From the IMG/VR virus record IMGVR_UViG_2890388907_000005, positions 16,217 through 80,216 of that record: DNA of 64,000 bases; one strand, 5' to 3'. The first letter of the stretch is position 1. Every line of letters begins with the position of its first letter. Positions 1 to 64,000 of the stretch are shown in pieces. The position numbers and the translations under genes were made by a program. The stretch is from a virus (Duplodnaviria; Caudoviricetes). Under the pieces are notes generated by a model that saw only the letters and a list, made by a program, of their open reading frames with translations, was not told where the DNA came from and ran no database searches.

Positions 1-1
1 C

Positions 2-796
2 CCTCGCCTCTTCATCGTGGCCTACCGCGCTGGCGTCCGATCAGGACATTCACGGGACGGCGACGGCGAGCGAACTTGCGAGACGCAGCCCCGGCCTGAG
101 CGCAATAGCAGGTTCGTGGCAGACCCCGCGGGTATCGGTCGGCCCCTATACACGGGACCACGGCAACCCGGAGGCGGAGCGCCTGACGTTGCAGGGGCAG
201 GCGATCCAGTGGGCGACGCCGGCGGCGGGCCTGATGAATTACGACGAGCCCCCGGAGACCTTCGCGGCCCGAGGTCAGGCACTGATGCAGCGCGGATTGC
301 CGCGGCAGGGCATCAATCTCGGACAGCAGGCGCAGACATGGCCGACGCCGGCGGCCCGGGACTGGAAGGGCGAGAATGGTGCCGACCACCTGACGAACGG
401 GACCGGCCGGCTGCATCTGGACCAGCTGCCCAACTTCGTCGCCCACTGCTTCACGCCCCCGGTCCAGCGGAAATGGAGATCTGGCGTCGCACCCTCGATC
501 TGGCGCCCGATCTCGCGCCAGCTCTTTCGCTGGGCGATGTCGTCGGTGTCGCCGACGTTGCGGCGCAGATGGTTGCGGCTGGCCGCATGGAGGCGGCGGC
601 GGCTGAACGCCTGGTTCGTCGAATGGCTGATGGGATGGCCGCCCGGTCACGCGCTCTGCGCCTGCTCGGCAACGGAGTTCACCCGCTGGCAGCAGGATAT
701 GCGTGGCGCACTCTCGCGGCTGCCCACGGCCTCCGGCCCGTGGATCTGGGAGCCGCCGGTGGAGCGGGTCGCCCCGGTCCAGATGACCCTTTTTGA
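2..796 (+). CDS. C5-cytosine DNA methyltransferase, 3' part (frame carrying motifs VIII and X); 5'-truncated by the window
   Basis: Frame open from base 2: PRLFIVAYR (motif VIII-like) and RALRLLGNGVHP (motif X-like). Confidence 0.75.
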   Translation, partial: PRLFIVAYRAGVRSGHSRDGDGERTCETQPRPERNSRFVADPAGIGRPLYTGPRQPGGGAPDVAGAGDPVGDAGGGPDELRRAPGDLRGPRSGTDAARIAAAGHQSRTAGADMADAGGPGLEGREWCRPPDERDRPAASGPAAQLRRPLLHAPGPAEMEIWRRTLDLAPDLAPALSLGDVVGVADVAAQMVAAGRMEAAAAERLVRRMADGMAARSRALRLLGNGVHPLAAGYAWRTLAAAHGLRPVDLGAAGGAGRPGPDDPF

Positions 797-809
797 GGAG
801 ACGCTATGA
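3..809 (+). CDS. Overlapping-frame partner of the C5 methyltransferase (WPTP repeats, motif IX-like)
   Basis: Frame open from base 3: WPTA/WQTP/WATP/WPTPAARDWK repeats and RLNAWFVEWLMGWP. Stop overlaps the next ATG (ATGA at 806-809). Confidence 0.75.
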   Translation, partial: LASSSWPTALASDQDIHGTATASELARRSPGLSAIAGSWQTPRVSVGPYTRDHGNPEAERLTLQGQAIQWATPAAGLMNYDEPPETFAARGQALMQRGLPRQGINLGQQAQTWPTPAARDWKGENGADHLTNGTGRLHLDQLPNFVAHCFTPPVQRKWRSGVAPSIWRPISRQLFRWAMSSVSPTLRRRWLRLAAWRRRRLNAWFVEWLMGWPPGHALCACSATEFTRWQQDMRGALSRLPTASGPWIWEPPVERVAPVQMTLFEETL

Positions 810-1375
810 AGTCGATCGCCCCTTACCCGCTGGCATGGCCGGATCATGTCCCGCGCAGCGCCAAGCCCTCGGCGTCACTGTTCAAGACCGGCTTGCCGGC
901 CGCCATCGCCAATGTCGAGAAGAGCCTTGCCGCCTTCGCCGCGGATAGCGGCCAGCGGCTCGCCGACATGGTCATCACCTCGAACGCCGCCCTGGGCCGG
1001 CAGCGCCCCGCAGATCCCGGCATCGCGGTCTGGTTCACCTGGGATGGCGAGTTGCGCTGCATCGCCGTCGATCGCTACGCCAAGATCGAGGACAACCTGC
1101 AGGCCGTGCATCATGTCATCGAGGCGCGCAGGACCGAGTTGCGGCACGCCGGCATCGAGATGGCCAGGGCCTCGTTCCGGGGCTTCGCCGCTGCGTTGCC
1201 GCCGCCCGCGGATGCCACGCCCGCGTGGTGGACGGTGCTGGGCGTGTCGGCCGGTGCCACCTCCGACGAGATTCAGGAGGCATGGCGGGCGAAGGTCCGC
1301 GTCACCCCCGAGGCGGATCGCGGGCCGCTCAACATCGCCCGCGATCAGGGCTTCGCCGCCCGAGGCAGCAAATGA
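806..1375 (+). CDS. Phage protein with degenerate C-terminal J-domain
   Basis: GAGGAG RBS; N-terminal YPLAWP; C-terminal WWTVLGVSAGATSDEIQEAWR...LNIARD; HPD motif absent. Confidence 0.75.
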   Translation: MKSIAPYPLAWPDHVPRSAKPSASLFKTGLPAAIANVEKSLAAFAADSGQRLADMVITSNAALGRQRPADPGIAVWFTWDGELRCIAVDRYAKIEDNLQAVHHVIEARRTELRHAGIEMARASFRGFAAALPPPADATPAWWTVLGVSAGATSDEIQEAWRAKVRVTPEADRGPLNIARDQGFAARGSK

Positions 1376-2346
1376 TGAAACTGCCCTACCACGCCAAGAC
1401 GAACTGCGGATGGGATGCCGTGGTCACCTGCATCGACGCGCCGGGCAATTGTCCGATAGTTGGGGATATCATTAAGCCAGACGGTTCGCGCTGGCCGGTT
1501 TCCTGGGTGGCAGATGGCCGTTGGATTGACGACGACAAAGCCAGCCCCTTCGACCTGATCGACTTCCCGCCGGTTGACCCCGCGCCCGATCCCGCCGTCA
1601 ACACGGATAGCGAAGACCGCATTATCGTCATCAACGGTCAGCAGTTCAGGGTGCCGTATGAGGTAGCCGAGCTGATCGACGGCCTCAAAGACGCCGCCCC
1701 GCAGGAGACAGCGTGGAAGCCGTATCGCTTTGTCCGCGAAGAACCGTGCGGCTGTTCGCATTTCGCCGAATCCGCGAACTGCATCACAGGCGTTGTCACC
1801 TGCCTCTACTGTGGGAAGGTTGTGGCGCGGATAGTGGATAACATCGGCCCGCCCCCCCCCGCCGCTGCGCCCACGGACAACACGGCGCTGGTGGAGGCGC
1901 TTCTTGCCGACCATCGGACCACCTGTCGCATCGCCCGTCTTGACCCCGCGACCACCACGACGACCGCAAGCCGTGCTGCCGCCGCCCTCGCCAGCCGCCC
2001 CGCCGAGGCGACCAGCAGCGAACCGGTGGGGGCGGATATGCCGGAACGCATCTTCGCCTACCCTGACAAGGAATGGACCTTTCACAGGGGGGTTGGGCGC
2101 GGGGTAGAATACATCCGGCCCGCCGAGCGGGACGCGCTGGTCGAGCGCCTGACCGCCGAGCGGGATGCGCTGGTAGTGGCGCTGCAACCGTTCGCCAAGT
2201 GCGCTGATGAGTTGGATATTGAAACGAAAGAGCTTGGCCGGGAGTGGGCGGATGACGAATGGGCGAAGTTCCGGCTCCTGGTATCCGATTATCGGCGCGC
2301 CCGTGCCGCCCTCGCCAAGCTGGACGAGGAGGCGAACCATGGGTGA
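1372..2346 (+). CDS. Hypothetical mosaic phage protein
   Basis: ATG overlaps upstream stop; Cys-rich segment; C-terminal coiled coil. Confidence 0.65.
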   Translation: MMKLPYHAKTNCGWDAVVTCIDAPGNCPIVGDIIKPDGSRWPVSWVADGRWIDDDKASPFDLIDFPPVDPAPDPAVNTDSEDRIIVINGQQFRVPYEVAELIDGLKDAAPQETAWKPYRFVREEPCGCSHFAESANCITGVVTCLYCGKVVARIVDNIGPPPPAAAPTDNTALVEALLADHRTTCRIARLDPATTTTTASRAAAALASRPAEATSSEPVGADMPERIFAYPDKEWTFHRGVGRGVEYIRPAERDALVERLTAERDALVVALQPFAKCADELDIETKELGREWADDEWAKFRLLVSDYRRARAALAKLDEEANHG

Positions 2347-2533
2347 CATGGGAGATTACTTCAACGACCTGAAAAACGACCGCAAGGAGCGCCGCGCGCG
2401 CCTTGGTGTCCCCTGTCCTCGATGTAAGGAGGTGAGGCCGAAAGCGCACCCCTCGATCCTGCTCCCCAACCAGCGCTGCAAGGTGGATGGATACCGCGAC
2501 CCCCGCCACGACGACAGGCAGGAGGGCAAATGA
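2339..2533 (+). CDS. Small Cys-containing (Zn-ribbon-like) phage protein
   Basis: GAGGAGG RBS; MGDMGDYFNDLK...CPRC...C. Confidence 0.7.
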   Translation: MGDMGDYFNDLKNDRKERRARLGVPCPRCKEVRPKAHPSILLPNQRCKVDGYRDPRHDDRQEGK

Positions 2534-2578
2534 TGCTCGATGAATGCGTTCGGCGATCTCCAATGCAGGAGCGGCACG

Positions 2579-3685
2579 ATGGCTGAGAACAGCACGATCG
2601 AATGGACCGACGCGACGTGGAACCCCATCACCGGCTGCACGCTGGTGAGCGAGGGCTGCCGGCACTGCTATGCGGCAGAGCTGGCGACGACGCGCCTTCG
2701 GCACCACCCGAGCCGGGCCGGGCTGGCGCGGCGGAATGCGGCAGGCGAGGCGAAGTTCACCGGCGAGGTCCGGTTCAACGAGCAGTGGCTGGATCAGCCT
2801 CTGCGCTGGCGCCGGCCGCGGCGCGTTTTCGTCTGCGCGCACGGCGACCTCTTCCACGAGTCCGTGCCCGACGAATGGATCGACCGGGTTTTCGCGGTCA
2901 TGGCGCTTTGCCCGCAGCACACGTTTCAGGTGCTGACCAAGCGCCCGGAGAGGATGCGGGAGTATCTGTCATACTCCGCGCGATGGGCAACCGTCCTGCC
3001 GACGGAGCTTCTGGCGAAAGGAACCGAGGCGGCGCATCGTGATCACTGGCCGCTCCCAAACGTCTGGCTCGGCACGTCGATCGAGGATCAGGCCACAGCA
3101 GACGCGCGTATCCCGCACCTGCTGGCCACCCCGGCAGCGGTGCGGTTCCTGAGCGCGGAGCCTCTGCTCGGGCCTGTCGATTTGCGGACCTGGATCGGGT
3201 CGCGGCCTTATGTTGGCGCCTCCACCTTTGGCGCCGCAGACGGCTTCCGGCGGTGCGATCTTTCGGGAAATACCGGCCTACTTGACTGGGTCATCGTCGG
3301 CGGCGAGAGCGGCCGCCACGCGCGCCCGATGCATCCTGACTGGGCGCGGTCCCTGCGCGACCAGTGCGTCGCGGCGGGCGTCCCGTTCTTCTTCAAGCAG
3401 TGGGGCGAGTGGGGGCCGGGGTCTGTCATGACGTCGACCGGCGAACAGGTGTTTCGCACCTTCCCCGACTTCCAGACCTGGATCAACAAGGCGCCGACTT
3501 GGGTCAACGGCGGGGTCTGCCTTGATGCGGCTGGCCGTCACTGCACACGCGGGGCCGATTTCATGCGCGCGCGGGACGAAGGCACGTTCCCCGTTACCGT
3601 CCTTCACCGCATCGGCAAGGCCCGGGCCGGCCGCCACCTCGACAGCCGCCCTTGGGATCAGATGCCGGGGGTGGTCGGATGCTGA
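2579..3685 (+). CDS. Phage Gp37/Gp68 (DUF5131) family protein, radical-SAM-like
   Basis: IEWTDATWNPITGCTLVSEGCRHCYA; FLSAEPLLG; WVIVGGESG; FFFKQWGEW. Confidence 0.92.
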   Translation: MAENSTIEWTDATWNPITGCTLVSEGCRHCYAAELATTRLRHHPSRAGLARRNAAGEAKFTGEVRFNEQWLDQPLRWRRPRRVFVCAHGDLFHESVPDEWIDRVFAVMALCPQHTFQVLTKRPERMREYLSYSARWATVLPTELLAKGTEAAHRDHWPLPNVWLGTSIEDQATADARIPHLLATPAAVRFLSAEPLLGPVDLRTWIGSRPYVGASTFGAADGFRRCDLSGNTGLLDWVIVGGESGRHARPMHPDWARSLRDQCVAAGVPFFFKQWGEWGPGSVMTSTGEQVFRTFPDFQTWINKAPTWVNGGVCLDAAGRHCTRGADFMRARDEGTFPVTVLHRIGKARAGRHLDSRPWDQMPGVVGC

Positions 3686-4188
3686 TCGCCCCGCTGGTCC
3701 ACGTTGAGGCAATTGACCGGCTGACCCTGAATAGGTTGTTGGTCGAGTGGAACCACAAGATGGGGCCGCTAGAGCGACCGAAGTTTGCCTTGGAGGCGAA
3801 CTACGCGCTGTATCATAATGGCGTTTCGGTGGCCGTCATCGCGACCAGTGAGACGGTGCGAGAGGTGGTCGGTCAAACCGGGCTTAGGCGCGACGAGTGC
3901 ATCGAGTTGGCCCGCCTCTGCGCCTGCCGTCCTCACATTTGCCGCGTCATGCTGCGGGTCTGGCGCGAATTCATCTTTCCGCCCCTCGCAGCGGTGCATC
4001 GTCGGCAGGTAGCCGTCAGTTACCAAGACGCTGATTTGCACAACGGCCAAACCTACCGATTTGACGGCTGGACGATGATCGGGCGCGGTGGCGGCGGTGG
4101 CCGCGATGCGCGATCCGGTCGGCTCGGGCGGGATCTGCGTATTTGGGCTTGGGCGATAGACGGCCGCACCTGGGATCAGATGCCGGGG
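3641..4188 (+). repeat. 30-bp direct repeat (3641-3670 and 4159-4188) bracketing the Mom-like gene
   Basis: GACAGCCGCCCTTGGGATCAGATGCCGGGG vs GACGGCCGCACCTGGGATCAGATGCCGGGG, 27/30 identical. Confidence 0.9.
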
Positions 4189-4200
4189 ACGCAGCCATGA
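3679..4200 (+). CDS. Mom/XF1762-like GNAT-fold putative DNA-modification protein
   Basis: IELARLC and VSYQDADLHNGQTYRFDGW resemble the Mom-family E(L/V)xRL and SY-D...H-G-xY-xxx(N/G)W motifs. Confidence 0.7.
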   Translation: MLIAPLVHVEAIDRLTLNRLLVEWNHKMGPLERPKFALEANYALYHNGVSVAVIATSETVREVVGQTGLRRDECIELARLCACRPHICRVMLRVWREFIFPPLAAVHRRQVAVSYQDADLHNGQTYRFDGWTMIGRGGGGGRDARSGRLGRDLRIWAWAIDGRTWDQMPGTQP

Positions 4201-4388
4201 CCATCCGCGAAATCGACGTTCTGAGGGAGGCCGCCGAGATCAAGCAGGTGCTGGCCCGGCTCGGCTGGCGCTACGTATACGGCGGGCCATACCCGGAAAA
4301 CCCAACCCTGCACTTCGTTCAAGACAACCAGCGTCTCCACATCAGCCTGAGCGTAGAGGCGCCTTCTCAGCGGGAAAAAGATGCCTGA
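4197..4388 (+). CDS. Hypothetical protein
   Basis: ATGA coupling upstream and overlap with the next start. Confidence 0.55.
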   Translation: MTIREIDVLREAAEIKQVLARLGWRYVYGGPYPENPTLHFVQDNQRLHISLSVEAPSQREKDA

Positions 4389-4665
4389 CCGCATCCAACT
4401 CCGCCGCACCAAGGGCTGGCGCATGCCGCCCAACACCGTGAAGGTGGACCGCTCGACGCGATGGGGAAACCCCTATCAGGCCGGTGCCGATGGCGACGGC
4501 AGCCGGGACTATCTGGTCGGGCTCTACCGCGACTACCTCGCCCGCCCCGAGCAAGCCGCACTCGTCGATGCGATCCGGCGCGAGCTGCGCGGCAAGAACC
4601 TCGCCTGCTGGTGCCCCCACGGCCCCTGTCATGGCGACGTGCTGCTGGAGATCGCAAATGGCTGA
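4381..4665 (+). CDS. DUF4326 family protein
   Basis: RIQLRRTKGWRMP, VDRSTRWGNPY, LRGKNLACWC...CHGDVLLEIAN. Confidence 0.9.
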   Translation: MPDRIQLRRTKGWRMPPNTVKVDRSTRWGNPYQAGADGDGSRDYLVGLYRDYLARPEQAALVDAIRRELRGKNLACWCPHGPCHGDVLLEIANG

Positions 4666-4885
4666 CCGGCTGCGATGCTGCATCCCGTTCTGCCGGCGAA
4701 CCCACCACAACCGCGAGGGGTTCGGCGAGTGGATCTGCCAGAAGCATTGGTCAGCGGTCCCCAAGGCCATGCGCCGGGCCTATGCCAGCGCCAAGCGGCG
4801 CCGGAAGCCAGGCGAAGCGATCAGCCGCATCTGGGCGCGCTGCCGGCGCGCCGCAGCCGATCAGGCGATGATGTGGCCGAGATGA
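4658..4885 (+). CDS. Small Cys/His phage protein
   Basis: GGAG RBS; CCIPFCRRT...ICQKHW. Confidence 0.65.
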   Translation: MADRLRCCIPFCRRTHHNREGFGEWICQKHWSAVPKAMRRAYASAKRRRKPGEAISRIWARCRRAAADQAMMWPR

Positions 4886-4903
4886 TGGCAGAGGGGAAAA
4901 CCT

Positions 4904-5161
4904 GTGGCTGAACAGATCCCGGGAACCCTCTCCGTCGAACAGGCCGCCATCCTCGACCTGCTCGACCGGCTCACCGCGACGCAGCTGGAACTGGACCAGG
5001 TCAAGCTGCAGGCCAGCGCCATGGAGGCCCGGCTGACCCGCCTGGAACTGCAGGCCCGCGGAGATCGGCGGCGAGACTCCGCGCGGCGGGCATGTCAGCA
5101 TGGTAAATCCGCGGCGGGCGCCAACTCTCGCTGCTCGACCGCGACCGAGGTGCAGAAGTGA
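4904..5161 (+). CDS. Hypothetical coiled-coil protein
   Basis: GAGGGG RBS; GTGA coupling to the next gene. Confidence 0.5.
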   Translation: MAEQIPGTLSVEQAAILDLLDRLTATQLELDQVKLQASAMEARLTRLELQARGDRRRDSARRACQHGKSAAGANSRCSTATEVQK

Positions 5162-5790
5162 CCGACGCCTTGACCACTACCTACGCCGAGATTTGCCGGT
5201 CACAGCTGCGCCCCAGCAGCATCAAGCGGTTGCTCAGGCATGTCGGCAAAACCCCGGCGGAGATGCGTCTCGTTTCGACGCTGCCGCTCCTCGCCGTGCT
5301 GGACAGCAACGGCAGCCACGACGCCCTGCAGGTTCTGGATTGCACCGCGGGCCATGGCCACATTCGACGGCTGATCGCATCCGATTTCGTCGAGCGGGCG
5401 CTTCCGCATTTTCTCGCCATGCGACCAGAGGACGGCCGCCCGGCCGCCGCGATCCGCGTGGCGCGCGATCGAGACGCCACCGACGAAGATCGGGATCTCG
5501 CGCTGGCCGCCCTGGAAGAAGCCGAAGATGACATCATGCCCGTCCGTCTGGTCGCCTCGAAGGACAATGCCCCGGCCACCGCCGCGGTCTCTGTGGTCGA
5601 TGCAGCCAGATCGGCCGTCATGGCCGACGCGCTGGATGCCTCCGCAGATGCGGCCTGGGCCATCTCCTGGACCGCGCCGGCCGAGGTGCGCCGTGTGAAA
5701 TGGCAGGCCGAACGCACCGCGCAGGCCGGCCGCCTGCGCCAATACCTGATCCACGGCGAGGCAGCGCAGCACCTGCCTTGGGAGGCGTGA
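5158..5790 (+). CDS. Helical phage protein with Imm5-like segment
   Basis: ERALPHF...PEDGRPAAAIRVAR pattern; Ala-rich C-terminus. Confidence 0.6.
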   Translation: MTDALTTTYAEICRSQLRPSSIKRLLRHVGKTPAEMRLVSTLPLLAVLDSNGSHDALQVLDCTAGHGHIRRLIASDFVERALPHFLAMRPEDGRPAAAIRVARDRDATDEDRDLALAALEEAEDDIMPVRLVASKDNAPATAAVSVVDAARSAVMADALDASADAAWAISWTAPAEVRRVKWQAERTAQAGRLRQYLIHGEAAQHLPWEA

Positions 5791-5805
5791 CGGCGCCGCA
5801 GGGTC

Positions 5806-5835
5806 ACCGCCCACCCGCCGGAGCGGATGGGCGGT
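5806..5835. terminator. Stem-loop between convergent transcription units
   Basis: ACCGCCCACCCGC-CGGA-GCGGATGGGCGGT, 13-bp stem with one mismatch; no U-tract. Confidence 0.55.
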
Positions 5836-5842
5836 CCTGACA

Positions 5843-8800
5843 TCAGACGTCCGTGAACGTGCCGCCTGCGGCGACGAAGGCGCCGCCCCGTCCCTTGTTC
5901 GCCAGCCCGTTGTTCCAGTCGCTGGCGGGGCCGGAGAAGAAGCACAGCGGCCTCTTGCCATTGCCGCCCTTGCCCCAGGCGCCGAGCAGCTGCGGGCTCG
6001 CGAAGACCGCGCGCTTCGCCGGATCGCTGAAGTCGATATAGCTGTCGTCGAAATAGATGTAGTCGGTCTCGCCCGGCAGTTGGCCGGAGTCGTTGGTCTG
6101 TCCCAGCACCCCGATGTTGTGGGTGGTCGAATATTTCAGCGGGGTGTTGTTGACATAGGCGCTGGTGCTGATCCGGCTGACGTCATTGACGTAGAGATGC
6201 TTGGCCCCCGTCGCGCCGTCCCAAGCCGACAGGACCAGCATCTCGCCCTTGGCGGTGTTGAAGTCTCCGGCCCCGGCTTGGGTGATCAGCATGGCGACGG
6301 CACCCGCAGCATCGGTCATCTGGATCTTGAGACCGTTCATGTTCGAGAATTCCATCTGGATGTGACGGGTGCCCGCGGTATTCGTCACGAACATCTCCCG
6401 GAAGGTGCCATCCCCGCCCGTCAGCTTGATCTTGCCGGCGAAGGCGCCGGCGACGCCATCTTCAGCACCCAGCATGCCGCCGAAGCGCTGGATCCGCGGG
6501 GTCGCGAAGACGCCCGAACCGGGCGCAGTCTCCACCCGCGCATGCGCGACCCGGGAGAAGGCCAGGGGCGCCGGCGGCTCGACCTCCTCCGGCACCGAGA
6601 CCGCGGTGGTCGTGTGCGTCGCGGAGTCGGAGGCATTGGTCGCGGTGACCGCGCAGGCGATCGAGGCGCCCCCGTCCGTGGTGCGGTTGGTTACATAGGT
6701 CTTCGCGGTCGCCCCAGCGATGGGCGACCCGTTCCTCAGCCACTGATAGGTGTAGTTGGGCGCGGGATAGCCGGTGCAGTAGCCGACACCGGCCGACAGG
6801 GTCATCTCGCCGTCGATCATTTCGCCCGGATCGAGCGCGGCACCCGCAGGCGCCCAGACCGGGTAGTCCCAATCGGGATAGATCCGCTTGTGGACAGCGG
6901 GGTTCACGACGAAGACGGGGGCCGCAGCCGCTCCCGTGCCGGTGGGGGTGCGCTTGCCTCGGTCCTGGCCCGAGGTGATCGGCGTGTTGTAGGGGTGGCT
7001 CTCCGACCAGGCCCCTTCGCCGGCCGCATTGACCAGACGGATCGCGCACCAGTGCGGGGCACCGCGCAACAGCCCGCCCTTGGAGCCCGCGGCGGGCACG
7101 TCGATTTCTTCGACATGCTGGACCCCGTCGAGACTGTAGCGCACGTCCACGCGCGTGACGGGCAGCGTCGAATACTGGTAGGCGGACACATCCCAGCCGA
7201 TGGCGCCATCTGCAGGCGTCGAGAAGAGATCGTCGTTGTAGCTGCCCGAGGTGCCGATCTGCATCAGCTGCATCGGGCGCCCGGTCCATTGCTCATGGCC
7301 GGTGATGTTCAGCACCGCCTCATACAGGTCGCGCCAGTCGTCGCCCAGCGGGTAGACGCTGCCGAGGTCGGGGATGAACACATCGGCCTGCGCGAGATAG
7401 GCGAGGCTTGCGGCGCGGTCGTTGGTGGTGTCGAAGGGGCCATCAAGGATCGCCTCGATCCCGTCGATCCCGCCCGGGCCGGCCTGCAGCAGCATCACCG
7501 GCATGTGTTCCCACGCCGTGATGTTCAGACCGATGGTGGTGTAGCGGGTGAGCGACGAACTGATGACGGTGGGGACCACAAACGGTTGATCCACATGCTC
7601 GGGCAGGAAGGTCTGCGCGGAGACGGTATCTCCGAACACGGCCTGGCCGACATTGGCCTCCTTCGCCCAGAACCCGGTATGGACCATGTTCGTCGCGGTG
7701 GTGCGGGCGATTTCCAGCAGGTCCGCATCGCCCAAAAGAAACGCGGCGGCATAGAGCCACGGGCTGAGCCCGCCTGACTGGCCTGCACCCTCGCCCACCT
7801 TCGCGTCGTCGTTCCAGCCGCGTTCGCGCAACCCTTTCAGGTGGATGCCGAACCTGATGATCGTGTCGACGATCATCTGCCGTTCAGCCGGCGTCGTTGT
7901 GACATCATGGGCCAGCGCAATGAACTTGGCATGCCAGTGCGCGAGGCCCGCCGAGTAATTGTCGCTGCCGATCGACAACTCGGTGCGGAACCGCCGCCGC
8001 GCCTCGCCGCCGCGTCCCCAGACCGAGATATGCTCCGGGATTCGGCTGAAGACAGCGGCCTTCTGATCGGTGATGCTCGCGGGCAGCGCCACAGAGCGCA
8101 GCACCGACATATTGACGTCCGAGCGCCGGACCAGGGTCTTGTCGAGACCGGATGCGGACGGCGGATAGGCGTCGGCCGGGGGGACCGCATCGAGGACATG
8201 GACGCGGATGTATTTGCCGATGGTCTGCCACTGGTTGGGGTCGGTGACGCCGGCGAGACGGATCGACTTGACGATGCTCTCGCCCACGGTCAGCGGATAG
8301 GGCACCCCCGTGTAGTCCGGGTCCGGATTGAGCGTCATGTCTGCAGGCGTGTGCGCCACCGACAGGCCAGGGCCAGTGTTGACGCCGAGATACCCGTCGA
8401 AGGCCTGTTTGCCGCCAATCGTGGCGATCGCCGGGTTGACCATCGCGCCATTGCCGATATGCCCGTCCCCGTTGAGATCGCCGGACGGCGCGGTGCCGCC
8501 CGCGACCCACGAAACGGAGCCCTGCGGCACCACCCACCAATCATCGCCCCCGGTCACAAATTGCCCGACCAGCGCGGGCGCGCTCAACGGGAAGACGCCG
8601 TCGTCATCCACATAGTTGCGCAAGACGCTGGCGGCGGGACCGGTGCCCGCAGGAATGACTGGCCCCAGCAGGTTCGAGGTTGCCGTGACCGGCCCACCCG
8701 CATTGGTGGCGATAACGCGGGCGGTGATGTTGGCGCCGAGATCCGCGCCGGTCACCGTGTAGGTGAGCGCCTTGGCTCCGGGGATCGCTGCACCATTGCG

Positions 8801-9763
8801 CAGCCACTGAACATCCAGGGTGGCGCCGCCGGAATAGGTGCCCTCGTCGAGATTGAGGGTGTCGCCGACGCGGGCGACACCGCTGATGGTCGGGGGGGAG
8901 ACGACGGTGGGCGGCGAGGTGCCGATCGCGGCGGAGAGGGTCGCGGTCGCGGTGGCGACGCCATGGTCGTTGCTGGCTTCGAGGCGGACCGAGATCGTGG
9001 CGCCGTGATCGGCGCTGACCAGCGTGTAGGTCGACGCCTGGGCACCGGCGATCGCTGCACCATTGCGCAGCCACTGATAGCCGACGCTGATGGGCGCGGC
9101 GCCAATCAGCGCCCCCGGCGTCGCGGTGAGGGTGGAGCCGACGATCGGCGTCCCCGTAACCGTCGAAGGCGTGGTGAAGACGGGGGTGACAGGGGTCGTG
9201 ATGGTGATGGGAGAGGTCGTGGCAACGGCCGAGTCGATCGCGTTCGACGCGCGCACCCGCAGGCTGATCTGCTTGGCAACATCGGCCGCGACCAGAACAA
9301 GGCTTTCGCCAACCGCGCCCGGGATCTCGGTCGCATCCCGCAGCCACTGGAACGTGAACTCGAAGGGCGGGGTGCCGCCCCAGTTGCCCGGCACATGGGT
9401 GAGGGTGTCGCCGATGAAGGGTTCCGGCAGTTCGGAGGTGATCGAGGGGGCGACCCGGAGGACGGGGGCCGACTGAGGACCGAGCAGATCGCCCAGATCC
9501 ACGGTTTCCATGTCGGGCACGGTGAGCGACAGCGGCGCGACTCGCCCGTTGATCTCGACGGACCCGGTGTAGGAGCCGGAGAACAGGCTGAACTCGACGC
9601 GCCCCTCACCATCTGCGGTGACCAGAACGTCGGCGGGGGCGATGACGGTGGGTTCCGCGGGATCGCCGGCAACCCCCTGCGTCCATTGGAGACGCAGTTT
9701 CGCATCGGGGACAGCGGCACCATCGGGGGTCCGGAAGATCCCCTTGATCTGGCAGATAGGCAT
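5843..9763 (-). CDS. Tail fibre/spike-like protein with Ig-like repeats, unassigned central domain and LamG-like C-terminus
   Basis: N-terminal MPICQIKGIFRTPDG; repeated QWLRNGxxIxGA...TY Ig-like units; TGATG coupling with the spanin gene. Confidence 0.75.
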   Translation of the reverse strand: MPICQIKGIFRTPDGAAVPDAKLRLQWTQGVAGDPAEPTVIAPADVLVTADGEGRVEFSLFSGSYTGSVEINGRVAPLSLTVPDMETVDLGDLLGPQSAPVLRVAPSITSELPEPFIGDTLTHVPGNWGGTPPFEFTFQWLRDATEIPGAVGESLVLVAADVAKQISLRVRASNAIDSAVATTSPITITTPVTPVFTTPSTVTGTPIVGSTLTATPGALIGAAPISVGYQWLRNGAAIAGAQASTYTLVSADHGATISVRLEASNDHGVATATATLSAAIGTSPPTVVSPPTISGVARVGDTLNLDEGTYSGGATLDVQWLRNGAAIPGAKALTYTVTGADLGANITARVIATNAGGPVTATSNLLGPVIPAGTGPAASVLRNYVDDDGVFPLSAPALVGQFVTGGDDWWVVPQGSVSWVAGGTAPSGDLNGDGHIGNGAMVNPAIATIGGKQAFDGYLGVNTGPGLSVAHTPADMTLNPDPDYTGVPYPLTVGESIVKSIRLAGVTDPNQWQTIGKYIRVHVLDAVPPADAYPPSASGLDKTLVRRSDVNMSVLRSVALPASITDQKAAVFSRIPEHISVWGRGGEARRRFRTELSIGSDNYSAGLAHWHAKFIALAHDVTTTPAERQMIVDTIIRFGIHLKGLRERGWNDDAKVGEGAGQSGGLSPWLYAAAFLLGDADLLEIARTTATNMVHTGFWAKEANVGQAVFGDTVSAQTFLPEHVDQPFVVPTVISSSLTRYTTIGLNITAWEHMPVMLLQAGPGGIDGIEAILDGPFDTTNDRAASLAYLAQADVFIPDLGSVYPLGDDWRDLYEAVLNITGHEQWTGRPMQLMQIGTSGSYNDDLFSTPADGAIGWDVSAYQYSTLPVTRVDVRYSLDGVQHVEEIDVPAAGSKGGLLRGAPHWCAIRLVNAAGEGAWSESHPYNTPITSGQDRGKRTPTGTGAAAAPVFVVNPAVHKRIYPDWDYPVWAPAGAALDPGEMIDGEMTLSAGVGYCTGYPAPNYTYQWLRNGSPIAGATAKTYVTNRTTDGGASIACAVTATNASDSATHTTTAVSVPEEVEPPAPLAFSRVAHARVETAPGSGVFATPRIQRFGGMLGAEDGVAGAFAGKIKLTGGDGTFREMFVTNTAGTRHIQMEFSNMNGLKIQMTDAAGAVAMLITQAGAGDFNTAKGEMLVLSAWDGATGAKHLYVNDVSRISTSAYVNNTPLKYSTTHNIGVLGQTNDSGQLPGETDYIYFDDSYIDFSDPAKRAVFASPQLLGAWGKGGNGKRPLCFFSGPASDWNNGLANKGRGGAFVAAGGTFTDV

Positions 9764-10008
9764 CAGTGCATTCCTTCTGGGGAGGACCGGAGGATCTGGT
9801 CGATGGAAGCGATCTTGTCGTTGGCGCACAGCCTGCCGGCCTTTTCGGCCAGGGCGGCGCGCAGGAGGGCGCCCTGAGTGACCGGCGCGGGGCCGGTCCA
9901 GCCGCTGCAGGGCGTCAGCATGTCGGCGGGGACCGCAACAGGCCCGGCGGCCGGATCAGGGCCACAGGCGGCGGGCAGCAGGCAGCAGGCGAGGATCAAG
10001 CGGCGCAT
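9763..10008 (-). CDS. o-spanin (Rz1-like lipoprotein)
   Basis: MRRLILACCLLPAAC lipobox; Pro-rich; overlaps the i-spanin 3' end in another frame. Confidence 0.8.
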   Translation of the reverse strand: MRRLILACCLLPAACGPDPAAGPVAVPADMLTPCSGWTGPAPVTQGALLRAALAEKAGRLCANDKIASIDQILRSSPEGMH

Positions 10009-10267
10009 CGGCCCCCTCCGTCTCTTGGATGTCCCGGTCGAAGGCCGCCGCATCGCTGACGATCCGCTCCAGCCGCTCGATATGGGCGCGGTGGACTTGG
10101 GCCGCGGCCTCGAACGCCTCGACACGCGCCTCCGTCTCCCGCAGGGCGACCGTCAGGGCGCCCGCCCGCCGCTGCTGCCAGAGCCCGAAGCCCAGCAGCA
10201 GAAGCATGCTGGTCAGAACGGCGCCGACCGCCAGCAAGCGCGCCTTGGCGAGCAGCGCCACGAACAT
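9956..10267 (-). CDS. i-spanin (Rz-like)
   Basis: N-terminal TM helix plus coiled coil, directly after the endolysin. Confidence 0.75.
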   Translation of the reverse strand: MFVALLAKARLLAVGAVLTSMLLLLGFGLWQQRRAGALTVALRETEARVEAFEAAAQVHRAHIERLERIVSDAAAFDRDIQETEGADAPLDPRLLPAARRLWP

Positions 10268-10731
10268 CAGGCCGCCCCCATCTGCTTCAGCCAGCCGGGG
10301 ACGTAGAACCCGGGGCAGGCCTTGGCCGCGTATTGGTTGTGGCCGCTCACCCGCTCGATGCGGGTGAGGCGCTTGAGGCGCGCGATCTGTTCGAGCAGCG
10401 CCTTCGCCTGGGTGTCGGTGAAATGGTCGCCGAAACTGTCCTCGGCCGAAGACGCGCCGCCGCCGATAAGGCAGATCCCGAGCGTGCCGTTGTTGTGGCC
10501 GACGACATGGGCGCCGATCTCGGTCAGCCCGCGCCCGGCGGCGACGGTGCCGTCGCGGTCGATGACCAGATGATAGCCGATGTCGCGCCAGCCGTTGTCC
10601 TCGACATGCCAGCGGCGGATCTCGGCCACCTTTTCCGAGGTCCGCGCCTTCGCCATCCAGCTGCGCGTCGTTGCGGAGCAATGGACGATGATTTCCTTCA
10701 CCGGGTAGCGTTTGGAGCCCTGAAAGATCAC
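10267..10731 (-). CDS. Endolysin, N-acetylmuramoyl-L-alanine amidase (T7-lysozyme-like)
   Basis: IIVHCSAT, GWRDIGYH, GAHVVGHN, GHNQYAAKACP. Confidence 0.93.
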   Translation of the reverse strand: MIFQGSKRYPVKEIIVHCSATTRSWMAKARTSEKVAEIRRWHVEDNGWRDIGYHLVIDRDGTVAAGRGLTEIGAHVVGHNNGTLGICLIGGGASSAEDSFGDHFTDTQAKALLEQIARLKRLTRIERVSGHNQYAAKACPGFYVPGWLKQMGAA

Positions 10732-10732
10732 G

Positions 10733-11125
10733 TCAATCCTCCTTGACGATGGGGGGGAGAACGCGGTCGATGACGCGATCGGCGACGCGGTCGGATCGCG
10801 CCTCGACCAGCCCGGCGACCCGGAGGGCCATCCGAGTGATGCGGCGGGAGAAGAAGCCGGTGATCGCCATGATCGCCTGCACCGGGGCGTTGGGCAGCCA
10901 GATCGGGATGGCGATGGCGGCGAGGTGGGAGGCGAGGAACGCGCCCAGCATCACGAGCCACAGCTCGCGCTGGTCCTGTTCCGGGTCGGACCGCATGGCG
11001 AAGGCGGCCCCGGCCAGCGCCAGGAACATCCCGCCGATCCACTGATGTGGGGCAAAGGTGATGCCGAGCCCCGCCAAGGCGAGGGTCAGCCAGTCTTTCG
11101 CAAAGTCGGCGGCCTGATCCCGCAT
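10733..11125 (-). CDS. Putative holin
   Basis: Several TM helices, basic C-terminus, GAGGAG RBS, immediately upstream of the endolysin. Confidence 0.75.
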   Translation of the reverse strand: MRDQAADFAKDWLTLALAGLGITFAPHQWIGGMFLALAGAAFAMRSDPEQDQRELWLVMLGAFLASHLAAIAIPIWLPNAPVQAIMAITGFFSRRITRMALRVAGLVEARSDRVADRVIDRVLPPIVKED

Positions 11126-11162
11126 GGTGGCTCCTCGTTTCTGCCGGAGGCAGGGAACGGAG

Positions 11163-11177
11163 CGCACTTCCTATGCG
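11163..11177 (-). promoter_or_regulatory. GGA-loop hairpin in holin leader (motif copy 1)
   Basis: Minus strand CGCAT-AGGAA-GTGCG. Confidence 0.7.
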
Positions 11178-11215
11178 TTCACGGGAACAGGTCTACCAGA
11201 TGTCGCCCCGCCCCG

Positions 11216-14200
11216 CTAGTTGTAGATGGCGGGGGCGAGGCCTTCACGCAGGCGTCTATCCAGCTTCTGGTTCAGGCTGACGCCGCCCTCGTTCCGTTCG
11301 GAGGATCGCTGTCTCGCCTGCACCGACTGCCGGATCGTGTCGGAGGTGATCGGGTATTCGGGCCAGCGGGCATTGAAATCGCGGATCGCATCCAGAACCC
11401 CGTCCGGGATCGCGTCGCCCGCCCGGATCGCGTCGCCGGCGCGCCGGTGCAGCCGCTTCCTCTCCTCGATGACCTCGGCCTCCTTGTTCTTGAGACGCGA
11501 GTTGATGTCGTAGCGTTCGGCGATGCGCGCGGGGGTGAAGCCGTTGGCCTGCAGGAGCAAGCCCCAGGGGCTGACATCCTCGACGATCAGGTCGCCGTTC
11601 CGGGTGGTGACGCCTTCGGCGGCATAGCGCCCGGCCCTGATGACGTCGCGGGCGAATTTCGGAACCAGCGCCTCGATGCCCCGCGCATAGTCGCCATCGG
11701 CAACATTCTGGGCGCCGCGGCCCATGCTGAACAGGATCCCGACCGTTGGACCAAGGGCTTCGTTGACATAGTGCTGCACCATGTCCTGCCCCTCAAGATC
11801 GCGGTCCGGGGGGCGGAACCAGAGGTTCGGCATGCCGATCCGCTCGGACAGGGCGATCCCGGTGACCTGCCCGGGAACCCCGTTCAGTGCGGCCCCCATG
11901 GCGAAGTTCCATGCCGCCGCGCCGGGGGTGTCCTTCTCGGCGAGCAGGGCGTCCTGCAGCCATTCCTCCAGGTCATCGGAGTCGCCGGGGAAGAACAGCG
12001 CCAGCAGCCCCATGACCAGGCCATAGCCCCAGGTGCCTGTGATGCCGGCATGCGCCATCATCGACAGGGTGACGCCCACCAGCTGCACCCGGGCTTCCCG
12101 CCTCTCCTCGGCACTGGCTCCATGCAGCGATTGGTGGGCGTCGCGGAACAGCCGGTAGAGCGAGTTGACGGTGAACTGCCTGAACTGAAGGAACAGCTTC
12201 GGCCAATCCCCCTGCATCATCCTCGGACGATCGCTGTTCTGATAGCTGAAATGGATGCGCCAGGTCAGATCTGCGGCGCGGTCGATGGCGAGATCATGGG
12301 GAACACCCTCGCCACGCGCGAGCCGGTAGGCGGCGAGATAGGTGATCTCGCGGTTGAACCTCTCGGCATGATGGAAACCCCAGCCGATCCGGCGCATCCA
12401 TTTCTCACGCCAGGGATTGAACTCCACCCCCGATTCCGCGACCGCGGCGAGATCATGGGCCTGCGTCTTGTCGATGACGCCGCGCCGGTAGCCCTCCGCC
12501 ATCGCCGCCTTTTCCGCGTCGCCGATGTCGGCGTTCTCGACGCTCCATTGATCCTTCCAGGAGGCCCCACGGCCGCGCCCGAAGTCCTTCGCGGCTTGGC
12601 CAAGCGCACCGACGATGTCGCCCAGAGAGGTGCGCGCGAAGGCCGCCCGCATCATCGCGGGACCGATCACCGTGGTCTGCGTGAGGTTGACGATGGCCGC
12701 GGCCGGCGAGACCCCCAGATACCAGACGAAAGCCAGAGAGGATGCGGCAGCCGACCAGCCGGAGCCGGTCGGGTTCATCGTCCACTCCTTCCGCCTGTTC
12801 ATCTCGTTGACCAGCGCGACCATGCGATTGCGGTCCGCGGAGACCGCGGCTTCGTCGAAGGCATCCTCGACGGCATCCTCGAGGTCGATGCCATGCTTGA
12901 GGCGCGCCAGCTGGTGGGCGCCGTGGAACATGTGGTGAGAGAAGGCGCGCAGGGCGTCCCTGTTCCAGCCTTCGCGCCCCTTGCGGTGGATCTTGGAGGT
13001 GCGGATCGACTGGTCGGGCAGCGTTTCCAGCCAGCGTTGCCAGATCATGTCCATGACCTCGGCCGACACATCCGCCCCGGCCAGCATCGTTTCGATGTCG
13101 GCGACGAAGGTCGGATCGACCTGATCGCGCAGCCCCCCGCGCTTCGCCAGAAGGCCATGCTCCACCCGCCCGGGGTGGGAGGCCTCCATTTCCTTGACAT
13201 GGGCGGCCTGCTTCGCCTCGGTCTCGAAGCGCGAGAAGCTGATGACCTTGCCCTCGGTGTCCCGCACCGTCACGAAATAGTCGCCGAAGCGCGCCAGCGG
13301 GAAATACGGGCCCTTGAGCCGGTTGCTCTCGAACTGTCGGCGCAACTCCTTCATCCGTGCCCCGGAGCCCCAGCCGCCCCGCAGCTTCACCTTGTCCAGT
13401 CTCTCCTTCGCCTCGGCCTCGGCCGCGGCCCTCTCCTCGGCTTCAAGGCCCTCGTCGGCGATCCTGCGCATCTCGCGGCGATACTCCTTCTCCGCGCGCT
13501 TCATCGCAATCTTCGTCGCCTTCTCGATGTTCTCGACGATGGCGCGCTCGAAGTCGTTGCCCAGCCGGTCGTATTCCCGCATCACCTCGCCGTAGAGGGC
13601 ACGATGCGCCTCGGGCAGGGCCTGATACATCTCCGAGATGCGGGCGTAGGCGCGGCGGCGGCGGGCGGCATACTCGACCTGATCCTTGGCCCAGAGCGGG
13701 GCGTCATCGCCGTAGCGGCTGATCGCATCCCGCGCCCGGTCCAGCCACGCGCTGTTCCAGGTATCGGGTCCGGTGGGATCGACGCCGGCCTGGGTGGAGC
13801 GATGCATGAGGTCCATCAGCGCCGCATTCGCGGCGGGATCCTTGGCGGCGAGATCATACCATTTCTCCGCGACGCCGGCGGAGCGGGAATGCCACTGGTT
13901 GCGCAGCGCATCCATCTCGTCCTTCACCCGCAGATAGCGGCGCGCCCCGTTCAGATGCTTCCCCATCTCCGCGAACAGTGGTCGCCCCGGCACCAGCGCG
14001 AGAAGCGACAGGTTCTCCGCCGCCATCCGGTCGGTGATGATCGAGGAGACCCAGCGGCTCACCGACTGCCGGTCGATCCGGCCCAGCGTCCCGCGGAACC
14101 GGTCCCGCGACGGGATCAGCCCCGCCCGTAGCTCGCTGGATCCCGAAGCATCGCCCGTATGATTTCCGCCGCCTCGGCGTCGTCCTTCATCAAGGACTCG

Positions 14201-17200
14201 AACTCGGACGGCGTCAGCGGATTTATAATTCGCGAGGTATCGGGCCTCGGACTCGGTGAGGGAGTCGAAGCCGTGGCCTGTGGCGGCGATGAAGTCTGGT
14301 TCGAGGTCGCCATGCCGCTCGCGCAATCTGGAAAGGGTTTCCGGGGACAACGTCAATGTGGCGCTATACTGCTTCCCGGTCAAGGCGACAGCCCCGATGA
14401 CCCTTCCGCCGCCGGCTTCGATATGGGCGGCCAGCGTGGCGAAGGTGCCGCCTTGCGTCAGTGTATCGTCCAGCAGCAGGTAGTCCCGGCCAGGTTCCAC
14501 CGGGCCATTGAAGACGGGTTGCGCGAAGATGCGGTCCAGGCCGCCCAGCGCGGTGCGGTGCGGGGCATTGGTCTGGCCGATCCCCGTCGCGGGCTCAAGG
14601 CCCAGCCGGGCGGCCAGAACCTCGGCCGCCGCCCGCGGGATCTTGTTGCGCCCCGTCGCTTCTTCGGCCACGACCGGGACGATCAGGGGCTTTGCATCGC
14701 CCAGGGCGGCCCTGACCTGCGCGACCAGATCGTCGGTCACCTTGTCGACGGCCAGGCGCGTCGCGGCGGCAAGATCGCCAGCCTTGGCGGCGGCATAGTC
14801 TGGGTGCGAGGAGACCGAGGCGAGTTCGCCGGCGATGATGACCCGGGGGATGGACACCCGCCCGCGCATCTCGGCGCCCATGTCGGCACCCGCGGCGCGC
14901 CGGCTGCCGCCCGGCCCCTGCGGCCCGCGTCCCCCGATCTCGCCCCGCGCGATTTGCTCCATCGTCATCGCCGCGGAGACGAAGCCCCGGCCGCGCAGCA
15001 GGTTTGCCACGGCCTCGACAAAGGCGCGGATGCGCGCCAGCGCCCGGCCCGCCGGTCCGGTGGCCTCACGGCCCTGCGCCCAGAGCCGATAGAGCTCGGC
15101 AACAGCTTCCTCGGCCTGCTTGGCGTCGGTGAGATCGGGATAGCGGGTCCGCACCCAGTCCATGATCTCGGCATCGGCGCGGGCGGCACGTTCCAGCGCC
15201 GCCCATTCTTCCGGCCGGAACAGCCCGAGCGGACGGTTCCAGAGCCGTTCGCTGCGCAGCGCATGGATGATTTCGTGGCGCATGACCCCGCGGGCGTCAT
15301 CCCCGGCGGCAACGTCGATGCGCCCGCCGCCGGCGGTTCTGAAGGTGCCCTTCACCTCGACGCCCGACGCGCCCAGCAGCAGGCGAACCGCGCGGACGGT
15401 CACCTTCTGGTCGAGCCCGTGCGCTTTGAGATCGGCGTTGAGATCGCGGGTGATCCCGGCGAGATCGGCCTCGGCGAGTTCGTCGCCTCCCGGGGTGGCG
15501 ACGACGGGCCGGTCGCGCATCTCCGCGGCGGCTTCCGCCGCCTCATCGCCGCGCCTCATCTTCGACCCTTCGGAGATCTCCGGAGCCTCGAAGGCGCGTT
15601 CGTCATAGAGCGGGACGCCGCTTTCGCTCCTGACCTCCATGTAGGGGACGTCGCCTTGTTCGGTGGACACGAACCAGCCGGTGGCGAGCCAGCGATGGCC
15701 GGTGACCACCCGCTCCTCCCCATCGACATAGATCAGGGTGTCCAGTGGCGCGCCGGCGCGGAGCCAGCCCGGTGCCGGCACCGGGTTCGCCTCCATGTCG
15801 GCGAGGATGGCGTCGCGCTGCGCCTGCTTCTTCGCGAGGTCCCCGGCCTGCTGGAACGGTTCGTCCTGCGCGCGCTCCAGCCGCGCCAGCATCGCCCCGT
15901 TCTCGTCGATCAGCCTTTCGCTGTCGGAAACCGCGTCGGCGATCCGGCGGATGGCCGCCTCGATCGACGGCAGGGTCATCTTGCCGACCCGTCGCTCCGA
16001 CTTGCGGATGATGTCGATCGACACGTCTTCGACGCGATAGGAATAGCTCGGCTTCTCCAGGCGGATGGCGAAGCCGTTCACCTCGACTGGAACGATCTCC
16101 GTGGAGCCTTTGCCCATGCGGGTGGCGGCTTTCGCCAAGAATTCCGCGATGGCGACCTCCGCCGGAGCGCGTTCATCGAACCTCTTGCCGTCTACGGTGG
16201 CGGAGAAGGTGCCTGCCGCCCGGATCCCGGCGACATGGGCGGCATCGTTGCGCAGCGGCGGCAGCGTCTTTTCGAGCGCCTCGGTCTGGGCGGTGATCTG
16301 GCGGATGCGGCGGGTGGCATCGGCGATGCCGGCGACATGGATGCGTTCGCGCGCCTGCAGCCTCTCCACCGCCTTGTTGAGCTTGGAGACCAGCATGAGG
16401 CGGGGGTCACCGGCGGCTTCGGACAAGGTGTCGGAGAGCGAGCCACCATCCATTGCCTCGGCATCGTCGGTGGCGTCGCCCTCGATGACCCGCACCCCCT
16501 CCTTTGCCCTGAGAAAGGCCTTGATAAAGCGTTCCTTGATCGCCAGAACCTGCCAGCGCCGGCCATCAAGCCCCTCGGTCAGATAGCGGTATTCCTCCAC
16601 CGTGTTCCAGGTGTTGCCCTGCCGCTCGCCCCGGCCGTTGCGCTGTTCGAGATCGCCCGGCATCCATGGCGCATCGAGGTGGTGCATCGCCCGCAGGTAT
16701 TTCTGCATGTTGACGCCGACACCCAGGGTCTTGGTCTGGCCGATCACGACGCGGATCTTCAAGGCGTTCATCGCGTCGGCGATGGCCTTCTTCTCCTCGG
16801 CGCTGACCCCGCCGGCGACGATGGCGATTTCCTCGCGCCTAACTCCCTTGGCAACCAGTTTCGCGACAATGTCGTCGGCAAGATTGAACTTCCGCTTCTT
16901 CGTGCGGGTCTTGTTGCCGTCCGCATCGGTGCGCGTGGACACGGTTTCCGAGGAGTAGCCCTCGTCCATGAACAGCACCTGGGTCGCCATCGGCTGGTCC
17001 AGGTAGATCTGCGCGATCCTCCTGACCGCCCGGTTCGCTTTGGACAGCGGGTGGTCCTCGGCGTCGGGCTCCTGCAGGCGCGTATCCATCGAGGCGCGGT
17101 TGGGGACGTTGTTGAAGACGATGGGGGAGTCCGGCCCACCGCCGCGCATGATCTCCCGCCGCTGCTTCCCGTTCGCCTGCTTGAAGGCGCGGGCGTAATA

Positions 17201-20200
17201 GATCACCTCGTCGAGGATGCGACGCTGGTCCCCGCCCATCGGCCCGATGTCGTTGATGATCTTCTTGTAGGGGCGGCCCTGCGGCTTTTCGGTGCGGCCG
17301 TTTTCGAGGAAGTCGCGATCAGCGTCGGTCAGATCCTTGCTGCGCATCGTCTTGCCGTCCGCCGTGGCGCGCGGCTTGAACTCCGGCATGTCGGAGGCGA
17401 AGACGATGTCCATGAACTGGCCGGCGAGCTGGCGCAGTTCGCTGACGTTGATGAAGGCGGCCAGCCGTTCGACATTCTCGAACTCGCCGGTCGAGGTGAG
17501 TTCGACGTCGCTGATCGTGTCCGCGAACGCCTTGAAGAAGCCGTCCCAGGTATCGACCTTGGCCGCCCGCATCACGTCGTCCATGGCGTAGAACATCTGG
17601 TGGTAGATTTCCGCCAGGGTGTTCGTGATCGGGGTGCCGGTGAAGACGTGGACCCCGGTGCCATTGCGCTGCGATTTCACATAGGAGGTGAGGAAGCGCA
17701 GGGCCAACGACTTGTTGGAGGTGCCGAGGTTGAGCCCCTTGACCTGCATGCGCGTGGCCAGCGGCGGCTTCTTGAACTCGTGGGATTCGTCGACAAGGAT
17801 CATGTCGACGCCCAGTTTCTCGAAGCTGATGGCACCCTCGCGGCTCGCGCGCTGCGCCTGCTTCTCGATCTGGTTCAGCAGGTTCTTCCGGGCCTTGACC
17901 ATCTCCTTCGCGGTGACGCCCAGCCGCATCTTCTTGATCTTCTCGGGATCGTCCATGTCCTCGACGCTGAGGCTGAACCCGTCATCGGCCGCGGCGGCGA
18001 TGGCTTCACGCTCGTAGGCCGCGATTTCCTCCTCGGCCATCACCATCAGCGTGTCGTGGGTCAGCGCCAGCCGATCCAGCAGCGAGTGGGGGATCACGAT
18101 CAGATCCCAGTCGTCGGTTGCGATGCGCGCGAGTTCGGTGTCGATCGTCGCGGGGGAGAGGTTGTTGATGTAGAGGATCTTCGCGCCGGGATAGGTGTCC
18201 TGCGCTTCCGCGGCGACGGCGGCGGAGTTGGCGTTGTGAGCGATCAGCAGCGGCTTCCTCGCCAGCCCGAACCGCCGGCTTTCAACCGCGATCCCGGTCA
18301 TCGTGATCGTCTTGCCGGTGCCCACCTCATGGCCATAGATGCCGCGCTGGTTCAGGATGCCCCGCCAGATCGCGTTGGCCTGATGCTGGCGCAGATTGAA
18401 CGGCTCATCCCCTCGCGTCAGGGCCATGCCCGGGAATTCGAGGAAGCTGCCGTCGATCTGCGGCGTCGCCGTGTTGTTCATCGCCTCGTTGTAGGCGCGC
18501 TCCGCCTCGACGCGGCGCTCGGGCTCGGACCAGAGCCATGCCCCGAATTTCTGACGGAGATCCGCGGCCTTCTGGTTCGCGGTCTCCGTTGCCCTGGTAT
18601 CCTTGTAGGTGCCGTCCTGGTCCTCATAGGTGACGGTGATGGTCTGGGTGTTCAGCGTCGCCTCGAAGAACCGGGCCAGCGAAAGCCCGGTGCCTCGCCG
18701 ACCCGGGAGAGGCGCGCCGGTGATGTCGGAGGCGCCGGGCATATGTGCGACGCGGTCGGAGAATTCGACGCGCCATCCGGTCATCGCCCGGGTCAGCTTC
18801 ACATCGTTCTCGTCGGGGTTGGCCAGCCCGAGGGTTTCGATGATGAAGGCGCGGTTGATCCCGGCATCGACCCAGTCGGCGCCGAACCGCGCCTCGATCT
18901 GGAAATAGGGCACATCCGGCGGCTGCACCGCTTCGAGCGCGGCGACAGAAGCTGCCATGTCCTCGCCGCCGTCCAGCGCCTCGCGCGCCGCCGCCAGCTT
19001 CACCCTGACGTTGCCGGCGAGATAGCGGTCGCTGGTCTCGTAGCCGCCGCCCGGCGTCCGGTAGATCGCCTTGCTGTCGAGCAGATCGGCGATGACCGTC
19101 TCCGCCGGCTGCTTCGCCAGCTCCGCGACGCGCTCGATGTCGAGAATGGCACTCTCGTTCCGCGCGATCACGAAGGCTTCGCGGATCGACGGGTTGTCCA
19201 GCTTCTGTGCAGCCCGGACCACCGCCTTGGTCATGATCGCGGCGGGCGTTCCATCGCCGTTTTCGAGTGCTGCGACGAGGCCTGCGTTCGGATCGCGCAG
19301 CTTCTTCAGGACGGATAGGGCGAAGCTGTCGCCGATCGGACCATGCGCCTTGACGAAGCCGTCATAGGCCAGCTTCAGCGTCTTGCGTTTCGCCTCCGCA
19401 TCGGCGGCGCCGGCCCGGTCGGCTTCCATCACGGCGTCGGCGGCGCGCCGCACCTCGATCAGTCGCCCGATCTCGGCCATCCGCTTCGCGGTCTCCGTCG
19501 CGCTCTTGGTGGCGATCTTGGCGACATCCTCGAGCCGGGCCATGTTGTCGCCCTGGACCTGATAGAGATTGCCGTCATCGCCGCGGGTGATGGAGAGGAT
19601 GCGATCCCGGGTGGTCGTGGCGACGAAGCGGGGTTCCTTTCCGCGCCGCGCCGGCTGATAGGCATCGGCCGGCAGCGCCGATGCGATGGCCTTGAGACGC
19701 GCGGCGAGATCCGCCGGCCGGTTCACGATCATGCCGGCCTTGCCATAGGTGGTGCCGTGGCCGGTGGTCAGTTCGCCCAGCACATGCGAGGGGTTGTCCA
19801 GGAAATACTGGTTGACGTGGATCTCCTGCCCCGCGGGCGAGGTCCACGGCACCGATTGGACCCACCTCTCGCCTTCGGCGCTCGCCTTCGGTTCCGCGCG
19901 CTTGCGCAGGATGATGATGTCGGTGACGACGCGGGTGCCCGCATATTTCTCGAACGCGCCGCTCGGCAGCCGGTAGGCGGCGACCAGCTCCGCATTCTTG
20001 GCGAGGTGGTTGCGGATCACCCGGTTCTTCTGGCCGTCCATGGAGAAGGCCGAGGTGATGCCGACGACAAGCCCGCCCGCGCGCACCTGATCCAGCGCCT
20101 TGAGGAAGAAATAGTCGTGCAGGCTCGGGGTCAGCCGGTCGTAGCGGCGATCCGGCACCTTGATGTTGGCGAAGGGCCAGTTGCCGATGACCAGATCGTA

Positions 20201-23200
20201 GAAGCCATCGGCGACGCGGCTCTTTTCATAGCCCATGACGCGGATGTTGGCCCGCGGATAGAGCAGCTTCGCGATGCCGCCGGTGGTCTTCTCCAACTCG
20301 ATCCCGGTGAGTTGCGAGTTCTGTTCCAGATCCCGCGGCATCATGCCGAAGAAGTTGCCGACACCCATGGCGGGTTCGAGGACGCGGCCGCCCTTGAAGC
20401 CCATCGCGCGGACCGCATCCCAGATCGCCTCGACGGTCGGCGGGTCGGTGTAGTGGGCGTTGATGATCGACTCTTGCGCGCTGGCCCAGGCATCCTTGCC
20501 CAGATGCTCGCGCAGCCAGGCGTCTTCCTCCTTCCAGCCCTCCTTGGGGCGCGGATAGGCCCATGAGCCTTGAAACAGTTCCTGGCCGAAGCTGCCCCAG
20601 CCGATGAAGCCGGCCATGGCATCCATTTCCTCGGGGCTCGGCTCGCGGCCGGCATCGGAGACCGCCTCGAATACCTCCATCGCCCGGCGGTTCTTGGCGA
20701 ACCGCGCTTTCGGGCCGCCCGCGAACAGCGAATCCGGGTCGGTGATGTGATAGTTCAGGCGCCCGGGGGCAGAGGGCTGGTCGCTTCCGGGTCGAACATC
20801 GCCCAGTCCTTCACCGCTTCCTGCCGCGCGTCGGACGGGTTCATCCCGCTTTTCAGGTAGTCCCGCTCCGCGTCCAGCATCCTTTCGACGAGAACGTGCG
20901 CGAGGGCGGTCACCGCGCCCCACTCCTTCATCGCCTGATGGAGCCCCGGGTTCTGCGCCTCCCAGGTCTCGATCATCCACTTCTCCAGTGGCGTCCCCGG
21001 CCCGATGTTGTGCGGATGGTCCATCAGGGTCCGGCTCTCCACCTTCGCCCACTTCGCCAGTGCCTGCGCCGCTGCCTTCTCCATCGGGGGTCGTTCCAGC
21101 TTGAGGTTGCGTCGCAACGGTATCAGGTTCCGCCGGCTCGGGCGAGACGGGGAATTCCCCGGCCGGCGTGTCCAGCGCCTCAAGGTTCTGGATCGCGGCG
21201 CGCACCGCCGCGGTGTCATCCATGCCGTCGATGGAGATCTCGTTGTCCTCCATCATGTCCCGCGCACCATTATACCAGGACCGCAGGTAGGGGCGCAGCT
21301 TGGTGGGGGTGGTGTCGAGATCGGCGGCGACGGCCCGGGCGAAGTCGGCGAAGCGCCGGGCGCCCGCCTCGATGTGGAACACGGCGAGTTCGGCACCGAT
21401 GGCGAGGATTTCGGGGTCGATGCCCGAATTGATCTGGCTGCCCAGCTTGGCCTTCAGCCGCTCGCGCAACTCGGCGGCGCGATCCGCGGATACCAGCTTG
21501 TTCGAGGCGCCATAGGCCGGCGCCGGTTCGGCTGCGGCCGGCGCGGCCGGCGCGGGCGCGGGCTGATCGGGCGCGGCGGCAGCCGGCACACCGCGCTGCG
21601 CGGCACCCTCGGCATAGCCTGCGCGCCAGTCATCGGCGATGGGATCGCCTTCCAGCCATGCCGGCGGCTCGCGCATCGCACCGGCACGGCCAGCTTTCCG
21701 GCCGGCCTCGATCGCGTCGCGGCGCTTCTGTTCACGCCGGTCATCCAGCACCGGCGGCGCGGCCGGCGCGGGCGCGGGTGCGGCAGGCTTCGGACGGGCC
21801 GGCGCGGGCGCGGGCCGGGCAGGTTTGCCGGCCTCCGCAGCGATGCGGTCCTCCTCGACATAGGCGGCTTGCAACACGGCGTCGGCATGCTTGCGGGCGA
21901 AGATGAACCCGCCTTCCTTCTCGTCCCATTTCAGGCTGACGCCCGGCACCTGCGGCGGCCGATCCTTCGGGAGACCGCGCAGCACCGCGGCCTTGGCCCG
22001 CACGTTCTCCACCTCGACACCCTCATAGGGATAGGTCGGGGCTTCGCTCGTGGCCGCGGCCTTGCTCGGGCCGCCGCCCGCCAGCCAGGTCTTGAAGCCG
22101 GGCACATCCATGGCGGTGATGCCGCCCAGCCGCCGGCGCCCCTTCCCATCGGAGAACCCGCCCAGGTAGGCGATCTCCGCTTCGGACGCGGAGGCGAAGC
22201 CCAGCATCACCTTGTGTTCGTCGAAGGCGCCGGTTTCGGCATCCTTCTGGTCGATGATCCAGACCTTATCGCTGGCCTCGTCCGGTCCCATGTAGAAGTC
22301 GACGTGGTCGCCATCGGCGCCAGTCGTGCCGCGGATGTAGCCGTAGTCCGCAGGCATGGTGACCTCCCATGCCGCACCATCCGCCCCGACACCGCTGCGC
22401 GTCCCGCCCTTCGGGTTTTCGATGGAGAGGTCGAACCCTTTCCAGCGGGCATGCCCCTTGCGGTAGTTGCCGGCCTCCTTCTGCGCCTCGGTCGGGGCTG
22501 GATCCGCGGCCTTTGCGGCCTCGGCGACCGCGGACTCACCGCCCCCGGTCAGTGGACCTGCAGGCTCGCCGGTGCCAGCTGCGTCAACCAGACCATCTTG
22601 AGGATCGGCGCCACCGGGTCGGTTCCCTGGATCGTCCGCTCCGATCGCAGCGCCTTGCGCGCCAGCCGCGCTTCCTCCGGGGTTATCATCCCCGCGGCGA
22701 GCAGCGCCTTGATCGACTGCCGCGCCGTCATCCACATTGGCAGATCGAGCATTTCCTTCCCCCATATCGACCGGTGCGACCCGATCCATTTCCCGCATCG
22801 CCCCGCGCGTCGCAGACGCGATTGCATCCCGGTCCAGCCCCTCTGTGTCGATCCGCCTGTCCTGATCGGATGCACCGCGGCCGGCCCGCACGATGACGCG
22901 GCCCGGGCGGATCAGAACCTCCCGGCCATCCAACAGCATGTCGTCGGAACTCTTGCCCCCCTCGGCGATGGCGAGGAAGCGACCCCATTCCTTCCGGCGC
23001 TTCTCCCGCGACGCCGTCTCGGCCTCGGAAACCTCGCGCCCCCCCAGCATGTCGGGCTGCATCCGCTGCTCGGGCGGAGTCGTGATCGGGGCGACCGGGT
23101 TGCGGGCCGCCTTGGCCGGTGCCGCGGGCGGCGCGGGCATGTCCTCCGGAGGCGGCACCTTCGCCGCGAGCCGGGCGCGCAGATCCAGCATGGTCTTCGA

Positions 23201-25093
23201 CGGCTTCTTCGCCCGGCGGATCGCTTCATCGACGGTGGCGAGGCGCGAAGCGGCCTGCTCGGGCGACAGCGCGTCGATGTCGGCGGCTGGATCGCGCGGC
23301 GTCTCCGCTCGCCCCTTCGGTGCGGCCTGCTGCGCCAAAGCGCCCGGCGCCGGCACCTGCGGCGCAGGGCCAGGCGCGTCGGCGCCCGGTGCGGGCTTCG
23401 CCTTCTTCGCCGCCTCCGCGGCGGCATCGGCACGGCGCGCCGCATTCAGGGAGATGTCGAAGGCCTCCGGGGTCAGATCGACCTCGCGCCCCTCGATCCT
23501 GACGATGGCGCTGCCGCCGTCCTCACGCTGGAAGACGCCGTCGACGATCGAGCCTTTCTCGTCCATCAGCCGCACCGCCGCCCCGGGCTTCATGTCGGGG
23601 AAGGCCGGAACCGGTTCCACCTCGGGAACGGGGGTCAGATCGGGGGCAACGGTTGCGGCGCGGCCGATCGGGCCGGCCGGAGCGGCATCGGGCGGCAGCG
23701 GCGCCGCACCGATGTCGAAGACGTCGGACCCCGCTTCCTGGGGAGGGGCGGAAGCGGGGTCCATCCCGCCGGCGGTCCCGGCGCCTGCAGGATTCGGTGA
23801 GGGGCGCTCGCGCAGCGTCGGATCGCTGACCGGGCCAGCGCCGAAAATCGTGCCGCCGCGGTTCGGCGCGGGAAGGGCGAGCCGCGCCGGGGGCGCCTCG
23901 GCATCCCGCTGGCGCCCCTGAGCCGCCCCGACAACCGCGCCTGGCCCGGCACCGCCCATGGCGCCGAGGGCGAAGTCGGCGAAGGTGCCTTCGGTCAGAG
24001 AGGCGTCGTCTCCGGTGACGGTCTGCGCGCCGGCGCGCGCCGCCATCGACTCCGCCACCTCCTGGGCACCCTCCTCGATCCCCGAAAGACCGCCGATTCC
24101 CAAGGCGCGGGCGGCAACCCCGCGCGATGCCAGCGCGGAGACGGGCTTGTTCAGGATGCGCTCGGTGACGGCGCCGCCGATGGCGGCCGGAACCGCCTGA
24201 GCCACCCCGCCGGCGGCTTCGGCCATGGTGGTGACCCGCGAGATCGCATCTTCGACGGAGGCGCCCGACGCGATGGCGTCGCGGAAGACCGCGGAGCCTT
24301 GTTCCAGTGCGGCGCGGCCCTCGGAGGTGCCCGCAAGCGCCTCGACATGCTCGCGGCCGGCATCCATGCCTTCCCCGGCGCCCATGGCGGCGCCCGCGGC
24401 CATAGCCGCAGCCGGGCTCTTGGTGGCCAGCGCCACCGCAACCATGGGCAGGAAGGAACCGGTGGCCTGGGCGGCATGCAGGGCGACCCCGCGCAGCGAG
24501 GGGTCTTCGCCCAGCGTCCAGGTGGAGGGCTTGGTAATGTCGCCGTCGATGCCGGTCCCGGCCAGCGCGGCCTTACCCCGATCCGAGACACCTTCGGCCA
24601 AGGCGTCGCCGCCGCTCTGCACCCATTCCCCGGCCCGCTTCGCCAGCTCACGCGCCTTGGTCTGATGCGGCAGCAGCTGGCCGCCCGATCCGACGAGTTC
24701 GGCCCCCAGCCCGAGTCCCTTGATCGCCGCGCCGGCGCCCTGCAGGGCGCCCCCGGCGACCTGACGGCCCAGATCCCCGACAAGGCTCCCCTCGTCGGTC
24801 GCCGGAGGCGCCTCGGATGCGGCGCGCGGGTAGAGTTCGTCGGCGAGATCATAGGCCCGGTTCAGCACCGGCGCCGGAAGGACATCCTCCAGCGTCTCGC
24901 CCGCATCCAGCCGCCCCCGCAGCGCCGCGGCTGCGCGTTCAGCATCGACGCCGGCCTCCTCGATCGCCATGAGGACGTTGGCGGGGATTTGCGCCGACGA
25001 GGCCAAGGCCTCCACGCGCTGCCGCCTGATCGCCGGGTCGGAGGCTTCAGGAATAGAACCCGCGGGGCCGAAGCCGAACGGAGTGGTGGCCAT
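11216..25093 (-). CDS. Giant DarB-like polyvalent protein (4625 aa): pyrophosphatase-like, N6-adenine methyltransferase, SF2/SNF2 helicase, zincin-like metallopeptidase, phosphoribosyltransferase and PLxRFG domains
   Basis: GNYRKGH...DYGYIRGTTGADGDHVD; VLEPAMGVGNF and IGNWPF; HEVGTGKT and VDESH; RHEIIH; LLLDDTLTQGGT; YFPLARFG. Confidence 0.92.
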   Translation of the reverse strand: MATTPFGFGPAGSIPEASDPAIRRQRVEALASSAQIPANVLMAIEEAGVDAERAAAALRGRLDAGETLEDVLPAPVLNRAYDLADELYPRAASEAPPATDEGSLVGDLGRQVAGGALQGAGAAIKGLGLGAELVGSGGQLLPHQTKARELAKRAGEWVQSGGDALAEGVSDRGKAALAGTGIDGDITKPSTWTLGEDPSLRGVALHAAQATGSFLPMVAVALATKSPAAAMAAGAAMGAGEGMDAGREHVEALAGTSEGRAALEQGSAVFRDAIASGASVEDAISRVTTMAEAAGGVAQAVPAAIGGAVTERILNKPVSALASRGVAARALGIGGLSGIEEGAQEVAESMAARAGAQTVTGDDASLTEGTFADFALGAMGGAGPGAVVGAAQGRQRDAEAPPARLALPAPNRGGTIFGAGPVSDPTLRERPSPNPAGAGTAGGMDPASAPPQEAGSDVFDIGAAPLPPDAAPAGPIGRAATVAPDLTPVPEVEPVPAFPDMKPGAAVRLMDEKGSIVDGVFQREDGGSAIVRIEGREVDLTPEAFDISLNAARRADAAAEAAKKAKPAPGADAPGPAPQVPAPGALAQQAAPKGRAETPRDPAADIDALSPEQAASRLATVDEAIRRAKKPSKTMLDLRARLAAKVPPPEDMPAPPAAPAKAARNPVAPITTPPEQRMQPDMLGGREVSEAETASREKRRKEWGRFLAIAEGGKSSDDMLLDGREVLIRPGRVIVRAGRGASDQDRRIDTEGLDRDAIASATRGAMREMDRVAPVDMGEGNARSANVDDGAAVDQGAARRGDDNPGGSAAGAQGAAIGADDPGNRPGGADPQDGLVDAAGTGEPAGPLTGGGESAVAEAAKAADPAPTEAQKEAGNYRKGHARWKGFDLSIENPKGGTRSGVGADGAAWEVTMPADYGYIRGTTGADGDHVDFYMGPDEASDKVWIIDQKDAETGAFDEHKVMLGFASASEAEIAYLGGFSDGKGRRRLGGITAMDVPGFKTWLAGGGPSKAAATSEAPTYPYEGVEVENVRAKAAVLRGLPKDRPPQVPGVSLKWDEKEGGFIFARKHADAVLQAAYVEEDRIAAEAGKPARPAPAPARPKPAAPAPAPAAPPVLDDRREQKRRDAIEAGRKAGRAGAMREPPAWLEGDPIADDWRAGYAEGAAQRGVPAAAAPDQPAPAPAAPAAAEPAPAYGASNKLVSADRAAELRERLKAKLGSQINSGIDPEILAIGAELAVFHIEAGARRFADFARAVAADLDTTPTKLRPYLRSWYNGARDMMEDNEISIDGMDDTAAVRAAIQNLEALDTPAGEFPVSPEPAEPDTVATQPQAGTTPDGEGSGAGTGEVGEGGEPDPDGPSAQHRAGDATGEVDDRDLGGAEPGAPSGDEGVGRGDRPRARSRRKDAGRGAGLPEKRDEPVRRAAGSGEGLGDVRPGSDQPSAPGRLNYHITDPDSLFAGGPKARFAKNRRAMEVFEAVSDAGREPSPEEMDAMAGFIGWGSFGQELFQGSWAYPRPKEGWKEEDAWLREHLGKDAWASAQESIINAHYTDPPTVEAIWDAVRAMGFKGGRVLEPAMGVGNFFGMMPRDLEQNSQLTGIELEKTTGGIAKLLYPRANIRVMGYEKSRVADGFYDLVIGNWPFANIKVPDRRYDRLTPSLHDYFFLKALDQVRAGGLVVGITSAFSMDGQKNRVIRNHLAKNAELVAAYRLPSGAFEKYAGTRVVTDIIILRKRAEPKASAEGERWVQSVPWTSPAGQEIHVNQYFLDNPSHVLGELTTGHGTTYGKAGMIVNRPADLAARLKAIASALPADAYQPARRGKEPRFVATTTRDRILSITRGDDGNLYQVQGDNMARLEDVAKIATKSATETAKRMAEIGRLIEVRRAADAVMEADRAGAADAEAKRKTLKLAYDGFVKAHGPIGDSFALSVLKKLRDPNAGLVAALENGDGTPAAIMTKAVVRAAQKLDNPSIREAFVIARNESAILDIERVAELAKQPAETVIADLLDSKAIYRTPGGGYETSDRYLAGNVRVKLAAAREALDGGEDMAASVAALEAVQPPDVPYFQIEARFGADWVDAGINRAFIIETLGLANPDENDVKLTRAMTGWRVEFSDRVAHMPGASDITGAPLPGRRGTGLSLARFFEATLNTQTITVTYEDQDGTYKDTRATETANQKAADLRQKFGAWLWSEPERRVEAERAYNEAMNNTATPQIDGSFLEFPGMALTRGDEPFNLRQHQANAIWRGILNQRGIYGHEVGTGKTITMTGIAVESRRFGLARKPLLIAHNANSAAVAAEAQDTYPGAKILYINNLSPATIDTELARIATDDWDLIVIPHSLLDRLALTHDTLMVMAEEEIAAYEREAIAAAADDGFSLSVEDMDDPEKIKKMRLGVTAKEMVKARKNLLNQIEKQAQRASREGAISFEKLGVDMILVDESHEFKKPPLATRMQVKGLNLGTSNKSLALRFLTSYVKSQRNGTGVHVFTGTPITNTLAEIYHQMFYAMDDVMRAAKVDTWDGFFKAFADTISDVELTSTGEFENVERLAAFINVSELRQLAGQFMDIVFASDMPEFKPRATADGKTMRSKDLTDADRDFLENGRTEKPQGRPYKKIINDIGPMGGDQRRILDEVIYYARAFKQANGKQRREIMRGGGPDSPIVFNNVPNRASMDTRLQEPDAEDHPLSKANRAVRRIAQIYLDQPMATQVLFMDEGYSSETVSTRTDADGNKTRTKKRKFNLADDIVAKLVAKGVRREEIAIVAGGVSAEEKKAIADAMNALKIRVVIGQTKTLGVGVNMQKYLRAMHHLDAPWMPGDLEQRNGRGERQGNTWNTVEEYRYLTEGLDGRRWQVLAIKERFIKAFLRAKEGVRVIEGDATDDAEAMDGGSLSDTLSEAAGDPRLMLVSKLNKAVERLQARERIHVAGIADATRRIRQITAQTEALEKTLPPLRNDAAHVAGIRAAGTFSATVDGKRFDERAPAEVAIAEFLAKAATRMGKGSTEIVPVEVNGFAIRLEKPSYSYRVEDVSIDIIRKSERRVGKMTLPSIEAAIRRIADAVSDSERLIDENGAMLARLERAQDEPFQQAGDLAKKQAQRDAILADMEANPVPAPGWLRAGAPLDTLIYVDGEERVVTGHRWLATGWFVSTEQGDVPYMEVRSESGVPLYDERAFEAPEISEGSKMRRGDEAAEAAAEMRDRPVVATPGGDELAEADLAGITRDLNADLKAHGLDQKVTVRAVRLLLGASGVEVKGTFRTAGGGRIDVAAGDDARGVMRHEIIHALRSERLWNRPLGLFRPEEWAALERAARADAEIMDWVRTRYPDLTDAKQAEEAVAELYRLWAQGREATGPAGRALARIRAFVEAVANLLRGRGFVSAAMTMEQIARGEIGGRGPQGPGGSRRAAGADMGAEMRGRVSIPRVIIAGELASVSSHPDYAAAKAGDLAAATRLAVDKVTDDLVAQVRAALGDAKPLIVPVVAEEATGRNKIPRAAAEVLAARLGLEPATGIGQTNAPHRTALGGLDRIFAQPVFNGPVEPGRDYLLLDDTLTQGGTFATLAAHIEAGGGRVIGAVALTGKQYSATLTLSPETLSRLRERHGDLEPDFIAATGHGFDSLTESEARYLANYKSADAVRVRVLDEGRRRGGGNHTGDASGSSELRAGLIPSRDRFRGTLGRIDRQSVSRWVSSIITDRMAAENLSLLALVPGRPLFAEMGKHLNGARRYLRVKDEMDALRNQWHSRSAGVAEKWYDLAAKDPAANAALMDLMHRSTQAGVDPTGPDTWNSAWLDRARDAISRYGDDAPLWAKDQVEYAARRRRAYARISEMYQALPEAHRALYGEVMREYDRLGNDFERAIVENIEKATKIAMKRAEKEYRREMRRIADEGLEAEERAAAEAEAKERLDKVKLRGGWGSGARMKELRRQFESNRLKGPYFPLARFGDYFVTVRDTEGKVISFSRFETEAKQAAHVKEMEASHPGRVEHGLLAKRGGLRDQVDPTFVADIETMLAGADVSAEVMDMIWQRWLETLPDQSIRTSKIHRKGREGWNRDALRAFSHHMFHGAHQLARLKHGIDLEDAVEDAFDEAAVSADRNRMVALVNEMNRRKEWTMNPTGSGWSAAASSLAFVWYLGVSPAAAIVNLTQTTVIGPAMMRAAFARTSLGDIVGALGQAAKDFGRGRGASWKDQWSVENADIGDAEKAAMAEGYRRGVIDKTQAHDLAAVAESGVEFNPWREKWMRRIGWGFHHAERFNREITYLAAYRLARGEGVPHDLAIDRAADLTWRIHFSYQNSDRPRMMQGDWPKLFLQFRQFTVNSLYRLFRDAHQSLHGASAEERREARVQLVGVTLSMMAHAGITGTWGYGLVMGLLALFFPGDSDDLEEWLQDALLAEKDTPGAAAWNFAMGAALNGVPGQVTGIALSERIGMPNLWFRPPDRDLEGQDMVQHYVNEALGPTVGILFSMGRGAQNVADGDYARGIEALVPKFARDVIRAGRYAAEGVTTRNGDLIVEDVSPWGLLLQANGFTPARIAERYDINSRLKNKEAEVIEERKRLHRRAGDAIRAGDAIPDGVLDAIRDFNARWPEYPITSDTIRQSVQARQRSSERNEGGVSLNQKLDRRLREGLAPAIYN
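20755..21084 (-). CDS. Putative nested gene (+1 frame, 109 aa) inside the giant ORF, just upstream of the methyltransferase domain
   Basis: MEKAAAQALAKW...WMIETWEAQNPGLHQAMKEWG...ARQEAVKDW has globular helical composition, while the main frame here is G/D/R/P-rich. Confidence 0.6.
   Translation of the reverse strand: MEKAAAQALAKWAKVESRTLMDHPHNIGPGTPLEKWMIETWEAQNPGLHQAMKEWGAVTALAHVLVERMLDAERDYLKSGMNPSDARQEAVKDWAMFDPEATSPLPPGA
22549..22752 (-). CDS. Putative nested gene (+1 frame, 67 aa) inside the giant ORF, just upstream of the pyrophosphatase-like domain
   Basis: GGGGGAAGGAA-ATG; MLDLPMWMTARQSIKALLAAGMITPEEARLARKAL; main frame is a low-complexity linker here. Confidence 0.55.
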   Translation of the reverse strand: MLDLPMWMTARQSIKALLAAGMITPEEARLARKALRSERTIQGTDPVAPILKMVWLTQLAPASLQVH

Positions 25094-25119
25094 AGCAAAA
25101 CCTCACGGGTCTGGACTAT

Positions 25120-25142
25120 GGCTGACACATCCTATGGCAGCC
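25120..25142 (-). promoter_or_regulatory. GGA-loop hairpin in giant-gene leader (motif copy 2)
   Basis: Minus strand GGCTGCCAT-AGGAT-GTGTCAGCC, downstream of TTGCCG-17-TATTCA. Confidence 0.7.
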
Positions 25143-25185
25143 CGTTTCCCCATGAATACCTGATCCGGTGGGGACGCGGCAACAA

Positions 25186-26892
25186 TCAGTTCGGCCGGTA
25201 GAGGACCGGGGGGGGCGCGGTTGTGGAGGCGCCACCCCCGCCCGTCAGTGCCTCGCGCACCGCGCCGACACTCCGCTGCGCTTGACCGATGGCTTCCTCC
25301 ATCGACACGGTCGGCCGCCCGTCGAGTCCCTTGCTGTTTTCGACGATGTCCTGGGCGAGGGACAGGATCTGCTTCTCCTCTGCCGCCCGGGCGCCCTCGG
25401 CCTTGTCGCGCGCGCCCATCGCCGCGGAGGCAGCGGCCGACTGGCGTTCATAGTAGATCTCGAAGGCCCGCGACGGTTCCAGCAGGCCAAGCCCCAGTTT
25501 CAGCACATCGTCGGCGCCCTGATAGACCTGCTCATAGGTCTGGCCGGTCTTCGTGTTGCGGAACACGAGACGCGCCGCCGCTGGGTTTCCGGCCTTGTCA
25601 TAGGTCCAGCCGGATTGATCTTCGACCAGCTCGACGCCATCGGGGAAGTATCCGGCGCGGTTGTAGGCGCGGATCACATGCTCGCCGAAGCGTTCGACAT
25701 CGCCCAGCGTTGCCGCCGCCGCCGCCGCCGCCCAGTCTTTCATGCCCTCGCGCGCCTCGACGGTGTCCATGAACTCCATGAACTTCTGGGCACGGTCGAA
25801 ATCCCCGCGGCTCAACATCCCCTCGATGATCTTGGGGGCCGAGACGGTCATGTAGTGGTCGAGGGCGAAGGCGCCGGCGCGCTCGTATTGGGCCGGGCCG
25901 GCCTTGCCGCCCGGGGCCACACCGGCGGCCTTGATGCCGGCCTGCGCCGCCTCCGCGACCGGCGCAGGGGCGGCGTTGACCTGTTCCACCGCATCCGCGG
26001 CCACCTTCTTCACCGTGGCGGGCGCGGCGGCCGGAACCTTCGACCGCAAAGGGGCATGCGCGGGCGGCGCGGGCGGCGTCGCCGGGGCGACGGGCTGCGG
26101 TGCGATCCCCAGTGCTTCGCGGGCGATCTCGCGCTGGCGGGCGGGCAGATCGGGGTTGGTGGCCCAGCCGCGCCGCATCCGTTCCTCCTCGGCCGCGATC
26201 CGCGCCTCGAATTCGGCGCGGCGCGGATCTGCCTGGGACGGCGCCGCTGCCTCCGGCTTGGGGAGGTATCGCACCCCGGCCGGCCCCTGCAGGCCCAGTT
26301 CGTCCGCGATGGCCCGGCTGGGCGCGGGCGCAACCGGGGTGCCGTCAGGCAGATAGCGGATGCCGCCATTGTAGCCGCTGGGGCGCGGTGCCGCCTGGGG
26401 CAGCTTTTCCGCGGCGGCGCGGGTGGGTCCGGGCCGGGGCTGGGCCGGACGGAGCGACTCCGCGGGCATCGTGCGCTGCATCACCTGGGCCGCGGCATCC
26501 ATCTGCGGCCGCGGAACGACGATGCTGGGGTCGATGCCCAGTTCCTGCGCGACCCCGCGGGCTGGCGAGACGGCCGGTTCCCCCCCCTGCGTCGAGGTGG
26601 TGGTTTCGCCTGCGCCCGTGCCGCCGCCGGCCTCCGCTGCCGCGTCGGCGAAGAGGTCGCGGTAGAAATCGTCATCTTCACGGGCGCGGGTCCAGTCGGC
26701 GTCGTCGCGGTCATAGGCCCGCATCTGGCGATCATGGCGTTCCTGCGCCCGCGCCGCCTCGGCCTCGGTCAGCTTGTCCAGGCGCGCCTGACGCTCCTTG
26801 TCGTCCTTCCGGTCCTGCCATGCATGCTTGATCTCGCGGCCCCTGAAAAAGCCGTCCGCGAACCCCGAGATGCCGTAGGCGACACTGGCCAT
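25186..26892 (-). CDS. Putative internal virion/ejection protein
   Basis: N-terminal GISGFADGFFRG, Ala/Pro-rich middle; lies between pilot protein and giant gene. Confidence 0.7.
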   Translation of the reverse strand: MASVAYGISGFADGFFRGREIKHAWQDRKDDKERQARLDKLTEAEAARAQERHDRQMRAYDRDDADWTRAREDDDFYRDLFADAAAEAGGGTGAGETTTSTQGGEPAVSPARGVAQELGIDPSIVVPRPQMDAAAQVMQRTMPAESLRPAQPRPGPTRAAAEKLPQAAPRPSGYNGGIRYLPDGTPVAPAPSRAIADELGLQGPAGVRYLPKPEAAAPSQADPRRAEFEARIAAEEERMRRGWATNPDLPARQREIAREALGIAPQPVAPATPPAPPAHAPLRSKVPAAAPATVKKVAADAVEQVNAAPAPVAEAAQAGIKAAGVAPGGKAGPAQYERAGAFALDHYMTVSAPKIIEGMLSRGDFDRAQKFMEFMDTVEAREGMKDWAAAAAAATLGDVERFGEHVIRAYNRAGYFPDGVELVEDQSGWTYDKAGNPAAARLVFRNTKTGQTYEQVYQGADDVLKLGLGLLEPSRAFEIYYERQSAAASAAMGARDKAEGARAAEEKQILSLAQDIVENSKGLDGRPTVSMEEAIGQAQRSVGAVREALTGGGGASTTAPPPVLYRPN

Positions 26893-26893
26893 G

Positions 26894-27166
26894 TCAGTTC
26901 TCCATGAAACGCCAGCGCGGCAGCTGGCAGCGTAGCACCGCAGAGCCGCGGAAGGCGCAGGGTTGACGATCGGTGATGCGAGTCACCTTGGGCTCGCCGG
27001 TCTTCTCCGTCCACAGAATGGCGCCGCCGATCAGCCGATCGGCCTCGACGAACTCGCAGAAGGTCGCGAAATCCGCGAATTCGGTCTCGATGAACGAGAA
27101 CGGCGCGCGCCGCGGCGTGGCCTCGCTTTCCGGTTCAAACCAGACCTGAATGATGCAACCCGCCAT
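26894..27166 (-). CDS. Hypothetical protein
   Basis: AGGAG RBS; fills the operon gap exactly. Confidence 0.7.
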   Translation of the reverse strand: MAGCIIQVWFEPESEATPRRAPFSFIETEFADFATFCEFVEADRLIGGAILWTEKTGEPKVTRITDRQPCAFRGSAVLRCQLPRWRFMEN

Positions 27167-27175
27167 ATCTCGCTC

Positions 27176-27859
27176 CTATCCCTGCACCCCAAGCGGGCGC
27201 GTCGGCATCCCGCCTTTTGCCTCGAACGCGGCGATGGCCTTGTCCAGCGCGGCATCCGAGACATGCCGGAAGCCCTGCCATTCCGCCCGCAGCGCCGCCC
27301 GCTTCGCCGCCGGACTTCCAGCGCCGGCCAGACGCCGGCTGGCAAGGTGATCTGCCATCGCGTTCTGCGTGTCCGCATCGAACCGGGTGTCGGGCGACAA
27401 GCCCATCTCGGTCGCCGCGGAACGCAGCGTGGTTCCGACAATCTGGTGGCGACCCATGGGTGTGGCGACATGGCCGACATTTCCCTTCACCCACTGGCCA
27501 TAGGCACCGGATGGGGAGGCGAAGTCGTAGAGTTCGCCCAGAGTCATCTGGGAGACCTTGACCCCGTCGAAAGCGCCTCCGTTCTGGGAGTGGCCGTAGA
27601 GGGTGTCGTAGTTTCCAGCCCCCTCGGTCGCGTCGATCAGCCCGAAAAGGGTGCCGTCGCCCGAGGCACCGCCGCCGCTCGCGGCCGTGCCCGTGCCGGT
27701 GCTGCCGCCGCCCGCCGCACCGCTGGCTCCACGGTTTTCGAGCGCCGAGATCCAGCGATCCATCTGCGCCGCAGCCTGCTGTCGCTCCTGCCTCGCATCC
27801 TTCATCATCTTGCCCTGCGCGAGACCCTGCGCGAGCCCGGCCAGCCCCATTGCGGTCAT
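27176..27859 (-). CDS. Internal virion protein with lysozyme-like (muramidase) domain
   Basis: LIDATEGAGNYDTLYG, ATPMGRHQIVGTTL, FDADTQ, EWQGF. Confidence 0.75.
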   Translation of the reverse strand: MTAMGLAGLAQGLAQGKMMKDARQERQQAAAQMDRWISALENRGASGAAGGGSTGTGTAASGGGASGDGTLFGLIDATEGAGNYDTLYGHSQNGGAFDGVKVSQMTLGELYDFASPSGAYGQWVKGNVGHVATPMGRHQIVGTTLRSAATEMGLSPDTRFDADTQNAMADHLASRRLAGAGSPAAKRAALRAEWQGFRHVSDAALDKAIAAFEAKGGMPTRPLGVQG

Positions 27860-28818
27860 GCCGCCACCCCCATGGGTTTCGGCTTCGTCTTGCCCGCCTT
27901 CTTCTGGGTGAGGGCATCGACCTTCTTGGCCAGCTGCTGGACCGCGCCCATGGTGACGCCCATGGCGGTGATCGGGTCGATGGTGGTGCCGTCGCCGACG
28001 CCGGTGGCTGCGGCGAAGTCCTCGGCATAGGGGCCGACATGCTCGCCCTCGTCGGCGACGCCCGCCTTGTAGCGCCATTTCTCCACCGGCATCTTCTCGA
28101 CCGCGGCCAGGGCATCGAAGGGGCGTTTATCCTCCTTCACCTTTTCCGAGGACATGAAGGCGCCCGCCATCATCCCCAGCGACCCGAACATCTGCATCTG
28201 GCTCTGCGCCGCCATCTGGGAGGACTGCAGCTCCTGCTGATACTGGGTGTTCAGCAGGCTTCCGGCCTGGTTGTAGCCCTGCATCGCGCCGTTGGCGCCG
28301 GCGCTGACCGCGCCATTGGAGAGCCCCATGGAGGTGGCCGGGTTGACGGCCAGACCCGCCCCCATGTTGATCGCGTTCGCCATTTTGGCGTCGGCTTCGG
28401 CTTCGACGGTGCGGCGGGACATATTCGCGGCGCCCGCCGAGGCAAGCGCGGTGTCGGTGGCGCCCTTCTGGGTCTCCGCGGCGTAGCGCCCGGAGGTCGG
28501 ATCGACCCCCATCGCCATCATCGACCGGCTGCGCTGCCCGGCGGCCAACGCGCTCTGGTTCTGCACATCGGCGACGGCCTGATCGGCGACGCTCTGCTTG
28601 CGTTCCGCCGAGTCCCAGCCTTGCGCCTCGGCGATGTATTGGTCCTGCAGGGGCTGGAAAACGGTCTGCTCGCGCTCCCGATCCTCAAGGGCCCAGCTGT
28701 TGGTGATCTCGGCCTGCGACTTCATGAAGTCGAGGAATTCGGCGCCGGTTCTCGCCGAGATCATCGCGGCCTGACCGATCTGCGGATCTGCCTCGGGTGC
28801 GTCGTAGCTGTTGCCCAT
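27856..28818 (-). CDS. DNA pilot/ejection protein with C-terminal peptidase S74-like chaperone domain
   Basis: Gln/Ala/Met-rich body; SSEKVKED...WRYK...HVGPYAEDF. Confidence 0.75.
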   Translation of the reverse strand: MGNSYDAPEADPQIGQAAMISARTGAEFLDFMKSQAEITNSWALEDREREQTVFQPLQDQYIAEAQGWDSAERKQSVADQAVADVQNQSALAAGQRSRSMMAMGVDPTSGRYAAETQKGATDTALASAGAANMSRRTVEAEADAKMANAINMGAGLAVNPATSMGLSNGAVSAGANGAMQGYNQAGSLLNTQYQQELQSSQMAAQSQMQMFGSLGMMAGAFMSSEKVKEDKRPFDALAAVEKMPVEKWRYKAGVADEGEHVGPYAEDFAAATGVGDGTTIDPITAMGVTMGAVQQLAKKVDALTQKKAGKTKPKPMGVAA

Positions 28819-29267
28819 CAGTGGCCTCCTTCCAGCCAGGTGCATTCTTCGCGCCTCATCCCGAACAGGATGGCATCCTCGCCGGTGAAATATCCGCCGC
28901 GGAGGCGCGCCTCGAACTGAAATCCGGCGCGCAGCGCCGCGATCTGCGCGGGATGGTTGCTCACCGCGGTCAGCGTCGTCATCCGGCGGCACCCGCGATG
29001 CAGGAACACATAGGCGCCCACCAGCTTGAGGATGCCGCGATCCGCCCAGCGCCGCGATCCGTTCGAGGCGGTATCGAGGGTGCAGGCGCCGTTCATGAAG
29101 CAGCTGGCCGTGATCACCGCGACGATCTGGCCGTCGTCGTCCACGACTCCCATCGGGACCGCGTCGGGCGGCAGCCGGCCGGGGGCGAGCCCAAGGCGTT
29201 CCTCCGCCCAGGCGCGCAGCGGCGCGACGAGATCGGCTCCCATGATGAGGTCGAGCGGCATGGACAT
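28818..29267 (-). CDS. Phage GNAT acetyltransferase-like protein
   Basis: YVFLHRGCRRMT...N...GFQFEARLR...DAILFGMRREEC. Start is 29267 or 29261, after GGAG. Confidence 0.8.
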   Translation of the reverse strand: MSMPLDLIMGADLVAPLRAWAEERLGLAPGRLPPDAVPMGVVDDDGQIVAVITASCFMNGACTLDTASNGSRRWADRGILKLVGAYVFLHRGCRRMTTLTAVSNHPAQIAALRAGFQFEARLRGGYFTGEDAILFGMRREECTWLEGGH

Positions 29268-29284
29268 GCTCCGGGCGTCAAATG

Positions 29285-29303
29285 GCGGCACGTCCTATCC
29301 CGC
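29285..29303 (-). promoter_or_regulatory. GGA motif/hairpin in GNAT-ejection operon leader (motif copy 3)
   Basis: Minus strand GCGGGAT-AGGAC-GTGCCGC, downstream of TAGCGA-17-TATTCT; stem has a mismatch. Confidence 0.65.
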
Positions 29304-29335
29304 GGCGGCAGAATAGCAGGTCGGCGCCGCGCTCG

Positions 29336-29710
29336 CTAGCGCAGCCTCGCCAGCACACCGGAGAGGACAAGCAGAACGATCGTGATGATGCACAGCAGGA
29401 AGGCCGGGATATTCCCGACGACGGCCGATGCCGCCGCCCAGGCGCCCAGCGTGACGAACCCGAGATCGGCGAGCCCATCCGAGGGCGATGCGTCGGCTTC
29501 ACGGACCTGGGCCGCCTCCCAGATGCCGTAGACGATGAAGACGGTGAGGATGGCGATCGCGTCGCCTGCGATTGCGGCCAGTATCGCGGCGGGGGCCATG
29601 CCGAAGATGACGGCATGGGCGCATTGGTTGCCCGCCCACGCCTCCGCATCATCGGGATAGGCGGAAGGCGTCTTGAACAAGTGCAGGAACAGGCCGATCA
29701 GCTTCTTCAT
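29336..29710 (-). CDS. Hypothetical membrane protein
   Basis: ATGA coupling; several hydrophobic helices. Confidence 0.7.
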   Translation of the reverse strand: MKKLIGLFLHLFKTPSAYPDDAEAWAGNQCAHAVIFGMAPAAILAAIAGDAIAILTVFIVYGIWEAAQVREADASPSDGLADLGFVTLGAWAAASAVVGNIPAFLLCIITIVLLVLSGVLARLR

Positions 29711-30288
29711 CCCAACGCTCCTGTGATCTGGGAAATTGCGGTGTCCAGCCCGGCGGTGGCTGCGTCGATCTCCGCGCGGGTCGCCGCCGCCGCGATGGCG
29801 GCTGCAGCGGCGAAGCAGGCGGCCTCGACCGGCCCGCCCATCTGCCGCCATAGCGCATTCAGGTTGAGAACGACTTGAGCCACCTCCGCCAGCGTCGGTG
29901 CCGTGCCCCCGGTTTCGATGGGGCCAACCTCCGAGACCAGCATCGGATAGTCGGCGGGATCGGGGGTTCCGCTCGCGGAGGCGGCGACGAAGGCCTGCGC
30001 CTCCATGAGCTTGACCATGTAGTAGAGGCTCTGGAACTTCATGTCGGTCAGGGTGGTCAGTCGCGTCTCCTCGCGCTTGGCGGCGACACGATCCAGCGCC
30101 ATCCGCCGCATCGCCGGGGTGGCCGCGGTTTCAGGGGCGAGCGCGCCGGCGACGACGCGCCAGCGGAACGGGTCGGACAGATCGGTCTCGTCGGGCACCT
30201 CGATATGATCGCCCGGCGGCGGGGTGACGTGGGGGGCGAGCCGCATGACACCCGTGATCGCGCCATTGGCGTCGTAGTAGATCAGCAT
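29707..30288 (-). CDS. Putative tail fibre assembly/chaperone protein
   Basis: Follows the fibre gene; YMVKLMEAQAF...DYPMLVSEVG pattern. Confidence 0.7.
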   Translation of the reverse strand: MLIYYDANGAITGVMRLAPHVTPPPGDHIEVPDETDLSDPFRWRVVAGALAPETAATPAMRRMALDRVAAKREETRLTTLTDMKFQSLYYMVKLMEAQAFVAASASGTPDPADYPMLVSEVGPIETGGTAPTLAEVAQVVLNLNALWRQMGGPVEAACFAAAAAIAAAATRAEIDAATAGLDTAISQITGALG

Positions 30289-33200
30289 CAGCCGCCCCCC
30301 CAGCTTCCCATCGAATAGAACAGGTATTGGATCGTGCGGATGCTGTTGCTGCCGTTGGAATGATAGACCGGCGTTCCGGCGGAGAAGAAGGAGACGATCC
30401 GCTCGTAGGAGAAGTCGATCCAGGCGCCCTCGGCGATGTAGATCCGTCCGGTCCCCATCGAGTTGCCGTCGCCGGTGAACAGCACCCACAACCCCGCGCC
30501 CAGATCGGGGAAGGTGATCTCGACGCCATTCTTGAAGATCTGCCCTGAAGCCGTGGGCATCAGGGGCACCACATCGGCCGGGATGTCCGTCTTTTCGGCC
30601 AGGGAGTATTCGACCCGGCCCGGCCGGCCGGACGCACCGGAGGCCCGCGCATCGAAGCTGCTTGGTGCCGCCCCCGCGGCGCCGCCCGCCCCGATGGTCA
30701 CCACCAGTTTCGGCGCCACCATGCCCTCGATGTCGATGTCGCCGCTCGACGTGGTGGTCGCCGCCCCGCCCCCGGTTCCGGCGGTGGTCACGGTAATCAA
30801 CTTGTCGTTGTCCGAGGTGGTGTAGCCGGAGTCCTGCACGACAGTCGATGCGCCGCCGGCACCGCGTCCGAAGGCGCCGTAATAGCTGGCTTCGCCGGCT
30901 TGGCGATTGCTGGCCGCAGAGTCATAGCTGGTTCCGGCCCCATCGCCCCCCTGCGAGATCAGGGTCTTGATAAGGGTGTTGCCGTCATAGACCTGCACCA
31001 TGGTCGGCTCGCCGTCGCCGCCAGGCGTCGCTACCCTGCTGCTCGATGATCCCTGCGCTGTCGCGGTGAACTCGGCGCCCACCCCCGCGCCACCGCCGCC
31101 GCCGCCCGTGGCGCGGATCTTCAGGACATAGGCCCCCGGCGTCAGCATCACCTCCTGCGTGGTGTCGACCGTTTGGTATGGCGCTGGCAGCCCGCCGCGC
31201 AGGATGTGCCGCGCATTCTGGAGGACAAGCCCGTCGCCCGGCGTGATGGTCAGCGCCTGCACCGTGTTCTTGACCGGCACCGTCCGGGAGGCGGCGAACG
31301 AGAAATGGGCGGCACCATCGACGTCATAGCGGCCCATGTAGACGCCATCGGCGGGATCGTCCGGCCCCACCTTCGTCATCGAGAAGGCGGCGGTGGTCGC
31401 GCTCATCTCCAGAAGGGTGGTGACCTCGATATAGTCCGAGGTCAGCTTGCCCGACCCGATGATGGAGGCGTCCATCGAATAGGCCTGGATGTGCTGGCCG
31501 GTGACGGTGCCGTTCAGCAGGATCTCGGTGGCGTCGATGCGGGCCACCGAGACCGGGCCATCCGGCCCGTCAGAGGCCACCAGTTCGAGAAGCGCGCCCT
31601 CGCTGCCGGCCTGGACGCGGAAGCTGAGGGTCGCCGCCATGTTGCCCTCGATCGTGGCGATGGCATTGGCGGTTTGCGTCACCGAGGCGCTGAGGTCGCC
31701 ATAATCGGCCTCGACCATCTCGACGCGGGTGGCGAGTGCTTCATCGCCGTCCACACGCGCCGCGGCTTCTTCGGAGACCCGCGCGTCGATGGCGGCCTCG
31801 ACGATGCCGCCGGCGGTTTCCTCGGCGGTCGCCGGCCGGATCGCGATCCGATGAAGTTCGAGAGTCTTCGCGGCCTTCGTGAATGCGGCGTGGTTGACGA
31901 ACGCGAACAGGGCGTTCGAGGCGAAGGCGCCGGCGAAGGCCTCGGGCATCGCGAAGATGCCGGAGGCGGTCATGTTGTCGCCCAGCCGGAGCGTCCCCAG
32001 CATCATTTCGGACAGGGGTTTCTCCGCGGAGAAGGCCTCTGAGGCATCGTTGATCCAGTCGACGCGCACCCCGGCGCCGGCCAGTGACCCGGAGACAAGG
32101 GTGAACTCGATTTCAACCAGATAGGCGGAGGCGCCGGCCATGCCCGTCCATTGGGTGTCGGTGCTTTCGGTGGAGACGCCTTCGTCGGCCCCGGCGGGGG
32201 TGATGAAGGACCACGTCTTGCCGGTGGAGAACACCTTGTTGTCGGTCTTGGTCAGCTGGGCTTGCCCCCCCAACCGCTGCCAGTAGCCCGGCTCCTCACG
32301 ATCAAGAAACGGATCGGTGATCGCCGAGATCGCCCGGGACGTGATCGAGGCCGCCGCGGTGGCGGAGATGCCGGCCATCGCCGCGAAGTTGCCGGCATCG
32401 TCGACGGCCTGCGAGACCTGTTCCAGCGCCGTATTGGCGTTCGAGGCGGCGGTTTCGGCATCGGTGACGGCTTGCGCGGCGGCCAGTGCCTCGCGCGCGG
32501 CGTCATCGGCCTTGGTCGACGCGGTGTTGGCGAAGCCGGAAGCCGCATCGGCGAAGTCGGAGGCGGCGCCCGAGGCGGAGGCGGCGTCATCTGCGCTTCG
32601 TGCCGCCGCGTCCGCCGAGATACCCGCGGCGGCGGAGTGGCCCTCGGCGTCGGTGACCGCCTGTGAAACCTGCTCGATGACGCTGTTCGCGGCGTTCGAG
32701 GCCGCGGTTTCCGCAGCTGTCGCCCATTCCCCTGCGGCCGCGGCCTCGCGGGCGGCATCGTCTGCCTTGACAGATGCGGTGTTCGCGAACCCCGCCGCGG
32801 CCTCGACAGCATCTTCGGCTGCGGTTTCCGAGGTGATGTCCTGCCATTCGAGATCGGTCCACCAGGCATATTCCGTCGCCGGCCCGGTGGTCCCGTTCAT
32901 CTGCAGCCAGAGGTTCCAGTCGGTGCAGTCTTCGGTGAAGGTCCGTTCTGCCTCCACTTCGACCCAAGCACCGCCCGCCGCCGGGGCTGTCGCTATCGGG
33001 GTGAAGCTGCTGGTGCCGGTGCTGAGGCGGGTGTAGCGGATGCCGATCCGCGCATCGCTGGCGGCGGCGTTGTAGACCCAGCCCCTGACCCGGAAGGTGC
33101 GGCCCACCAGGTTCTCATGCCACATCTCGTTGGCGCCGGTGGTGCCGATCCGATAGCCTTGCGTGTCCCTGACCCCAAGGCGCAGCGCCTTCGTTCGTCC

Positions 33201-34604
33201 GAGCGGATGCGGGGCTGGCACATCGGTGACCTGCGATGTGGTGGAGTAGCCGTCGCGCAGGCCATCCTCGAAGGTGGATCGTGGGGCGAAGTTGCCCCGT
33301 GCCGCCTCTCCGGCCTGCAGCGACATGCGCGCGACGACGCTCTGCGTGGATCCCGCGGTGGTGGCGAACCCTTCCGCCGTCTCCACGGCCTCCGCGACCT
33401 GATCGAAAAGGCTGGTGGCGCCCCCAAGCGCGGTTTGCGCGTCGATCATGTGCTGTTCTGCCGCCAGCGCATATTGGCCGGCGTCATCGGCCCTGGTCGA
33501 CGCGGTGTTGGCGAAGCCCGAGGCGGCATCGGCAAAGCCGGAGGCGGCGCCCGAGGCGTCCTGTGCGTCCTGCGCACTGTTGGCCGCCGCCTGCGCCGAG
33601 ATGCCGGCAGCCGCGGAGTGGCCTTCCGCATCGGTGATCGCCTGTGAAACCTGCTCGATGACGGTGTTGGCGGCGTTGTTGGCGGCAGTCGTGGCCTCCG
33701 TGGCGGCCGTCTGTGCCGCCAGTGCTTCCCGGGCCGCATCGTCGGCCTTGGTCGACGCGATGGAGGCGCTGCCGGCCGAGGCGTCGGCAGCATCCCCGGC
33801 CGCATTGGCGCTGTTGGCCGCGGCGTCTGCCGAGATTCCGGCGGTGGCGGCATGCCCCTCGGCCGTCTCGACGGCTTCCGCGACCTGACCAAGGGCGGTG
33901 GTCGCGGCGCCAGCAGCGGTTTCGGCCAGGGTGACCTGCTCGGATGCGGCAAGCGCGTGTTGACCTGCCTCATCGGCCTTTGCCGCCGCGAAGTCGGCGT
34001 GGCCGGATGCCGCATTTGCGAACCCGCTGGCAGCGTCTGCCATCTGCGCGGCGGCGCCCGCGGACGTGCTGGCGTCCGTGGCATAGCCTTGAGCCGCCAG
34101 AACCGCCTGGGCGGTGTCATCGTAGGCGATCTGCAGCCCGTCGATCTGCCCTTGGAGGTTGTCGACGCTGGCCGACAGCGACGCACTGATTTGGGCGGCA
34201 TCGCCGCTGATCCGGTCGACGTCTTCCCGCAACTCATCCGCCCGCGCGGTGAGATCGGTGTTGATCTGGGCTGCCTCCGCCGACACGGCTGCGATGTCAC
34301 CGCGCAGTTCCGAGGCCTCGGCTTCCAGATCGTCGCGGACCGCCGAGGCGGCGGCGCCGGCGGCGGCGGCATCGGCAAGGGCCTGCTCGATCTGCTGCTG
34401 CATCGGTCCAGCGACACTTTCGACGACGCCTTCCACGATCTCGGTGACGCCATCGGTGTCGATGGGGGGCGGGGTGGCGGCCACGGCGGCCTGCAGTTCC
34501 GAATGCCTGACCGCGCGCTTCGACCGGTCCCCGCGCTCGCCCGCGAGGATTTCGACGGTCTCGCGGAGCCGCCGCTGCTGCATGGTTTCCGGTGCGACGG
34601 CCAT
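30288..34604 (-). CDS. Tail fibre protein with Ala-rich coiled-coil repeats, CBM-like inserts and Gly-rich C-terminal region
   Basis: N-terminal LRETVEILAGERGD; repeated AASGFANTASTKADDA; GGGGGGAG segment. Confidence 0.8.
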   Translation of the reverse strand: MAVAPETMQQRRLRETVEILAGERGDRSKRAVRHSELQAAVAATPPPIDTDGVTEIVEGVVESVAGPMQQQIEQALADAAAAGAAASAVRDDLEAEASELRGDIAAVSAEAAQINTDLTARADELREDVDRISGDAAQISASLSASVDNLQGQIDGLQIAYDDTAQAVLAAQGYATDASTSAGAAAQMADAASGFANAASGHADFAAAKADEAGQHALAASEQVTLAETAAGAATTALGQVAEAVETAEGHAATAGISADAAANSANAAGDAADASAGSASIASTKADDAAREALAAQTAATEATTAANNAANTVIEQVSQAITDAEGHSAAAGISAQAAANSAQDAQDASGAASGFADAASGFANTASTRADDAGQYALAAEQHMIDAQTALGGATSLFDQVAEAVETAEGFATTAGSTQSVVARMSLQAGEAARGNFAPRSTFEDGLRDGYSTTSQVTDVPAPHPLGRTKALRLGVRDTQGYRIGTTGANEMWHENLVGRTFRVRGWVYNAAASDARIGIRYTRLSTGTSSFTPIATAPAAGGAWVEVEAERTFTEDCTDWNLWLQMNGTTGPATEYAWWTDLEWQDITSETAAEDAVEAAAGFANTASVKADDAAREAAAAGEWATAAETAASNAANSVIEQVSQAVTDAEGHSAAAGISADAAARSADDAASASGAASDFADAASGFANTASTKADDAAREALAAAQAVTDAETAASNANTALEQVSQAVDDAGNFAAMAGISATAAASITSRAISAITDPFLDREEPGYWQRLGGQAQLTKTDNKVFSTGKTWSFITPAGADEGVSTESTDTQWTGMAGASAYLVEIEFTLVSGSLAGAGVRVDWINDASEAFSAEKPLSEMMLGTLRLGDNMTASGIFAMPEAFAGAFASNALFAFVNHAAFTKAAKTLELHRIAIRPATAEETAGGIVEAAIDARVSEEAAARVDGDEALATRVEMVEADYGDLSASVTQTANAIATIEGNMAATLSFRVQAGSEGALLELVASDGPDGPVSVARIDATEILLNGTVTGQHIQAYSMDASIIGSGKLTSDYIEVTTLLEMSATTAAFSMTKVGPDDPADGVYMGRYDVDGAAHFSFAASRTVPVKNTVQALTITPGDGLVLQNARHILRGGLPAPYQTVDTTQEVMLTPGAYVLKIRATGGGGGGAGVGAEFTATAQGSSSSRVATPGGDGEPTMVQVYDGNTLIKTLISQGGDGAGTSYDSAASNRQAGEASYYGAFGRGAGGASTVVQDSGYTTSDNDKLITVTTAGTGGGAATTTSSGDIDIEGMVAPKLVVTIGAGGAAGAAPSSFDARASGASGRPGRVEYSLAEKTDIPADVVPLMPTASGQIFKNGVEITFPDLGAGLWVLFTGDGNSMGTGRIYIAEGAWIDFSYERIVSFFSAGTPVYHSNGSNSIRTIQYLFYSMGSWGGG
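32380..34080 (-). repeat. Degenerate intragenic coding repeats in the tail fibre
   Basis: e.g. CCTGTGAAACCTGCTCGATGACG identical at 32660-32682 and 33641-33663. Confidence 0.85.
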
Positions 34605-34606
34605 GG

Positions 34607-36151
34607 CTACCTCAGCAGCTCCTCGATCGTCGCGGCGAAGGAGATGCCGCTGATTGTGGCGTCACCTTCAACCTCGACCTCCCAGCGGGTGGCCTTGCCG
34701 GCCGGCAGCCGCCCGGGGGTGTCGATCGCGTCGCTGCTGTGGTGCAGGGTGCCGTCCGCATAGAAGCGGGTGACGGTGGCGCCGTCGCGTTCGGTGTCGA
34801 TCTTGAAGGCGCCGAAACCCTCGCGATGGACGTGGTGGTAGAGGCGGCTGCGCCAGAGATAGGGACGCTTCGCACCCGCCTCCCACAACCGGACCTCGGC
34901 GCCCTGCAGCATGAAGACCGCGCCGGTCTGGATTTCGAGATGCAGATCCTCGGCGCTGATGTCGGCGCGCTCGTAGAAGGGCTGCGTTCCGGTCGTGTCG
35001 ATCGCACCGATCCGGCGCGCCGCCCCATCGAGGTGCGAGAACAGGTATCGGCCGCGATAGGAGGTGGCGATGAAGGTGGACGGTTCCAGAGCCGTCCATT
35101 GGTCCGCGGTGAACAGTTCCCGCGAGATGACCTGCGCGCCGGAAAGCGAGATCGAGACGATGCCCTCCGGCGATGGATAGAGCGCCGAATAGCCCATATC
35201 CACGATTCCGCGGCGCGCGACGCAGGGCAGGTTCGACTCCACCTTCTCCTGCATCATCGACTCGGGATGGGTGCCCTGGATGATGTAGGGGGTGCCGGTG
35301 GTCAGCACGACAAGCGCGGAACCCAGCGCGACCAGCCCGACGACAGGATAGGCGACGGTGAGGACGTATTTCGATGGCCAGGCATGCGGGATGTAGGGCT
35401 CGCAGAACAGCACCTCCTTCCCGTCGAAGGCCGCCATCATGCCGTTCGGCATCGGGATGATCCCGCGCATCCCGGCCGGCGGCGCGTCATAGTCGGTGCT
35501 AGGCACCGGCTCTTGGATCGGCTCGTCCAGCGGCAGATGGGTGTGGGACAGATCGAAGGCGGAGAACTCGGCGACGAAATGCAGCGCGGTCTCCCCGCTG
35601 CTGCCGGTCTGGGAGCGATAGAGGCGGATCAGGGTGATCCCGCGCCCGGCGGGCGGGGTGACGAAGCCCTGCAGGAAGACCTGCAGAGGCGAGTGCCATA
35701 GCACCGGCTCCGTCAGAGGCGACGGGGGCGACTCCTCGCCCCACTGGGTGACATAGGTGTAGGCGAACAGCGTCTCCTCGGCGATGGCTACATCCACGGT
35801 GCCGAGGATTTCGACCGTGGGCGCGTCGGTCGGGGGCAGCAGGGCCAGCGGGTAGGTCTGGCCGTCGACCCGCATCTTCGGGGCGCCGTCGCCGGTGATG
35901 TAGAGCCGCGAGGTGGCCACGGGCCCGGGCGTGGCATCGACATCGGCGTCGAAGCCTAGCCAGGCGCTGTCGTGACGGATGATCCGCTGCACCGGCCCGG
36001 GAAACTGGTGGACGGTGACCGGCTCGCGCAACGCCCGGATCGCGCCGTCTTCCAGCACGATGTCACGCGCGGCTTGCGCGTAGTTCTCGGGCAGAAGCCT
36101 TGGGTGGAGGCGCGGCATCTCGCCTTTGAAGTTGGCGATCTGGACGCGCAT
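34607..36151 (-). CDS. Tail tubular/nozzle (stabilisation) protein
   Basis: FKGEMPRLHPRLLP; YTYVTQWGEESPPS; FCEPYIPHAWP; TGATG coupling. Confidence 0.8.
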   Translation of the reverse strand: MRVQIANFKGEMPRLHPRLLPENYAQAARDIVLEDGAIRALREPVTVHQFPGPVQRIIRHDSAWLGFDADVDATPGPVATSRLYITGDGAPKMRVDGQTYPLALLPPTDAPTVEILGTVDVAIAEETLFAYTYVTQWGEESPPSPLTEPVLWHSPLQVFLQGFVTPPAGRGITLIRLYRSQTGSSGETALHFVAEFSAFDLSHTHLPLDEPIQEPVPSTDYDAPPAGMRGIIPMPNGMMAAFDGKEVLFCEPYIPHAWPSKYVLTVAYPVVGLVALGSALVVLTTGTPYIIQGTHPESMMQEKVESNLPCVARRGIVDMGYSALYPSPEGIVSISLSGAQVISRELFTADQWTALEPSTFIATSYRGRYLFSHLDGAARRIGAIDTTGTQPFYERADISAEDLHLEIQTGAVFMLQGAEVRLWEAGAKRPYLWRSRLYHHVHREGFGAFKIDTERDGATVTRFYADGTLHHSSDAIDTPGRLPAGKATRWEVEVEGDATISGISFAATIEELLR

Positions 36152-36813
36152 CAGAGCCACCTCGGTTTCGTCCGCACCGGGGCGCGCTGCTGGCCTCTGA
36201 TCTTGCTGGAAAAGGCGCCCCGCATCGCCTCGTCGAAGACGGCGCGGAAGGCGGTTGCGGCCTTGGCGTCGGTCCAGAGCTGGCCGGGGATCGACAGGAT
36301 CCGGCTCAGCGCCCCGGCCGCGATGGTCTCCCCATGCTGGGTCAGCAGGAAGTCGGGGGCGCGGTTGTTGGCGTCGTCGAGCGGATCGTCCGGGTCTCCG
36401 CCGAAGGACTGCCCGTGGCGCGGCTTCAGGAACAGCGACAGCCGCAGGACGCCCGGCTCGAAGGGGTAGACCGACACGGTGTCGGGGGTCACCTGGGTCA
36501 GGTATTTCGCCTGCCCGGTCATCGGGGTCTGGGCGACGCCGTCATGGGCCAGATCGGTGATCTGGGTGGGGTCCAGCGGTCGGCCGTCCAGCGTCGCATC
36601 CTCGATCTCATGGATGGCGCTGCCGGGCGGGGCAACAATCGCCTGCCCCTGCTCGTTCAGCGCGGCCTCCACCATATGCCGCCAGCAGCGCGTCCGCTCG
36701 CAGAACTCGATGGCGGCGAGGCGGGTTTGGAACAGGGCAACCGGATCGGGGCAGCCCGGGGCGCGGGGCAGGATGTAGGCGAGGAAGGGCGTCAGCTTGA
36801 TCGTGGTGACCAT
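36151..36813 (-). CDS. Head-tail adaptor protein
   Basis: PGCPDP...AAIEFCERTRCWR; position in the structural operon. Confidence 0.75.
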   Translation of the reverse strand: MVTTIKLTPFLAYILPRAPGCPDPVALFQTRLAAIEFCERTRCWRHMVEAALNEQGQAIVAPPGSAIHEIEDATLDGRPLDPTQITDLAHDGVAQTPMTGQAKYLTQVTPDTVSVYPFEPGVLRLSLFLKPRHGQSFGGDPDDPLDDANNRAPDFLLTQHGETIAAGALSRILSIPGQLWTDAKAATAFRAVFDEAMRGAFSSKIRGQQRAPVRTKPRWL

Positions 36814-36822
36814 CTGCGCACC

Positions 36823-37512
36823 TCAGCGCGACCCCAGCGACATCGCCGCTTCGCCGGTGTTGATCGCGCCAAGCGCCGCGGTGAAGGAACTGTAGTGGGC
36901 GGTGGCCCGCGCCGCCGCATTGGCCTCGCCGGAGTCCTTCGACAGCGCCCGGTAGAGGACATAGTCGACCAGCGGGTTGCGGTAGAGGTCGGGGAGATCG
37001 ACGAAGGAGTCGTAGGCCTCGACGTCGAGCATGGCGCTGCCGGTCGGCCCGGACAGCTCCAGCGGGACGACACCCACGGCGGCCTCGATGCGGCCCTCAC
37101 CGTTGTTGCCGGGGACGACGTAGAATTGCCGGGGCGTCGTCATGTCATGGACGACATGCAGCACGGCGCGGGCGAAGGGCATCACCGATTTGTCCTGCCA
37201 GCCCGGGATCTGGGCATCCAGCACGGACCGGTCGATGGGCCGGATCGCGGCGCCGCCCCGTTCCTCCTGGCCCTGAACGATGTTGCGGATCACCCGGGAG
37301 AGGATCGAATACTCGGCGGGCAGTTCCTGCCGGGTGCCCGCGACGAGACTGAGGATGACGATGCGGCTGTTCGCGTTGGGCTTGATCGCGACAACCTCGC
37401 GGATCCCGTCCTGCAGGTAGGCGAACAGTTCGGCCGCGAGCCAGTGGACGGCCCCGCTGTCCTGCAGGATCGTTGAGGCGCGGCGCATCACGTCTTTTGC
37501 CCGGAAGGCCAT
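36823..37512 (-). CDS. Head-tail adaptor/tail tubular A-like protein
   Basis: ILQDSGAVHW..EL; LVDYVLYRALSKD. Confidence 0.75.
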   Translation of the reverse strand: MAFRAKDVMRRASTILQDSGAVHWLAAELFAYLQDGIREVVAIKPNANSRIVILSLVAGTRQELPAEYSILSRVIRNIVQGQEERGGAAIRPIDRSVLDAQIPGWQDKSVMPFARAVLHVVHDMTTPRQFYVVPGNNGEGRIEAAVGVVPLELSGPTGSAMLDVEAYDSFVDLPDLYRNPLVDYVLYRALSKDSGEANAAARATAHYSSFTAALGAINTGEAAMSLGSR

Positions 37513-37521
37513 CAGGTTCTC

Positions 37522-37635
37522 CTATCGGCGCTTGCCGAACAGGCGGCGCCAGAACGACGGGCGCCGCGGGGTGCGATCGTGCTTCCAGTAGTCGCCGGGG
37601 GCGCCGGGCGTCTTCCGGCGCCCCCGGCGCGCCAT
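37522..37635 (-). CDS. 37-aa basic peptide ending in an amphipathic FWRRLFG helix (absent from ORF track)
   Basis: MARRGRRKTPGAPGDYWKHDRTPRRPSFWRRLFGKRR; TGATG coupling upstream; its TAG is part of the next gene's AGGAG RBS. Confidence 0.7.
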   Translation of the reverse strand: MARRGRRKTPGAPGDYWKHDRTPRRPSFWRRLFGKRR

Positions 37636-38123
37636 CAGGCGCGCTCCGCCCGCGTCGCCTCGATCTGTGCGATCAGCGTCTCGGCCTTGGCCCGGGCGTT
37701 CGGCTCACGGCCGACCTCCTTGGCGAAGAGATCGCGCAGCTGGTCCAGCGACATGTCTACCAGCGCCAGCGGGGTTTCCGTCGCGGGTGCGGGCGCGGGC
37801 GTGGGCGCGGGCGTGGGCTCGATCACGGTGGCGGTGGCCGCGGGTTCGACGCCGCCGGGTGCCGGGACCGGAGCGGGCGACACCTGCGGGGCCGGCGCGG
37901 GCGAGACCGGGGGGACGCCGATCGAGGTGGCGGCGGTGGTGCCGGCGAGGCGGAAGCCCTCGGCGACCCGCAGGAACTGCTGGGCGTGGTCGGCCGAGGC
38001 GATGGCGCAGACATGCCGGCCGGTGCCGTCATCGGCGAAATGGTAGGCGGTGCCGTCGCCGACGCGATGATGGCTGCCACCCGGGCGCTTCTGCAGCGCC
38101 TCGATGATGAGAATGTTGGACAT
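37635..38123 (-). CDS. Hypothetical virion-associated protein with Pro/Ala linker
   Basis: AGGGGAG RBS; small helical C-terminal domain. Confidence 0.75.
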   Translation of the reverse strand: MSNILIIEALQKRPGGSHHRVGDGTAYHFADDGTGRHVCAIASADHAQQFLRVAEGFRLAGTTAATSIGVPPVSPAPAPQVSPAPVPAPGGVEPAATATVIEPTPAPTPAPAPATETPLALVDMSLDQLRDLFAKEVGREPNARAKAETLIAQIEATRAERA

Positions 38124-38204
38124 CAGGTCTCCCCTTTCGGTTTCGCAATTGCCCGCCCCGGCGGTGGGCCGGAGCGGGCGCTTTCAACCGTCCCTCGGAC
38201 CGCG

Positions 38205-38648
38205 TCAGGAGACGACGCGGATGCGGCAGTGCAGCTTCTTGGTGGCGCCCGCGACGATGTCGGCCGACGTCTTCAGCCCGACCGAAACCGGGGTGTCGCC
38301 GTTCTGCGCCAGCGCGGCCAGCGCGGTCAGCGCGGTGGTCGCCGGGGCGCCGGCGGCACCGGCGTTGACCAGTTCGGAACCCGAGGTGCGCGCGGCGTCC
38401 AGCGAGCCGGGGCTGCCGGACATCAGGCCGATGGTCAGGTTGACGGCGCCCAGGTTCTCGGATGCGCAGTCGAAGCCGACGATCCGGCCGTAGGGGAAGA
38501 TCGGGAACAGGTCGAGGATGTCGGCGGCGGCCACGGTCTCGGCAAACACATGCGTGAACATGTATTCGATCACTTCGCCCTTGCGGTGCGGGTTCGGCAC
38601 GGGGGTGCGCGAGTTCCCCTTGAAATACGCGCTCTGCTTGATCGCCAT
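38205..38648 (-). CDS. Putative capsid decoration/minor capsid protein
   Basis: Follows the major capsid gene; beta-rich, 147 aa. Confidence 0.7.
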   Translation of the reverse strand: MAIKQSAYFKGNSRTPVPNPHRKGEVIEYMFTHVFAETVAAADILDLFPIFPYGRIVGFDCASENLGAVNLTIGLMSGSPGSLDAARTSGSELVNAGAAGAPATTALTALAALAQNGDTPVSVGLKTSADIVAGATKKLHCRIRVVS

Positions 38649-38681
38649 GTCTCTTACCTTTGTGCGATGCGGAAAGGGTCA

Positions 38682-38699
38682 GGGGGCCGTGCGGCCCCC
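38682..38699 (-). terminator. GC hairpin after the major capsid gene
   Basis: GGGGGCC-GTGC-GGCCCCC. Confidence 0.5.
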
Positions 38700-38706
38700 C
38701 GATGGA

Positions 38707-39810
38707 TCAGACGATCGCGTTGGGATCGCGGCAGTAGGTATCCAGCGCGCAGCAGCCGAAGTCGCGGCCGTTGAACCGGGTCTTCTTCATGCCCATGATC
38801 ACGCCGCAGTAGATTTCGACCTGGTTGTCGGCATCCACCAGCTTCTCCACCCACGTCATCCGTGCGCCGTTGCCGGCGCTGCCGTAGGCGACGACACCGG
38901 CCTGCCGGCCCAGCAGCAGCCCGCGCGCCGCGGGCAGGTTGCCGCCGACGCCATAGTCGCCGAAGCGGCGCACCGATTCATGCTCATGAAGGACGAGGTT
39001 CGAGATCATGCCCAGACCGCCCTTGCAGATCGGGGACTTCCGACCCTCCGAGGTCGCCAGCGACTGCTGGATCTTCGACCAGGAGAGATCGCCGGTCTCC
39101 ACCCGCATGTCGTAGGCCTGGAACTTCGTCATCAGCACGATGAAGTGCTTGGACCCCTCGACCGTCACCGGGCTCATGCGGATGACGTCGGGGTTGGTCG
39201 CGTTCATCATCGTCGGCTTCACCGCGACGCGCTCAAGGAAAGCCACGTTCATCTTGTCGGCGGCGGTGAGCGTCGCCTTCGAGGTGGCGGCACCGGCGTA
39301 GAGCAGGTGGTCGGCATCCGGCGCGTGGATCGGGTTGCCGGCGAAGGGCTTGTTGAAGACGGCGTCCTGGTTGATCGCGCTGAAGTTGGCGTCGCCCGAG
39401 AGGTAGACGAAATAGCCCTCGTCGATCCACTGCGCCACATATTCCGAGGTGCGGTCCCGGGCGATGCGGCGGAGGTCGTGCAGGAGGCGCTTGCGGCTCA
39501 TGCGGCCGGCGGCGGAGGCGCCTTTCCGGGCCTGGTCGATCTTCACCTCGTCGGTGTAGAAGGTCAGCGCCTCGGCCGAACCCTCGACGCGGTCATCGCC
39601 CAGCGTCATGCCGCCGCGCAGACGCATCGACAGGTCGAACTGGACGGTGTCGCCCGCCTCGTCTTCCAGATCGACCTTGCGCTCGATGATGTTGTTCTCG
39701 CCGGTCCCGACGAAGCGCGACCAGTAGCTCTGCTTTTCGGTGTCGGTGGCCAGCGAGGTGGCCCAGCGACGAACCGCTTTGGGGTCATTGACGCCGATCA
39801 CGGTCTGCAT
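38707..39810 (-). CDS. Major capsid protein, N4-gp56 family
   Basis: DLEDEAGDTVQFDLSMRLRG...VEGSAEAL...IDQAR; GMKKTRFNGRDFG. Confidence 0.92.
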   Translation of the reverse strand: MQTVIGVNDPKAVRRWATSLATDTEKQSYWSRFVGTGENNIIERKVDLEDEAGDTVQFDLSMRLRGGMTLGDDRVEGSAEALTFYTDEVKIDQARKGASAAGRMSRKRLLHDLRRIARDRTSEYVAQWIDEGYFVYLSGDANFSAINQDAVFNKPFAGNPIHAPDADHLLYAGAATSKATLTAADKMNVAFLERVAVKPTMMNATNPDVIRMSPVTVEGSKHFIVLMTKFQAYDMRVETGDLSWSKIQQSLATSEGRKSPICKGGLGMISNLVLHEHESVRRFGDYGVGGNLPAARGLLLGRQAGVVAYGSAGNGARMTWVEKLVDADNQVEIYCGVIMGMKKTRFNGRDFGCCALDTYCRDPNAIV

Positions 39811-39841
39811 CGGACTCTCCTTCGGTCAATACGGTGTTGAC

Positions 39842-39862
39842 CCAGGCACGTCCTATGCTTGG
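39842..39862 (-). promoter_or_regulatory. GGA-loop hairpin in major capsid leader (motif copy 4)
   Basis: Minus strand CCAAGCAT-AGGAC-GTGCCTGG, downstream of TTGCTC-18-TAGGAA. Confidence 0.7.
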
Positions 39863-39905
39863 CGTTGGGCATTCCTACCACATCTTGGGGTATCGGAGCA
39901 ACGGT

Positions 39906-40076
39906 CTAGGGATCGCAGCGCGAGACCCGGGTAATGGGCATCTCGCGCGGCGCTTCGATGATGATGGTGGCGGCGCGCTGTCCGATCTGAACGAACTTCA
40001 GGACGATGTCATCGCCGATGCGGATTTCCGGCGTGGAGCCGTCATTGGTGGGGACGACTCGGGTTTTCCACGACAT
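39906..40076 (-). CDS. csrA: CsrA/RsmA-like RNA-binding protein (56 aa)
   Basis: EIRIGDDIVLKFVQIGQRAATIIIEAPREMPITR aligns by eye to CsrA [34 protein letters not shown]; AAGGA RBS. Confidence 0.75.
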   Translation of the reverse strand: MSWKTRVVPTNDGSTPEIRIGDDIVLKFVQIGQRAATIIIEAPREMPITRVSRCDP

Positions 40077-40098
40077 CGGCGATGGTCCTTTTCGGGCG

Positions 40099-41034
40099 TC
40101 AGAGTTTGAGGAAGCGTTCGATCTGGTCGGGGGGCAGCCGTGCGAGCGCGGCTTCCATTTCCAGCGGGTTCTTGATGCGGTCGATGGCCGCGAACGCGCT
40201 GTCCTCCAGCTCGGCATTGCCGTCCGAATTGAAGCCCGCGAGGGTCGGCGGGGCATCCGGCCGCGGGTCGCGCCGCTGCTCGATCTTGGGACCGGTCTGG
40301 CGCTTCGCGGTCACGGTGGCGGCCGAGGGCAGCGCCTGACCGGTCAGCGCCTGATGCCGGGTGGCATAGATGCTGTAGGCCAGCTGGATCTGCTGGTCGC
40401 GGGTGAGGCTGACATTGGCGGTGTTGCCGGTGACCTCGCGGAGCGTGGCATCCCAGCTGTCGCGATGGGTGTCGGTCCACAACTCGGGGGCCAGTTCCTG
40501 GAAGGCGCCGAGGCGGGCGTTCCAGTGGTCGACCATCTTCTTGTTGTGCTCGTCCATCTGGCGCTGCGCCATCTCGATGGCATGCTGCGCCTTCGCCTGT
40601 TCGGCGCTGAGGGCGGCCTGCTGCGCCTGCATTTCGGCGCGGGTCAGGCTGCCATCGTCATAGCGGTCGTAGAGCGCGACCAACTCCTCGTCGATCTTCG
40701 TGATGCGCGCCTCGACGGCGGAGAGATCGGGCACCGGGGGTTCGCGGGAGGGTTCTTCCGGCTCCGCCTCCGCCCCGGTCGCGGTTGCCTCCACCGCAGC
40801 GGCAGCGGCAGCGGCGGCGGCAGCCGCAGCCGGGGGCGCGGCACCGACTGCGGGCTCTGCGGGCTCTGCGGGCTCGGCAGCAGCGGCTGCGGCGGCTGCG
40901 GGAGGTGCGATCACGGGATCATCCCCGGTCGACAGTGCCGCGATCTCGGCATCGGTGAAACCGACATCCTTGAGCGCGGCGGCGTCGAGCTGGTCGGGAG
41001 GGAGGTGGTCGTTGTCGGACTGATTGAGGCGCAT
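40099..41034 (-). CDS. Scaffolding protein
   Basis: Acidic/Ala-rich coiled coil between portal and capsid; APPTL motif. Confidence 0.8.
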   Translation of the reverse strand: MRLNQSDNDHLPPDQLDAAALKDVGFTDAEIAALSTGDDPVIAPPAAAAAAAAEPAEPAEPAVGAAPPAAAAAAAAAAAAVEATATGAEAEPEEPSREPPVPDLSAVEARITKIDEELVALYDRYDDGSLTRAEMQAQQAALSAEQAKAQHAIEMAQRQMDEHNKKMVDHWNARLGAFQELAPELWTDTHRDSWDATLREVTGNTANVSLTRDQQIQLAYSIYATRHQALTGQALPSAATVTAKRQTGPKIEQRRDPRPDAPPTLAGFNSDGNAELEDSAFAAIDRIKNPLEMEAALARLPPDQIERFLKL

Positions 41035-41035
41035 G

Positions 41036-43300
41036 TCAGGCTCCTTGGCTCACTGGCGGGACGGTCGCGGGCGGTGCCGCGGTGGGAACGGGCGGCATGG
41101 CGCCTTGGGCAGCCATGTCGGGGGGGAGACCGGCGGCGAGCCGGGCATCCCCGAGGATCTGGTCGGCTGCGGCGGCGACTGCCGGGGCGCCGGCGATCTG
41201 CAGCGCCGCCTCCATGGCCGCGGTCATCTGCGCGATCAGGTCGGTGGCGGTCGCGGCCTCGGCCTTCGAGGCTTCGGCGGTGATCTTCCGCGCCTTGGCT
41301 TCCACTTCGGCCAGCGCCGCCATGGCCTGCCGCTTCTGCATCTCGGCGGCCTGGGCCTTCTGTTCCGCCATCTGCATCTGTTCGGGCGTCGGATTGTTCG
41401 GGTCCGCGTCGGGGTCTTCGACGCCGGTGATCTGGCGGATGCGCTTCACCAGTTCGTCGCGCTTCGGCACATCCATGGCCTCGACGATGAGGTCGAGCAT
41501 CTGGACGACGATCTGCGGGGCCGTCGCGGCGAGGCGTCCACCGAGGTCCAGCAGGGCTTCGGCCTGCGCCTGGCGCACGGTGAGGCGCCATTCCTCCTCG
41601 CCCAGCACGAAATCCGCCTTGAAGGCGGCGATGGCGTTCTCGGGGGCGCCGTCGTTGATCGGGACGAAGGCGGGATTGCCGCGGGCGTCGGTGATCCTGA
41701 TCTCGTCGGCCTCGGTGTAGAACTGCTCGCAGAGGATGATGGTCTTCTCGCCATGGATTTGGCGGGAGCGGCGGAGGTTGTCGAAGAACGTGGAGGTGGC
41801 CAGCGCGCCCTGATCCTGGCGCGCGATGATCGCCTTGCCCGACTTCGCGTTGGTGGATCGGCCCATGTTCTCGTCGGTGACACCGCCGATGGACTGGATC
41901 ATCTGGGCGTCGCGGCTCATCAGGTCGATGTGTGCGGCGGCGATGTTGGTGTCGCTCTGAACCACGGGTGCGGGCTGGCCCGACTTGTATTCGATGACCG
42001 CGTCGGGCCGGCCGGCCTCGTCCCGCAGCGTCTCGATGTCGTCGACCGCGCCCTCCTGGACGGTGACCCGGGTGGTGGAGAGGTGATGCAGGGCCTTGGC
42101 GGCGCGCCGGTTCAGATCGCGCTGGATGTCGCGCACCCCGCGGATCAGCCCGTAGGGCATGCCGTCGCGGGCGCGGCGGTATCCCCAGATCGGCGTGAAG
42201 GGGTAGCGGTTGTGCCGATAGGGACTGCGGCGGATGTCGAGCAGGCCCGCATCGGTGAACAGGGCGACATGCACGATCTGGCGGGGCTGGATCGACAGCG
42301 AGGCGAGCCCGGCGTTGAGTTCGCCGACATGGCCCGGGCTCCACGGGTCGAACAACTCGCCGGCGAACTGGCCGCCGCGGATGACGGCGGCATCGCCGAC
42401 GACGCGCTTGAACCAGCACTCGATCACGCGGACCCGGTCCCGGCTCGCGGACCCAGAGGTGAGGGTGTGACCGCGCGACGCGCCGAAACCGAAATGCTCG
42501 GCCTCCGCATGGTCCATGGGCTCGTCGCCGAGTTCGTCGAGCATGAACAGGCCGGCCGAGGCCTGCGAGATGCTGCGTTCCACCAGCCCGCGCCGATCCG
42601 GCCACATCCCGTGGGCGATGTCGGCGTCCAGCCATTTCGACCGCATCAGGTAGCGGGCGTCCTGCATGTCATAGGCGGTCGAGGTGGAGTCCCAGAGCAT
42701 CGAGCGCCACGACTCCGACCGCAGCATCACCGGGCCGGGGGTGTCGGGGCCGGCCTGACCGCCTTCCAGCCAGCCCAGCCCCGCCTTCACGGCCGAGGCG
42801 AATGCGTCGGAGGTGACATGATCGAAGCCGTTGGCATCGCTGACATGCTTCAGCAGCTGCGTCTTGCGTTCCGCCGCCTGTGTCCCCGCCTTCTTGCGGC
42901 TGAGGACGCGGTAGTCCATCGGGGCGCGCCGCTGGGTGCCCAGCACCCAGTTGACGGAGGTCTGGATCATATTGAAGACCAGCGGGGCTTGTCCGCGGGC
43001 GGCGAGGATCTGCAATTCCTCGTCGGTGAACTGGATGTGGTCGTAGAAATCCTCGTCAAGCGCCATTTCGAGCCGGTTTTCGGCCTGGCGGTCCAGCTCG
43101 CGGATATAGTGGCCCATGAGATTGACGTGGATGCGCTCGGCCTGCTCGCTGTCGAGGAACGAGGCCTTGGCCCGGCGGGCGGCTTCGGGGCTGCGGGCAT
43201 CGGCGGGAAGATAGGTGTCCCCGGCAACCCCCTTCCGGCGCCCCGAATAGATCAGGGAGCCGGAAATCTCGTGGCGGGCGCGCTTTTCAGGATCAAACAT
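41036..43300 (-). CDS. Portal protein
   Basis: DFYDHIQF...RGQAPLVFN; PYGLIRGVRDIQRDLNRR; SGKAIIARQDQG. Confidence 0.92.
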   Translation of the reverse strand: MFDPEKRARHEISGSLIYSGRRKGVAGDTYLPADARSPEAARRAKASFLDSEQAERIHVNLMGHYIRELDRQAENRLEMALDEDFYDHIQFTDEELQILAARGQAPLVFNMIQTSVNWVLGTQRRAPMDYRVLSRKKAGTQAAERKTQLLKHVSDANGFDHVTSDAFASAVKAGLGWLEGGQAGPDTPGPVMLRSESWRSMLWDSTSTAYDMQDARYLMRSKWLDADIAHGMWPDRRGLVERSISQASAGLFMLDELGDEPMDHAEAEHFGFGASRGHTLTSGSASRDRVRVIECWFKRVVGDAAVIRGGQFAGELFDPWSPGHVGELNAGLASLSIQPRQIVHVALFTDAGLLDIRRSPYRHNRYPFTPIWGYRRARDGMPYGLIRGVRDIQRDLNRRAAKALHHLSTTRVTVQEGAVDDIETLRDEAGRPDAVIEYKSGQPAPVVQSDTNIAAAHIDLMSRDAQMIQSIGGVTDENMGRSTNAKSGKAIIARQDQGALATSTFFDNLRRSRQIHGEKTIILCEQFYTEADEIRITDARGNPAFVPINDGAPENAIAAFKADFVLGEEEWRLTVRQAQAEALLDLGGRLAATAPQIVVQMLDLIVEAMDVPKRDELVKRIRQITGVEDPDADPNNPTPEQMQMAEQKAQAAEMQKRQAMAALAEVEAKARKITAEASKAEAATATDLIAQMTAAMEAALQIAGAPAVAAAADQILGDARLAAGLPPDMAAQGAMPPVPTAAPPATVPPVSQGA

Positions 43301-43763
43301 CGGTGCTGATCTCCGTCTCGATCGTGCGGCCGGAGGCGCGATCCGTCATTGTGACCTCCCCGATGGGCAGAGACTTGCCGAAAATCTCCGGTGGATCGGG
43401 TGGCATATGGAACACGTCGCGGATTCCGTCGTTGATGGCGTCGAGGATTGCGACGTGGTCTCGCGCGTGGTGGGCGCTACCAGGAAGGAGCCCCGCCCCC
43501 AGCCATTCGTTGATCCTCAGGCCCGCATAGACGGGGTCTCCGACGCTGCGATCCTCCGGCATGGCGAAACGCCAGAGGTCGGACATGAGGATGACTACTG
43601 GCGTGGTGCGGCCGCGGGCAATTGGCCGGCCGGGATGCAGCAGGACCAGACATGGTTCGTAGCTGGCCCGGCCGGTTCGCCACCAACTCCCGATCAGGAT
43701 GATGTTCTTGGTGATCCGCTCGAAGGCGCGGAGGCGGAGATCGAGGGGGGGGAAATCGGTCAT
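43293..43763 (-). CDS. Hypothetical phage protein between terminase and portal
   Basis: Overlaps both neighbours; EPCLVL motif. Confidence 0.7.
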   Translation of the reverse strand: MTDFPPLDLRLRAFERITKNIILIGSWWRTGRASYEPCLVLLHPGRPIARGRTTPVVILMSDLWRFAMPEDRSVGDPVYAGLRINEWLGAGLLPGSAHHARDHVAILDAINDGIRDVFHMPPDPPEIFGKSLPIGEVTMTDRASGRTIETEISTDV

Positions 43764-45418
43764 GCGGTCAGTCCTGTGGCGCGGCGGCGCGGGCGTTCGG
43801 TCAAGCCATTCGCCGCCCGGGCTTTGGCCTCGGCGGCGGCGTTGGTGCGGGAGTAGCCTTGGGGGTGCTGGCGGATCGCGTCGGCGGCGTGGCTATGCTC
43901 GTCGTGGCGCGGATGATCGTGCCAGACCTGCAGCCTTGTGTTCCACTCGCGGGAGTAGTTTTCGATGTGGGCGATGCCCTCCTTGCAGGCCTCTTCATCG
44001 AAGCGGAAGCGGGGGAAAGCCTGTCGCGTCAGGTCGATGCCGTGCTGGATGTTCTGGACTCGCGGCACCACCTGCCACGTCCATGACGGCCGCATCTCGC
44101 GCAGGATCATCACCGGCGAGGCGAGGGCGAAATCGCTGGGCCGGTGCTGGTTCTGCTGACGCTTCTGGTCGGCGTCGTGGGGGAGATAGTGGCGGCCCCA
44201 GATGAACCGCTGGCTCTCCATCCACTCGATGAAATGGAGGTAGCCGGCCCCTGCGGCTTCATGGAAGCCTATCCAGTGGTCCCAGCCGTCGACGTCCTGA
44301 TGCAGCCAGATCGCGGTGTCGTCGGCCGCACCCAGATCCCAGAACGAATTGACGGGGACGTGGCGCAGGACGGGCAGCTTGCAGATCCTGCCCTCGCGCC
44401 GGGCGATCAGCATGGCGGTGGCGTAGTATTTGCCCTCGGTCGAGGCCTGCCAGCATTCGGTGGGGGTGGACGGATACTCCCGCCACATCAGGTCGGGGGT
44501 GGTTGCGAAGTCGGTGTCGCGTTTCGCGATATACCAGGCGCGCTGGTGCAGGTCGATCTCGCAATCCATCGCCCCTTCGACGGTGTCGAAGTAGAGGTGT
44601 TCCTTCGCGCTGATCTTGATCCTGGCGGTCTGCTCGGGCCGCAGCCGGTATTCCGGCGCCTTCCACCATGGGAAAAAATGGAAGCGATATTCGAGGTTGG
44701 TCAGCGGTTCAGCGGCTTCGGTCGCGGCGCGACGTTCGGCGCGGGTGCAGATGTCGTAGAAGCTGCCGCTCTGGCCCTCGGCGGTGGACTCGATGAAGAC
44801 AATCCCGGTTGCGGGGACACCCTGCAGCGAGCCGGTGGTGATCTCGACGGCCTTGTCCGGGTATTTCGCCGCGATCTTGCCCATCTCCGAGATGTGCAGG
44901 AAATGCGGGGTGCCGCCCCGGGCCGACGAGGTCACCTCGATGGATGAGCCATTGGCGAACACCATCTGCGTCTGGGTCCGCTCCACGGTGGGGACCAGCG
45001 CGCGGACGAACGGGGGGAGGTTGTCGTAGGCGAAGCACACCTTCTTCCGGTAGAGCTTGGTGGCCGCATCCTTGGTGTGAGCGATGACGACGACTTCCTG
45101 GTCCCGGTTGAACAGAGCCTGATCGAGGCCGAGGATTTCGATCAGGGTGGAGAAGCCCAGCTGGCGGGCCTTCGGGATCACATTGCGGTAGTGCAGATCG
45201 TCGAGGAGTTCGCGCTGCGCCGCATTGGGCCGGAAGGGGGCCGCGATTTCGGGCTCGTCATCGGCGGCGTCATCGCCCTTGGTGGTGATCTTGTAGAGCC
45301 GGCCGGAATAGATGCGCCAGCGCCATGAAGCCAGCGCCCGCAGCAGATCGGCATCGGTCTGTGGGTCGAAGTCCTCGTCGACCTCTTCGGGGGTGGGGAT
45401 GGGGCGCACCTGGCTCAA
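43760..45418 (-). CDS. Terminase large subunit
   Basis: PKARQLGFST, HISE, IESTAEG, WDLGAADDTAIW, SHAADA. Confidence 0.95.
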   Translation of the reverse strand: MSQVRPIPTPEEVDEDFDPQTDADLLRALASWRWRIYSGRLYKITTKGDDAADDEPEIAAPFRPNAAQRELLDDLHYRNVIPKARQLGFSTLIEILGLDQALFNRDQEVVVIAHTKDAATKLYRKKVCFAYDNLPPFVRALVPTVERTQTQMVFANGSSIEVTSSARGGTPHFLHISEMGKIAAKYPDKAVEITTGSLQGVPATGIVFIESTAEGQSGSFYDICTRAERRAATEAAEPLTNLEYRFHFFPWWKAPEYRLRPEQTARIKISAKEHLYFDTVEGAMDCEIDLHQRAWYIAKRDTDFATTPDLMWREYPSTPTECWQASTEGKYYATAMLIARREGRICKLPVLRHVPVNSFWDLGAADDTAIWLHQDVDGWDHWIGFHEAAGAGYLHFIEWMESQRFIWGRHYLPHDADQKRQQNQHRPSDFALASPVMILREMRPSWTWQVVPRVQNIQHGIDLTRQAFPRFRFDEEACKEGIAHIENYSREWNTRLQVWHDHPRHDEHSHAADAIRQHPQGYSRTNAAAEAKARAANGLTERPRRRATGLTA

Positions 45419-46002
45419 CTCGTGCCCCCGGTGCGGCGCAGGGGCGCCTTCGACCCGCGGTCGACCAGCTGCTTGAACGCATCGGCGAAGGCGTTGGCGA
45501 GGCCTTCGTCGCGCTTGCTGAAGGCGCCGGTATGCTCGGCGAGCGCCATCAGGGCCTTGATCTTGTCGTGCAGCTTGATCTTGGTCTTACGGACGTAGAT
45601 CGGGGCTTCTCCCGGTCCCTCGACGACGGTCTCGGTGCTGACCTCGGCGAGCGCGTCCAGATCGTCCAGCGGTGTGGAGGTGAGGTCGATGGCGGGCTGG
45701 CCATTGCCGTCGATGCTGATGAACTGGCGCATCGAGGCGAAACCGATCTTGGCCAGTTCCGCGATGACGCGATCCGCGTCGATTTCGGTTCTCTCCGCCC
45801 GGGAGGCCTTGCCGGCCTCGATCTGGGCGAGGACGCGCGGATCGCGCATCAGCTTGGACGCGGTCACGGCTGCGGACTCGGGCGCATATCCTGCGCGGAT
45901 CGCGGCGGCGGTCTGGTTGAGGTCGAGCAGATACTCCCGGCAGAATGCTTTCTGCCGGTCGGTCATCGGGCGCGACTGATCCTTTGCGCTTGACCGCGGC
46001 AT
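45415..46002 (-). CDS. Terminase small subunit
   Basis: TDRQKAFCREYLLDLNQTAAAIRAGY; KIKLHDKIKAL. Start is 46002 or 45966. Confidence 0.92.
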   Translation of the reverse strand: MPRSSAKDQSRPMTDRQKAFCREYLLDLNQTAAAIRAGYAPESAAVTASKLMRDPRVLAQIEAGKASRAERTEIDADRVIAELAKIGFASMRQFISIDGNGQPAIDLTSTPLDDLDALAEVSTETVVEGPGEAPIYVRKTKIKLHDKIKALMALAEHTGAFSKRDEGLANAFADAFKQLVDRGSKAPLRRTGGTS

Positions 46003-46148
46003 CCTGCCATGTCCCTCGCGGCGGTGTATCCGCCATTGCTGCTCAATATGCAGCACCAGAGGGCATTCGCGCAACAGGTGTAGAGGGGCCCAAGCGCCGC
46101 CCCCACCAGATGTTGCATGTTATGATTCATTAGCCTGCGACGCCGCCC

Positions 46149-46433
46149 TCAGATGGGGGGCGAATTGCCGTAGGGCGCGAAAATCCGAGCCGGCTCAAGG
46201 CGGATGTCTCCTGCGCTGTTATGGCAGACATACACCGGCTGGGGCGTAGTGAAATGCTCGCTGGACAGCTTGACGAGGCCGGTCCAGTTGATCTTGTCGA
46301 AGGTCTTCTTCCTAAGCTCGATCTCGGCAGCCAAGGCGTCGATACGCTCCTGCGGCCAGTAGGGGGTGGCAGCGAGCGCAACGGCGAGGTCATCGAAACT
46401 GCCGTATTTGTCCTCGGTGGGTTTGGTGGTCAT
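46149..46433 (-). CDS. Hypothetical protein
   Basis: AGGAG RBS; MTTKPTEDKY. Confidence 0.65.
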   Translation of the reverse strand: MTTKPTEDKYGSFDDLAVALAATPYWPQERIDALAAEIELRKKTFDKINWTGLVKLSSEHFTTPQPVYVCHNSAGDIRLEPARIFAPYGNSPPI

Positions 46434-46525
46434 CTTGTTTCTCCTGATGTGCGAGTCGGCCCCGCGCTGCTGTGGGTCATGCTGGCGCACGGGATGCCGG
46501 CCCCGCAAGGCCGGTCACCAGTGGG

Positions 46526-46804
46526 TCAGCCCGGGGTGTCGGTGCCACGTTCTTCGAGGTAGACCCGATGGGCATCGCGGTCGATTTCGGCCAGCGATAG
46601 CCCTGCCAGATCGCAGGCGTGGCGCACATCGGTCAGGAGGTCTTGGATGACGGAGCGGGGGCTGTCGTAGTGCCCGGCCAGCGCCGCCGCGCTGGTGATC
46701 AGGCGCGCGCCCAGATGCGCTGCGGTCAGCTCGTCCTCGGCCATGTCCAGCGCCTCCAACGTGAGCGCGTCGATGCGGTCCTCGATGTCGGTCATATCAG
46801 GCAT
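46526..46804 (-). CDS. Hypothetical acidic helical protein
   Basis: IQDLLTDVRHACD...AHRVYLEE. Confidence 0.65.
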   Translation of the reverse strand: MPDMTDIEDRIDALTLEALDMAEDELTAAHLGARLITSAAALAGHYDSPRSVIQDLLTDVRHACDLAGLSLAEIDRDAHRVYLEERGTDTPG

Positions 46805-47324
46805 CCATTTTGGTGGCGGTGAGGCGGGGCGTGGTGATGCGGAGGTCGATCTTGGAGCGCCCCCGACGCGCCACGGTGGCATGGGCGCGGGCGAATGCGT
46901 CGTCCATCGACGCGGCGGTGATCGAGAAATCGGCGCGGCCCATGCGCCCGGTGCGGGTGCAGTAGGTGGCGGTGACGAGATAGATCGCGGTGGCCTCGGT
47001 GGGGCCGGGCTCGGCCGGCGACGTGGCGACCCGCAGGTATTCCCGCAGGATCGCCGCGATGTCGTCGGTGGCCATGGACGGACAGTCGGCGCAGGGGCTG
47101 TAGCCGATCAGGTCTTCATAGAGGCGATCCAGCGCGGCGCGACGCCATTCCTCGAAGGTGAGGCCTGCCGTGTAGGCGGCGGTGGTGACCTCGAAGCATT
47201 TGACCAGATAGGCGTCATCGGAGCCCTCCCCGCAGGGGCTGGTCCGGCTGTAGATCGCGAGGGCCAGCGCCTCGGCGCGGGGATCGTGGTCCGAGGGGTC
47301 GAAGTCGGTGATCGGGAGGGACAT
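46797..47324 (-). CDS. Hypothetical protein
   Basis: AAGGAG RBS; first gene after a near-consensus promoter. Confidence 0.7.
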   Translation of the reverse strand: MSLPITDFDPSDHDPRAEALALAIYSRTSPCGEGSDDAYLVKCFEVTTAAYTAGLTFEEWRRAALDRLYEDLIGYSPCADCPSMATDDIAAILREYLRVATSPAEPGPTEATAIYLVTATYCTRTGRMGRADFSITAASMDDAFARAHATVARRGRSKIDLRITTPRLTATKMDA

Positions 47325-47352
47325 CCTTGTCTCCTTGTGCTTGCGTTCTCTC

Positions 47353-47410
47353 TGTAGTTATATGTAGTCATAACCCATAGGTCAACTACAGACTACTACA
47401 GGTGACTACA
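47353..47410. promoter_or_regulatory. Leftward sigma70-type promoter overlapped by five TGTAGT/ACTACA boxes
   Basis: Minus strand TTGACC-17-TATAAC (47385-47357); TGTAGT at 47353 and 47363; ACTACA at 47385, 47395 and 47405. Confidence 0.8.
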
Positions 47411-47556
47411 TGACCAAGACGTTGCCCCTGTCCTTTCGGCTGGACCCTGCCGACAAGCTGGCGCTGGAGCGCGCAGCTGCTGCCGACGGCCGCTCGGTCT
47501 CCAACCTCCTGGTCCTGATCGTCCGCGAGTGGCTGGCCGCTCATCCGACATCGTAG
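47410..47556 (+). CDS. Ribbon-helix-helix (Arc/CopG-like) regulator, 48 aa (absent from ORF track)
   Basis: MTKTLPLSFRLDPADKLALERAAAADGRSVSNLLVLIVREWL. Confidence 0.85.
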   Translation: MTKTLPLSFRLDPADKLALERAAAADGRSVSNLLVLIVREWLAAHPTS

Positions 47557-47807
47557 CCGTGGTCGCGCAGGACGCGGCGCAGATGCGATAGCGCCCCCTT
47601 CGGATTGCCGCCGGCGCGCGGGGTGCATGCGATCGTGTGACGGAGCATGCCGCCGCAGGGCAGCCGGATCATCAGATAGGGGTGGCCGTGGCCGCTGGGA
47701 CCATGCGTCTCGAACCGCCAGCCCAGCGCGTCGAGGAAGGCGGCGATGGCGCGGTAGGAGTCACTCTGCCGGAGCTTCTGCTCGATGCGCGATTTGGAGC
47801 CCATCAC
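47541..47807 (-). CDS. Small HicA-like protein
   Basis: FLDALGWRF...SGHGHPYL...TIACTP...LSHLRR; alpha-beta-beta-beta-alpha pattern. Confidence 0.55.
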   Translation of the reverse strand: MMGSKSRIEQKLRQSDSYRAIAAFLDALGWRFETHGPSGHGHPYLMIRLPCGGMLRHTIACTPRAGGNPKGALSHLRRVLRDHGYDVG

Positions 47808-48457
47808 GCCCCTCCTGCGAACAGGCCATCCGCGAATGGCGCGGGTCCGGGTGCGGCCTGATGTGCCGCCTCGAACCGGCTGACCTGATTGCCCCAGACC
47901 GACCAGCCGGGCCGCCGCTGACGGCTGAAAAGTTCGACGCGCCTCACACCACCGGGGTAGAGGTGATCGGGCTGCAGCCGCGCCGCCTCGACGAATGCCT
48001 CATCCGGTTTGCGGCTATGCTCGCGCACCGGCGCCTCGATCACCGACCGGACGGAGCGTGAGGTTTTCGGGGCGCCGCGGGTGCCGATCAGGAAGGGCTC
48101 GCCTGCACAGCGCAGGATGTAGCCGGTGCCGAAAGCCTGCTTGCCGCGGGCAGTCTTCTTCGACCAGTGGCCAGCGGTTTTGAAGCAGAACCCCCACGCC
48201 TCCATCACCTCAAGCGCATGGGGTATCATCGGGTTGGTCGCCCAGAGCCAGAGGATGCAGTCCTCGGCGGCGAGGATCTGCACCGGAAGCGCGGCGATCC
48301 AATCGAGGCTCTGGCACTGATACTGGCCCGGCGCCCCCTTGATCGTCTTGCCCTTCTCGCTCCACGTCTCCATGCGCCACGGCGGATCGGCGACAATCAT
48401 CGTGAAGCCGCCCAGCGGCCGCAGCTCCGCCCATTCCTGTGCGATCGACACCATCAT
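47804..48457 (-). CDS. MT-A70 family adenine methyltransferase
   Basis: IVADPPW, LWLWATNP, AWGF, REHSRKP, VELFSR. Confidence 0.92.
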   Translation of the reverse strand: MMVSIAQEWAELRPLGGFTMIVADPPWRMETWSEKGKTIKGAPGQYQCQSLDWIAALPVQILAAEDCILWLWATNPMIPHALEVMEAWGFCFKTAGHWSKKTARGKQAFGTGYILRCAGEPFLIGTRGAPKTSRSVRSVIEAPVREHSRKPDEAFVEAARLQPDHLYPGGVRRVELFSRQRRPGWSVWGNQVSRFEAAHQAAPGPAPFADGLFAGGA

Positions 48458-49377
48458 TAATGCTCCACGAAGACGATGGGGACGTCGCTGGCCCAGCAGA
48501 GCCCGCAGTTGCCGCAGTGCCTGCCCTGCTCCCCCCGCATCGCCGCGGCCTGCTCGGGGCAGACGACGGCGTCGCCCACACGGCGCCTGGCGGTGGGAGC
48601 CTCGATCGTGAAGGCGCCCCATCGCCCGGTGCGGCCGGAATGCCGGATGGCGAAGCGGTGACCCAGCGCGGCACGGACCCGGGCGATGCCATCTCCGATG
48701 CGGGTGCCGGGCGCCCATGCGGTGAAGCCGAAGACGTGGAGACCGGGATGGGTGTCCAGAAGACGGGTCCACAGGGCGAGATAGTCGAAGCTGTAGAAGT
48801 CGCCGAGGACGTGGAGGCGGATCAGCACCAGCGGGTAGGTAGCGCAAAGCGAGGCGATCTCGCGCTCGATGGCGGTCTCCAGGGCCGGTCCGTGCCGCCA
48901 GCGGCGAGGATGCGGCATCGCGTTGCCGTAGCAGGTCGCCCAGAGGGCGCAGCTGCGTGGACAGGTCGCCCGCTCCTCCAGCGTCAGCGTGTAGATCCTC
49001 GCCCCGCGCAGCGGGCCCTTGAGGACGTCGCCGCCGATCTTCGCGTTGCTCGACCCGTCCTTCAGCACCGGCTCGCCGGCCGAGGCGTCGAGGACGCGGG
49101 CGGGATAGATGGTGCCCGTCGCATCGGCCGGCGCGATGCGCGGTGCCCCCATCGGGACGGCGGTGGTCTTGAACCGCCGCCTGTCACGCAGGGTCTCGGC
49201 CTTGGCCGCGGCGCGGCGGGCGCGGGCCTCCGAAGCGGTCTCCCCCTCGGGCCGGGTGCGTGGCCGCCCGCGCGTCTTCGGCGCCGCGATCCCGCTGACG
49301 CCCGGAGCAACCTTTTCCACCCGCCCCTCGGCGACGGCGCGCTGGATCATCTCGGCCATCTCGGCGCTGATCTTCAT
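48457..49377 (-). CDS. GP88-like Cys-rich (radical-SAM-like) protein
   Basis: NAKIG...TCPRSCALWATCY; IRLHVLGDF; CPEQ...CGNCGLCW. Confidence 0.7.
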   Translation of the reverse strand: MKISAEMAEMIQRAVAEGRVEKVAPGVSGIAAPKTRGRPRTRPEGETASEARARRAAAKAETLRDRRRFKTTAVPMGAPRIAPADATGTIYPARVLDASAGEPVLKDGSSNAKIGGDVLKGPLRGARIYTLTLEERATCPRSCALWATCYGNAMPHPRRWRHGPALETAIEREIASLCATYPLVLIRLHVLGDFYSFDYLALWTRLLDTHPGLHVFGFTAWAPGTRIGDGIARVRAALGHRFAIRHSGRTGRWGAFTIEAPTARRRVGDAVVCPEQAAAMRGEQGRHCGNCGLCWASDVPIVFVEH

Positions 49378-50228
49378 CCCGTGCAATCTCCCTCGCTGGC
49401 CTGACAGAGCGCGCCCTCGGTCTCGAACGCCCAATCACCCTGACGGGCGATGAACTCGCGCAATTCCGCGCGCGTGTAGCGTTTCGAGAACCAGGCGCCC
49501 CGGCCCGGCGTCATCCCGGCTGCGTTCGACAGCTCCGTCGCCAGTGCCTCCATCCGCTCCCACCACGCCGCGCGATCCGGGAAGTCGCGGACAAGAGCGG
49601 CGACGTGGGCCTCCGACTTCAGGAAGCAGCCGTCGCAGTTTCCGAGCCAGCAGTTGCCGCGGACGTTGGGCAGCCGCAGGTCGAAGGGCTGGGCGCGCCA
49701 GAACTCGGCGACGTCATGGCGGGAGACCCCGGCTGTGGCGAGCGGTGTCCAGACCACCCAGCGGTCCCGCGGCGGCGGCTTGTTCAGCCGGTGCGGCTCA
49801 TCGGCGCGGATACCGACACAGTTTGTCCATCGGTCCCAGCCCAGCGAGCGCAGCCACCGCTTCGCCGTCCGAACCTTCAACTCCGTCGAACAGAACCTGG
49901 CCTGTTGATTTGGCAGGAACTTGCGCTTGCGGATCAGCGCCTCGAACGGAGCGCCGGTCCGATCGGCGCTGTTGTGATTGACGATCTCGAAGAACGGCGC
50001 GGTTGCCCGGTATTCGAGCCAGGTGACGCGGACCCCCCAGCGGTGGCCCACCTCCTGCACGAAATCCAGCGTCTGGGGCATCTCGCGGCCGGTGTTCTGG
50101 AAGGTGACAACCGCGCGCTCCGGCAGGCCGCCGTTGGCGGCGAGGATCTGATGCAGCATGTAGCCGGAGGTGCGACCGCCGCTGAACGCGATCTGGACGT
50201 TGCCATCGGGCAGCGCGTAATGGTTCAT
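49374..50228 (-). CDS. PAPS-reductase family (PP-loop) phage protein
   Basis: AFSGGRTSG, FQNTGRE, RFCSTELK, GIRADE, GNCDGCFLK. Confidence 0.9.
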   Translation of the reverse strand: MNHYALPDGNVQIAFSGGRTSGYMLHQILAANGGLPERAVVTFQNTGREMPQTLDFVQEVGHRWGVRVTWLEYRATAPFFEIVNHNSADRTGAPFEALIRKRKFLPNQQARFCSTELKVRTAKRWLRSLGWDRWTNCVGIRADEPHRLNKPPPRDRWVVWTPLATAGVSRHDVAEFWRAQPFDLRLPNVRGNCWLGNCDGCFLKSEAHVAALVRDFPDRAAWWERMEALATELSNAAGMTPGRGAWFSKRYTRAELREFIARQGDWAFETEGALCQASEGDCTG

Positions 50229-51031
50229 CCCCGCCCCCCCATGATCGTGGCCAGCGGAAGAACGTCCTCGAAGTTGCACCAGAAGACTTCGGTCCGCTCG
50301 GCGGCGCGATCCGCGTGGGTGTCGATCTCGATGCGGCGCCAACCCGTCAGCGCGTCGTCGTAGAGCGCGGAGGCATAGCCCGACAGGATGACGGCCCCAC
50401 GCAGCCCCAGCAGGCAGTCCAACAGGGCCACATGGTCCTCCCGGGTCATCTCGTGCCGATAGTCCCGGCCAGCATCCCGCGTCTCCGGCAGGTAAGGCGG
50501 ATCGACGAAATGCACGGTGTTCGCACCGTCATGGGCCTGCATGACCTGCACTGCAGGGCGCTGCTCGATCACCACCCCGCGCATCCGCTCCGCCGCCTCG
50601 CGGATCGTCAGCGGCAGCGTCATCCAGCCATGGACAGGCAGCGTTCCCGACCGCATCCCCGCGGCCCGGAATCCGGTGGCGCGATGAATGCCGGAGGAAC
50701 CATGCCCGAAATGGCTGCGGATCAGCACCCGCCTCGCGCGTTCCAGATCGCTGGTCGCGGGCTGGTAGCTGATCTGGTGTTCCTCGCGCGCGAACGGTGT
50801 CAGCGCCACAGCAGCGGCCAGCGCCTCGGTGTCGTCCCGCAGCACACGGAACAGGGTGACCATGTCGCCGTCGAGATCGTTGTAGACCTCGAGCTTGGAC
50901 CGAGGCTTCGCCAACAGCACCGCAGCGCCGCCGCCGAACGGCTCGACGTAGCAGTCGTGCGGGGGGCACAGCCCGACGATGTGCCTGGCCATGCGGACCT
51001 TGCCGCCGTGGTATCTCACCAGCGCGCCCAT
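50225..51031 (-). CDS. dam: DNA adenine methyltransferase (D12/Dam class)
   Basis: YHGGK, YVEPFGGG, EVYNDLD, FVDPPY. Confidence 0.93.
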   Translation of the reverse strand: MGALVRYHGGKVRMARHIVGLCPPHDCYVEPFGGGAAVLLAKPRSKLEVYNDLDGDMVTLFRVLRDDTEALAAAVALTPFAREEHQISYQPATSDLERARRVLIRSHFGHGSSGIHRATGFRAAGMRSGTLPVHGWMTLPLTIREAAERMRGVVIEQRPAVQVMQAHDGANTVHFVDPPYLPETRDAGRDYRHEMTREDHVALLDCLLGLRGAVILSGYASALYDDALTGWRRIEIDTHADRAAERTEVFWCNFEDVLPLATIMGGRG

Positions 51032-51846
51032 CACTCCGCCGCCTCCCGCTTCGGCGGCAGCAGTTTCACCGCCCAGGTCTCGAAATCCGCCTCGACCCGG
51101 GGGTAGATGCCGGGATGCTCGCGCCGCAGCTGGGCCGCGGGGAACCCCGGTCCCGCGACCCAGTCCCCCCGCTTTGGACCAGCGGCGAGCCAATGGCCGG
51201 TCATCCAGCGGGAGGGATCAATGCCCAGCACCCTGAACTGGGCACGGGTAATCGTGCCCATCCGTTCCACCCAGATGCAGACGCGCATCGCCTTGATCTT
51301 CCAGTCGGAGAGGATCATCGGCGACGGCACCCCGGCGGCCACCTCGGGCACATATTCCGGGAGCCGATGGCGCTCGGTCGGGAACTCGTCGAACCACCCC
51401 GCGTGATCCCAGCTCGACCACCACGTCGGGATGCGGTCCAATGTCTCGTCCTGCGGCAGGTCCGGCCGGAAGACGGGCAGCAGCGGCCCCTGCGCATCCC
51501 ACCAGCCTCCCGGCCTGCGACTCTGGCTCATCTCGCGCGGGCTGATGACCGTGAGACCGAGGGCATGGGCGAGGGCGTCATGCTCCGCACTGATCCGCCC
51601 GACCAGGACCGCCCGGAAATCGGGACCATCGGGGCCGTTGCGCCGGTTGATCGCCTGCACCAACACCTTGGCGTTGAGCGTCAGCTTCGCCTGGATCCCT
51701 ATCTGCCATCCTCCGGTTCGGTGAACCAGCAGGATGTCCCATCCGCAGGTCTCCGGATACGCCACCCAGTTGTCGGGGATCGAGACGAGGAAGGCGCGAC
51801 ACAGCGCCGCCTCCGTCTCGAAGGCCCATCGCGTCGTCGTCGTCAT
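51031..51846 (-). CDS. Hypothetical protein, possible PD-(D/E)XK-like fold
   Basis: YPETCGWDILLV...IGIQAKL. Confidence 0.65.
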   Translation of the reverse strand: MTTTTRWAFETEAALCRAFLVSIPDNWVAYPETCGWDILLVHRTGGWQIGIQAKLTLNAKVLVQAINRRNGPDGPDFRAVLVGRISAEHDALAHALGLTVISPREMSQSRRPGGWWDAQGPLLPVFRPDLPQDETLDRIPTWWSSWDHAGWFDEFPTERHRLPEYVPEVAAGVPSPMILSDWKIKAMRVCIWVERMGTITRAQFRVLGIDPSRWMTGHWLAAGPKRGDWVAGPGFPAAQLRREHPGIYPRVEADFETWAVKLLPPKREAAE

Positions 51847-52094
51847 CGTCTGCCTTCTTCTGCTGTGGTGGCGGCGAGAGCGCGCAGTTTTTCGACAGCG
51901 TCCGCATAAAATCTCGCCCAGGGGCCGGGCTGTCCTTTTTGCCTGGCGCCGCGCCCCCAGAGCGCCTCATAGAACCTTAGCCAGCGCGGAAGTTCGGCGA
52001 GATCGTGCCATTCGGAGCGCCATTTTCCGCTGGCCATGATGAAGCGACGCCCGTCTTTGGAGACGATCACCCGGAAGTCGTGCGGATTGGTCAT
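51843..52094 (-). CDS. Hypothetical protein
   Basis: ATGA coupling on both sides. Confidence 0.65.
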   Translation of the reverse strand: MTNPHDFRVIVSKDGRRFIMASGKWRSEWHDLAELPRWLRFYEALWGRGARQKGQPGPWARFYADAVEKLRALAATTAEEGRR

Positions 52095-52594
52095 TCCGCA
52101 CCCTCCGATTGTGGCCGGGGGTCATACCTCCACCCCAGTTTCAGGTGGCCGGTGATGATGCGGCCGCGATCGGCGATGCCAAAATCCTGGAGAAGGGCGA
52201 GACCGCCGACGATCTGGCGAAGCAGATCTTGCGGCATGGGCATCGGGGATGCCGGCCAGCCCTTGGCCCGCAGGTTCGGACAATGGGCGGCCGCTATTGT
52301 GGCACAGGCGCGATGCAGAGGCGGTTCCTCGGTCATCAGCCCGTGACGGAGATCCATGCGTCCCTCACCCAGGGCGAACCACCAGCGGTCTTCCGGTCCC
52401 GTCCTTTCCCCGCAGAGGGAGCATCGCATCTCGGCCATGGCCTTGCGCTGGCGCACCGCATGAGGCTTGGCGAAGCGCGGGACTCCATCGCCCTGCCGCT
52501 GGGGTTGCCAGATCGCCAGCCCGCCGGCGTAGCGACAGGGGCGCACCTCGAATTCTTCCTCCCCGCTCCAGCTGACGATCCACGGGACGATCAT
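52091..52594 (-). CDS. Cys/His-containing phage protein
   Basis: VPWIVSWSGE, HAVRQRKAM...CSLCG, EPPLHRACA...CP. Confidence 0.7.
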   Translation of the reverse strand: MIVPWIVSWSGEEEFEVRPCRYAGGLAIWQPQRQGDGVPRFAKPHAVRQRKAMAEMRCSLCGERTGPEDRWWFALGEGRMDLRHGLMTEEPPLHRACATIAAAHCPNLRAKGWPASPMPMPQDLLRQIVGGLALLQDFGIADRGRIITGHLKLGWRYDPRPQSEGAE

Positions 52595-52902
52595 GCCGCC
52601 CGCTCCGGCTCGCCAGCGGCGGGCTCGACAGCTGCGGGATCGACAAAGCACCAATCCGTCCACCCCGCGATCTGGACCCGGAGGTAGACGCTGCGCTCGG
52701 TCAGCCCGTGGATGACTCGCCCGGTCTTCAGGTTCATCCCCGCCCATCGACGCGACGAGATCAGGCGGGCCTTGGCGAGGACGGCGACGACAACCTGAAG
52801 CGGCGCGTCGATCCGGTGGGCGATCTCGTCTGGCGTCAACACCGCCGCCATCGAGCAGATCGAGCGTTCGTTGAAGTTGAGGGGTTGCGAAAACGCGGTC
52901 AT
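52591..52902 (-). CDS. Hypothetical protein
   Basis: Start 1 nt after the upstream stop; ATGA coupling downstream. Confidence 0.6.
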   Translation of the reverse strand: MTAFSQPLNFNERSICSMAAVLTPDEIAHRIDAPLQVVVAVLAKARLISSRRWAGMNLKTGRVIHGLTERSVYLRVQIAGWTDWCFVDPAAVEPAAGEPERAA

Positions 52903-52903
52903 C

Positions 52904-53518
52904 TCAGGCCTCGGTCTGATTGGGACGGGTGTTGGGGACGGTGATGTCGCGAGAGGACCGGGTCTGATCCCCCTTGGCGACGCGCCAGGCGGCGCGATGC
53001 TGGGCCTCCATTTCGGCGCGCCAGGCGCTGGCCTTGGCTTCGCCCCAGACAGCGACGCGGGACGCATAGACGGCGTCGCGGTAGCGGGTGACCTCTTCGC
53101 GGCTCACCAGCCCGCGCAGCTGCAGCTCCACGGCGAAGCGACCGTAGAGCCAGTTTTCCCCGACCGGCTTCCCCTCCCGGATCAGCCTCGCGGTATTGGC
53201 GTGGGCGTCGAAGCGTTGCGGGGCGGGCGCGGGATGGGCTTCGTGCAGGCGACGCGATGCGGGGCCGGCGGCGTCGCGGATCTCGCGTTCGGTGGGCCAG
53301 AAGGTCGCCGACCCAGCCTCGCCCAAGGCGGTCTCGAACAGGGGCCACCAAAGCGCCAGGCGCTCGTGGTCGCGCGGCGCATGTCGCTCGATGGCCAGAC
53401 ACAGGGCCCTGATCTCGTCGTTCTGCGCTTCGGGTTTGTCCTCGATGCGCCGGGGGATTTGCCGGCGCTGCAGGAACCGGGTCAGGCGGTTCCTGATGTC
53501 GTGGTTGTGCAGGCTCAA
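52904..53518 (-). CDS. Replication-module protein following the initiator (possible helicase loader)
   Basis: GGAGG RBS, TTG start overlapping the initiator stop; FWPTEREI. Confidence 0.6.
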   Translation of the reverse strand: MSLHNHDIRNRLTRFLQRRQIPRRIEDKPEAQNDEIRALCLAIERHAPRDHERLALWWPLFETALGEAGSATFWPTEREIRDAAGPASRRLHEAHPAPAPQRFDAHANTARLIREGKPVGENWLYGRFAVELQLRGLVSREEVTRYRDAVYASRVAVWGEAKASAWRAEMEAQHRAAWRVAKGDQTRSSRDITVPNTRPNQTEA

Positions 53519-54447
53519 AAGTCTTCCTCCGGAAAGGCGCGACGCATGATCTCGGCTGGATCGGTCGTGTCGCGCGGTCGGTAGCGGGGTGACGGGCTCG
53601 CCGAGGGGGCGAGCGGCGGCGCCGCCTTCGCGGCGGCGAGGTTTTGCATGGCGCGGTCCAGCGCCTTCGGCCCGTTGGGCGGATCGGCATGACGCTGGCG
53701 GCTGGCTCTCACGCATTCGACGATCTCGTCGGGGGTGAGGCTCAGGTCGGTGACCCAGCGGGCGACAGCGATCGCCGCGGCCGGCGGCATCCAGTGGGTC
53801 GGGATGTGTCCCGATCCTCCGACTCCGGCGGCTGCCATGACGCGGTCGAGCAGATCGTCGTGCCAGCCCCCCGGGGCGGCGGCGGCGGGTTCGGGAGGGG
53901 GATCATCGACCTTGTCGATTTCGCCTCGCGCGCGCTGCTGCTGCTTGCTAAGAGTCTGAGGAGACGAAGTCTCCGAAGATGGAGTATGGAGTATGGAGTA
54001 TGGGGGGTTAAGGGGGGGGTTGGCATTTCGGTTATCCGACCCGGAATTTTTCCTGTTTTTACCGGGACTTGAGGACAGGCTTGGATTGCCGCCTTTCGAG
54101 CCGTTTTTCTTGTTTGTTTTGCGCTGTTTCTCGGCGCGAACCATTTTCCTGCAGTAGATGCGGCCTTTCCGGTCGCGGCTGAAGACGCCGCGGCGCTCCA
54201 ATTCTTCCAGCAGATCGGCGGCGATAGCCGGGTCGCAGCCGCCGAGCGCGGCGACATCCTCCACGGTGATCGGATCACCGTTGATGAGCATGAAGCCGCG
54301 GTCCTGTGATCGCGCGGCGACACACAGCATCCGCATCCACAGCCCCTGTGCGGCCAGCGAACACACCCGCAGCGCAAGATCGCTCTCATAGTCCTTCCAG
54401 AAGAAGACGTCGCTGGGGTTGTTGTCGTCCTGGCGCCGCTTGCTCAC
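53515..54447 (-). CDS. Phage replication initiator protein
   Basis: FFWKDYESDLALRVCSLAAQGLWMRML; NGSKGGNP; central low-complexity region. Confidence 0.8.
   Translation of the reverse strand: MSKRRQDDNNPSDVFFWKDYESDLALRVCSLAAQGLWMRMLCVAARSQDRGFMLINGDPITVEDVAALGGCDPAIAADLLEELERRGVFSRDRKGRIYCRKMVRAEKQRKTNKKNGSKGGNPSLSSSPGKNRKNSGSDNRNANPPLNPPYSILHTPSSETSSPQTLSKQQQRARGEIDKVDDPPPEPAAAAPGGWHDDLLDRVMAAAGVGGSGHIPTHWMPPAAAIAVARWVTDLSLTPDEIVECVRASRQRHADPPNGPKALDRAMQNLAAAKAAPPLAPSASPSPRYRPRDTTDPAEIMRRAFPEEDF
53960..54130. repeat. Candidate replication origin: (ATGGAGT)x3, G-run/GGTT repeats, hairpin and T-rich tract inside the initiator gene
   Basis: ATGGAGT x3 at 53979-53999; GGAGAC-GAA-GTCTCC at 53960-53974; T-rich 54046-54130. 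Confidence 0.6.
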
Positions 54448-54812
54448 GTCGCCACCTCGCCGGTGAGGGTGACGATGATCCTGCCAGGGCGCGCCGGGGC
54501 GTCGAAGGAATAGGTCGGCCGCAGGTGCCTGTCGTCGATCCCCAGCGCGTCAGCGATGCCGTCTCGCCCATGCTTGAAGGCACCGATCATGCCGTCGTCA
54601 TCCCGCCGGCGCGCATCTGGCGGGGTGAATGAGACGACCATGGCCGGGGGCGCAGCGAAACGCAGGCGCCCCATTGCGGAGCGGGTGAGGGCGAAGGCGG
54701 TGGTCCGGGCATCCCTGATGGCGCCGCGATATGCCGACCAGTGCGACCGACGCTTGGCGTTGGGCATGAGCCGCTTATCCGGCCACGGCAGAGTCACGAT
54801 GATTACCAGCAT
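54444..54812 (-). CDS. rusA: RusA-like Holliday junction resolvase
   Basis: LPWPDKRLMPN; PPDARRRDDDG...KHGRDGIADALGIDD. Confidence 0.8.
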   Translation of the reverse strand: MLVIIVTLPWPDKRLMPNAKRRSHWSAYRGAIRDARTTAFALTRSAMGRLRFAAPPAMVVSFTPPDARRRDDDGMIGAFKHGRDGIADALGIDDRHLRPTYSFDAPARPGRIIVTLTGEVAT

Positions 54813-55123
54813 CAGGCCGCCGAAGCGCGCCCCCAGCGGCGGCTGCATCCTGCCCTGAGTCGTCCTCCCCACCTCCTTGCCGGCGGGAGCCGGCGGAGGA
54901 TGTCCTCGGGATGGATGGTCATCGCAATCGCGACGGCAAACCCGCTGGGACCGGTCACCGCTCCCCACCAGCCCCGGGCCGTAGACTCATCGACGCCGAA
55001 GGTGACGGCGACATGCGCGGTGGAGACGAAGTTGTCGCGCAGGTAGTCCGACCAGATCGACACGAAGTTGCGTCGGATCGACCGGACAAATGCGGGATCG
55101 GGGAATTTCCCGGGAGACATCAC
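54812..55123 (-). CDS. HTH protein (CII position)
   Basis: HVAVTFGVDESTARGWW; follows cro. Confidence 0.65.
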   Translation of the reverse strand: MMSPGKFPDPAFVRSIRRNFVSIWSDYLRDNFVSTAHVAVTFGVDESTARGWWGAVTGPSGFAVAIAMTIHPEDILRRLPPARRWGGRLRAGCSRRWGRASAA

Positions 55124-55359
55124 CGCGCCTTCCTGCGATTGCGAATGGCATTCGGCGGGTTCGCCTGCATGTATTCCCGGATCTTCCGCATCGTGCGGAG
55201 TTCACATTCGCCTTTGGCTTCGAGCCTCTGAAACAGCTTGGAGTTGGAGGCGGCATAGCTCCCGAGCGTCCCGAGAGAGATCCCGCGGCGCTGGCAATAG
55301 ATGCGGCATTCCGCGACGAAGGCGGCGATGAGCGGTTCAATGAGGACGGTGTCGGACAT
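55120..55359 (-). CDS. Cro-like regulator
   Basis: GISLGTLGSYAASNSKLFQRL...LRTMRKIREYM; divergent from the repressor. Confidence 0.8.
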   Translation of the reverse strand: MSDTVLIEPLIAAFVAECRIYCQRRGISLGTLGSYAASNSKLFQRLEAKGECELRTMRKIREYMQANPPNAIRNRRKAR

Positions 55360-55445
55360 GCCCGGACGATGGGGCAAAAGCACAATTCTTGCAAGGGGCA
55401 ACAGCCCCATGTTTTTGGAACCACCAGTGGGGCAAGACTGACCCA
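55360..55445. promoter_or_regulatory. cI/cro divergent control region with TGGGGC-N4-GCCCCA-type operators
   Basis: TGGGGC-AAAA-GCACAA 55370-55385; AGGGGC-AACA-GCCCCA 55394-55409; half-site at 55428; minus-strand TTGCAA-17-CATCGT. Confidence 0.75.
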
Positions 55446-56089
55446 TGATGCACGATCCCGACGACAACGACCTCGATGATTTCCTGGTGGGCCTCAAGCT
55501 CGTGATGGAGCGGAGAGGGCTGAAGCCCGCTCCGCTGGCGATAGAGGCGGGCCTCGGGGTGACCGCGATCCGCGATCTTTACCGGCGGCGGTCCAGCCCC
55601 AAGGTCAGCACGGCCGAGGCGATCGCGCGTCAACTCGACATGGGGATCGACGAAATCATCGCCGCCGGCGCGCGGCGCGAGATGCCCAGCCGCCCGACAA
55701 CGCCGGTGGTGGGCCGGATCGCCGAAGGAGGGTGCGTCAAGGGGTTCGGCCACCAGATCGGACGCATCATGGAGCCCCAGCTGCTGCGGGGCGCTGATAT
55801 TGCTGCGCTTTTGGTGGCTGCGGACATCGGCCCCCTGCATCCCCATGGGTCGATTTTCGTCTTCGAGGTAGCGGCGGCGCCTGTCTCGGCCTACCCGGGC
55901 CGCGCCAGCGTCGTCGTCACCGGGGCGGGCCAAGTCCTGCTGGGGGCACCGCGGCGCGGCTCGAAGGCTGGACTATGGAATATCACCCCTCTGGTCAGCG
56001 GCGTGGATGCAGTCTGGGATGAGCGGATCAGGGCGGTGCACCCGATCCGGCTGACCCTGTTCCCGGACCTCGCGGAGATGATGCAATGA
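55445..56089 (+). CDS. CI-like repressor (HTH plus degenerate S24-like domain)
   Basis: LAIEAGLGVTAIRDL...SPKVSTAEAIARQL; PVVGRIAEG. Confidence 0.8.
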   Translation: MMHDPDDNDLDDFLVGLKLVMERRGLKPAPLAIEAGLGVTAIRDLYRRRSSPKVSTAEAIARQLDMGIDEIIAAGARREMPSRPTTPVVGRIAEGGCVKGFGHQIGRIMEPQLLRGADIAALLVAADIGPLHPHGSIFVFEVAAAPVSAYPGRASVVVTGAGQVLLGAPRRGSKAGLWNITPLVSGVDAVWDERIRAVHPIRLTLFPDLAEMMQ

Positions 56090-56238
56090 TCTATGCGGTT
56101 GCCTTGGCCACTCTGGTCGCCGGAGGCTATTTCGCCGGGCGCGCCGAGGCGGAGAAGCGGGCCTCGTTCACGAAGCTGGCGGGCGGTCTTCTGATCGTCG
56201 GGCTGATCTGCGCGGGAATCGCGGCGCCTGGGGTGTGA
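56086..56238 (+). CDS. 50-aa two-TM membrane protein coupled to the repressor (absent from ORF track)
   Basis: MIYAVALATLVAGGYFAG...LAGGLLIVGLICAGIAAPGV; ATGA overlap; GGAG upstream. Confidence 0.65.
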   Translation: MIYAVALATLVAGGYFAGRAEAEKRASFTKLAGGLLIVGLICAGIAAPGV

Positions 56239-56246
56239 TCCCCGAC

Positions 56247-56299
56247 TTGTGCAGTTGCACAACTTTTTGCTTGAAATGGGGCTTTTGCCCCAATAAGGT
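56247..56299 (+). promoter_or_regulatory. Early rightward promoter with operators
   Basis: TTGAAA-17-TAAGGT (56271-56299) with TGGGGC-TTTT-GCCCCA in the spacer; TTGTGC-AGTT-GCACAA at 56247-56262. Confidence 0.8.
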
Positions 56300-56326
56300 C
56301 TGACGCATCTCATCCAGAGGTGCGTC

Positions 56327-56449
56327 ATGCTTTCCCGTATCGCTGCCACCGCGCTTTGCGCGGCGCTTCTTCTCGCCCTCCATGATGCCCCGGCGCGCGT
56401 CGCCTCGGCCGCTCATGACGCCGCATCTGCGGGGTGCGGGGCATGCTGA
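56327..56449 (+). CDS. 40-aa peptide with signal-peptide-like N-terminus
   Basis: GAGGTG RBS; MLSRIAATALCAALLLAL. Confidence 0.5.
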   Translation: MLSRIAATALCAALLLALHDAPARVASAAHDAASAGCGAC

Positions 56450-56670
56450 CCGAAACCGTCAGCCCGCTTGTTTCACTGTCCGAGCGGGCCAACTCCCCTG
56501 CGGAAGCCAAAGGCCCGCAGGGGCTTTCTATTGGCCGCAACGCCGACGCCTTCGCCCGCATGAACCGCGCGCGACTGGCGGCCCGGTGGCGCGCCCTCGC
56601 CATCGTCTGGGCCGGGGGCGCGGCGATCTGCCTCACCGTCGCCATCAACGTCGCCGCACGGGTGTTCTGA
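56443..56670 (+). CDS. Hypothetical protein with C-terminal TM helix
   Basis: Overlaps upstream stop; hydrophobic C-terminus. Confidence 0.55.
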   Translation: MLTETVSPLVSLSERANSPAEAKGPQGLSIGRNADAFARMNRARLAARWRALAIVWAGGAAICLTVAINVAARVF

Positions 56671-56735
56671 TGGCGCGCTGGCTGATCCCCCTCGCGATTG
56701 CCGGCGTCACGATCTGGCTGGTCTGGCTGGCATGA
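56670..56735 (+). CDS. 21-aa hydrophobic peptide
   Basis: MARWLIPLAIAGVTIWLVWLA; TGATG upstream and ATGA downstream coupling. Confidence 0.45.
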   Translation: MARWLIPLAIAGVTIWLVWLA

Positions 56736-57115
56736 TCCGGCAGCCGACGCCCATGGCGGTGCTTTATGCGTGGCACCGCGCCGCGCTGGCCGGGGAGGCG
56801 CCGCCCATCCATGAGGGGATGCCCGAAGCGGGCTGGTATCGCTGCAGGCTGACCAAGGGCGGGCCGTGGGTGCCGGTGGAGATCCGCGTCGAACGGGTGA
56901 TCTGCCCGGACAGCGGCGAACTTCTCGAACCGGAGCGGCTTGTCGCGATCTGCGATGGGGACAGGCGCGATCCGGCCCGGCTCTGGACATACCTGACCCC
57001 GATCAGTCGCGCCGAACATGCGGATCTGCTGCGCCGGCGCGACCTGATCCCTTCCATGGCGGCGACCCTCGCCCCCGTCTCAACCTCCACCCTCCACACG
57101 ATGAGGCCACGATGA
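56732..57115 (+). CDS. Hypothetical phage protein
   Basis: PEAGWYRCRLTKGGPWVPVEI; ATGA coupling. Confidence 0.75.
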   Translation: MIRQPTPMAVLYAWHRAALAGEAPPIHEGMPEAGWYRCRLTKGGPWVPVEIRVERVICPDSGELLEPERLVAICDGDRRDPARLWTYLTPISRAEHADLLRRRDLIPSMAATLAPVSTSTLHTMRPR

Positions 57116-57849
57116 CAGAGCCTGACGCCCCCGCACCGCAGGGACACAATCGCCCCCCGCCCTTCGACGCCGAAAAACGGGAAGCCGCACTCACCCGGGC
57201 AAGGGAGATCGCCGACACCGCCGGGGCCTGGCTGGATCTGAGCCAGATCGAGACCGAGGCGCAGAGCCAGATGCTGACCGACTTCGTCGCCGGCGCCCGC
57301 GCCGTCCAGAAGGAGATCGACGCGGAACGGGTGGCACAGAAGCGGCCGCATGATGATGCGGCAAACGCGGTGCAGGAGGCCTATCGACTGCCCCTCGACA
57401 TCCTGAAACGGGTGCTGGACCGGGCGAAGCAGCTGCAGGGCGACTGGTTGATCCGCGAGCGGCGGAGGCTGGAGGAAGAACAGCGCGCGGCACGGATCGA
57501 GGCCGAACGCATCGCCGCCGAGGCGCGGGCGGCGGAAGCGCGGAGCATCGCCGCCAACGACCTTGCCGGCCTCGCCGAGGCCGAGGCGAACCGGGCCGCT
57601 GCGGAGAAGGCGGAGAAGGCGGCGGCGCGCGAGGTGAAGGCCAAGGCCGGTTCCTATACCGGCGGCGGCCGAACGATGTCGCTGCGCACCCAGAAGTTCG
57701 CCGAGATCGAGAACCCGCGCGCCGTCTTCATGCACTTCCAGAGCGATCCGGCCGTCATCGACCTGCTGCAGCGGCTCGCCACCGCCGCGATCCGGCGCGG
57801 GGAGAATGTCCCCGGCGCGAAATCGGTGGACCGTGAGGTGGCGGCATGA
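57112..57849 (+). CDS. Coiled-coil protein of the recombination module
   Basis: GHNRPPP start; long coiled coil; C-terminal IRRGENVPG. Confidence 0.75.
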   Translation: MTEPDAPAPQGHNRPPPFDAEKREAALTRAREIADTAGAWLDLSQIETEAQSQMLTDFVAGARAVQKEIDAERVAQKRPHDDAANAVQEAYRLPLDILKRVLDRAKQLQGDWLIRERRRLEEEQRAARIEAERIAAEARAAEARSIAANDLAGLAEAEANRAAAEKAEKAAAREVKAKAGSYTGGGRTMSLRTQKFAEIENPRAVFMHFQSDPAVIDLLQRLATAAIRRGENVPGAKSVDREVAA

Positions 57850-59090
57850 GCGGGGCCATCGAACAGGTCAAACAGCAGCCGCTGCGGCAGGTGAAATCGG
57901 TGCAGCATCTGCTGTGGAACGATCAGGCCAAGAACCAGCTTGCCTCTGTCGCGGCGAAGCACATGAACCCGGAGCGGATGATGCGGATCGTCGCGAACGC
58001 GATCCGCACGACGCCGAAGCTGCAGGCCTGCGACCCGATGAGTTTCCTCGGGGCACTGATGCAGTGTGCGTCTCTTGGGCTGGAGCCCAACTCAGCCCTC
58101 GGTCACGCCTACCTGATCCCCTTCGAGAACAAGAAGAAGGGGATTGTCGAGGTGCAGTTGGTCATCGGCTATAAGGGGCTGATCGACCTGGCCCGCCGCA
58201 GCGGGCAACTGGCCGCAATCCATGGCGATGTCGTCTATGACGACGACGAGTTGTTCAGCCACGAATATGGCTCCAACCAGCATCTGCGGCACCGCCCCGG
58301 CCCGCGCAACGGCAAGATGATCGGTGCCTACTGCTATGCCAAGCTGAACCTTGGCGATGGCTGCACCGCTGAAGGCCACCGCTTCTTGACCCGCGACGAG
58401 ATCATCCGGCATCGCAACCAGTATTCGCAGGGCTGGAAGACGGCGGTGCGGTTCGGGAAGACCGCTGACAGCCCTTGGGACGAGGCGAACCCGGCCTTCG
58501 AGGCGATGGCGATCAAGACCGCGGTTCGCATGATGGCGAACCGCGGCGAGTTGCCGATGTCGATCGAATTCATGGCGGCCGACGCGGTCGATGAGAGTCG
58601 CGCCGACTACAGCGCCTTCGCTATGGACCCCACAATCGGTTCAGCGCCGATCGAGGGCGAGATTGTCGAGGAACCGGAGGAGCGCAAGCCGGAAGCGATC
58701 TCGCACCGTCAGACCAACGATCAGCCCTTCGACACCCGAGGCGAGGCCCGCCCGGTGCAGGAGACAGCGCCGAAGCCGGCGGCCAAGCCGGCGAAGCGGG
58801 AAAGGTCGGGCCAGCCCTACGCAAACGCGACCGCACCGGCGGAGCGGGACGAGGGGCAGGCCCTCATGTTCGACCATGAGACGCAAACGGCCAAGACGGT
58901 TGTCGTGAAGCCCGACCACAGCACCAACCCCTTCGCGATGACTGTCCTGCGGGACGTCGCCGACATGGGCTGGGACGAGGCGGTGGGGTTCCACGGCGAA
59001 GAACTCGCGCGGCTCGCCGACAGCAAGCCAGATCTGCACCGCTACATCCTCGCCGAGGCGCGCGCCATCGACGACACGGTCCCGCAATAG
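57846..59090 (+). CDS. recT: RecT single-strand annealing protein
   Basis: LGLEPNSALGHAYLIPF, QLVIGYKGLIDLARRSG, MAIKTAVR. Confidence 0.95.
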   Translation: MSGAIEQVKQQPLRQVKSVQHLLWNDQAKNQLASVAAKHMNPERMMRIVANAIRTTPKLQACDPMSFLGALMQCASLGLEPNSALGHAYLIPFENKKKGIVEVQLVIGYKGLIDLARRSGQLAAIHGDVVYDDDELFSHEYGSNQHLRHRPGPRNGKMIGAYCYAKLNLGDGCTAEGHRFLTRDEIIRHRNQYSQGWKTAVRFGKTADSPWDEANPAFEAMAIKTAVRMMANRGELPMSIEFMAADAVDESRADYSAFAMDPTIGSAPIEGEIVEEPEERKPEAISHRQTNDQPFDTRGEARPVQETAPKPAAKPAKRERSGQPYANATAPAERDEGQALMFDHETQTAKTVVVKPDHSTNPFAMTVLRDVADMGWDEAVGFHGEELARLADSKPDLHRYILAEARAIDDTVPQ

Positions 59091-59183
59091 CCCCTGCCGC
59101 CTCCGCAGGGGCTGCCCGCCGGTGTTTGCCACCACTCCGCCGGCGGGCGCCTTCCTTCCACCACCGAACCAAAAGGAGTTTCC

Positions 59184-59618
59184 ATGTTCGGCCTGCTCAA
59201 GAAGAAAAGCGAAGAAGCCGTCCGCAAGATGTCGGGACGCACCGACTTCCTCGAAGCGGTCTGCGCCGCCGCCGCGCTTGTCGCCGCGGCTGATGGCGAA
59301 ATCGAAGACGGGGAGATCGCGGCCACGATCAAGGCGGTCGGCGCCAACAAGGCCCTGTCCAGTGCTTTCGACCAGAAGACCATCGAAAGCACGATGGAGC
59401 GAATGCTGCAGCGCGCCGGCGGCGGCCGCGTCGGCCGGTCCGGCCTGTGGACCGAGATCGAGGATGTGCTGAAAGACGCGGACATGGCCAACGCGGTCGT
59501 GCTGACCGCGCTCGACGTGGCCGAGGGCGACGGGGAGATCGAGCCGGCCGAAAAGGTCGTGCTGGAACGGCTGGCGAAGATCGCGTCCGTCGATCTGAAC
59601 CGGCTGATGGCGGCATGA
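59184..59618 (+). CDS. terB: TerB family protein
   Basis: LVAAADGEIEDGE; DVAEGDGEIEPAEKVVL; AAGGAG RBS. Confidence 0.88.
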   Translation: MFGLLKKKSEEAVRKMSGRTDFLEAVCAAAALVAAADGEIEDGEIAATIKAVGANKALSSAFDQKTIESTMERMLQRAGGGRVGRSGLWTEIEDVLKDADMANAVVLTALDVAEGDGEIEPAEKVVLERLAKIASVDLNRLMAA

Positions 59619-59761
59619 GGGCGGTGACGACAGGCACGATTGCCGCCGTGGTGGCGGCGATCGTGGTCCTGCAGGTCGTTGTGCCCGCCACGCTCGACCT
59701 GATGCTGTCGGTCGCGCTGATCGGCGCCAGCGCCTATGCCGGCTACCGCGTTCGCGGCTGA
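59615..59761 (+). CDS. Small two-TM membrane protein coupled to terB
   Basis: ATGA overlap; hydrophobic, 48 aa. Confidence 0.6.
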   Translation: MRAVTTGTIAAVVAAIVVLQVVVPATLDLMLSVALIGASAYAGYRVRG

Positions 59762-59826
59762 CGCATCGCCAGAGCCGCCCCGCGCGGGCGGCTCCCCCAT
59801 GCGCCAACCGACATTGGAGACTCGAC

Positions 59827-60153
59827 GTGCCCATCAACGACGAAGACATCAAGACTTTGGTCCTGAACAGCAGCGACAAGGACATGCCCCAAGGCTTCTG
59901 GCTGACCCGCTACCACGACCACAACGGCGGCTGGCAATGTATCCGCGTCGAGATCCACGGTGGTCCGACCAAGCTGTTCTCGGCCAACTCGGGCAGCGCA
60001 TACGGTCGCGGCTACCCTTGGCATGTGCCTTTTGACCTCGGCAAGGAAGCCGAGGAGAAGGTCCACAAGCTGATCGCCCGGATCGCGCAGGCGACGCGCG
60101 AGCGGATCGCCAGCGAGAAAGCCGACGCAATCGCCATGCTGGACCGGCTCTGA
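59827..60153 (+). CDS. Hypothetical protein
   Basis: GGAG RBS; protein-like composition. Confidence 0.65.
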   Translation: MPINDEDIKTLVLNSSDKDMPQGFWLTRYHDHNGGWQCIRVEIHGGPTKLFSANSGSAYGRGYPWHVPFDLGKEAEEKVHKLIARIAQATRERIASEKADAIAMLDRL

Positions 60154-60155
60154 CC

Positions 60156-60350
60156 ATGCACGACCTGCCCACCTCCATCAACGACGCCCGTGAGGAACAG
60201 ATCGAGCTGCGCCGGCCCAACTGGATCGGCGGCGTTCCGACTGCCGCCGATCTGAATGCGGTGGACCGGCACGTCGCCATCGCACTGCGGATCGACTTGG
60301 CCACCGTCCTGGCGGTGCCGCGCCGCCGCTGGTTCGAGGTGGTGGGCTGA
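60156..60350 (+). CDS. Hypothetical protein
   Basis: Tight operon spacing. Confidence 0.55.
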   Translation: MHDLPTSINDAREEQIELRRPNWIGGVPTAADLNAVDRHVAIALRIDLATVLAVPRRRWFEVVG

Positions 60351-60727
60351 TGTCGCGCCGCAGCCTCAGCAAGGGCCAGCGCATCGACGTTCTCGCCGCG
60401 GCAAGCGGGGTCTGCCACATCTGCGGCGACCGCATCAATCCGGTGCGCGAGCGGTGGGAGGTGGAGCATGTGATCCCTCTCGCCCTGGGCGGATCCGACG
60501 ACGTCGAGAACATGCGGCCCGCACATCGCGCCTGTCACGCCGGGAAGACGCGCCGCGACGTGGGCGTGATCGCCAAGGCGAAACGGGTGGCACAGAAGCA
60601 TGCGGGCACCTTCCGGCCGGCGCGGCACAAGCTGCCGCCCTCGCGCCCGCTGCCCGGGACCAAGGCCTCCGGCCTGCGCAAGAAACTGAACGGCTCGTTC
60701 GAGCCGCATCCCACGAGGACGCGATGA
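60350..60727 (+). CDS. HNH endonuclease
   Basis: CHICG...EHVIPLALGGSDDVENMRPAHRACHAGKT. Confidence 0.9.
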   Translation: MSRRSLSKGQRIDVLAAASGVCHICGDRINPVRERWEVEHVIPLALGGSDDVENMRPAHRACHAGKTRRDVGVIAKAKRVAQKHAGTFRPARHKLPPSRPLPGTKASGLRKKLNGSFEPHPTRTR

Positions 60728-60984
60728 CCACTCAAGACACCGACGCCGCCTACAATGTCACCGCCGACGAATTGCGCCAGTTCATCGAGCAGTATGAACA
60801 GCTGGAGGCGGAGAAGAAGGACATCACCGAACAGCAGAAGGACGTCATGTCCGAGGCGAAGGCCCGGGGCTATGACACCAAGGTGCTGAAGAAGATCATC
60901 GCGCTGCGCGCCCGCGACAAAAACGATGTCGCCGAGGAGGAGGCGATCCTCGACCTCTATAAAGCCGCACTGGGGATGTCGTGA
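60724..60984 (+). CDS. gapR: DUF2312/GapR family DNA-binding protein
   Basis: ADELRQFIEQYEQLEAEKKDI...EAKARGYDTKVLKKII...LYKAALGM. Confidence 0.9.
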   Translation: MTTQDTDAAYNVTADELRQFIEQYEQLEAEKKDITEQQKDVMSEAKARGYDTKVLKKIIALRARDKNDVAEEEAILDLYKAALGMS

Positions 60985-61559
60985 TGCGAGGACGCCAGAA
61001 GCCCTGCGGGACGTGCGGGATCTGCCCGGCCGCCGCCGCGATCGCATGGAACCAGTTCGATCTGGGCCTCAACGCGGTCGCCGCGTGGGTCGGATCGTCC
61101 CGAACCTCTCTGGTGCGCGCCGCCGAGGCCTACGGGTTCCCGGGACGCAGGAAGCCTGTTACCCCCCGGCTCTCCGTTCGCGAGATCAGTCGGCTGTGGG
61201 GGGACGAGACGATACCCGTGGCCGAGGCCGCGGCCCGCGCGGGGATTTCGTCGCGCTGCCTCTACGTCCGCGCCAAACGGCTTGGGCTCCCCCCCCGGCG
61301 GGGAGGGCCGAAGTCGAAGGTGAGGTGGCCCGACGATTTCGACGCGATGTGGGCCGCAGGAGTCCTGGGCAAGGAGATCGCTGCCGCGGCGATCCCGCCG
61401 GCACACACCTCGCAGGTGGCGTCAGAGGTGCGGCGGCGCGGGCTGAAGCGGCGCGGGTGCGGGCCGAACCCGGAGGGGATCACCCTGCTGGCCTATCGGA
61501 TGCGGCAGGTCGCGGCGGCCGAGCGCGCCGCGTTCAAGGCACTGCAGGAGGCGGCATGA
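60984..61559 (+). CDS. Hypothetical protein with repeated HTH-like units
   Basis: Three repeats ending A..YGFP / AKRLGLP / RRRGLK. Confidence 0.65.
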   Translation: MRGRQKPCGTCGICPAAAAIAWNQFDLGLNAVAAWVGSSRTSLVRAAEAYGFPGRRKPVTPRLSVREISRLWGDETIPVAEAAARAGISSRCLYVRAKRLGLPPRRGGPKSKVRWPDDFDAMWAAGVLGKEIAAAAIPPAHTSQVASEVRRRGLKRRGCGPNPEGITLLAYRMRQVAAAERAAFKALQEAA

Positions 61560-61756
61560 AGCTCACCCCCCCGGCCTCCATCGAGCGCATCGCCCGGGCC
61601 CTTCAGGTTGTCGCCTGTCTGGCCGAGAAGGACCACGTCTACGTCCCCATCTTCGAGCGGCTGGATGGCGAGTTGCAGGCGCTTGAGGAGCTGGCGCAGC
61701 GGAATGACCCCGTCGCCAGGGTCCGCGCGCGCCTAAAGCGCGATCTTCTTCAATAG
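61556..61756 (+). CDS. Small protein convergent with the integrase
   Basis: AGGAGG RBS; YVPIFERLDGEL; overlaps the integrase 3' end by 24 nt. Confidence 0.65.
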   Translation: MKLTPPASIERIARALQVVACLAEKDHVYVPIFERLDGELQALEELAQRNDPVARVRARLKRDLLQ

Positions 61757-63010
61757 GCGGTGGAGATGTTCGAGATTGGCACCGGCGCCATAGCGTTCCC
61801 GCTTGAGACTGTGGCCCATCAGGTCGGCCTTGATCCGTTCGTCGAAGCCGGCGGCGAGCATGCGGTCCTCGAAGGAATGCCTCAGACTGTAGAGGCTGTG
61901 GTCATCGGTCGGCAGCAGCTTGTTCTCGCGCAGGAACTTGTTCACCGTCGCGGAGAGGGAGGCGCTGTTGGTGCCGTAGCGGGGAAAGCCCTGTGGAAAG
62001 GCCTTGAAGGCCTCGAGGCTCACCCCGGTCAGCGGGATCACGCGCCGCGCGTTCGGCGTCTTCAGCTGGCGGCCGTTCGGCTCGATGCGGATATGGGGGA
62101 CGCGGTCGGCCAACCGGATCTGGTCGGGGCCGAGCGAGGCACCCTCGCTGGGTCGGTAGCCGGTGTTCACCATGCCCAGCAGGATCGCCCGCGCCTCGGG
62201 GTTCAGCCCGTCCAGTGCACCCTTCTTCAGCAGGGTCTCCCGCAGGAAGGTCACGCTGAACGGCGGCCGGGTTCCGGGATCGCTGTCCTTGATCATCAGG
62301 CGGTCGGTCTTGAACTGCAGCTCGATTTCCTCGGCCGCGGCGACCTCGCGGATCACGGAAAGCAGGTGGATCATGTCCTTGTTGGCGCTGTTCGGGGTCA
62401 GACCCTCGGCTGTCATCCGGTCCACCCACCACTGCTTGAACTGGTGGAGATCGCGGGTGGTGATGTCGGCGACGACGGGGTCATGGCCGATCACCTCGAC
62501 GAAGTTGGCGACCGCCTTCTTGCGCGGGTTCTCCCATCGCCGCACCTGATCCGCGCTTTTTCCGATCCTCTTCTCCGCCGCCACCTTCCAGTATCGTTCG
62601 AGCGCCTTGGTGACGGTGAGACGCGGCGGCTTCGCCCCGCCCAGCAGGGCTTCGGCCTCGGCGATGTCGAGCCGGCCCTTCGAGGTCACCACCGCCTCGA
62701 CCCGGTCCAGCAACTCGGGCAGGGGCAGGCGGGCCACCTCGGCGGCGGAGAGGAAGCGGTAGCCGCGCTTCGCGGCCAGGTTCCGCGCCGCCGCCATCCG
62801 GTTCGCGGCGTCGTCGCCGCGCCCCTCCAGTTTCGCTTCCCAGGCCTCGATCATGTCGGTCCAGACCGCGGGGGCCTTCCGTCTGGCGATCTCGGGGGAG
62901 TCGGTGTGCAGCGAGATCCAGACATAGTCCCGGTCTTCGACATCGCGATAGCGGCGCGGGACGCGCTTGCGGATGTGATAGGTGCTGCCACGCAGAATTG
63001 GATCGCTCAT
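61733..63010 (-). CDS. int: Tyrosine integrase
   Basis: TGYRPSE, LKT, YSLRHSF, LMGH...Y; N-terminal RGSTYHIRKRVP arm-binding-like domain. Confidence 0.93.
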   Translation of the reverse strand: MSDPILRGSTYHIRKRVPRRYRDVEDRDYVWISLHTDSPEIARRKAPAVWTDMIEAWEAKLEGRGDDAANRMAAARNLAAKRGYRFLSAAEVARLPLPELLDRVEAVVTSKGRLDIAEAEALLGGAKPPRLTVTKALERYWKVAAEKRIGKSADQVRRWENPRKKAVANFVEVIGHDPVVADITTRDLHQFKQWWVDRMTAEGLTPNSANKDMIHLLSVIREVAAAEEIELQFKTDRLMIKDSDPGTRPPFSVTFLRETLLKKGALDGLNPEARAILLGMVNTGYRPSEGASLGPDQIRLADRVPHIRIEPNGRQLKTPNARRVIPLTGVSLEAFKAFPQGFPRYGTNSASLSATVNKFLRENKLLPTDDHSLYSLRHSFEDRMLAAGFDERIKADLMGHSLKRERYGAGANLEHLHRLLKKIAL

Positions 63011-63167
63011 GTGGGATTTGTGCCCCATAAATTGCGCCACGGCAATGGGAGGCAAATTGAGCAGCACGATGAGCAGCAAAACCGCCAGATCGGCGCCCGC
63101 CGGCGAGGCGGAAACAAAGGGAATCCAATGATGACAGGGGTTTACGAGGGCGGCGGGGCCGGAAAAA

Positions 63168-63257
63168 TGGCGGACAGAGAGGGATTCGAACCCTCGAGAC
63201 GGTTCCCCGCCTACACACTTTCCAGGCGTGCGCCTTCGACCACTCGGCCATCTGTCC
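63168..63257 (-). tRNA. tRNA-Ser (anticodon GGA), probable integration site
   Basis: GGACAGATGGCCGAGTGG...CCT-GGA-AA...long variable arm...GGTTCGAATCCC...CCA, 90 nt. Confidence 0.97.
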
Positions 63258-63427
63258 GTGGGGGGCTGTCTACACGCGGCGGCGGCGGGGGCGCAAGGGG
63301 GGAAGCGCGGCGCGGGAGGCTGCCGCGATCCTGCGGTGGGGCGGGTCGGGGGCCAGCCTGCCCCGGCGCCCGGTCCGGCGGGAACGGCGGGCGCTGCCCC
63401 CTGCCCCGCCGGTCCTCGCGCCGTCCG

Positions 63428-64000
63428 TCAGCGGGTGACGGTGACGCTCTCCATCCAGTCGGGATCGTCCACCGCGCCATTGGCCGAGGCCGCGCCCTTG
63501 CGGATCGCGTCCACGACCTCCATGCCCGAGATCACCCGGCCGACGACGGTGTACTGGCCGTTCAGGAACTCGCCCGGGGCGAACATGATGAAGAACTGGC
63601 TGTTGGCCGAGTCGGGGCTCTGCGACCGCGCCATGCCGACGACGCCGCGGTCGAAGGAGATGTCGGAGAATTCCGCCGGCAGGTCGGGCCGATCCGACCC
63701 GCCCATCCCGGCGCGGGCGGTGTCGCCGTCGCGCTTGCCGAACTGCACGTCGCCGGTCTGGGCCATGAAGCCGTCGATCACCCGGTGGAAGACGACGCCG
63801 TCATAGGCGCCCGCCTCGGCCAGCGCGGTCAGCTGTTCCACATGCTTCGGCGCCACATCGGGCAGCAGGTCGATGACGATCTCCCCCGTGACGCCGCCGC
63901 CCGTCTCGATCACGAGGTTCGGGCCGGGGCCGTCCTCCTGCGCGAGCGCGGGCATGGCGACTGCGGCGAGGCCCGCCGCGAGGATCAGCTTACGCGACAT
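63428..64000 (-). CDS. Host cyclophilin-type peptidyl-prolyl isomerase with signal peptide
   Basis: [31 protein letters not shown]. Confidence 0.95.

Follow-up and report, generated by a model that had tools for sequence, protein, structure and literature searches.

Genes and leaders at the locus

The DNA analysed here (a stretch of 64 kb, hereafter the window) belongs to a Bcep22-like prophage in which a csrA-family gene lies directly upstream of the capsid gene (compare gp54/gp55 of Bcep22). The first-pass annotation of this DNA had drawn attention to a short motif recurring in four late-gene leaders and had attributed it, together with the csrA-like gene, to a candidate phage-encoded CsrA regulon. 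The genes and leader elements concerned are the following.

39906..40076, minus strand: CsrA-like gene (56 aa), closing the terminase-portal operon and immediately preceding the capsid leader
39871..39880, minus strand: extended -10-like element TGGTAGGAAT of the capsid leader, a putative promoter based on its TGnTA pattern and on alignment with Bcep22
39842..39862, minus strand: capsid-leader hairpin CCAAGCAU-AGGAC-GUGCCUGG (motif at 39847-39856), conserved and covarying in relatives
39808..39822, minus strand: capsid translation start region (AAGGAG, spacer AGUCCG, AUG), in which GUCCgAUGC can pair with the hairpin sequence GCAUaGGAC and does so in the minimum free energy (MFE) fold
38707..39810, minus strand: major capsid protein gene (PF13252, E=7e-50; phrog_334)
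29310-29318, minus strand: -10-like element TGCTATTCT of the GNAT-operon leader, read from the sequence
29285..29303, minus strand: GNAT-operon leader hairpin (motif at 29289-29298), with a G-G mismatch at the third pair
28818..29267, minus strand: acyl-CoA N-acyltransferase (GNAT) gene, the first after the leader (phrog_4470, E=9e-25; orthologue of Bcep22 gp69)
25152-25160, minus strand: -10-like element GGTATTCAT of the giant-gene leader
25120..25142, minus strand: giant-gene leader hairpin GGCUGCCAU-AGGAU-GUGUCAGCC (motif at 25126-25135)
11216..25093, minus strand: open reading frame of a 4625-aa virion protein, syntenic with Bcep22 gp75, which is annotated 'DarB-like antirestriction protein'
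11190-11198, minus strand: -10-like element TGGTAGACC of the lysis-cassette leader
11163..11177, minus strand: lysis-cassette leader hairpin CGCAU-AGGAA-GUGCG (motif at 11165-11174)
10733..11125, minus strand: gene of a 130-aa membrane protein, a putative holin judging from 3-4 hydrophobic stretches in its translation and its position upstream of the endolysin
10267-10731: amidase endolysin (phrog_822, E=1e-49)

The 130-aa membrane protein gave no family match in Pfam or PHROG profile scans.

As the first-pass annotation had it, the motif ATAGGANGTG occurs on the minus strand at exactly the four positions listed, each time in an intergenic leader and in the same arrangement. The stems quoted there, namely CGCAT/GTGCG, GGCTGCCAT/GTGTCAGCC (one C-U mismatch) and CCAAGCAT/GTGCCTGG (one A-C mismatch), were likewise correct, as were the mismatch in the GNAT copy and the placing of -10-like hexamers 11-17 nt upstream of the motif. 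Two plus-strand copies, at 17681 and 35057 within minus-strand genes, had been missed. The scan of prophage and host genome that had been proposed returned six exact matches in the window, where shuffling gives an expectation of 0.07 and none of 100 shuffles reached six, and 14 matches on both strands of the whole genome (4,051,972 bp, 69.5% GC), six of which fall inside the window. The orthologous leaders of four related genomes (G001, G002, G003 and G005) carry the element too; G002 and G003 hold orthologous copies of the lysis-cassette hairpin, and in their giant-gene hairpins one pair is changed from U-A to U-G, together with a change at the mismatch position.

Counted from the last motif nucleotide, the distance to the start codon is 39 nt for the 130-aa membrane protein, 32 nt for the 4625-aa gene, 36 nt for the capsid gene and, depending on which of two candidate ATGs is used, 21 or 27 nt for the GNAT gene. 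The Shine-Dalgarno sequences of three of the four leaders contain GGA (AAGGAG, CGGAGC and GAGGAGC), 20-35 nt downstream of the loop GGA, and the Shine-Dalgarno region of the giant-gene leader, GUGAGGUU, is without GGA.

Upstream of the motif, TGN precedes three of the four -10-like hexamers and AGG the fourth. A strict E. coli-type sigma-70 scan called no promoter in the four leaders, so the assignment of promoters in the window rests on the TGnTA pattern, which recurs in 11 of 15 alpha-clade leaders, and on homology to relatives. The capsid -10-like element aligns with TTGTAA-17-TAGAAT of Bcep22 at the same 24-nt offset to GGA, and in L048, L069 and Bcep22 a sigma-70-like promoter closely precedes the hairpin. 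Two other assignments of the element were tried and discarded. As a sigma-70 -10 element in its own right, the motif becomes GCGCAGGAC in L003, L041 and Bcep22, and no promoter-like site was called at it; as an intrinsic terminator or attenuator, it lacks a U tract and any terminator-like site in the four window leaders, and a U-rich run (at least 5 T in the 8 nt after the hairpin) follows it in only 6 of 62 relatives.

The phage protein belongs to the CsrA family

The 56-aa protein scored 33.5 bits against the Pfam CsrA profile PF02599 (cut-off 27), the match covering only profile positions 11-44 of 53, which bears out the earlier placing of a CsrA-like gene directly upstream of the capsid leader. 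A profile built from 33 phage homologues matched RsmE in the RsmE-hcnA structure 2jpp with E=1.6e-12 and without gaps over RsmE residues 1-47. The AF2 monomer of the protein has a pLDDT of 87, and its Foldseek matches in the PDB are, down to rank 15, all CsrA, RsmA or RsmE chains (TM 0.43-0.64; E-values of at least 0.05). The window protein is a member of the CsrA family and has the CsrA fold. Foldseek E-values as weak as these are expected for a model of 56 residues. No other CsrA-family match above the cut-off was found in the host genome.

CsrA binds RNA through residues of strand 1 and strand 5, Arg44 above all. The window protein carries R at the aligned position 44 (PITR); its strand 1 is diverged and is followed by a 7-residue insertion. 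Within the family, R or K occupies this position in 29 of 55 sequences, and does so in 23 of 35 phages with GGA loops versus 6 of 20 with other loops, an association confounded by phylogeny. Among the 12 GGA-loop phages without R or K there are near relatives (L004 and L005), and most of the close relatives with an identical CAUAGGA (L004, L005, L037, L039, L043 and L044) have M, A, I or L at this position.

In 77 of 91 sources the 1.5 kb preceding the capsid gene contain a CsrA-like ORF; for five of the other 14, the available sequence ends less than 260 nt before the capsid gene. The gene lies away from the capsid gene in L051 and adjoins the portal gene in G007, and all five complete phage genomes that were searched whole, each with the gene not adjacent to the capsid gene, contain it. 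One related lineage (L009/L010) shows no CsrA-like ORF in the fetched locus, which extends up to ~10 kb on either side of the capsid gene, and it also shows no recognisable hairpin there. The first-pass annotation had suggested looking for the motif in relatives that lack csrA; no relative demonstrably devoid of the gene emerged, and none of the observations that it had named as refuting its proposal was made.

The leader hairpin is conserved as RNA

The capsid-leader hairpin is kept across about 60 related phages as a GCRY/GYGC stem that carries an A-N-G-A(-N) loop and whose outer pairs covary. In an alignment of 50 leaders, 80.3% of the cells in the local hairpin are paired (67.0+-1.6 after shuffling) and the covariation score is 0.431 (0.245 after shuffling), values reached in none of 500 shuffles in either case, and slid-register controls gave 19-55% paired. 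At the two inner variable pairs the counts are GU 25, AU 19 and GC 6, and CG 29 and UG 21, with no unpaired cell. Since this wobble is compatible with pairing in the sense strand only, the element is an RNA and not a DNA site, a distinction which the first-pass annotation had singled out for checking. Its description of the motifs as RNA hairpins with AGGAN loops is thus confirmed, in that all four window copies present GGA in the loop of a hairpin at the 5' end of a late leader, and that this hairpin is backed by covariation and conserved at the orthologous leaders of relatives.

The loop sequence itself is more variable. Among 62 distinct capsid-leader hairpins, 38 have GGA in the loop and 24 have AUGA, AAGA or ACGA, and leaders without any GGA exist (for example L048, L050 and L102). 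GGA is thus not a conserved feature of the orthologous sites, and csrA is kept where the loop GGA is missing. Each phage has 2-4 copies of the hairpin with the same loop type: two leaders of one genome agree in loop and stem type in 20 of 21 pairs, leaders of different genomes in 59 of 279 pairs, a uniformity which suggests a trans-acting factor. The element spans phages of alpha-, beta- and gamma-proteobacteria, with A-N-G-A and GCRY/GYGC constant throughout.

In the window the loop is a pentaloop closed by a U-G pair (CAUAGGANG). The consensus site of CsrA is CANGGANG, in which GGA is essential for canonical binding; the leaders of L072 and L080, which read CAUGGAUG and CAUGGACG, match this consensus exactly, and the window sequence is one nucleotide longer. 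An Rfam scan of the window returned only a tRNA at gathering score and, for the capsid leader, a 9.3-bit chance match. The hairpins form a real and apparently undescribed family of leader RNAs, and we hold the RNA part of the explanation proposed below to be very probable.

The hairpin is complementary to its own start site

A further property, missed in the earlier annotation, is that the hairpin loop, together with one arm, can base-pair with the AUG or with the spacer that separates it from the Shine-Dalgarno sequence. For 61 distinct capsid leaders, pairing of each hairpin with its own start region had a mean energy of -15.45 kcal/mol as compared to -11.38 for cross pairs (as low in 0 of 10000 permutations), and in a positional control the hairpin window reached -15.5 versus -7 to -8 for upstream windows. 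For 10 non-capsid leaders the corresponding values were -11.70 and -10.79, a difference which is not significant (1372 of 10000 permutations as low). In the MFE fold the motif is joined to the spacer or AUG in 11 of 15 alpha-clade leaders. Apart from the capsid leader, GGACGUG of the GNAT-operon leader is paired in the MFE fold with CAUGUCC just before the second AUG, and in the giant-gene leader GCCAUAG has its complement, CUAUGGC, at the start codon.

That the hairpin is complementary to the start region, and that this complementarity covaries, points to a leader acting as a two-state translational switch. Compared with a CsrA dimer that simply covers the Shine-Dalgarno sequence, such a conformational switch is the likelier mechanism, and it may possibly be activating instead of repressing.

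A model for coordinated late translation

These results suggest a model in which each late unit (capsid, GNAT/ejection, giant DarB-like and holin-endolysin) would start at a sigma-70-type or extended -10 promoter, clear in relatives and presumptive in the window, and in which the hairpin, taking the transcription start from these promoters, would form within approximately the first 10-30 nt of the mRNA, with a GCRY/GYGC top stem, an A-N-G-A(-N) loop (here AGGAN) and a variable outer stem. The leader would then have two possible states: in one, the local hairpin leaves the start site accessible; in the other, the start site is locked in a long-range helix, which is the predicted minimum-energy form in most leaders. 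The CsrA-like protein, whose gene immediately precedes the capsid leader, would bind the hairpin loop, and in the window phage it may in addition bind the Shine-Dalgarno GGA of three of the four leaders; how far each of the two forms prevails would depend on this binding, and translation of the late operons would be coordinated in this way. As to direction, we favour activation, with the protein holding the hairpin form. A CsrA dimer can bridge two sites where another GGA lies in or close to the Shine-Dalgarno sequence, and classical repression, in which a dimer would bridge the loop GGA and the Shine-Dalgarno GGA, is the alternative.

The link to CsrA is supported by the GGA loops, by the presence of a csrA-like gene in every complete relative searched whole and by the loop uniformity within genomes, and it is weakened by the relatives that have no loop GGA but do have csrA, and by the frequent loss of the key Arg44. 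The same evidence divides the original proposal of a self-contained system of CsrA and targets: the hairpins, the csrA-family neighbour and the absence of a recognisable host CsrA speak for it, whereas the lack of GGA conservation and the state of Arg44 speak against it. We consider the explanation as a whole, that is, a leader switch set by the phage CsrA-like protein including the contact between this protein and the RNA, to have somewhat less than an even chance of being right. A broader version, speculative and rather unlikely in our judgement, would extend this to Bcep22-like phages at large, where every late-operon leader would close its own start codon, the CsrA-like protein would be the dedicated key that opens it by keeping the 5' hairpin in place, and lineages would have co-evolved orthogonal pairs of protein and loop (AGGA, AUGA and AAGA); the protein would then belong to the core control of late genes instead of being a moron directed at the host.

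Alternative explanations

Chance recurrence of a word with nine specified bases in a GC-rich genome might be thought to account for ten further matches in the genome, two of which are plus-strand copies in window genes; such recurrence is refuted by the conservation of the element in orthologous leaders, to which the shuffling result and the common intergenic arrangement of the four minus-strand copies add. That the motif is a DNA element, be it a -10 hexamer (TAGGAN resembling TAGAAT of the Bcep22 late leaders) or the operator of a dimeric regulator, draws on the GNAT leaders, where GATAGAATGGTGCG in Bcep22 lies 33 nt before the ATG and GATAGGACGTGCCG in the window 32 nt before it, and on the motif core being an imperfect inverted repeat. 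However, the capsid leader of L003, 84% identical, has GCGCAGGAC, having lost the putative -10 T while keeping the upstream TGGTAA, and the repeat departs from symmetry only in RNA-compatible ways (46 G-U/U-G and 0 unpaired cells at the inner variable pairs); the outer stem covaries, and complementarity to the start region is meaningful at the RNA level only. We regard this possibility as very improbable.

A protein-independent folding switch deserves more weight, although we think it unlikely: the nascent 5' hairpin would be a kinetic trap and later long-range refolding would close the start, thus limiting translation in time, and the CsrA-like protein would have another role, for example on host mRNAs. 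Both conformations are backed by covariation and the closed one is the MFE form in 11 of the 15 leaders; GGA is dispensable in many loops, Arg44 is often lost, and the conserved CAU and AGGA are explicable as complements of AUG and a UCCU spacer. Such a switch nevertheless gives no reason why loop and top stem should be the same within a genome (20/21) and seldom so between genomes (59/279), and it leaves unexplained both the constancy of A-N-G-A and GCRY/GYGC across phages of three proteobacterial classes and the csrA-like gene in every complete genome searched whole. The uniformity within genomes is equally what one would expect if another trans factor read the hairpin, be it a host protein or RNase (ribosomal protein S1, or RNase E through protection of the 5' end), a different phage protein such as a late antiterminator, or a small RNA, with the csrA neighbourhood being coincidental synteny, since it implies some trans factor without naming which. 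Several window phage genes are without a family match, and in the few relatives with a U-rich run after it the hairpin is terminator-like, which would suit an antitermination factor, but none of the window leaders has such a site. Specificity set purely by the host sits poorly with the different loops found in phages of a single host genus (AAGAC in Itty13 and UGGAU in Skulduggery, both Pseudomonas phages), and among the scanned ORFs, a part of those in the window, the CsrA-like protein is the only RNA-binding family recognised. We hold it to be quite unlikely that a factor of this kind takes the place of the CsrA-like protein, and we retain the switch set by that protein as the preferred reading.

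Relation to known systems

To our knowledge, phage CsrA homologues are widespread and a phage-side function is established for none of them. In Bcep22-like phages a csrA-like gene upstream of the capsid gene has been recognised for JC1 (PMC9144972) and CSP3 (PMC10269572), and phage homologues have been surveyed (PMC7366521, PMC8450108). A knock-down of csrA in PTXU04 gave small plaques, the passages concerned stating that the role of phage CsrA in the phage life cycle had been untested before (PMC11879866). Phage csrA-like genes are called morons or proposed to manipulate the host (CRISPR-Cas, metabolism) in passages of all five papers (PMC9144972, PMC10269572, PMC7366521, PMC8450108 and PMC11879866); those on phage CsrA mention neither a leader hairpin nor phage targets, and in the JC1 paper the words 'promoter', 'hairpin' and 'stem-loop' do not occur (PMC9144972).

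The locus described here offers a concrete set of targets, a short RNA element in 2-4 copies per genome with a built-in alternative pairing of the start codon. Should the protein bind this element, this would be the first regulon to be defined for a phage CsrA, with CsrA acting on virus assembly and the timing of lysis, and a panel of natural specificity variants would come with it; if the orthogonal pairs of protein and loop are real, they would provide a series of naturally occurring CsrA-family variants of altered RNA specificity. Failing such binding, the element would still be an apparently undescribed family of structured leaders of late genes, without an Rfam entry and predicted to control capsid translation.

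CsrA and RsmE recognise GGA in hairpin loops, as in repression of the glgC and hag type. The window phage resembles these systems in its small CsrA-family protein, in the loop GGA of a short 5'-leader hairpin and in the second, Shine-Dalgarno GGA of three leaders. It differs from them in that the regulator is phage-encoded in a host without CsrA, the presumed targets being the phage's own late mRNAs, in that the pentaloop stands on a U-G closing pair and 24 of 62 relatives have UGA, AGA or CGA in place of the loop GGA, and in that Arg44 is often missing and no sponge RNA is evident.

On ymdA mRNA, CsrA binding prevents a hairpin from sequestering the Shine-Dalgarno sequence, and on flhDC mRNA CsrA bound at the extreme 5' end blocks RNase E. 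Here as well the site would be 5'-terminal on the mRNA, and the start site is predicted to be concealed by an alternative fold; in contrast to both, the sequestering partner is the candidate binding site itself (loop and one arm), and it is repeated on several phage operons. In phage Mu, the small zinc-finger protein Com binds a leader stem-loop and opens the closed start of the late gene mom. A small phage protein, a leader stem-loop and a closed late-gene start recur here, the protein contact being presumed, but Com is a zinc finger with a single target, whereas here there are a CsrA fold and 3-4 presumed targets, conserved across a phage group. The maturation-gene leader of MS2 is closed by a long-distance interaction, a 5' hairpin serving as kinetic trap. 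The present leaders share with it a 5' element that can pair with the start region, in competition with a small 5' hairpin that would delay closure; MS2 is, however, an RNA phage in which one gene is controlled and no protein ligand is needed, whereas the loop sequence here is conserved and uniform per genome.

Genomic context of the motif and the CsrA-like gene

The prophage in the window agrees in gene order and content with Bcep22-like podophages. A tyrosine-type integrase gene (phrog_1) adjoining a tRNA gene (61733–63257) probably represents the attachment end, and is followed in order by genes for RecT, RusA, a methylase and PAPS reductase, by those for TerS, TerL, a P22-type portal, a 311-aa protein, the CsrA-like protein and the capsid, and finally by a block encoding virion proteins, GNAT, the giant protein, a putative holin and an amidase. 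In Bcep22, the 'CsrA-like regulator' gp54 lies immediately upstream of the capsid gene gp55. Capsid identity to isolated phages is at most about 54% (66 records at E ≤ 1e-60, all below 60%), the nearer relatives being prophages or contigs (84%, 73% and 72% identity); of 527 relatives in IMG/VR, 80 were fetched for comparison (L and G handles below denote related phages and prophages). PAPS reductase and the GNAT acyltransferase, both in the window, are the other two 'morons' reported for Lessieviruses; the PAPS reductase gene stands beside the GNAT gene in Bcep22, whereas it lies in the early/replication region of the window prophage.

Features of the window
11165–11174, minus strand: motif in the leader of a 130-aa membrane protein (putative holin) beside the endolysin
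25126–25135, minus strand: motif in the leader of the 4625-aa protein (giant gene)
28818–29267, minus strand: GNAT acyltransferase
29289–29298, minus strand: motif in the leader of the GNAT acyltransferase
39847–39856, minus strand: motif in the leader of the major capsid protein
39906–40076, minus strand: CsrA-like gene, 56 aa
49374–50342, minus strand: PAPS reductase
61733–63079: tyrosine-type integrase
63171–63257, minus strand: tRNA gene (57.9 bits)

The first-pass annotation had placed an ATAGGAnGTG-type motif in four minus-strand leaders, and all four copies were found at these coordinates, each of them intergenic and separated from the start codon by 21–39 nt; its description of the stems, of the mismatched GNAT copy and of the -10-like hexamers lying upstream also proved correct. 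The pattern ATAGGANGTG matches six times in the window (shuffle expectation 0.07; 0/100 shuffles reach six) and 14 times across the whole 4.05-Mb genome (69.5% GC), these six included. The late region of the window has about eight true intergenic gaps that measure 50 nt or more; four contain the motif, and the remaining gaps are occupied by GC-rich terminator-like hairpins without it.

The gaps at 38649–38706, 38124–38204 and 37513–37634 (minus strand) contain long hairpins that are GC-rich and lack U tracts, an example after the capsid gene being GGGGGCC-GCAC-GGCCCCC; such hairpins may be terminators or processing sites bounding transcription units. Two further matches in the window, both ATAGGAGGTG, lie on the plus strand (17681–17690 and 35057–35066) and are antisense to minus-strand genes, one to the giant gene and one to an internal virion protein gene. 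The copy at 17681–17690 falls within a predicted hairpin (−11.5 kcal/mol) followed by a GTG-initiated antisense ORF of 109 aa. Other genomic matches are mostly ATAGGAGGTG too, in coding-looking sequence, and may, like the plus-strand ones, reflect chance plus codon usage. The leader of the terminase small subunit (46075–46148, minus strand) contains ATCTGGTGGGGG, similar to ATCTGGTAGACC of the lysis leader, with no hairpin motif after it, which would fit control confined to later units.

A conserved RNA hairpin in the leaders

A hairpin of the same design is present in the capsid leader across the whole phage group. Among 62 distinct capsid leaders, the variable pairs rest on two that hardly vary (G-C in 54, C-G in 53). 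G-U, A-U or G-C follows as the next pair, and C-G or U-G closes the loop, which consists of A-N-G-A with zero, one or two extra bases. We aligned 50 pentaloop leaders in a fixed register; all four copies from the window were among them, as were non-capsid leaders from nine other genomes. Standard pairs occupied 80.3% of cells compared to 67.0 ± 1.6% after shuffling (0/500 as high), the covariation score was 0.431 compared to 0.245 (0/500), and pairing fell to 19–55% when the register was slid. Each of the four outer pairs showed 13–19 double-sided changes, and the inner variable pairs (G-U 25, A-U 19, G-C 6; C-G 29, U-G 21; no unpaired cells) changed on one side only and never lost pairing. 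The earlier proposal of an AGGAn loop in a stem-closed hairpin is thus borne out by pairing and covariation across relatives. Since the wobble at the inner pairs is functional on the sense strand only, the pattern favours an RNA element over a DNA operator or a -10 hexamer. In the 84%-identical relative, GCGCAGGAC replaces the GCAUAGGAC of the window, and the upstream TGGTAA element is conserved.

Homology of the motif to the TAGAAT -10 element of Bcep22 was considered and rejected, since both the T and the A of the motif are altered in relatives and its wobble pattern is RNA-like. A covariance model built from the 62 capsid-leader hairpins with flanks proved too weak, scoring the capsid copy of the window at 28.1 bits and the holin copy at 8.5 bits, missing the other two copies, and yielding no more than 11 matches (E ≤ 0.01) when run on 1.0 Mb of loci; regular expressions and the fixed-register alignment were therefore used. 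The second-best match of the model, GCGCAGGAUGUGC at 31184–31221 (plus strand, 17.4 bits), is antisense within a 1438-aa gene and probably due to chance. On nine full capsid leaders RNAalifold recovered the local hairpin only, because MAFFT lost the register of the start regions, and no family in an Rfam search matched the leader element.

Relatives from beta- and gamma-proteobacteria have a sigma-70-like promoter some 10 nt 5' of the hairpin (TTGCAA-17-GATAAT in L048, TTTGCA-18-GATAAT in L069, TTGTAA-17-TAGAAT in Bcep22), and the hairpin therefore stands at the mRNA 5' end in these relatives. No promoter was called by a strict sigma-70 scan of the window leaders. TGnTA occurs 11–20 nt upstream in 11/15 alpha-clade leaders, and the offset from hexamer to GGA is 24 nt in both the window and Bcep22; from this pattern and offset we infer the transcription start in the window. 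Some gamma-proteobacterial relatives carry a U-rich run after the hairpin (L048:9949–9971, L069:8203–8225, and the L102 capsid leader, GGUUUUUUCU). A hairpin with U-rich run was flagged as terminator-like in 6/62 leaders, where it could act as a promoter-proximal attenuator.

Competing pairing with the start site

The loop and one arm of the hairpin are complementary to the AUG or to the spacer separating it from the Shine-Dalgarno, and changes in them are matched by changes in the partner.

Leader segments and their pairing partners in the start region
Bcep22: GGAUGUGC with GCACAUCC
L053, L066, L067, L070, L099: GGAGUGC with GCACUCC
L039, L045: CAUAGGAUG with CAUCCUAUG
L101: AUGAUGUG with CACAUCAU
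PBC5: CAUGAGUGC with GCACUCAUG
Window capsid leader: GCAUaGGAC with GUCCgAUGC
Window GNAT leader: GGACGUG with CAUGUCC
Window giant-gene leader: GCCAUAG with CUAUGGC

For 61 distinct capsid leaders, the duplex of the hairpin with its own start region averaged −15.45 kcal/mol compared to −11.38 kcal/mol with the start regions of other phages; none of 10,000 permutations was as low as the own pairing, and the hairpin outperformed windows 12–48 nt upstream in 54–58 of the 61 leaders. Ten non-capsid leaders taken alone gave −11.70 compared to −10.79, which is not significant (1372/10,000 permutations as low), and the long-range pairing is therefore statistically established for capsid leaders only. 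The minimum-energy fold pairs the motif with the spacer or AUG in 11/15 alpha-clade leaders, and two keep the local hairpin, namely the lysis leader of the window and the second G001 copy. In both the window and G003, the AUG of the giant gene has as its partner a second GCCAUAG, located immediately 3' of the hairpin.

Retention of the CsrA-like gene

That a CsrA-like gene lies directly upstream of the capsid leader, as initially annotated, holds on three grounds of family membership: its 56-aa product scores 33.5 bits against Pfam CsrA (threshold 27), a profile built from 33 phage homologues gives an ungapped alignment to residues 1–47 of RsmE (2jpp; E = 1.6e-12), and the AlphaFold monomer (pLDDT 87) retrieves solely CsrA, RsmA and RsmE chains as top Foldseek matches down to rank 15. 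The protein has an arginine at the position aligned to CsrA Arg44 (position 44 hereafter), a diverged strand 1 and a 7-residue insertion. When the host genome was searched for the CsrA family, only the phage gene exceeded the cut-off.

Of 91 sources, 77 have the gene no more than 1.5 kb upstream of the capsid gene; in L051 it lies elsewhere and in G007 beside the portal gene. In the complete genomes in which it is not adjacent to the capsid gene, it is present in five out of five, two unlinked cases being as follows.

PBC5 (AF448724.1): csrA-like gene 34185–34328, minus strand; capsid gene 3990–5090, plus strand
Atu_ph08 (MF403009.1): csrA-like gene 12356–12469; capsid gene 39240–40370

Because it is retained even when rearrangement separates it from the capsid gene, the CsrA-like gene behaves as a core gene of the phage group and not as a moron. 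No csrA-less relative keeping the hairpin was found, the apparent cases being fragments or having the gene elsewhere. The only related lineage without a CsrA-like ORF in the locus (L009/L010; up to ~10 kb on each side of the capsid gene) also lacks the hairpin, and in the outgroups LKA5 and 933W both csrA and a separate capsid leader are missing.

Copies per genome and loop types

Relatives of the window prophage also carry several copies: in G002 and G003 the element is found at the orthologous leaders of capsid gene, giant gene and the gene that follows the giant gene; three copies occur in G005, and the partial contig of G001 contains two. Second copies occur in the more distant phages L041, L043, L061, L078, L085, L095 and L101. 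A four-column signature, comprising two variable stem pairs and the second loop base, is identical in 20/21 within-genome pairs compared to 59/279 between-genome pairs, and this uniformity calls for a trans-acting reader. The single exception seen to this uniformity is L007, outside the signature alignment, which has an AUGA loop in the capsid leader (about 9950) and AGGA in the leader of a downstream gene (17352).

GGA is absent from the loops of all five enterobacterial and P. aeruginosa phages and present in all four Burkholderia and Ralstonia phages; BcepMigl has a loop of the Bcep22 type. Exceptions are Skulduggery (P. fluorescens), with UGGAU, and three alphaproteobacterial phages with AUGA or AUGAC. 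The idea that loop type tracks host CsrA, judged by which host groups possess a chromosomal copy, was dropped because these exceptions leave no clean pattern. Burkholderia cepacia and cenocepacia are described as lacking chromosomal CsrA in the relevant passage of PMC7366521.

Possible readers of the hairpin

In the mechanism we propose, the 5' element of a late mRNA would have two possible states, one folded locally and one closing the start site of its gene. A factor that recognises the hairpin would hold that site open; alternatively, the same factor could bridge the GGA of the loop and that of the Shine-Dalgarno, blocking the ribosome. The CsrA-like protein is a serious candidate for this factor, at somewhat short of even chances, and if it is the factor, activation is preferred over repression. 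Several observations speak in its favour, namely the GGA loops, the Shine-Dalgarno GGA (3/4 window leaders), the within-genome uniformity, the retention of the gene, the co-absence in L009/L010 and a bias at position 44, where R or K is found in 23/35 proteins with GGA loops compared to 6/20 without, a difference confounded by phylogeny. The original reading of the hairpins as GGA-loop sites of CsrA type survives in part: 38/62 loops contain GGA, and those of L072 and L080 are textbook examples (CAUGGAUG and CAUGGACG), but 24/62 do not although csrA is kept, and some such leaders have GGA nowhere. Most close relatives with an identical CAUAGGA motif have M, A, I or L at position 44, loop type does not cleanly match host taxonomy, which also counts against this ligand, and the window motif is one base longer than the CsrA consensus.

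Complementarity to the AUG and to a UCCU spacer could also account for the conserved CAU and AGGA, a further point against a CsrA ligand. A folding switch working without any protein, to which the start-site pairing of the capsid leaders would be central, appears unlikely, and the signature shared by copies within a genome calls for a reader in trans. That such a reader is a different factor recognising the hairpin is slightly less probable again. A DNA element or chance, taken jointly, is very improbable, given wobble confined to the sense strand and inner pairs that are never unpaired in the former case, and shuffles that never reach the six matches of the window in the latter.

Comparison with known systems

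Mu Com-mom, the MS2 maturation gene and CsrA-ymdA are known leader switches, and the phage leader element would work like each of the three. Phage CsrA homologues are likewise known, including in Bcep22-like phages, and are described as morons or host-manipulation candidates in the pertinent passages of PMC9144972, PMC10269572, PMC7366521 and PMC8450108. Knock-down of csrA in PTXU04 led to smaller plaques, the role having been untested before according to its authors (PMC11879866, in the part concerned). The passages on phage CsrA homologues in these five papers make no mention of phage leader targets, and the terms 'promoter', 'hairpin' and 'stem-loop' are absent from the JC1 paper (PMC9144972). 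What is new is a multi-copy, phage-wide leader family coupled to a phage-borne CsrA-like gene, and it is because of this combination that we count the system as a new variant of the known leader switches.

Follow-up and report, generated by a model that had tools for sequence, protein, structure and literature searches.

Probable dual coding in a spacer of a giant phage polyvalent protein: a conserved small gene nested in the +1 frame

In phages, genes embedded out of frame count as textbook rarities. One example is Rz/Rz1 of phage lambda, where the small Rz1 gene, which starts on its own codon, is completely contained in the larger Rz gene on the same strand, shifted to the +1 frame, and both are believed to yield protein; the Rz1 product is a lipoprotein that carries a signal sequence and a lipobox Cys. 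Classical overprinting is the case in which a new gene arises inside an older functional gene. To our knowledge, standard gene callers are unable to report out-of-frame embedded genes, and they miss the nested class because same-strand nesting is forbidden.

The layout also exists as a laboratory design, the engineered 'overlapping, alternate-frame insertion' (OAFI) of a bioRxiv preprint (10.1101/2024.11.07.622342). The passages of that preprint considered here name phiX174 and no natural counterpart of OAFI in polyvalent proteins. Phage polyvalent proteins were described by Iyer et al. 2017 (PMC5512222), where a term search of the full text gave 0 occurrences of 'overlapping' or 'frameshift' and a single 'reading frame' passage, which concerns neighbouring small ORFs. 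No description of nested genes in polyvalent proteins was found in the open-access literature searched.

The window, that is, the whole 64,000-nt stretch of phage DNA analysed, carries such an arrangement on its minus strand (Table 1). An ORF of 67 codons runs from an ATG at 22752..22750 to a TGA at 22551..22549 and lies, with its own start and stop, wholly inside the host ORF at an offset of +1. A sequence-only reading had placed here this ORF, its 67-aa peptide and a purine-rich run before the ATG, and had assigned to it the relative frame of a second embedded ORF at 20755..21219; the sequence and its translation agree on the former, and the distance between the two starts on the latter (22752-21219 = 1533 = 3x511). 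In the window the nested stop lies 20 host codons upstream of the InPase domain. Upstream of the nested ATG the +1 frame remains open for 41 codons, which are Arg/Gly/Trp-rich and unconserved. Neighbours of the host ORF encode portal, major head, internal virion and virion structural proteins. Based on the sequence comparisons below, we read nested gene A as a true dual-coding gene and not as a GC-rich shadow ORF. Among plasmid and chromid DNA, the window flank matches Paracoccus best (75-76% over 404 nt), and the phage host is presumably an environmental alphaproteobacterium.

Table 1. Features of the locus, in positions of the window.
Feature	Position	Strand	Description
Host ORF	11216..25093	-	4,625-aa polyvalent protein with InPase, N6-methylase/helicase region and LPD39; prophage virion-structure module
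Conserved N-terminal-region host-frame domain FPD.KPG...LTPE.FD	23378..23617	-	upstream of nested gene A in 6/8 loci
Shine-Dalgarno-like run GGGGGAAGGAA	22753..22763	-	directly before ATG 22752; anti-SD duplex -8.4 kcal/mol
Host-frame spacer	22520..22768	-	about residues 776-858; overlaps nested gene A; G/A/D/P-rich, unconserved; slot differs from L019
Nested gene A	22549..22752	-	ATG, 67 codons, TGA; +1 frame of host ORF; product P0004; codon-bias switch, homologs, nested-frame conservation
InPase domain of host protein	22082..22489	-	residues 869-1004; PF18823, E 1.1e-52
Sibling nested +1 ORF, family B, TnpV-like	20755..21219	-	directly before methylase module; start codon uncertain

Codon usage changes frame exactly over the nested gene; the sequence-only reading would have counted the lack of such a switch against it. 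Host-frame GC3, 0.84 overall, falls to 0.43-0.60 between about 22790 and 22550, where GC3 of the +1 frame climbs to 0.8-0.9. The giant ORF contains 56 alternative-frame ORFs of 60 aa or more. In only two of them, nested gene A and the 20755 ORF, does GC3 exceed that of the host frame by more than 0.1. The codon-usage log-odds over nested gene A is +0.40 nats per codon in the +1 frame and -0.25 in the host frame; host-frame values in two control segments are +0.70 and +0.45.

Homologs, the absence of which would by the same reading have counted against the gene, exist both as small proteins and at DNA loci. Among 1.84 billion representatives, a phmmer search with the 67-aa peptide found six matches at E<=1e-3. 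In five of them, which are proteins of 60-70 aa, the alignment covers the full length (E 2.2e-8 to 6.7e-4); the sixth, a repeat protein, was discarded as spurious. The family A profile retrieved 8 small proteins (E 1.2e-20 to 1.9e-12) and, among the six-frame ORFs of 81 loci, detected 5 loci, 3 of them absent from the model (E 1.5e-21, 5.9e-17 and 1.3e-6). Two more loci came from scans independent of InPase. The relatives comprise 12 small proteins in metagenomes and 7 in other phage or metagenome DNA loci, and the family is small in total, at 18 proteins and 8 DNA loci, with 22-42% identity of other members to the window's member. None of the small-protein relatives sits on a contig longer than 2,349 bp, too short to show its genomic context.

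The tBLASTn against phage genomes suggested in the sequence-only reading, carried out with P0002, the L018 member and P0005, detected no family A member in 50,697 phage records. The family A profile gave 0 matches in 400 other genomes of the class and no match in G058 and G059. The window's own genome yielded nested gene A itself and otherwise one match at E 0.17. A search of the genomes of 60 relatives with P0002 gave six weak matches (E 7.4e-4 to 0.01); three of these contain internal stops, and all six were treated as noise. Related-locus searches of viral, genome and metagenome contigs with A2 or P0004, and with A8, yielded nothing further, and the one with A9 yielded only copies identical to L016. 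Family A was found nowhere as a free-standing gene, nor in frame within longer proteins, the latter being weak evidence.

In all eight DNA loci the gene is nested +1 within an open host frame, and start, SD and stop are conserved across them. The start codon is ATG in seven loci and GTG in one, preceded at 6-9 nt in every locus by AGGAGG-like sites. Anti-SD duplex energies are -8.4 to -10.5 kcal/mol in seven of the eight loci, each within the top 0-3.1% of the ATG/GTG triplets of its own locus; the window's duplex, by computation, lies in the top 3.1% of 389 such triplets. Apart from the window, six of seven loci have a strong SD, the exception being L035 (-3.8 kcal/mol, 28th percentile). In the window the SD core AAGGA abuts the ATG, and the favourable duplex energy comes from the G-run. 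The computed SD and the ATG together would give nested gene A a translation-initiation signal of its own. A scan of 20500..23300 predicted 0 promoters and 0 terminators, and 20000..23500 had, on both strands, 0 Rfam matches at E<=1 and hence no recognisable self-splicing intron or known RNA element.

Conservation follows the nested frame. For the same DNA, mean pairwise BLASTP scores over 28 pairs are 36.5 bits for the nested frame and 11.4 for the host frame, the latter no higher than the third frame (9.6). By codon position, conservation is highest (0.555) at nested position 2, the third position of the host codon; this value was counted on the nested-frame alignment and so favours that frame, a bias of which the BLASTP comparison is free. 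The N-termini of family A are homologous from Met onward, and the window's member is intact from the homologous Met through the family-invariant Gln58 to the terminal His67. The His-TGA ending is invariant in family A. Although the pairs are too distant for dN/dS, the existence of the family together with these scores indicates that purifying selection is acting on the amino acids that the nested gene encodes.

The host frame over the same DNA behaves differently. Its peptide over nested gene A is 90% G/A/D/E/P/Q/T/V/R/S, and the frame is open in all eight loci. At six loci, all with an open host frame, the nested protein and local codon usage would leave that frame free of stops by chance with a probability of 0.56, 0.065, 0.018, 0.072, 0.34 and 0.125; the open frame of the window alone (P 0.56) is unremarkable, and, as the loci share descent, multiplying the six values would exaggerate the evidence. 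Taken over the loci, the host frame is free of stops more often than expected from the nested codons, and selection on it over nested gene A probably does no more than keep it open. With the orthologue at L019 the alignment breaks off after '...DRVAP' and picks up again at '...P.P T.AQKEA.NY', and L019 has an in-frame domain in the same slot; since it aligns on both sides and holds another domain there, nested gene A behaves as an optional cassette in an inter-module slot.

Between the nested stop and the first conserved InPase residues the host frame of the window contains no ATG, GTG or TTG. The InPase module, having no start of its own after the nested stop, therefore depends on read-through of the spacer. 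The main frame had been called shadow-like in the sequence-only reading; a non-coding shadow it is not, since the InPase needs the spacer to be read. Ribosomes on the giant virion-protein ORF would read 22768..22520 in frame 0 as an unconserved Gly/Ala/Asp/Pro-rich spacer that separates the N-terminal region from the InPase module, while other ribosomes would initiate at the internal SD and ATG 22752 and produce, in the +1 frame, a separate 67-aa protein with His as its last residue, ending at TGA 22549. We infer that both frames are translated. Such dual coding would be cheap. The GC-rich third positions of the nested gene are the first positions of host codons, so that host codons rarely begin with T, and would consequently give no stops and mostly G/A/V/D/E/P/R/Q/L/H.

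Several other explanations could account for parts of these data. In a genome of 68% GC, alternative frames stay open by chance, and a G/A/D-rich host linker could mimic a +1 bias. Long shadow ORFs are common here (e.g. antisense ORFs of 1,719 and 931 aa), a Gly/Ala/Asp-rich linker should in principle raise host GC1, which is +1 GC3, and other A/P-rich host linkers show +1 GC3 near or above host GC3. However, those linkers keep a host GC3 of 0.79-0.84, whereas over nested gene A the host GC3 itself drops beyond what a linker would cause. Homologs of the +1 peptide at E 2e-8 among 1.84 billion proteins, and down to 1e-20 by profile, also speak against chance, as do the start, SD and stop shared by eight loci, and the frame-specific BLASTP scores argue against these matches being echoes of conserved host-frame sequence; a chance frame is extremely improbable. 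Internal SD sites stimulate frameshifting in prfB and dnaX, and a +1 slip near 22760, aided by the internal SD as in prfB, would end at TGA 22549 and yield a truncated N-terminal protein with a family A C-terminus. The 41 open codons before the ATG and the unexplained His-TGA ending would suit such a product. The window, on the other hand, has neither a host-frame stop nor an evident repeated-base run between SD and ATG, as a prfB-like site would. The start codon 6-9 nt from the SD in all eight loci, which a frameshift would not need, homology that begins at Met, the composition and lack of conservation of the +1 sequence upstream, and a codon-bias switch that begins at the ATG and not before it all point to initiation, and frameshifting seems improbable.

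The stretch could instead hold separate genes, i.e. an upstream gene, the small gene and an InPase gene; the host frame would then owe its openness solely to the GC-rich third positions of the small gene. Lower-GC relatives (L020, L024, L026 and L068) do split the protein just before the InPase, the L018 host ORF has only 506 codons, and chance alone would leave the window's host frame open in 56% of cases. Against this, the host frame is stop-free over 4,625 codons, the flanking modules are in one frame in 8/8 loci, the window's InPase lacks a start after the nested stop, and the frame is open also where the chance is only 0.018-0.125. The equivalent ORFs of three cultured phages were moreover annotated by their depositors as single CDSs of about 4,900-4,985 codons, and separate genes are very unlikely. 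Equally hard to credit is a relic, a nested gene that once functioned but has fallen silent in this prophage, where the host frame alone would count. It would fit the window's member having the shortest N-terminus among the DNA loci and the least canonical SD geometry of the strong sites, but the ORF is intact up to its invariant residues, and its codon bias, which would be expected to decay once selection stops, still follows the nested frame. Two compensating sequencing errors were rejected, the layout being common to eight independent assemblies. As a whole, the data are probably best explained by a true dual-coding stretch that comprises the nested gene and a read-through spacer.

A tie of the nested gene to a particular module is less apparent. 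A partnership with the pyrophosphatase-like module, which the partner genes suggested in the sequence-only reading would imply, is not supported by the data and was rejected. The distance from nested stop to InPase varies from about 30 to about 1,400 nt in 6 InPase loci, L092 carries the nested gene without an InPase in the 2,145 host codons of available sequence, and only 5 of 75 distinct InPase loci have the gene. A strict tie to the FPD.KPG...LTPE.FD domain was likewise rejected, since 6 of the 9 InPase loci with that domain are without the nested gene.

The nested product is probably helical. Its family weakly resembles SHOCT (PF09851) in a central motif, 'L..L...G.IT.EE....K.L' (window residues 11-28), and differs in adding a conserved Trp-rich C-terminal segment that ends in His. 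SHOCT matches are sub-threshold in 3/18 members (best E 0.016; P0004 itself 12.9 bits, E 0.098, against a gathering cut-off of 27 bits), as are those to CtsR_C in 2/18. For the 108-aa and 67-aa forms there was no match in PHROGs and no usable family in Pfam, and the best hit of a PDB sequence profile search had E 0.95. As a guess, which we consider rather doubtful, the small protein may be a late product of the producing cell, synthesised together with the polyvalent protein and working on or with it, with roles such as folding, packaging or restraint; a weak SHOCT-like helical hairpin and the Trp-rich helix at the C-terminus would mediate this.

The arrangement recurs. The sequence-only reading had seen in the two embedded ORFs a recurring design of +1 genes in polyvalent proteins, and this is borne out by family A in all its loci and by family B, which is nested +1 in all 10 distinct ORFs from IMG/VR and Pseudomonas-phage loci (5 of these being model rows). 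Family B lies directly upstream of the methylase module in 10 of 11 loci (the 10 ORFs and the window copy) and also sits, without annotation, within the giant CDS in three cultured phages. Its relation to TnpV (PF14198) is a resemblance only, below the cut-off of 27 bits (L034:3905-4219, 25.4 bits, E 1.4e-5; L025, 15.2 bits). The TnpV-like L034 member had no tblastn match in plasmids. Family A has no match to TnpV, and hhalign of family A against family B gave a probability of 0.3%; the two families are unrelated. The nesting spans phage contigs of 48-70% GC and is also present in the three cultured phages. Further candidate families show the same +1 nesting in polyvalent-protein spacers.

These observations suggest that phages accommodate small genes within the spacers of their giant multi-enzyme proteins. 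Tentatively, and with somewhat less than even confidence, giant polyvalent proteins may have been stitched across pre-existing small genes that were kept functional, so that spacers are often out-of-frame genes, a natural alternate-frame insertion of which nested gene A would be one cassette. Under such stitching some nested genes would be tied to one module, as the TnpV-like gene to the methylase module, and the polyprotein, together with a set of small helper or immunity proteins, would form an inseparable whole in both inheritance and expression.

If nested genes are translated, the proteomes of these phages are under-counted and the "disordered linkers" of polyvalent proteins are partly shadows of real genes. 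Their small products would be candidate handling or restraining factors for proteins believed to enter the next host (Iyer et al. 2017). Translated nested genes would also offer a natural precedent for engineered alternate-frame insertion, which has been proposed for locking genes together, and a concrete model for gene fusion passing through an intervening gene.

Nested gene A shares with Rz1 an own start, the same strand, the +1 offset and complete inclusion in a larger phage gene. Unlike Rz1, P0004 has no Cys at all and hence no lipobox Cys of an Rz1-type o-spanin; unlike Rz, the host is a 4,625-aa polyvalent virion protein and not a membrane spanin; and the overlapped host segment, unlike that of Rz/Rz1, is an unconserved spacer and not a functional domain. 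As in phiX174 and viral overprinting generally, one DNA stretch would serve two frames and two proteins, one frame having the genome's codon usage. In contrast to classical overprinting, it is here the small gene that carries the normal codon bias. Because of this, and because the sibling resembles free-standing TnpV, if below threshold, the read-through spacer looks like the derived partner of the overlap. The host ORF is like the polyvalent proteins of Iyer et al. 2017 (PMC5512222) in combining InPase, LPD39 and methylase/helicase in one polypeptide and in lying within a virion module; nested out-of-frame genes in its spacers are, within the terms searched, absent from that description. The layout described for OAFI, in the part of the preprint considered, is the layout of nested gene A. 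Unlike OAFI, however, the arrangement here is natural and is conserved across diverged phages.

The giant host ORF is identified as a polyvalent virion protein of a prophage by its Pfam domains and by its neighbours, which are portal, major-head, internal-virion and virion-structural genes. Nested gene A overlaps host residues 781-849 and stops 20 codons ahead of the InPase domain (residues 869-1004, Pfam E 1.1e-52). The sequence-only reading had placed a second nested +1-frame gene here, close to the pyrophosphatase-like domain and in the same relative frame as the sibling ORF at 20755..21219; coordinates and translation confirm this description, including the shared relative frame. In the window, the host frame has no ATG, GTG or TTG from the nested stop up to where the conserved InPase residues begin, and InPase therefore depends on read-through. 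Outside the prophage, window 56000..63900 carries a peptidylprolyl isomerase matching Paracoccus, Shinella and Sinorhizobium replicons (74-76% over ~400 nt) and also matches a Roseicitreum tyrosine recombinase (69%), which suggests an alphaproteobacterial host bacterium.

Features of nested gene A, its host ORF, the sibling family B and other recurring +1 ORFs (L-numbers are loci of related phages or contigs; coordinates without one refer to the window)
Feature	Location	Strand	Remarks
SD-like run GGGGGAAGGAA	22763..22753	-	abuts ATG 22752
Nested gene A	ATG 22752 to TGA 22551..22549	-	67 codons, +1 frame of host ORF
Host ORF	25093..11216	-	4,625 codons; InPase, LPD39 and helicase signatures (Pfam)
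Family B, window	20755..21219	-	
Family B, other loci	L009, L010, L025, L034, L038, L058, L063, L071, L084, L086, L097, L098		
Family B, cultured carriers			Pseudomonas phage vB_PaeM_USP_25 (and USP_18); Erwinia phage PEp14; Microcystis phage Mwe-JY07
Recurring +1 group	L012 5606..6013, L015 5528..5929, L022 5459..5863, L027 5474..5842		
Recurring +1 group	L019 5183..5635, L035 4001..4468, L047 4109..4456		
Recurring +1 group	L012 2276..2590, L015 2123..2410, L028 1589..1795, L044 4061..4255, L051 4133..4402		

The window has a GC content of 68%, and long spurious ORFs abound in it. Over the whole giant ORF, GC is 0.70, 0.50 and 0.84 at the first, second and third codon position, and host GC3 falls below 0.68 in only three stretches, 22858..22483, 21193..20713 and 14308..14083. 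At fine scale it drops to 0.43-0.60 over ~22790-22550 and returns to 0.87 directly past the nested stop, while host position 1 (the third position of the nested codons) climbs to a GC of 0.83-0.93 across the same stretch. The giant ORF contains 56 alternative-frame ORFs of 60 aa or more, and among them only nested gene A and the 20755 ORF have a GC3 more than 0.1 above that of the host. A codon-usage log-odds score trained on the remainder of the giant ORF gives +0.40 nats per codon in the +1 frame over nested gene A versus -0.25 in the host frame; host-frame scores in two flanking control segments are +0.70 and +0.45. In the A/P-rich linkers elsewhere in the giant protein host GC3 stays high, and what they encode in +1 looks like junk. 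The codon-bias switch that the sequence-only reading had proposed as a check is thus present in both GC3 and log-odds. The third and last dip (14083..14308, minus strand, host GC3 0.47) coincides with a +1 ORF at 14116..14352 that has a protein-like tail (...MKDDAEAAEIIRAMLRDPASYGRG, then stop) over a Gly/Arg-rich host frame; one more nested gene, shorter than the other two, may lie here.

Homologs of the 67-aa product (P0004), whose absence would have counted against the gene, were found by several routes. Searched exhaustively with phmmer, a set of 1.84 billion representative proteins yielded six matches at E<=1e-3. Five are 60-70 aa long and match over their full length (E 2.2e-8 to 6.7e-4); the sixth, within a 1,770-aa repeat protein, was rejected as spurious. 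A profile search of a 5.8-billion-cluster collection gave eight small proteins (E 1.2e-20 to 1.9e-12). All these small-protein relatives lie on contigs no longer than 2,349 bp, where nothing keeps a gene caller from reporting a nested ORF. When all six-frame ORFs of 80 IMG/VR loci gathered through the InPase domain, and those of the Pseudomonas-phage locus L009, were searched with the family profile, members appeared in L011, L018, L035, L034 and L016, three of them absent from the profile (E 1.5e-21, 5.9e-17 and 1.3e-6). Family-seeded scans added L092 (IMG/VR) and L094 (a metagenome contig). All 18 family A proteins have an invariant Gln; they also have in common a C-terminal segment rich in Trp, and 17 of them end in His. 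This small family is represented in uncultured sequence only, and no relatives close enough for dN/dS were found.

The layout is retained across all eight DNA loci: nested gene A is offset by +1 from a host frame that has no stop along its length, and in all six InPase-bearing loci this host frame is the one that encodes InPase. An AGGAGG-like site lies 6-9 nt ahead of each start, which is ATG except for GTG in L034. Predicted anti-SD duplexes are -8.4 to -10.5 kcal/mol in seven of the eight (L035 is weak, -3.8), and by predicted duplex energy those seven starts rank in the top 0-3.1% when compared with every ATG/GTG triplet in their own locus. The seven complete loci (window 22549..22554; L011, L016, L018, L034, L035, L092) all end nested gene A with CA(C/T) TGA, and the host frame therefore reads (C/T)TG (Leu, CTG or TTG) followed by an A-initial codon; family B uses all three stop codons.

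Conservation follows the nested frame. BLASTP of the same DNA in three frames, a comparison free of nested-frame alignment bias, averages 36.5 bits in the nested frame over 28 locus pairs, 11.4 in the host frame and 9.6 in the third; the peptide of the host frame thus shows no conservation beyond that of a non-coding frame. In an alignment that was made in the nested frame and favours it, conservation peaks at nested position 2 (host position 3), at 0.555. When synonymous codons were re-drawn from local usage with each nested protein kept, the probability of a stop-free host frame was 0.56 (window), 0.065, 0.018, 0.072, 0.34 and 0.125, and six of six were stop-free. The window's value is not significant without its relatives, and the product, 2e-6, is overstated since the loci share descent; the direction of the test is nevertheless clear, and argues that the host frame is kept open.

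Family B is unrelated to family A (hhalign probability 0.3%). Its best Pfam TnpV score, for one member, is 25.4 bits (E 1.4e-5), below the cut-off of 27. A profile search of the loci found 10 distinct ORFs, five absent from the profile and one on a 48% GC contig, and all 10 are +1 within a long open host frame. With the window copy included, the gene stops just ahead of the methylase module's conserved N-terminus in 10 of 11 loci, the eleventh being cut by the locus end. In three cultured phages it is unannotated and, from coordinates, +1 inside a single giant CDS. A crude scan of long host ORFs in loci of GC >=0.58, for alternative frames with GC3 >=0.18 above that of the host, flagged 47 of 506 +1 ORFs versus 7 of 445 +2 ORFs; several more candidate +1 families recur among them, and some of the 47 look like junk. 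At least three more groups of protein-like +1 ORFs with inverted GC3 recur inside polyvalent ORFs of IMG/VR contigs, and no tested member of these groups has a Pfam match above threshold.

The anatomy and evolutionary signatures of nested gene A are matters of observation; we infer that both frames are translated, the host ORF being read through a spacer and nested gene A in +1. Nested position 3 being host position 1, GC-rich third positions of the nested gene would seldom let a host codon begin with T; the host codons therefore hold no stops and stand mostly for Gly, Ala, Val, Asp, Glu, Pro, Arg, Gln, Leu or His. The result would be a hydrophilic spacer; in the window, 90% of the host peptide over nested gene A is G/A/D/E/P/Q/T/V/R/S. 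Dodging the few possible host stops would cost the nested gene synonymous choices only. Every nested gene of the two families whose DNA was examined is +1 (family A 8/8, family B 14/14), and this, with the unconserved host peptide, fits the model. The small gene appears to be the older element and the read-through spacer derived, judging by the gene's normal codon bias and the sibling family's TnpV-like resemblance.

The suggestion that nested gene A is a partner of the pyrophosphatase module was not supported. Five of the 75 distinct InPase loci carry the gene, its distance to InPase varies from ~30 to ~1,400 nt, and L092 has no InPase within the 2,145 host codons examined; no specific tie is therefore seen. 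Upstream of nested gene A, six of eight loci have a domain that is conserved in the host frame, FPD.KPG...LTPE.FD (window 23617..23378). The tie to this N-terminal region is only loose, because six of the nine InPase loci having the domain lack gene A. The L019 orthologue aligns with the window protein over residues 18-1076 (38% identity), tightly as far as '...DRVAP' and once more where the sequence nears InPase. Its residues ~850-950 (locus ~2700..3000) form an in-frame small domain (WVIRNRETGETVMETFDRKKVDALN...) in the slot that in the window holds nested gene A and a G/A/D-rich host peptide; alternative cassettes therefore share one inter-module slot. In L020, L024, L026 and L068 (~2870..2990, GC 0.40-0.52) the InPase module begins an ORF of its own, the gene ahead of it ending in a different frame, and thus the polyvalent protein is split at this junction in some phages.

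P0004 is a small, probably helical protein, in line with the sequence-only reading, with a conserved Trp-rich, His-terminated tail. A SHOCT-like motif is weak (matched by 3 of the 18 members with a best E of 0.016, far under the cut-off). As a tentative best guess, P0004 could be an accessory protein that the producing cell makes alongside the polyvalent protein and that acts on the latter.

Phages are known to carry embedded +1 genes, such as Rz1 within Rz and the overlaps of phiX174. Unlike the Rz1 lipoprotein, P0004 has no Cys, and so is no lipoprotein of that kind. A term search of the founding paper on polyvalent proteins (Iyer et al. 2017, PMC5512222) returned no use of 'overlapping' or 'frameshift'. 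The open-access literature searched yielded no description of nested genes in polyvalent proteins.
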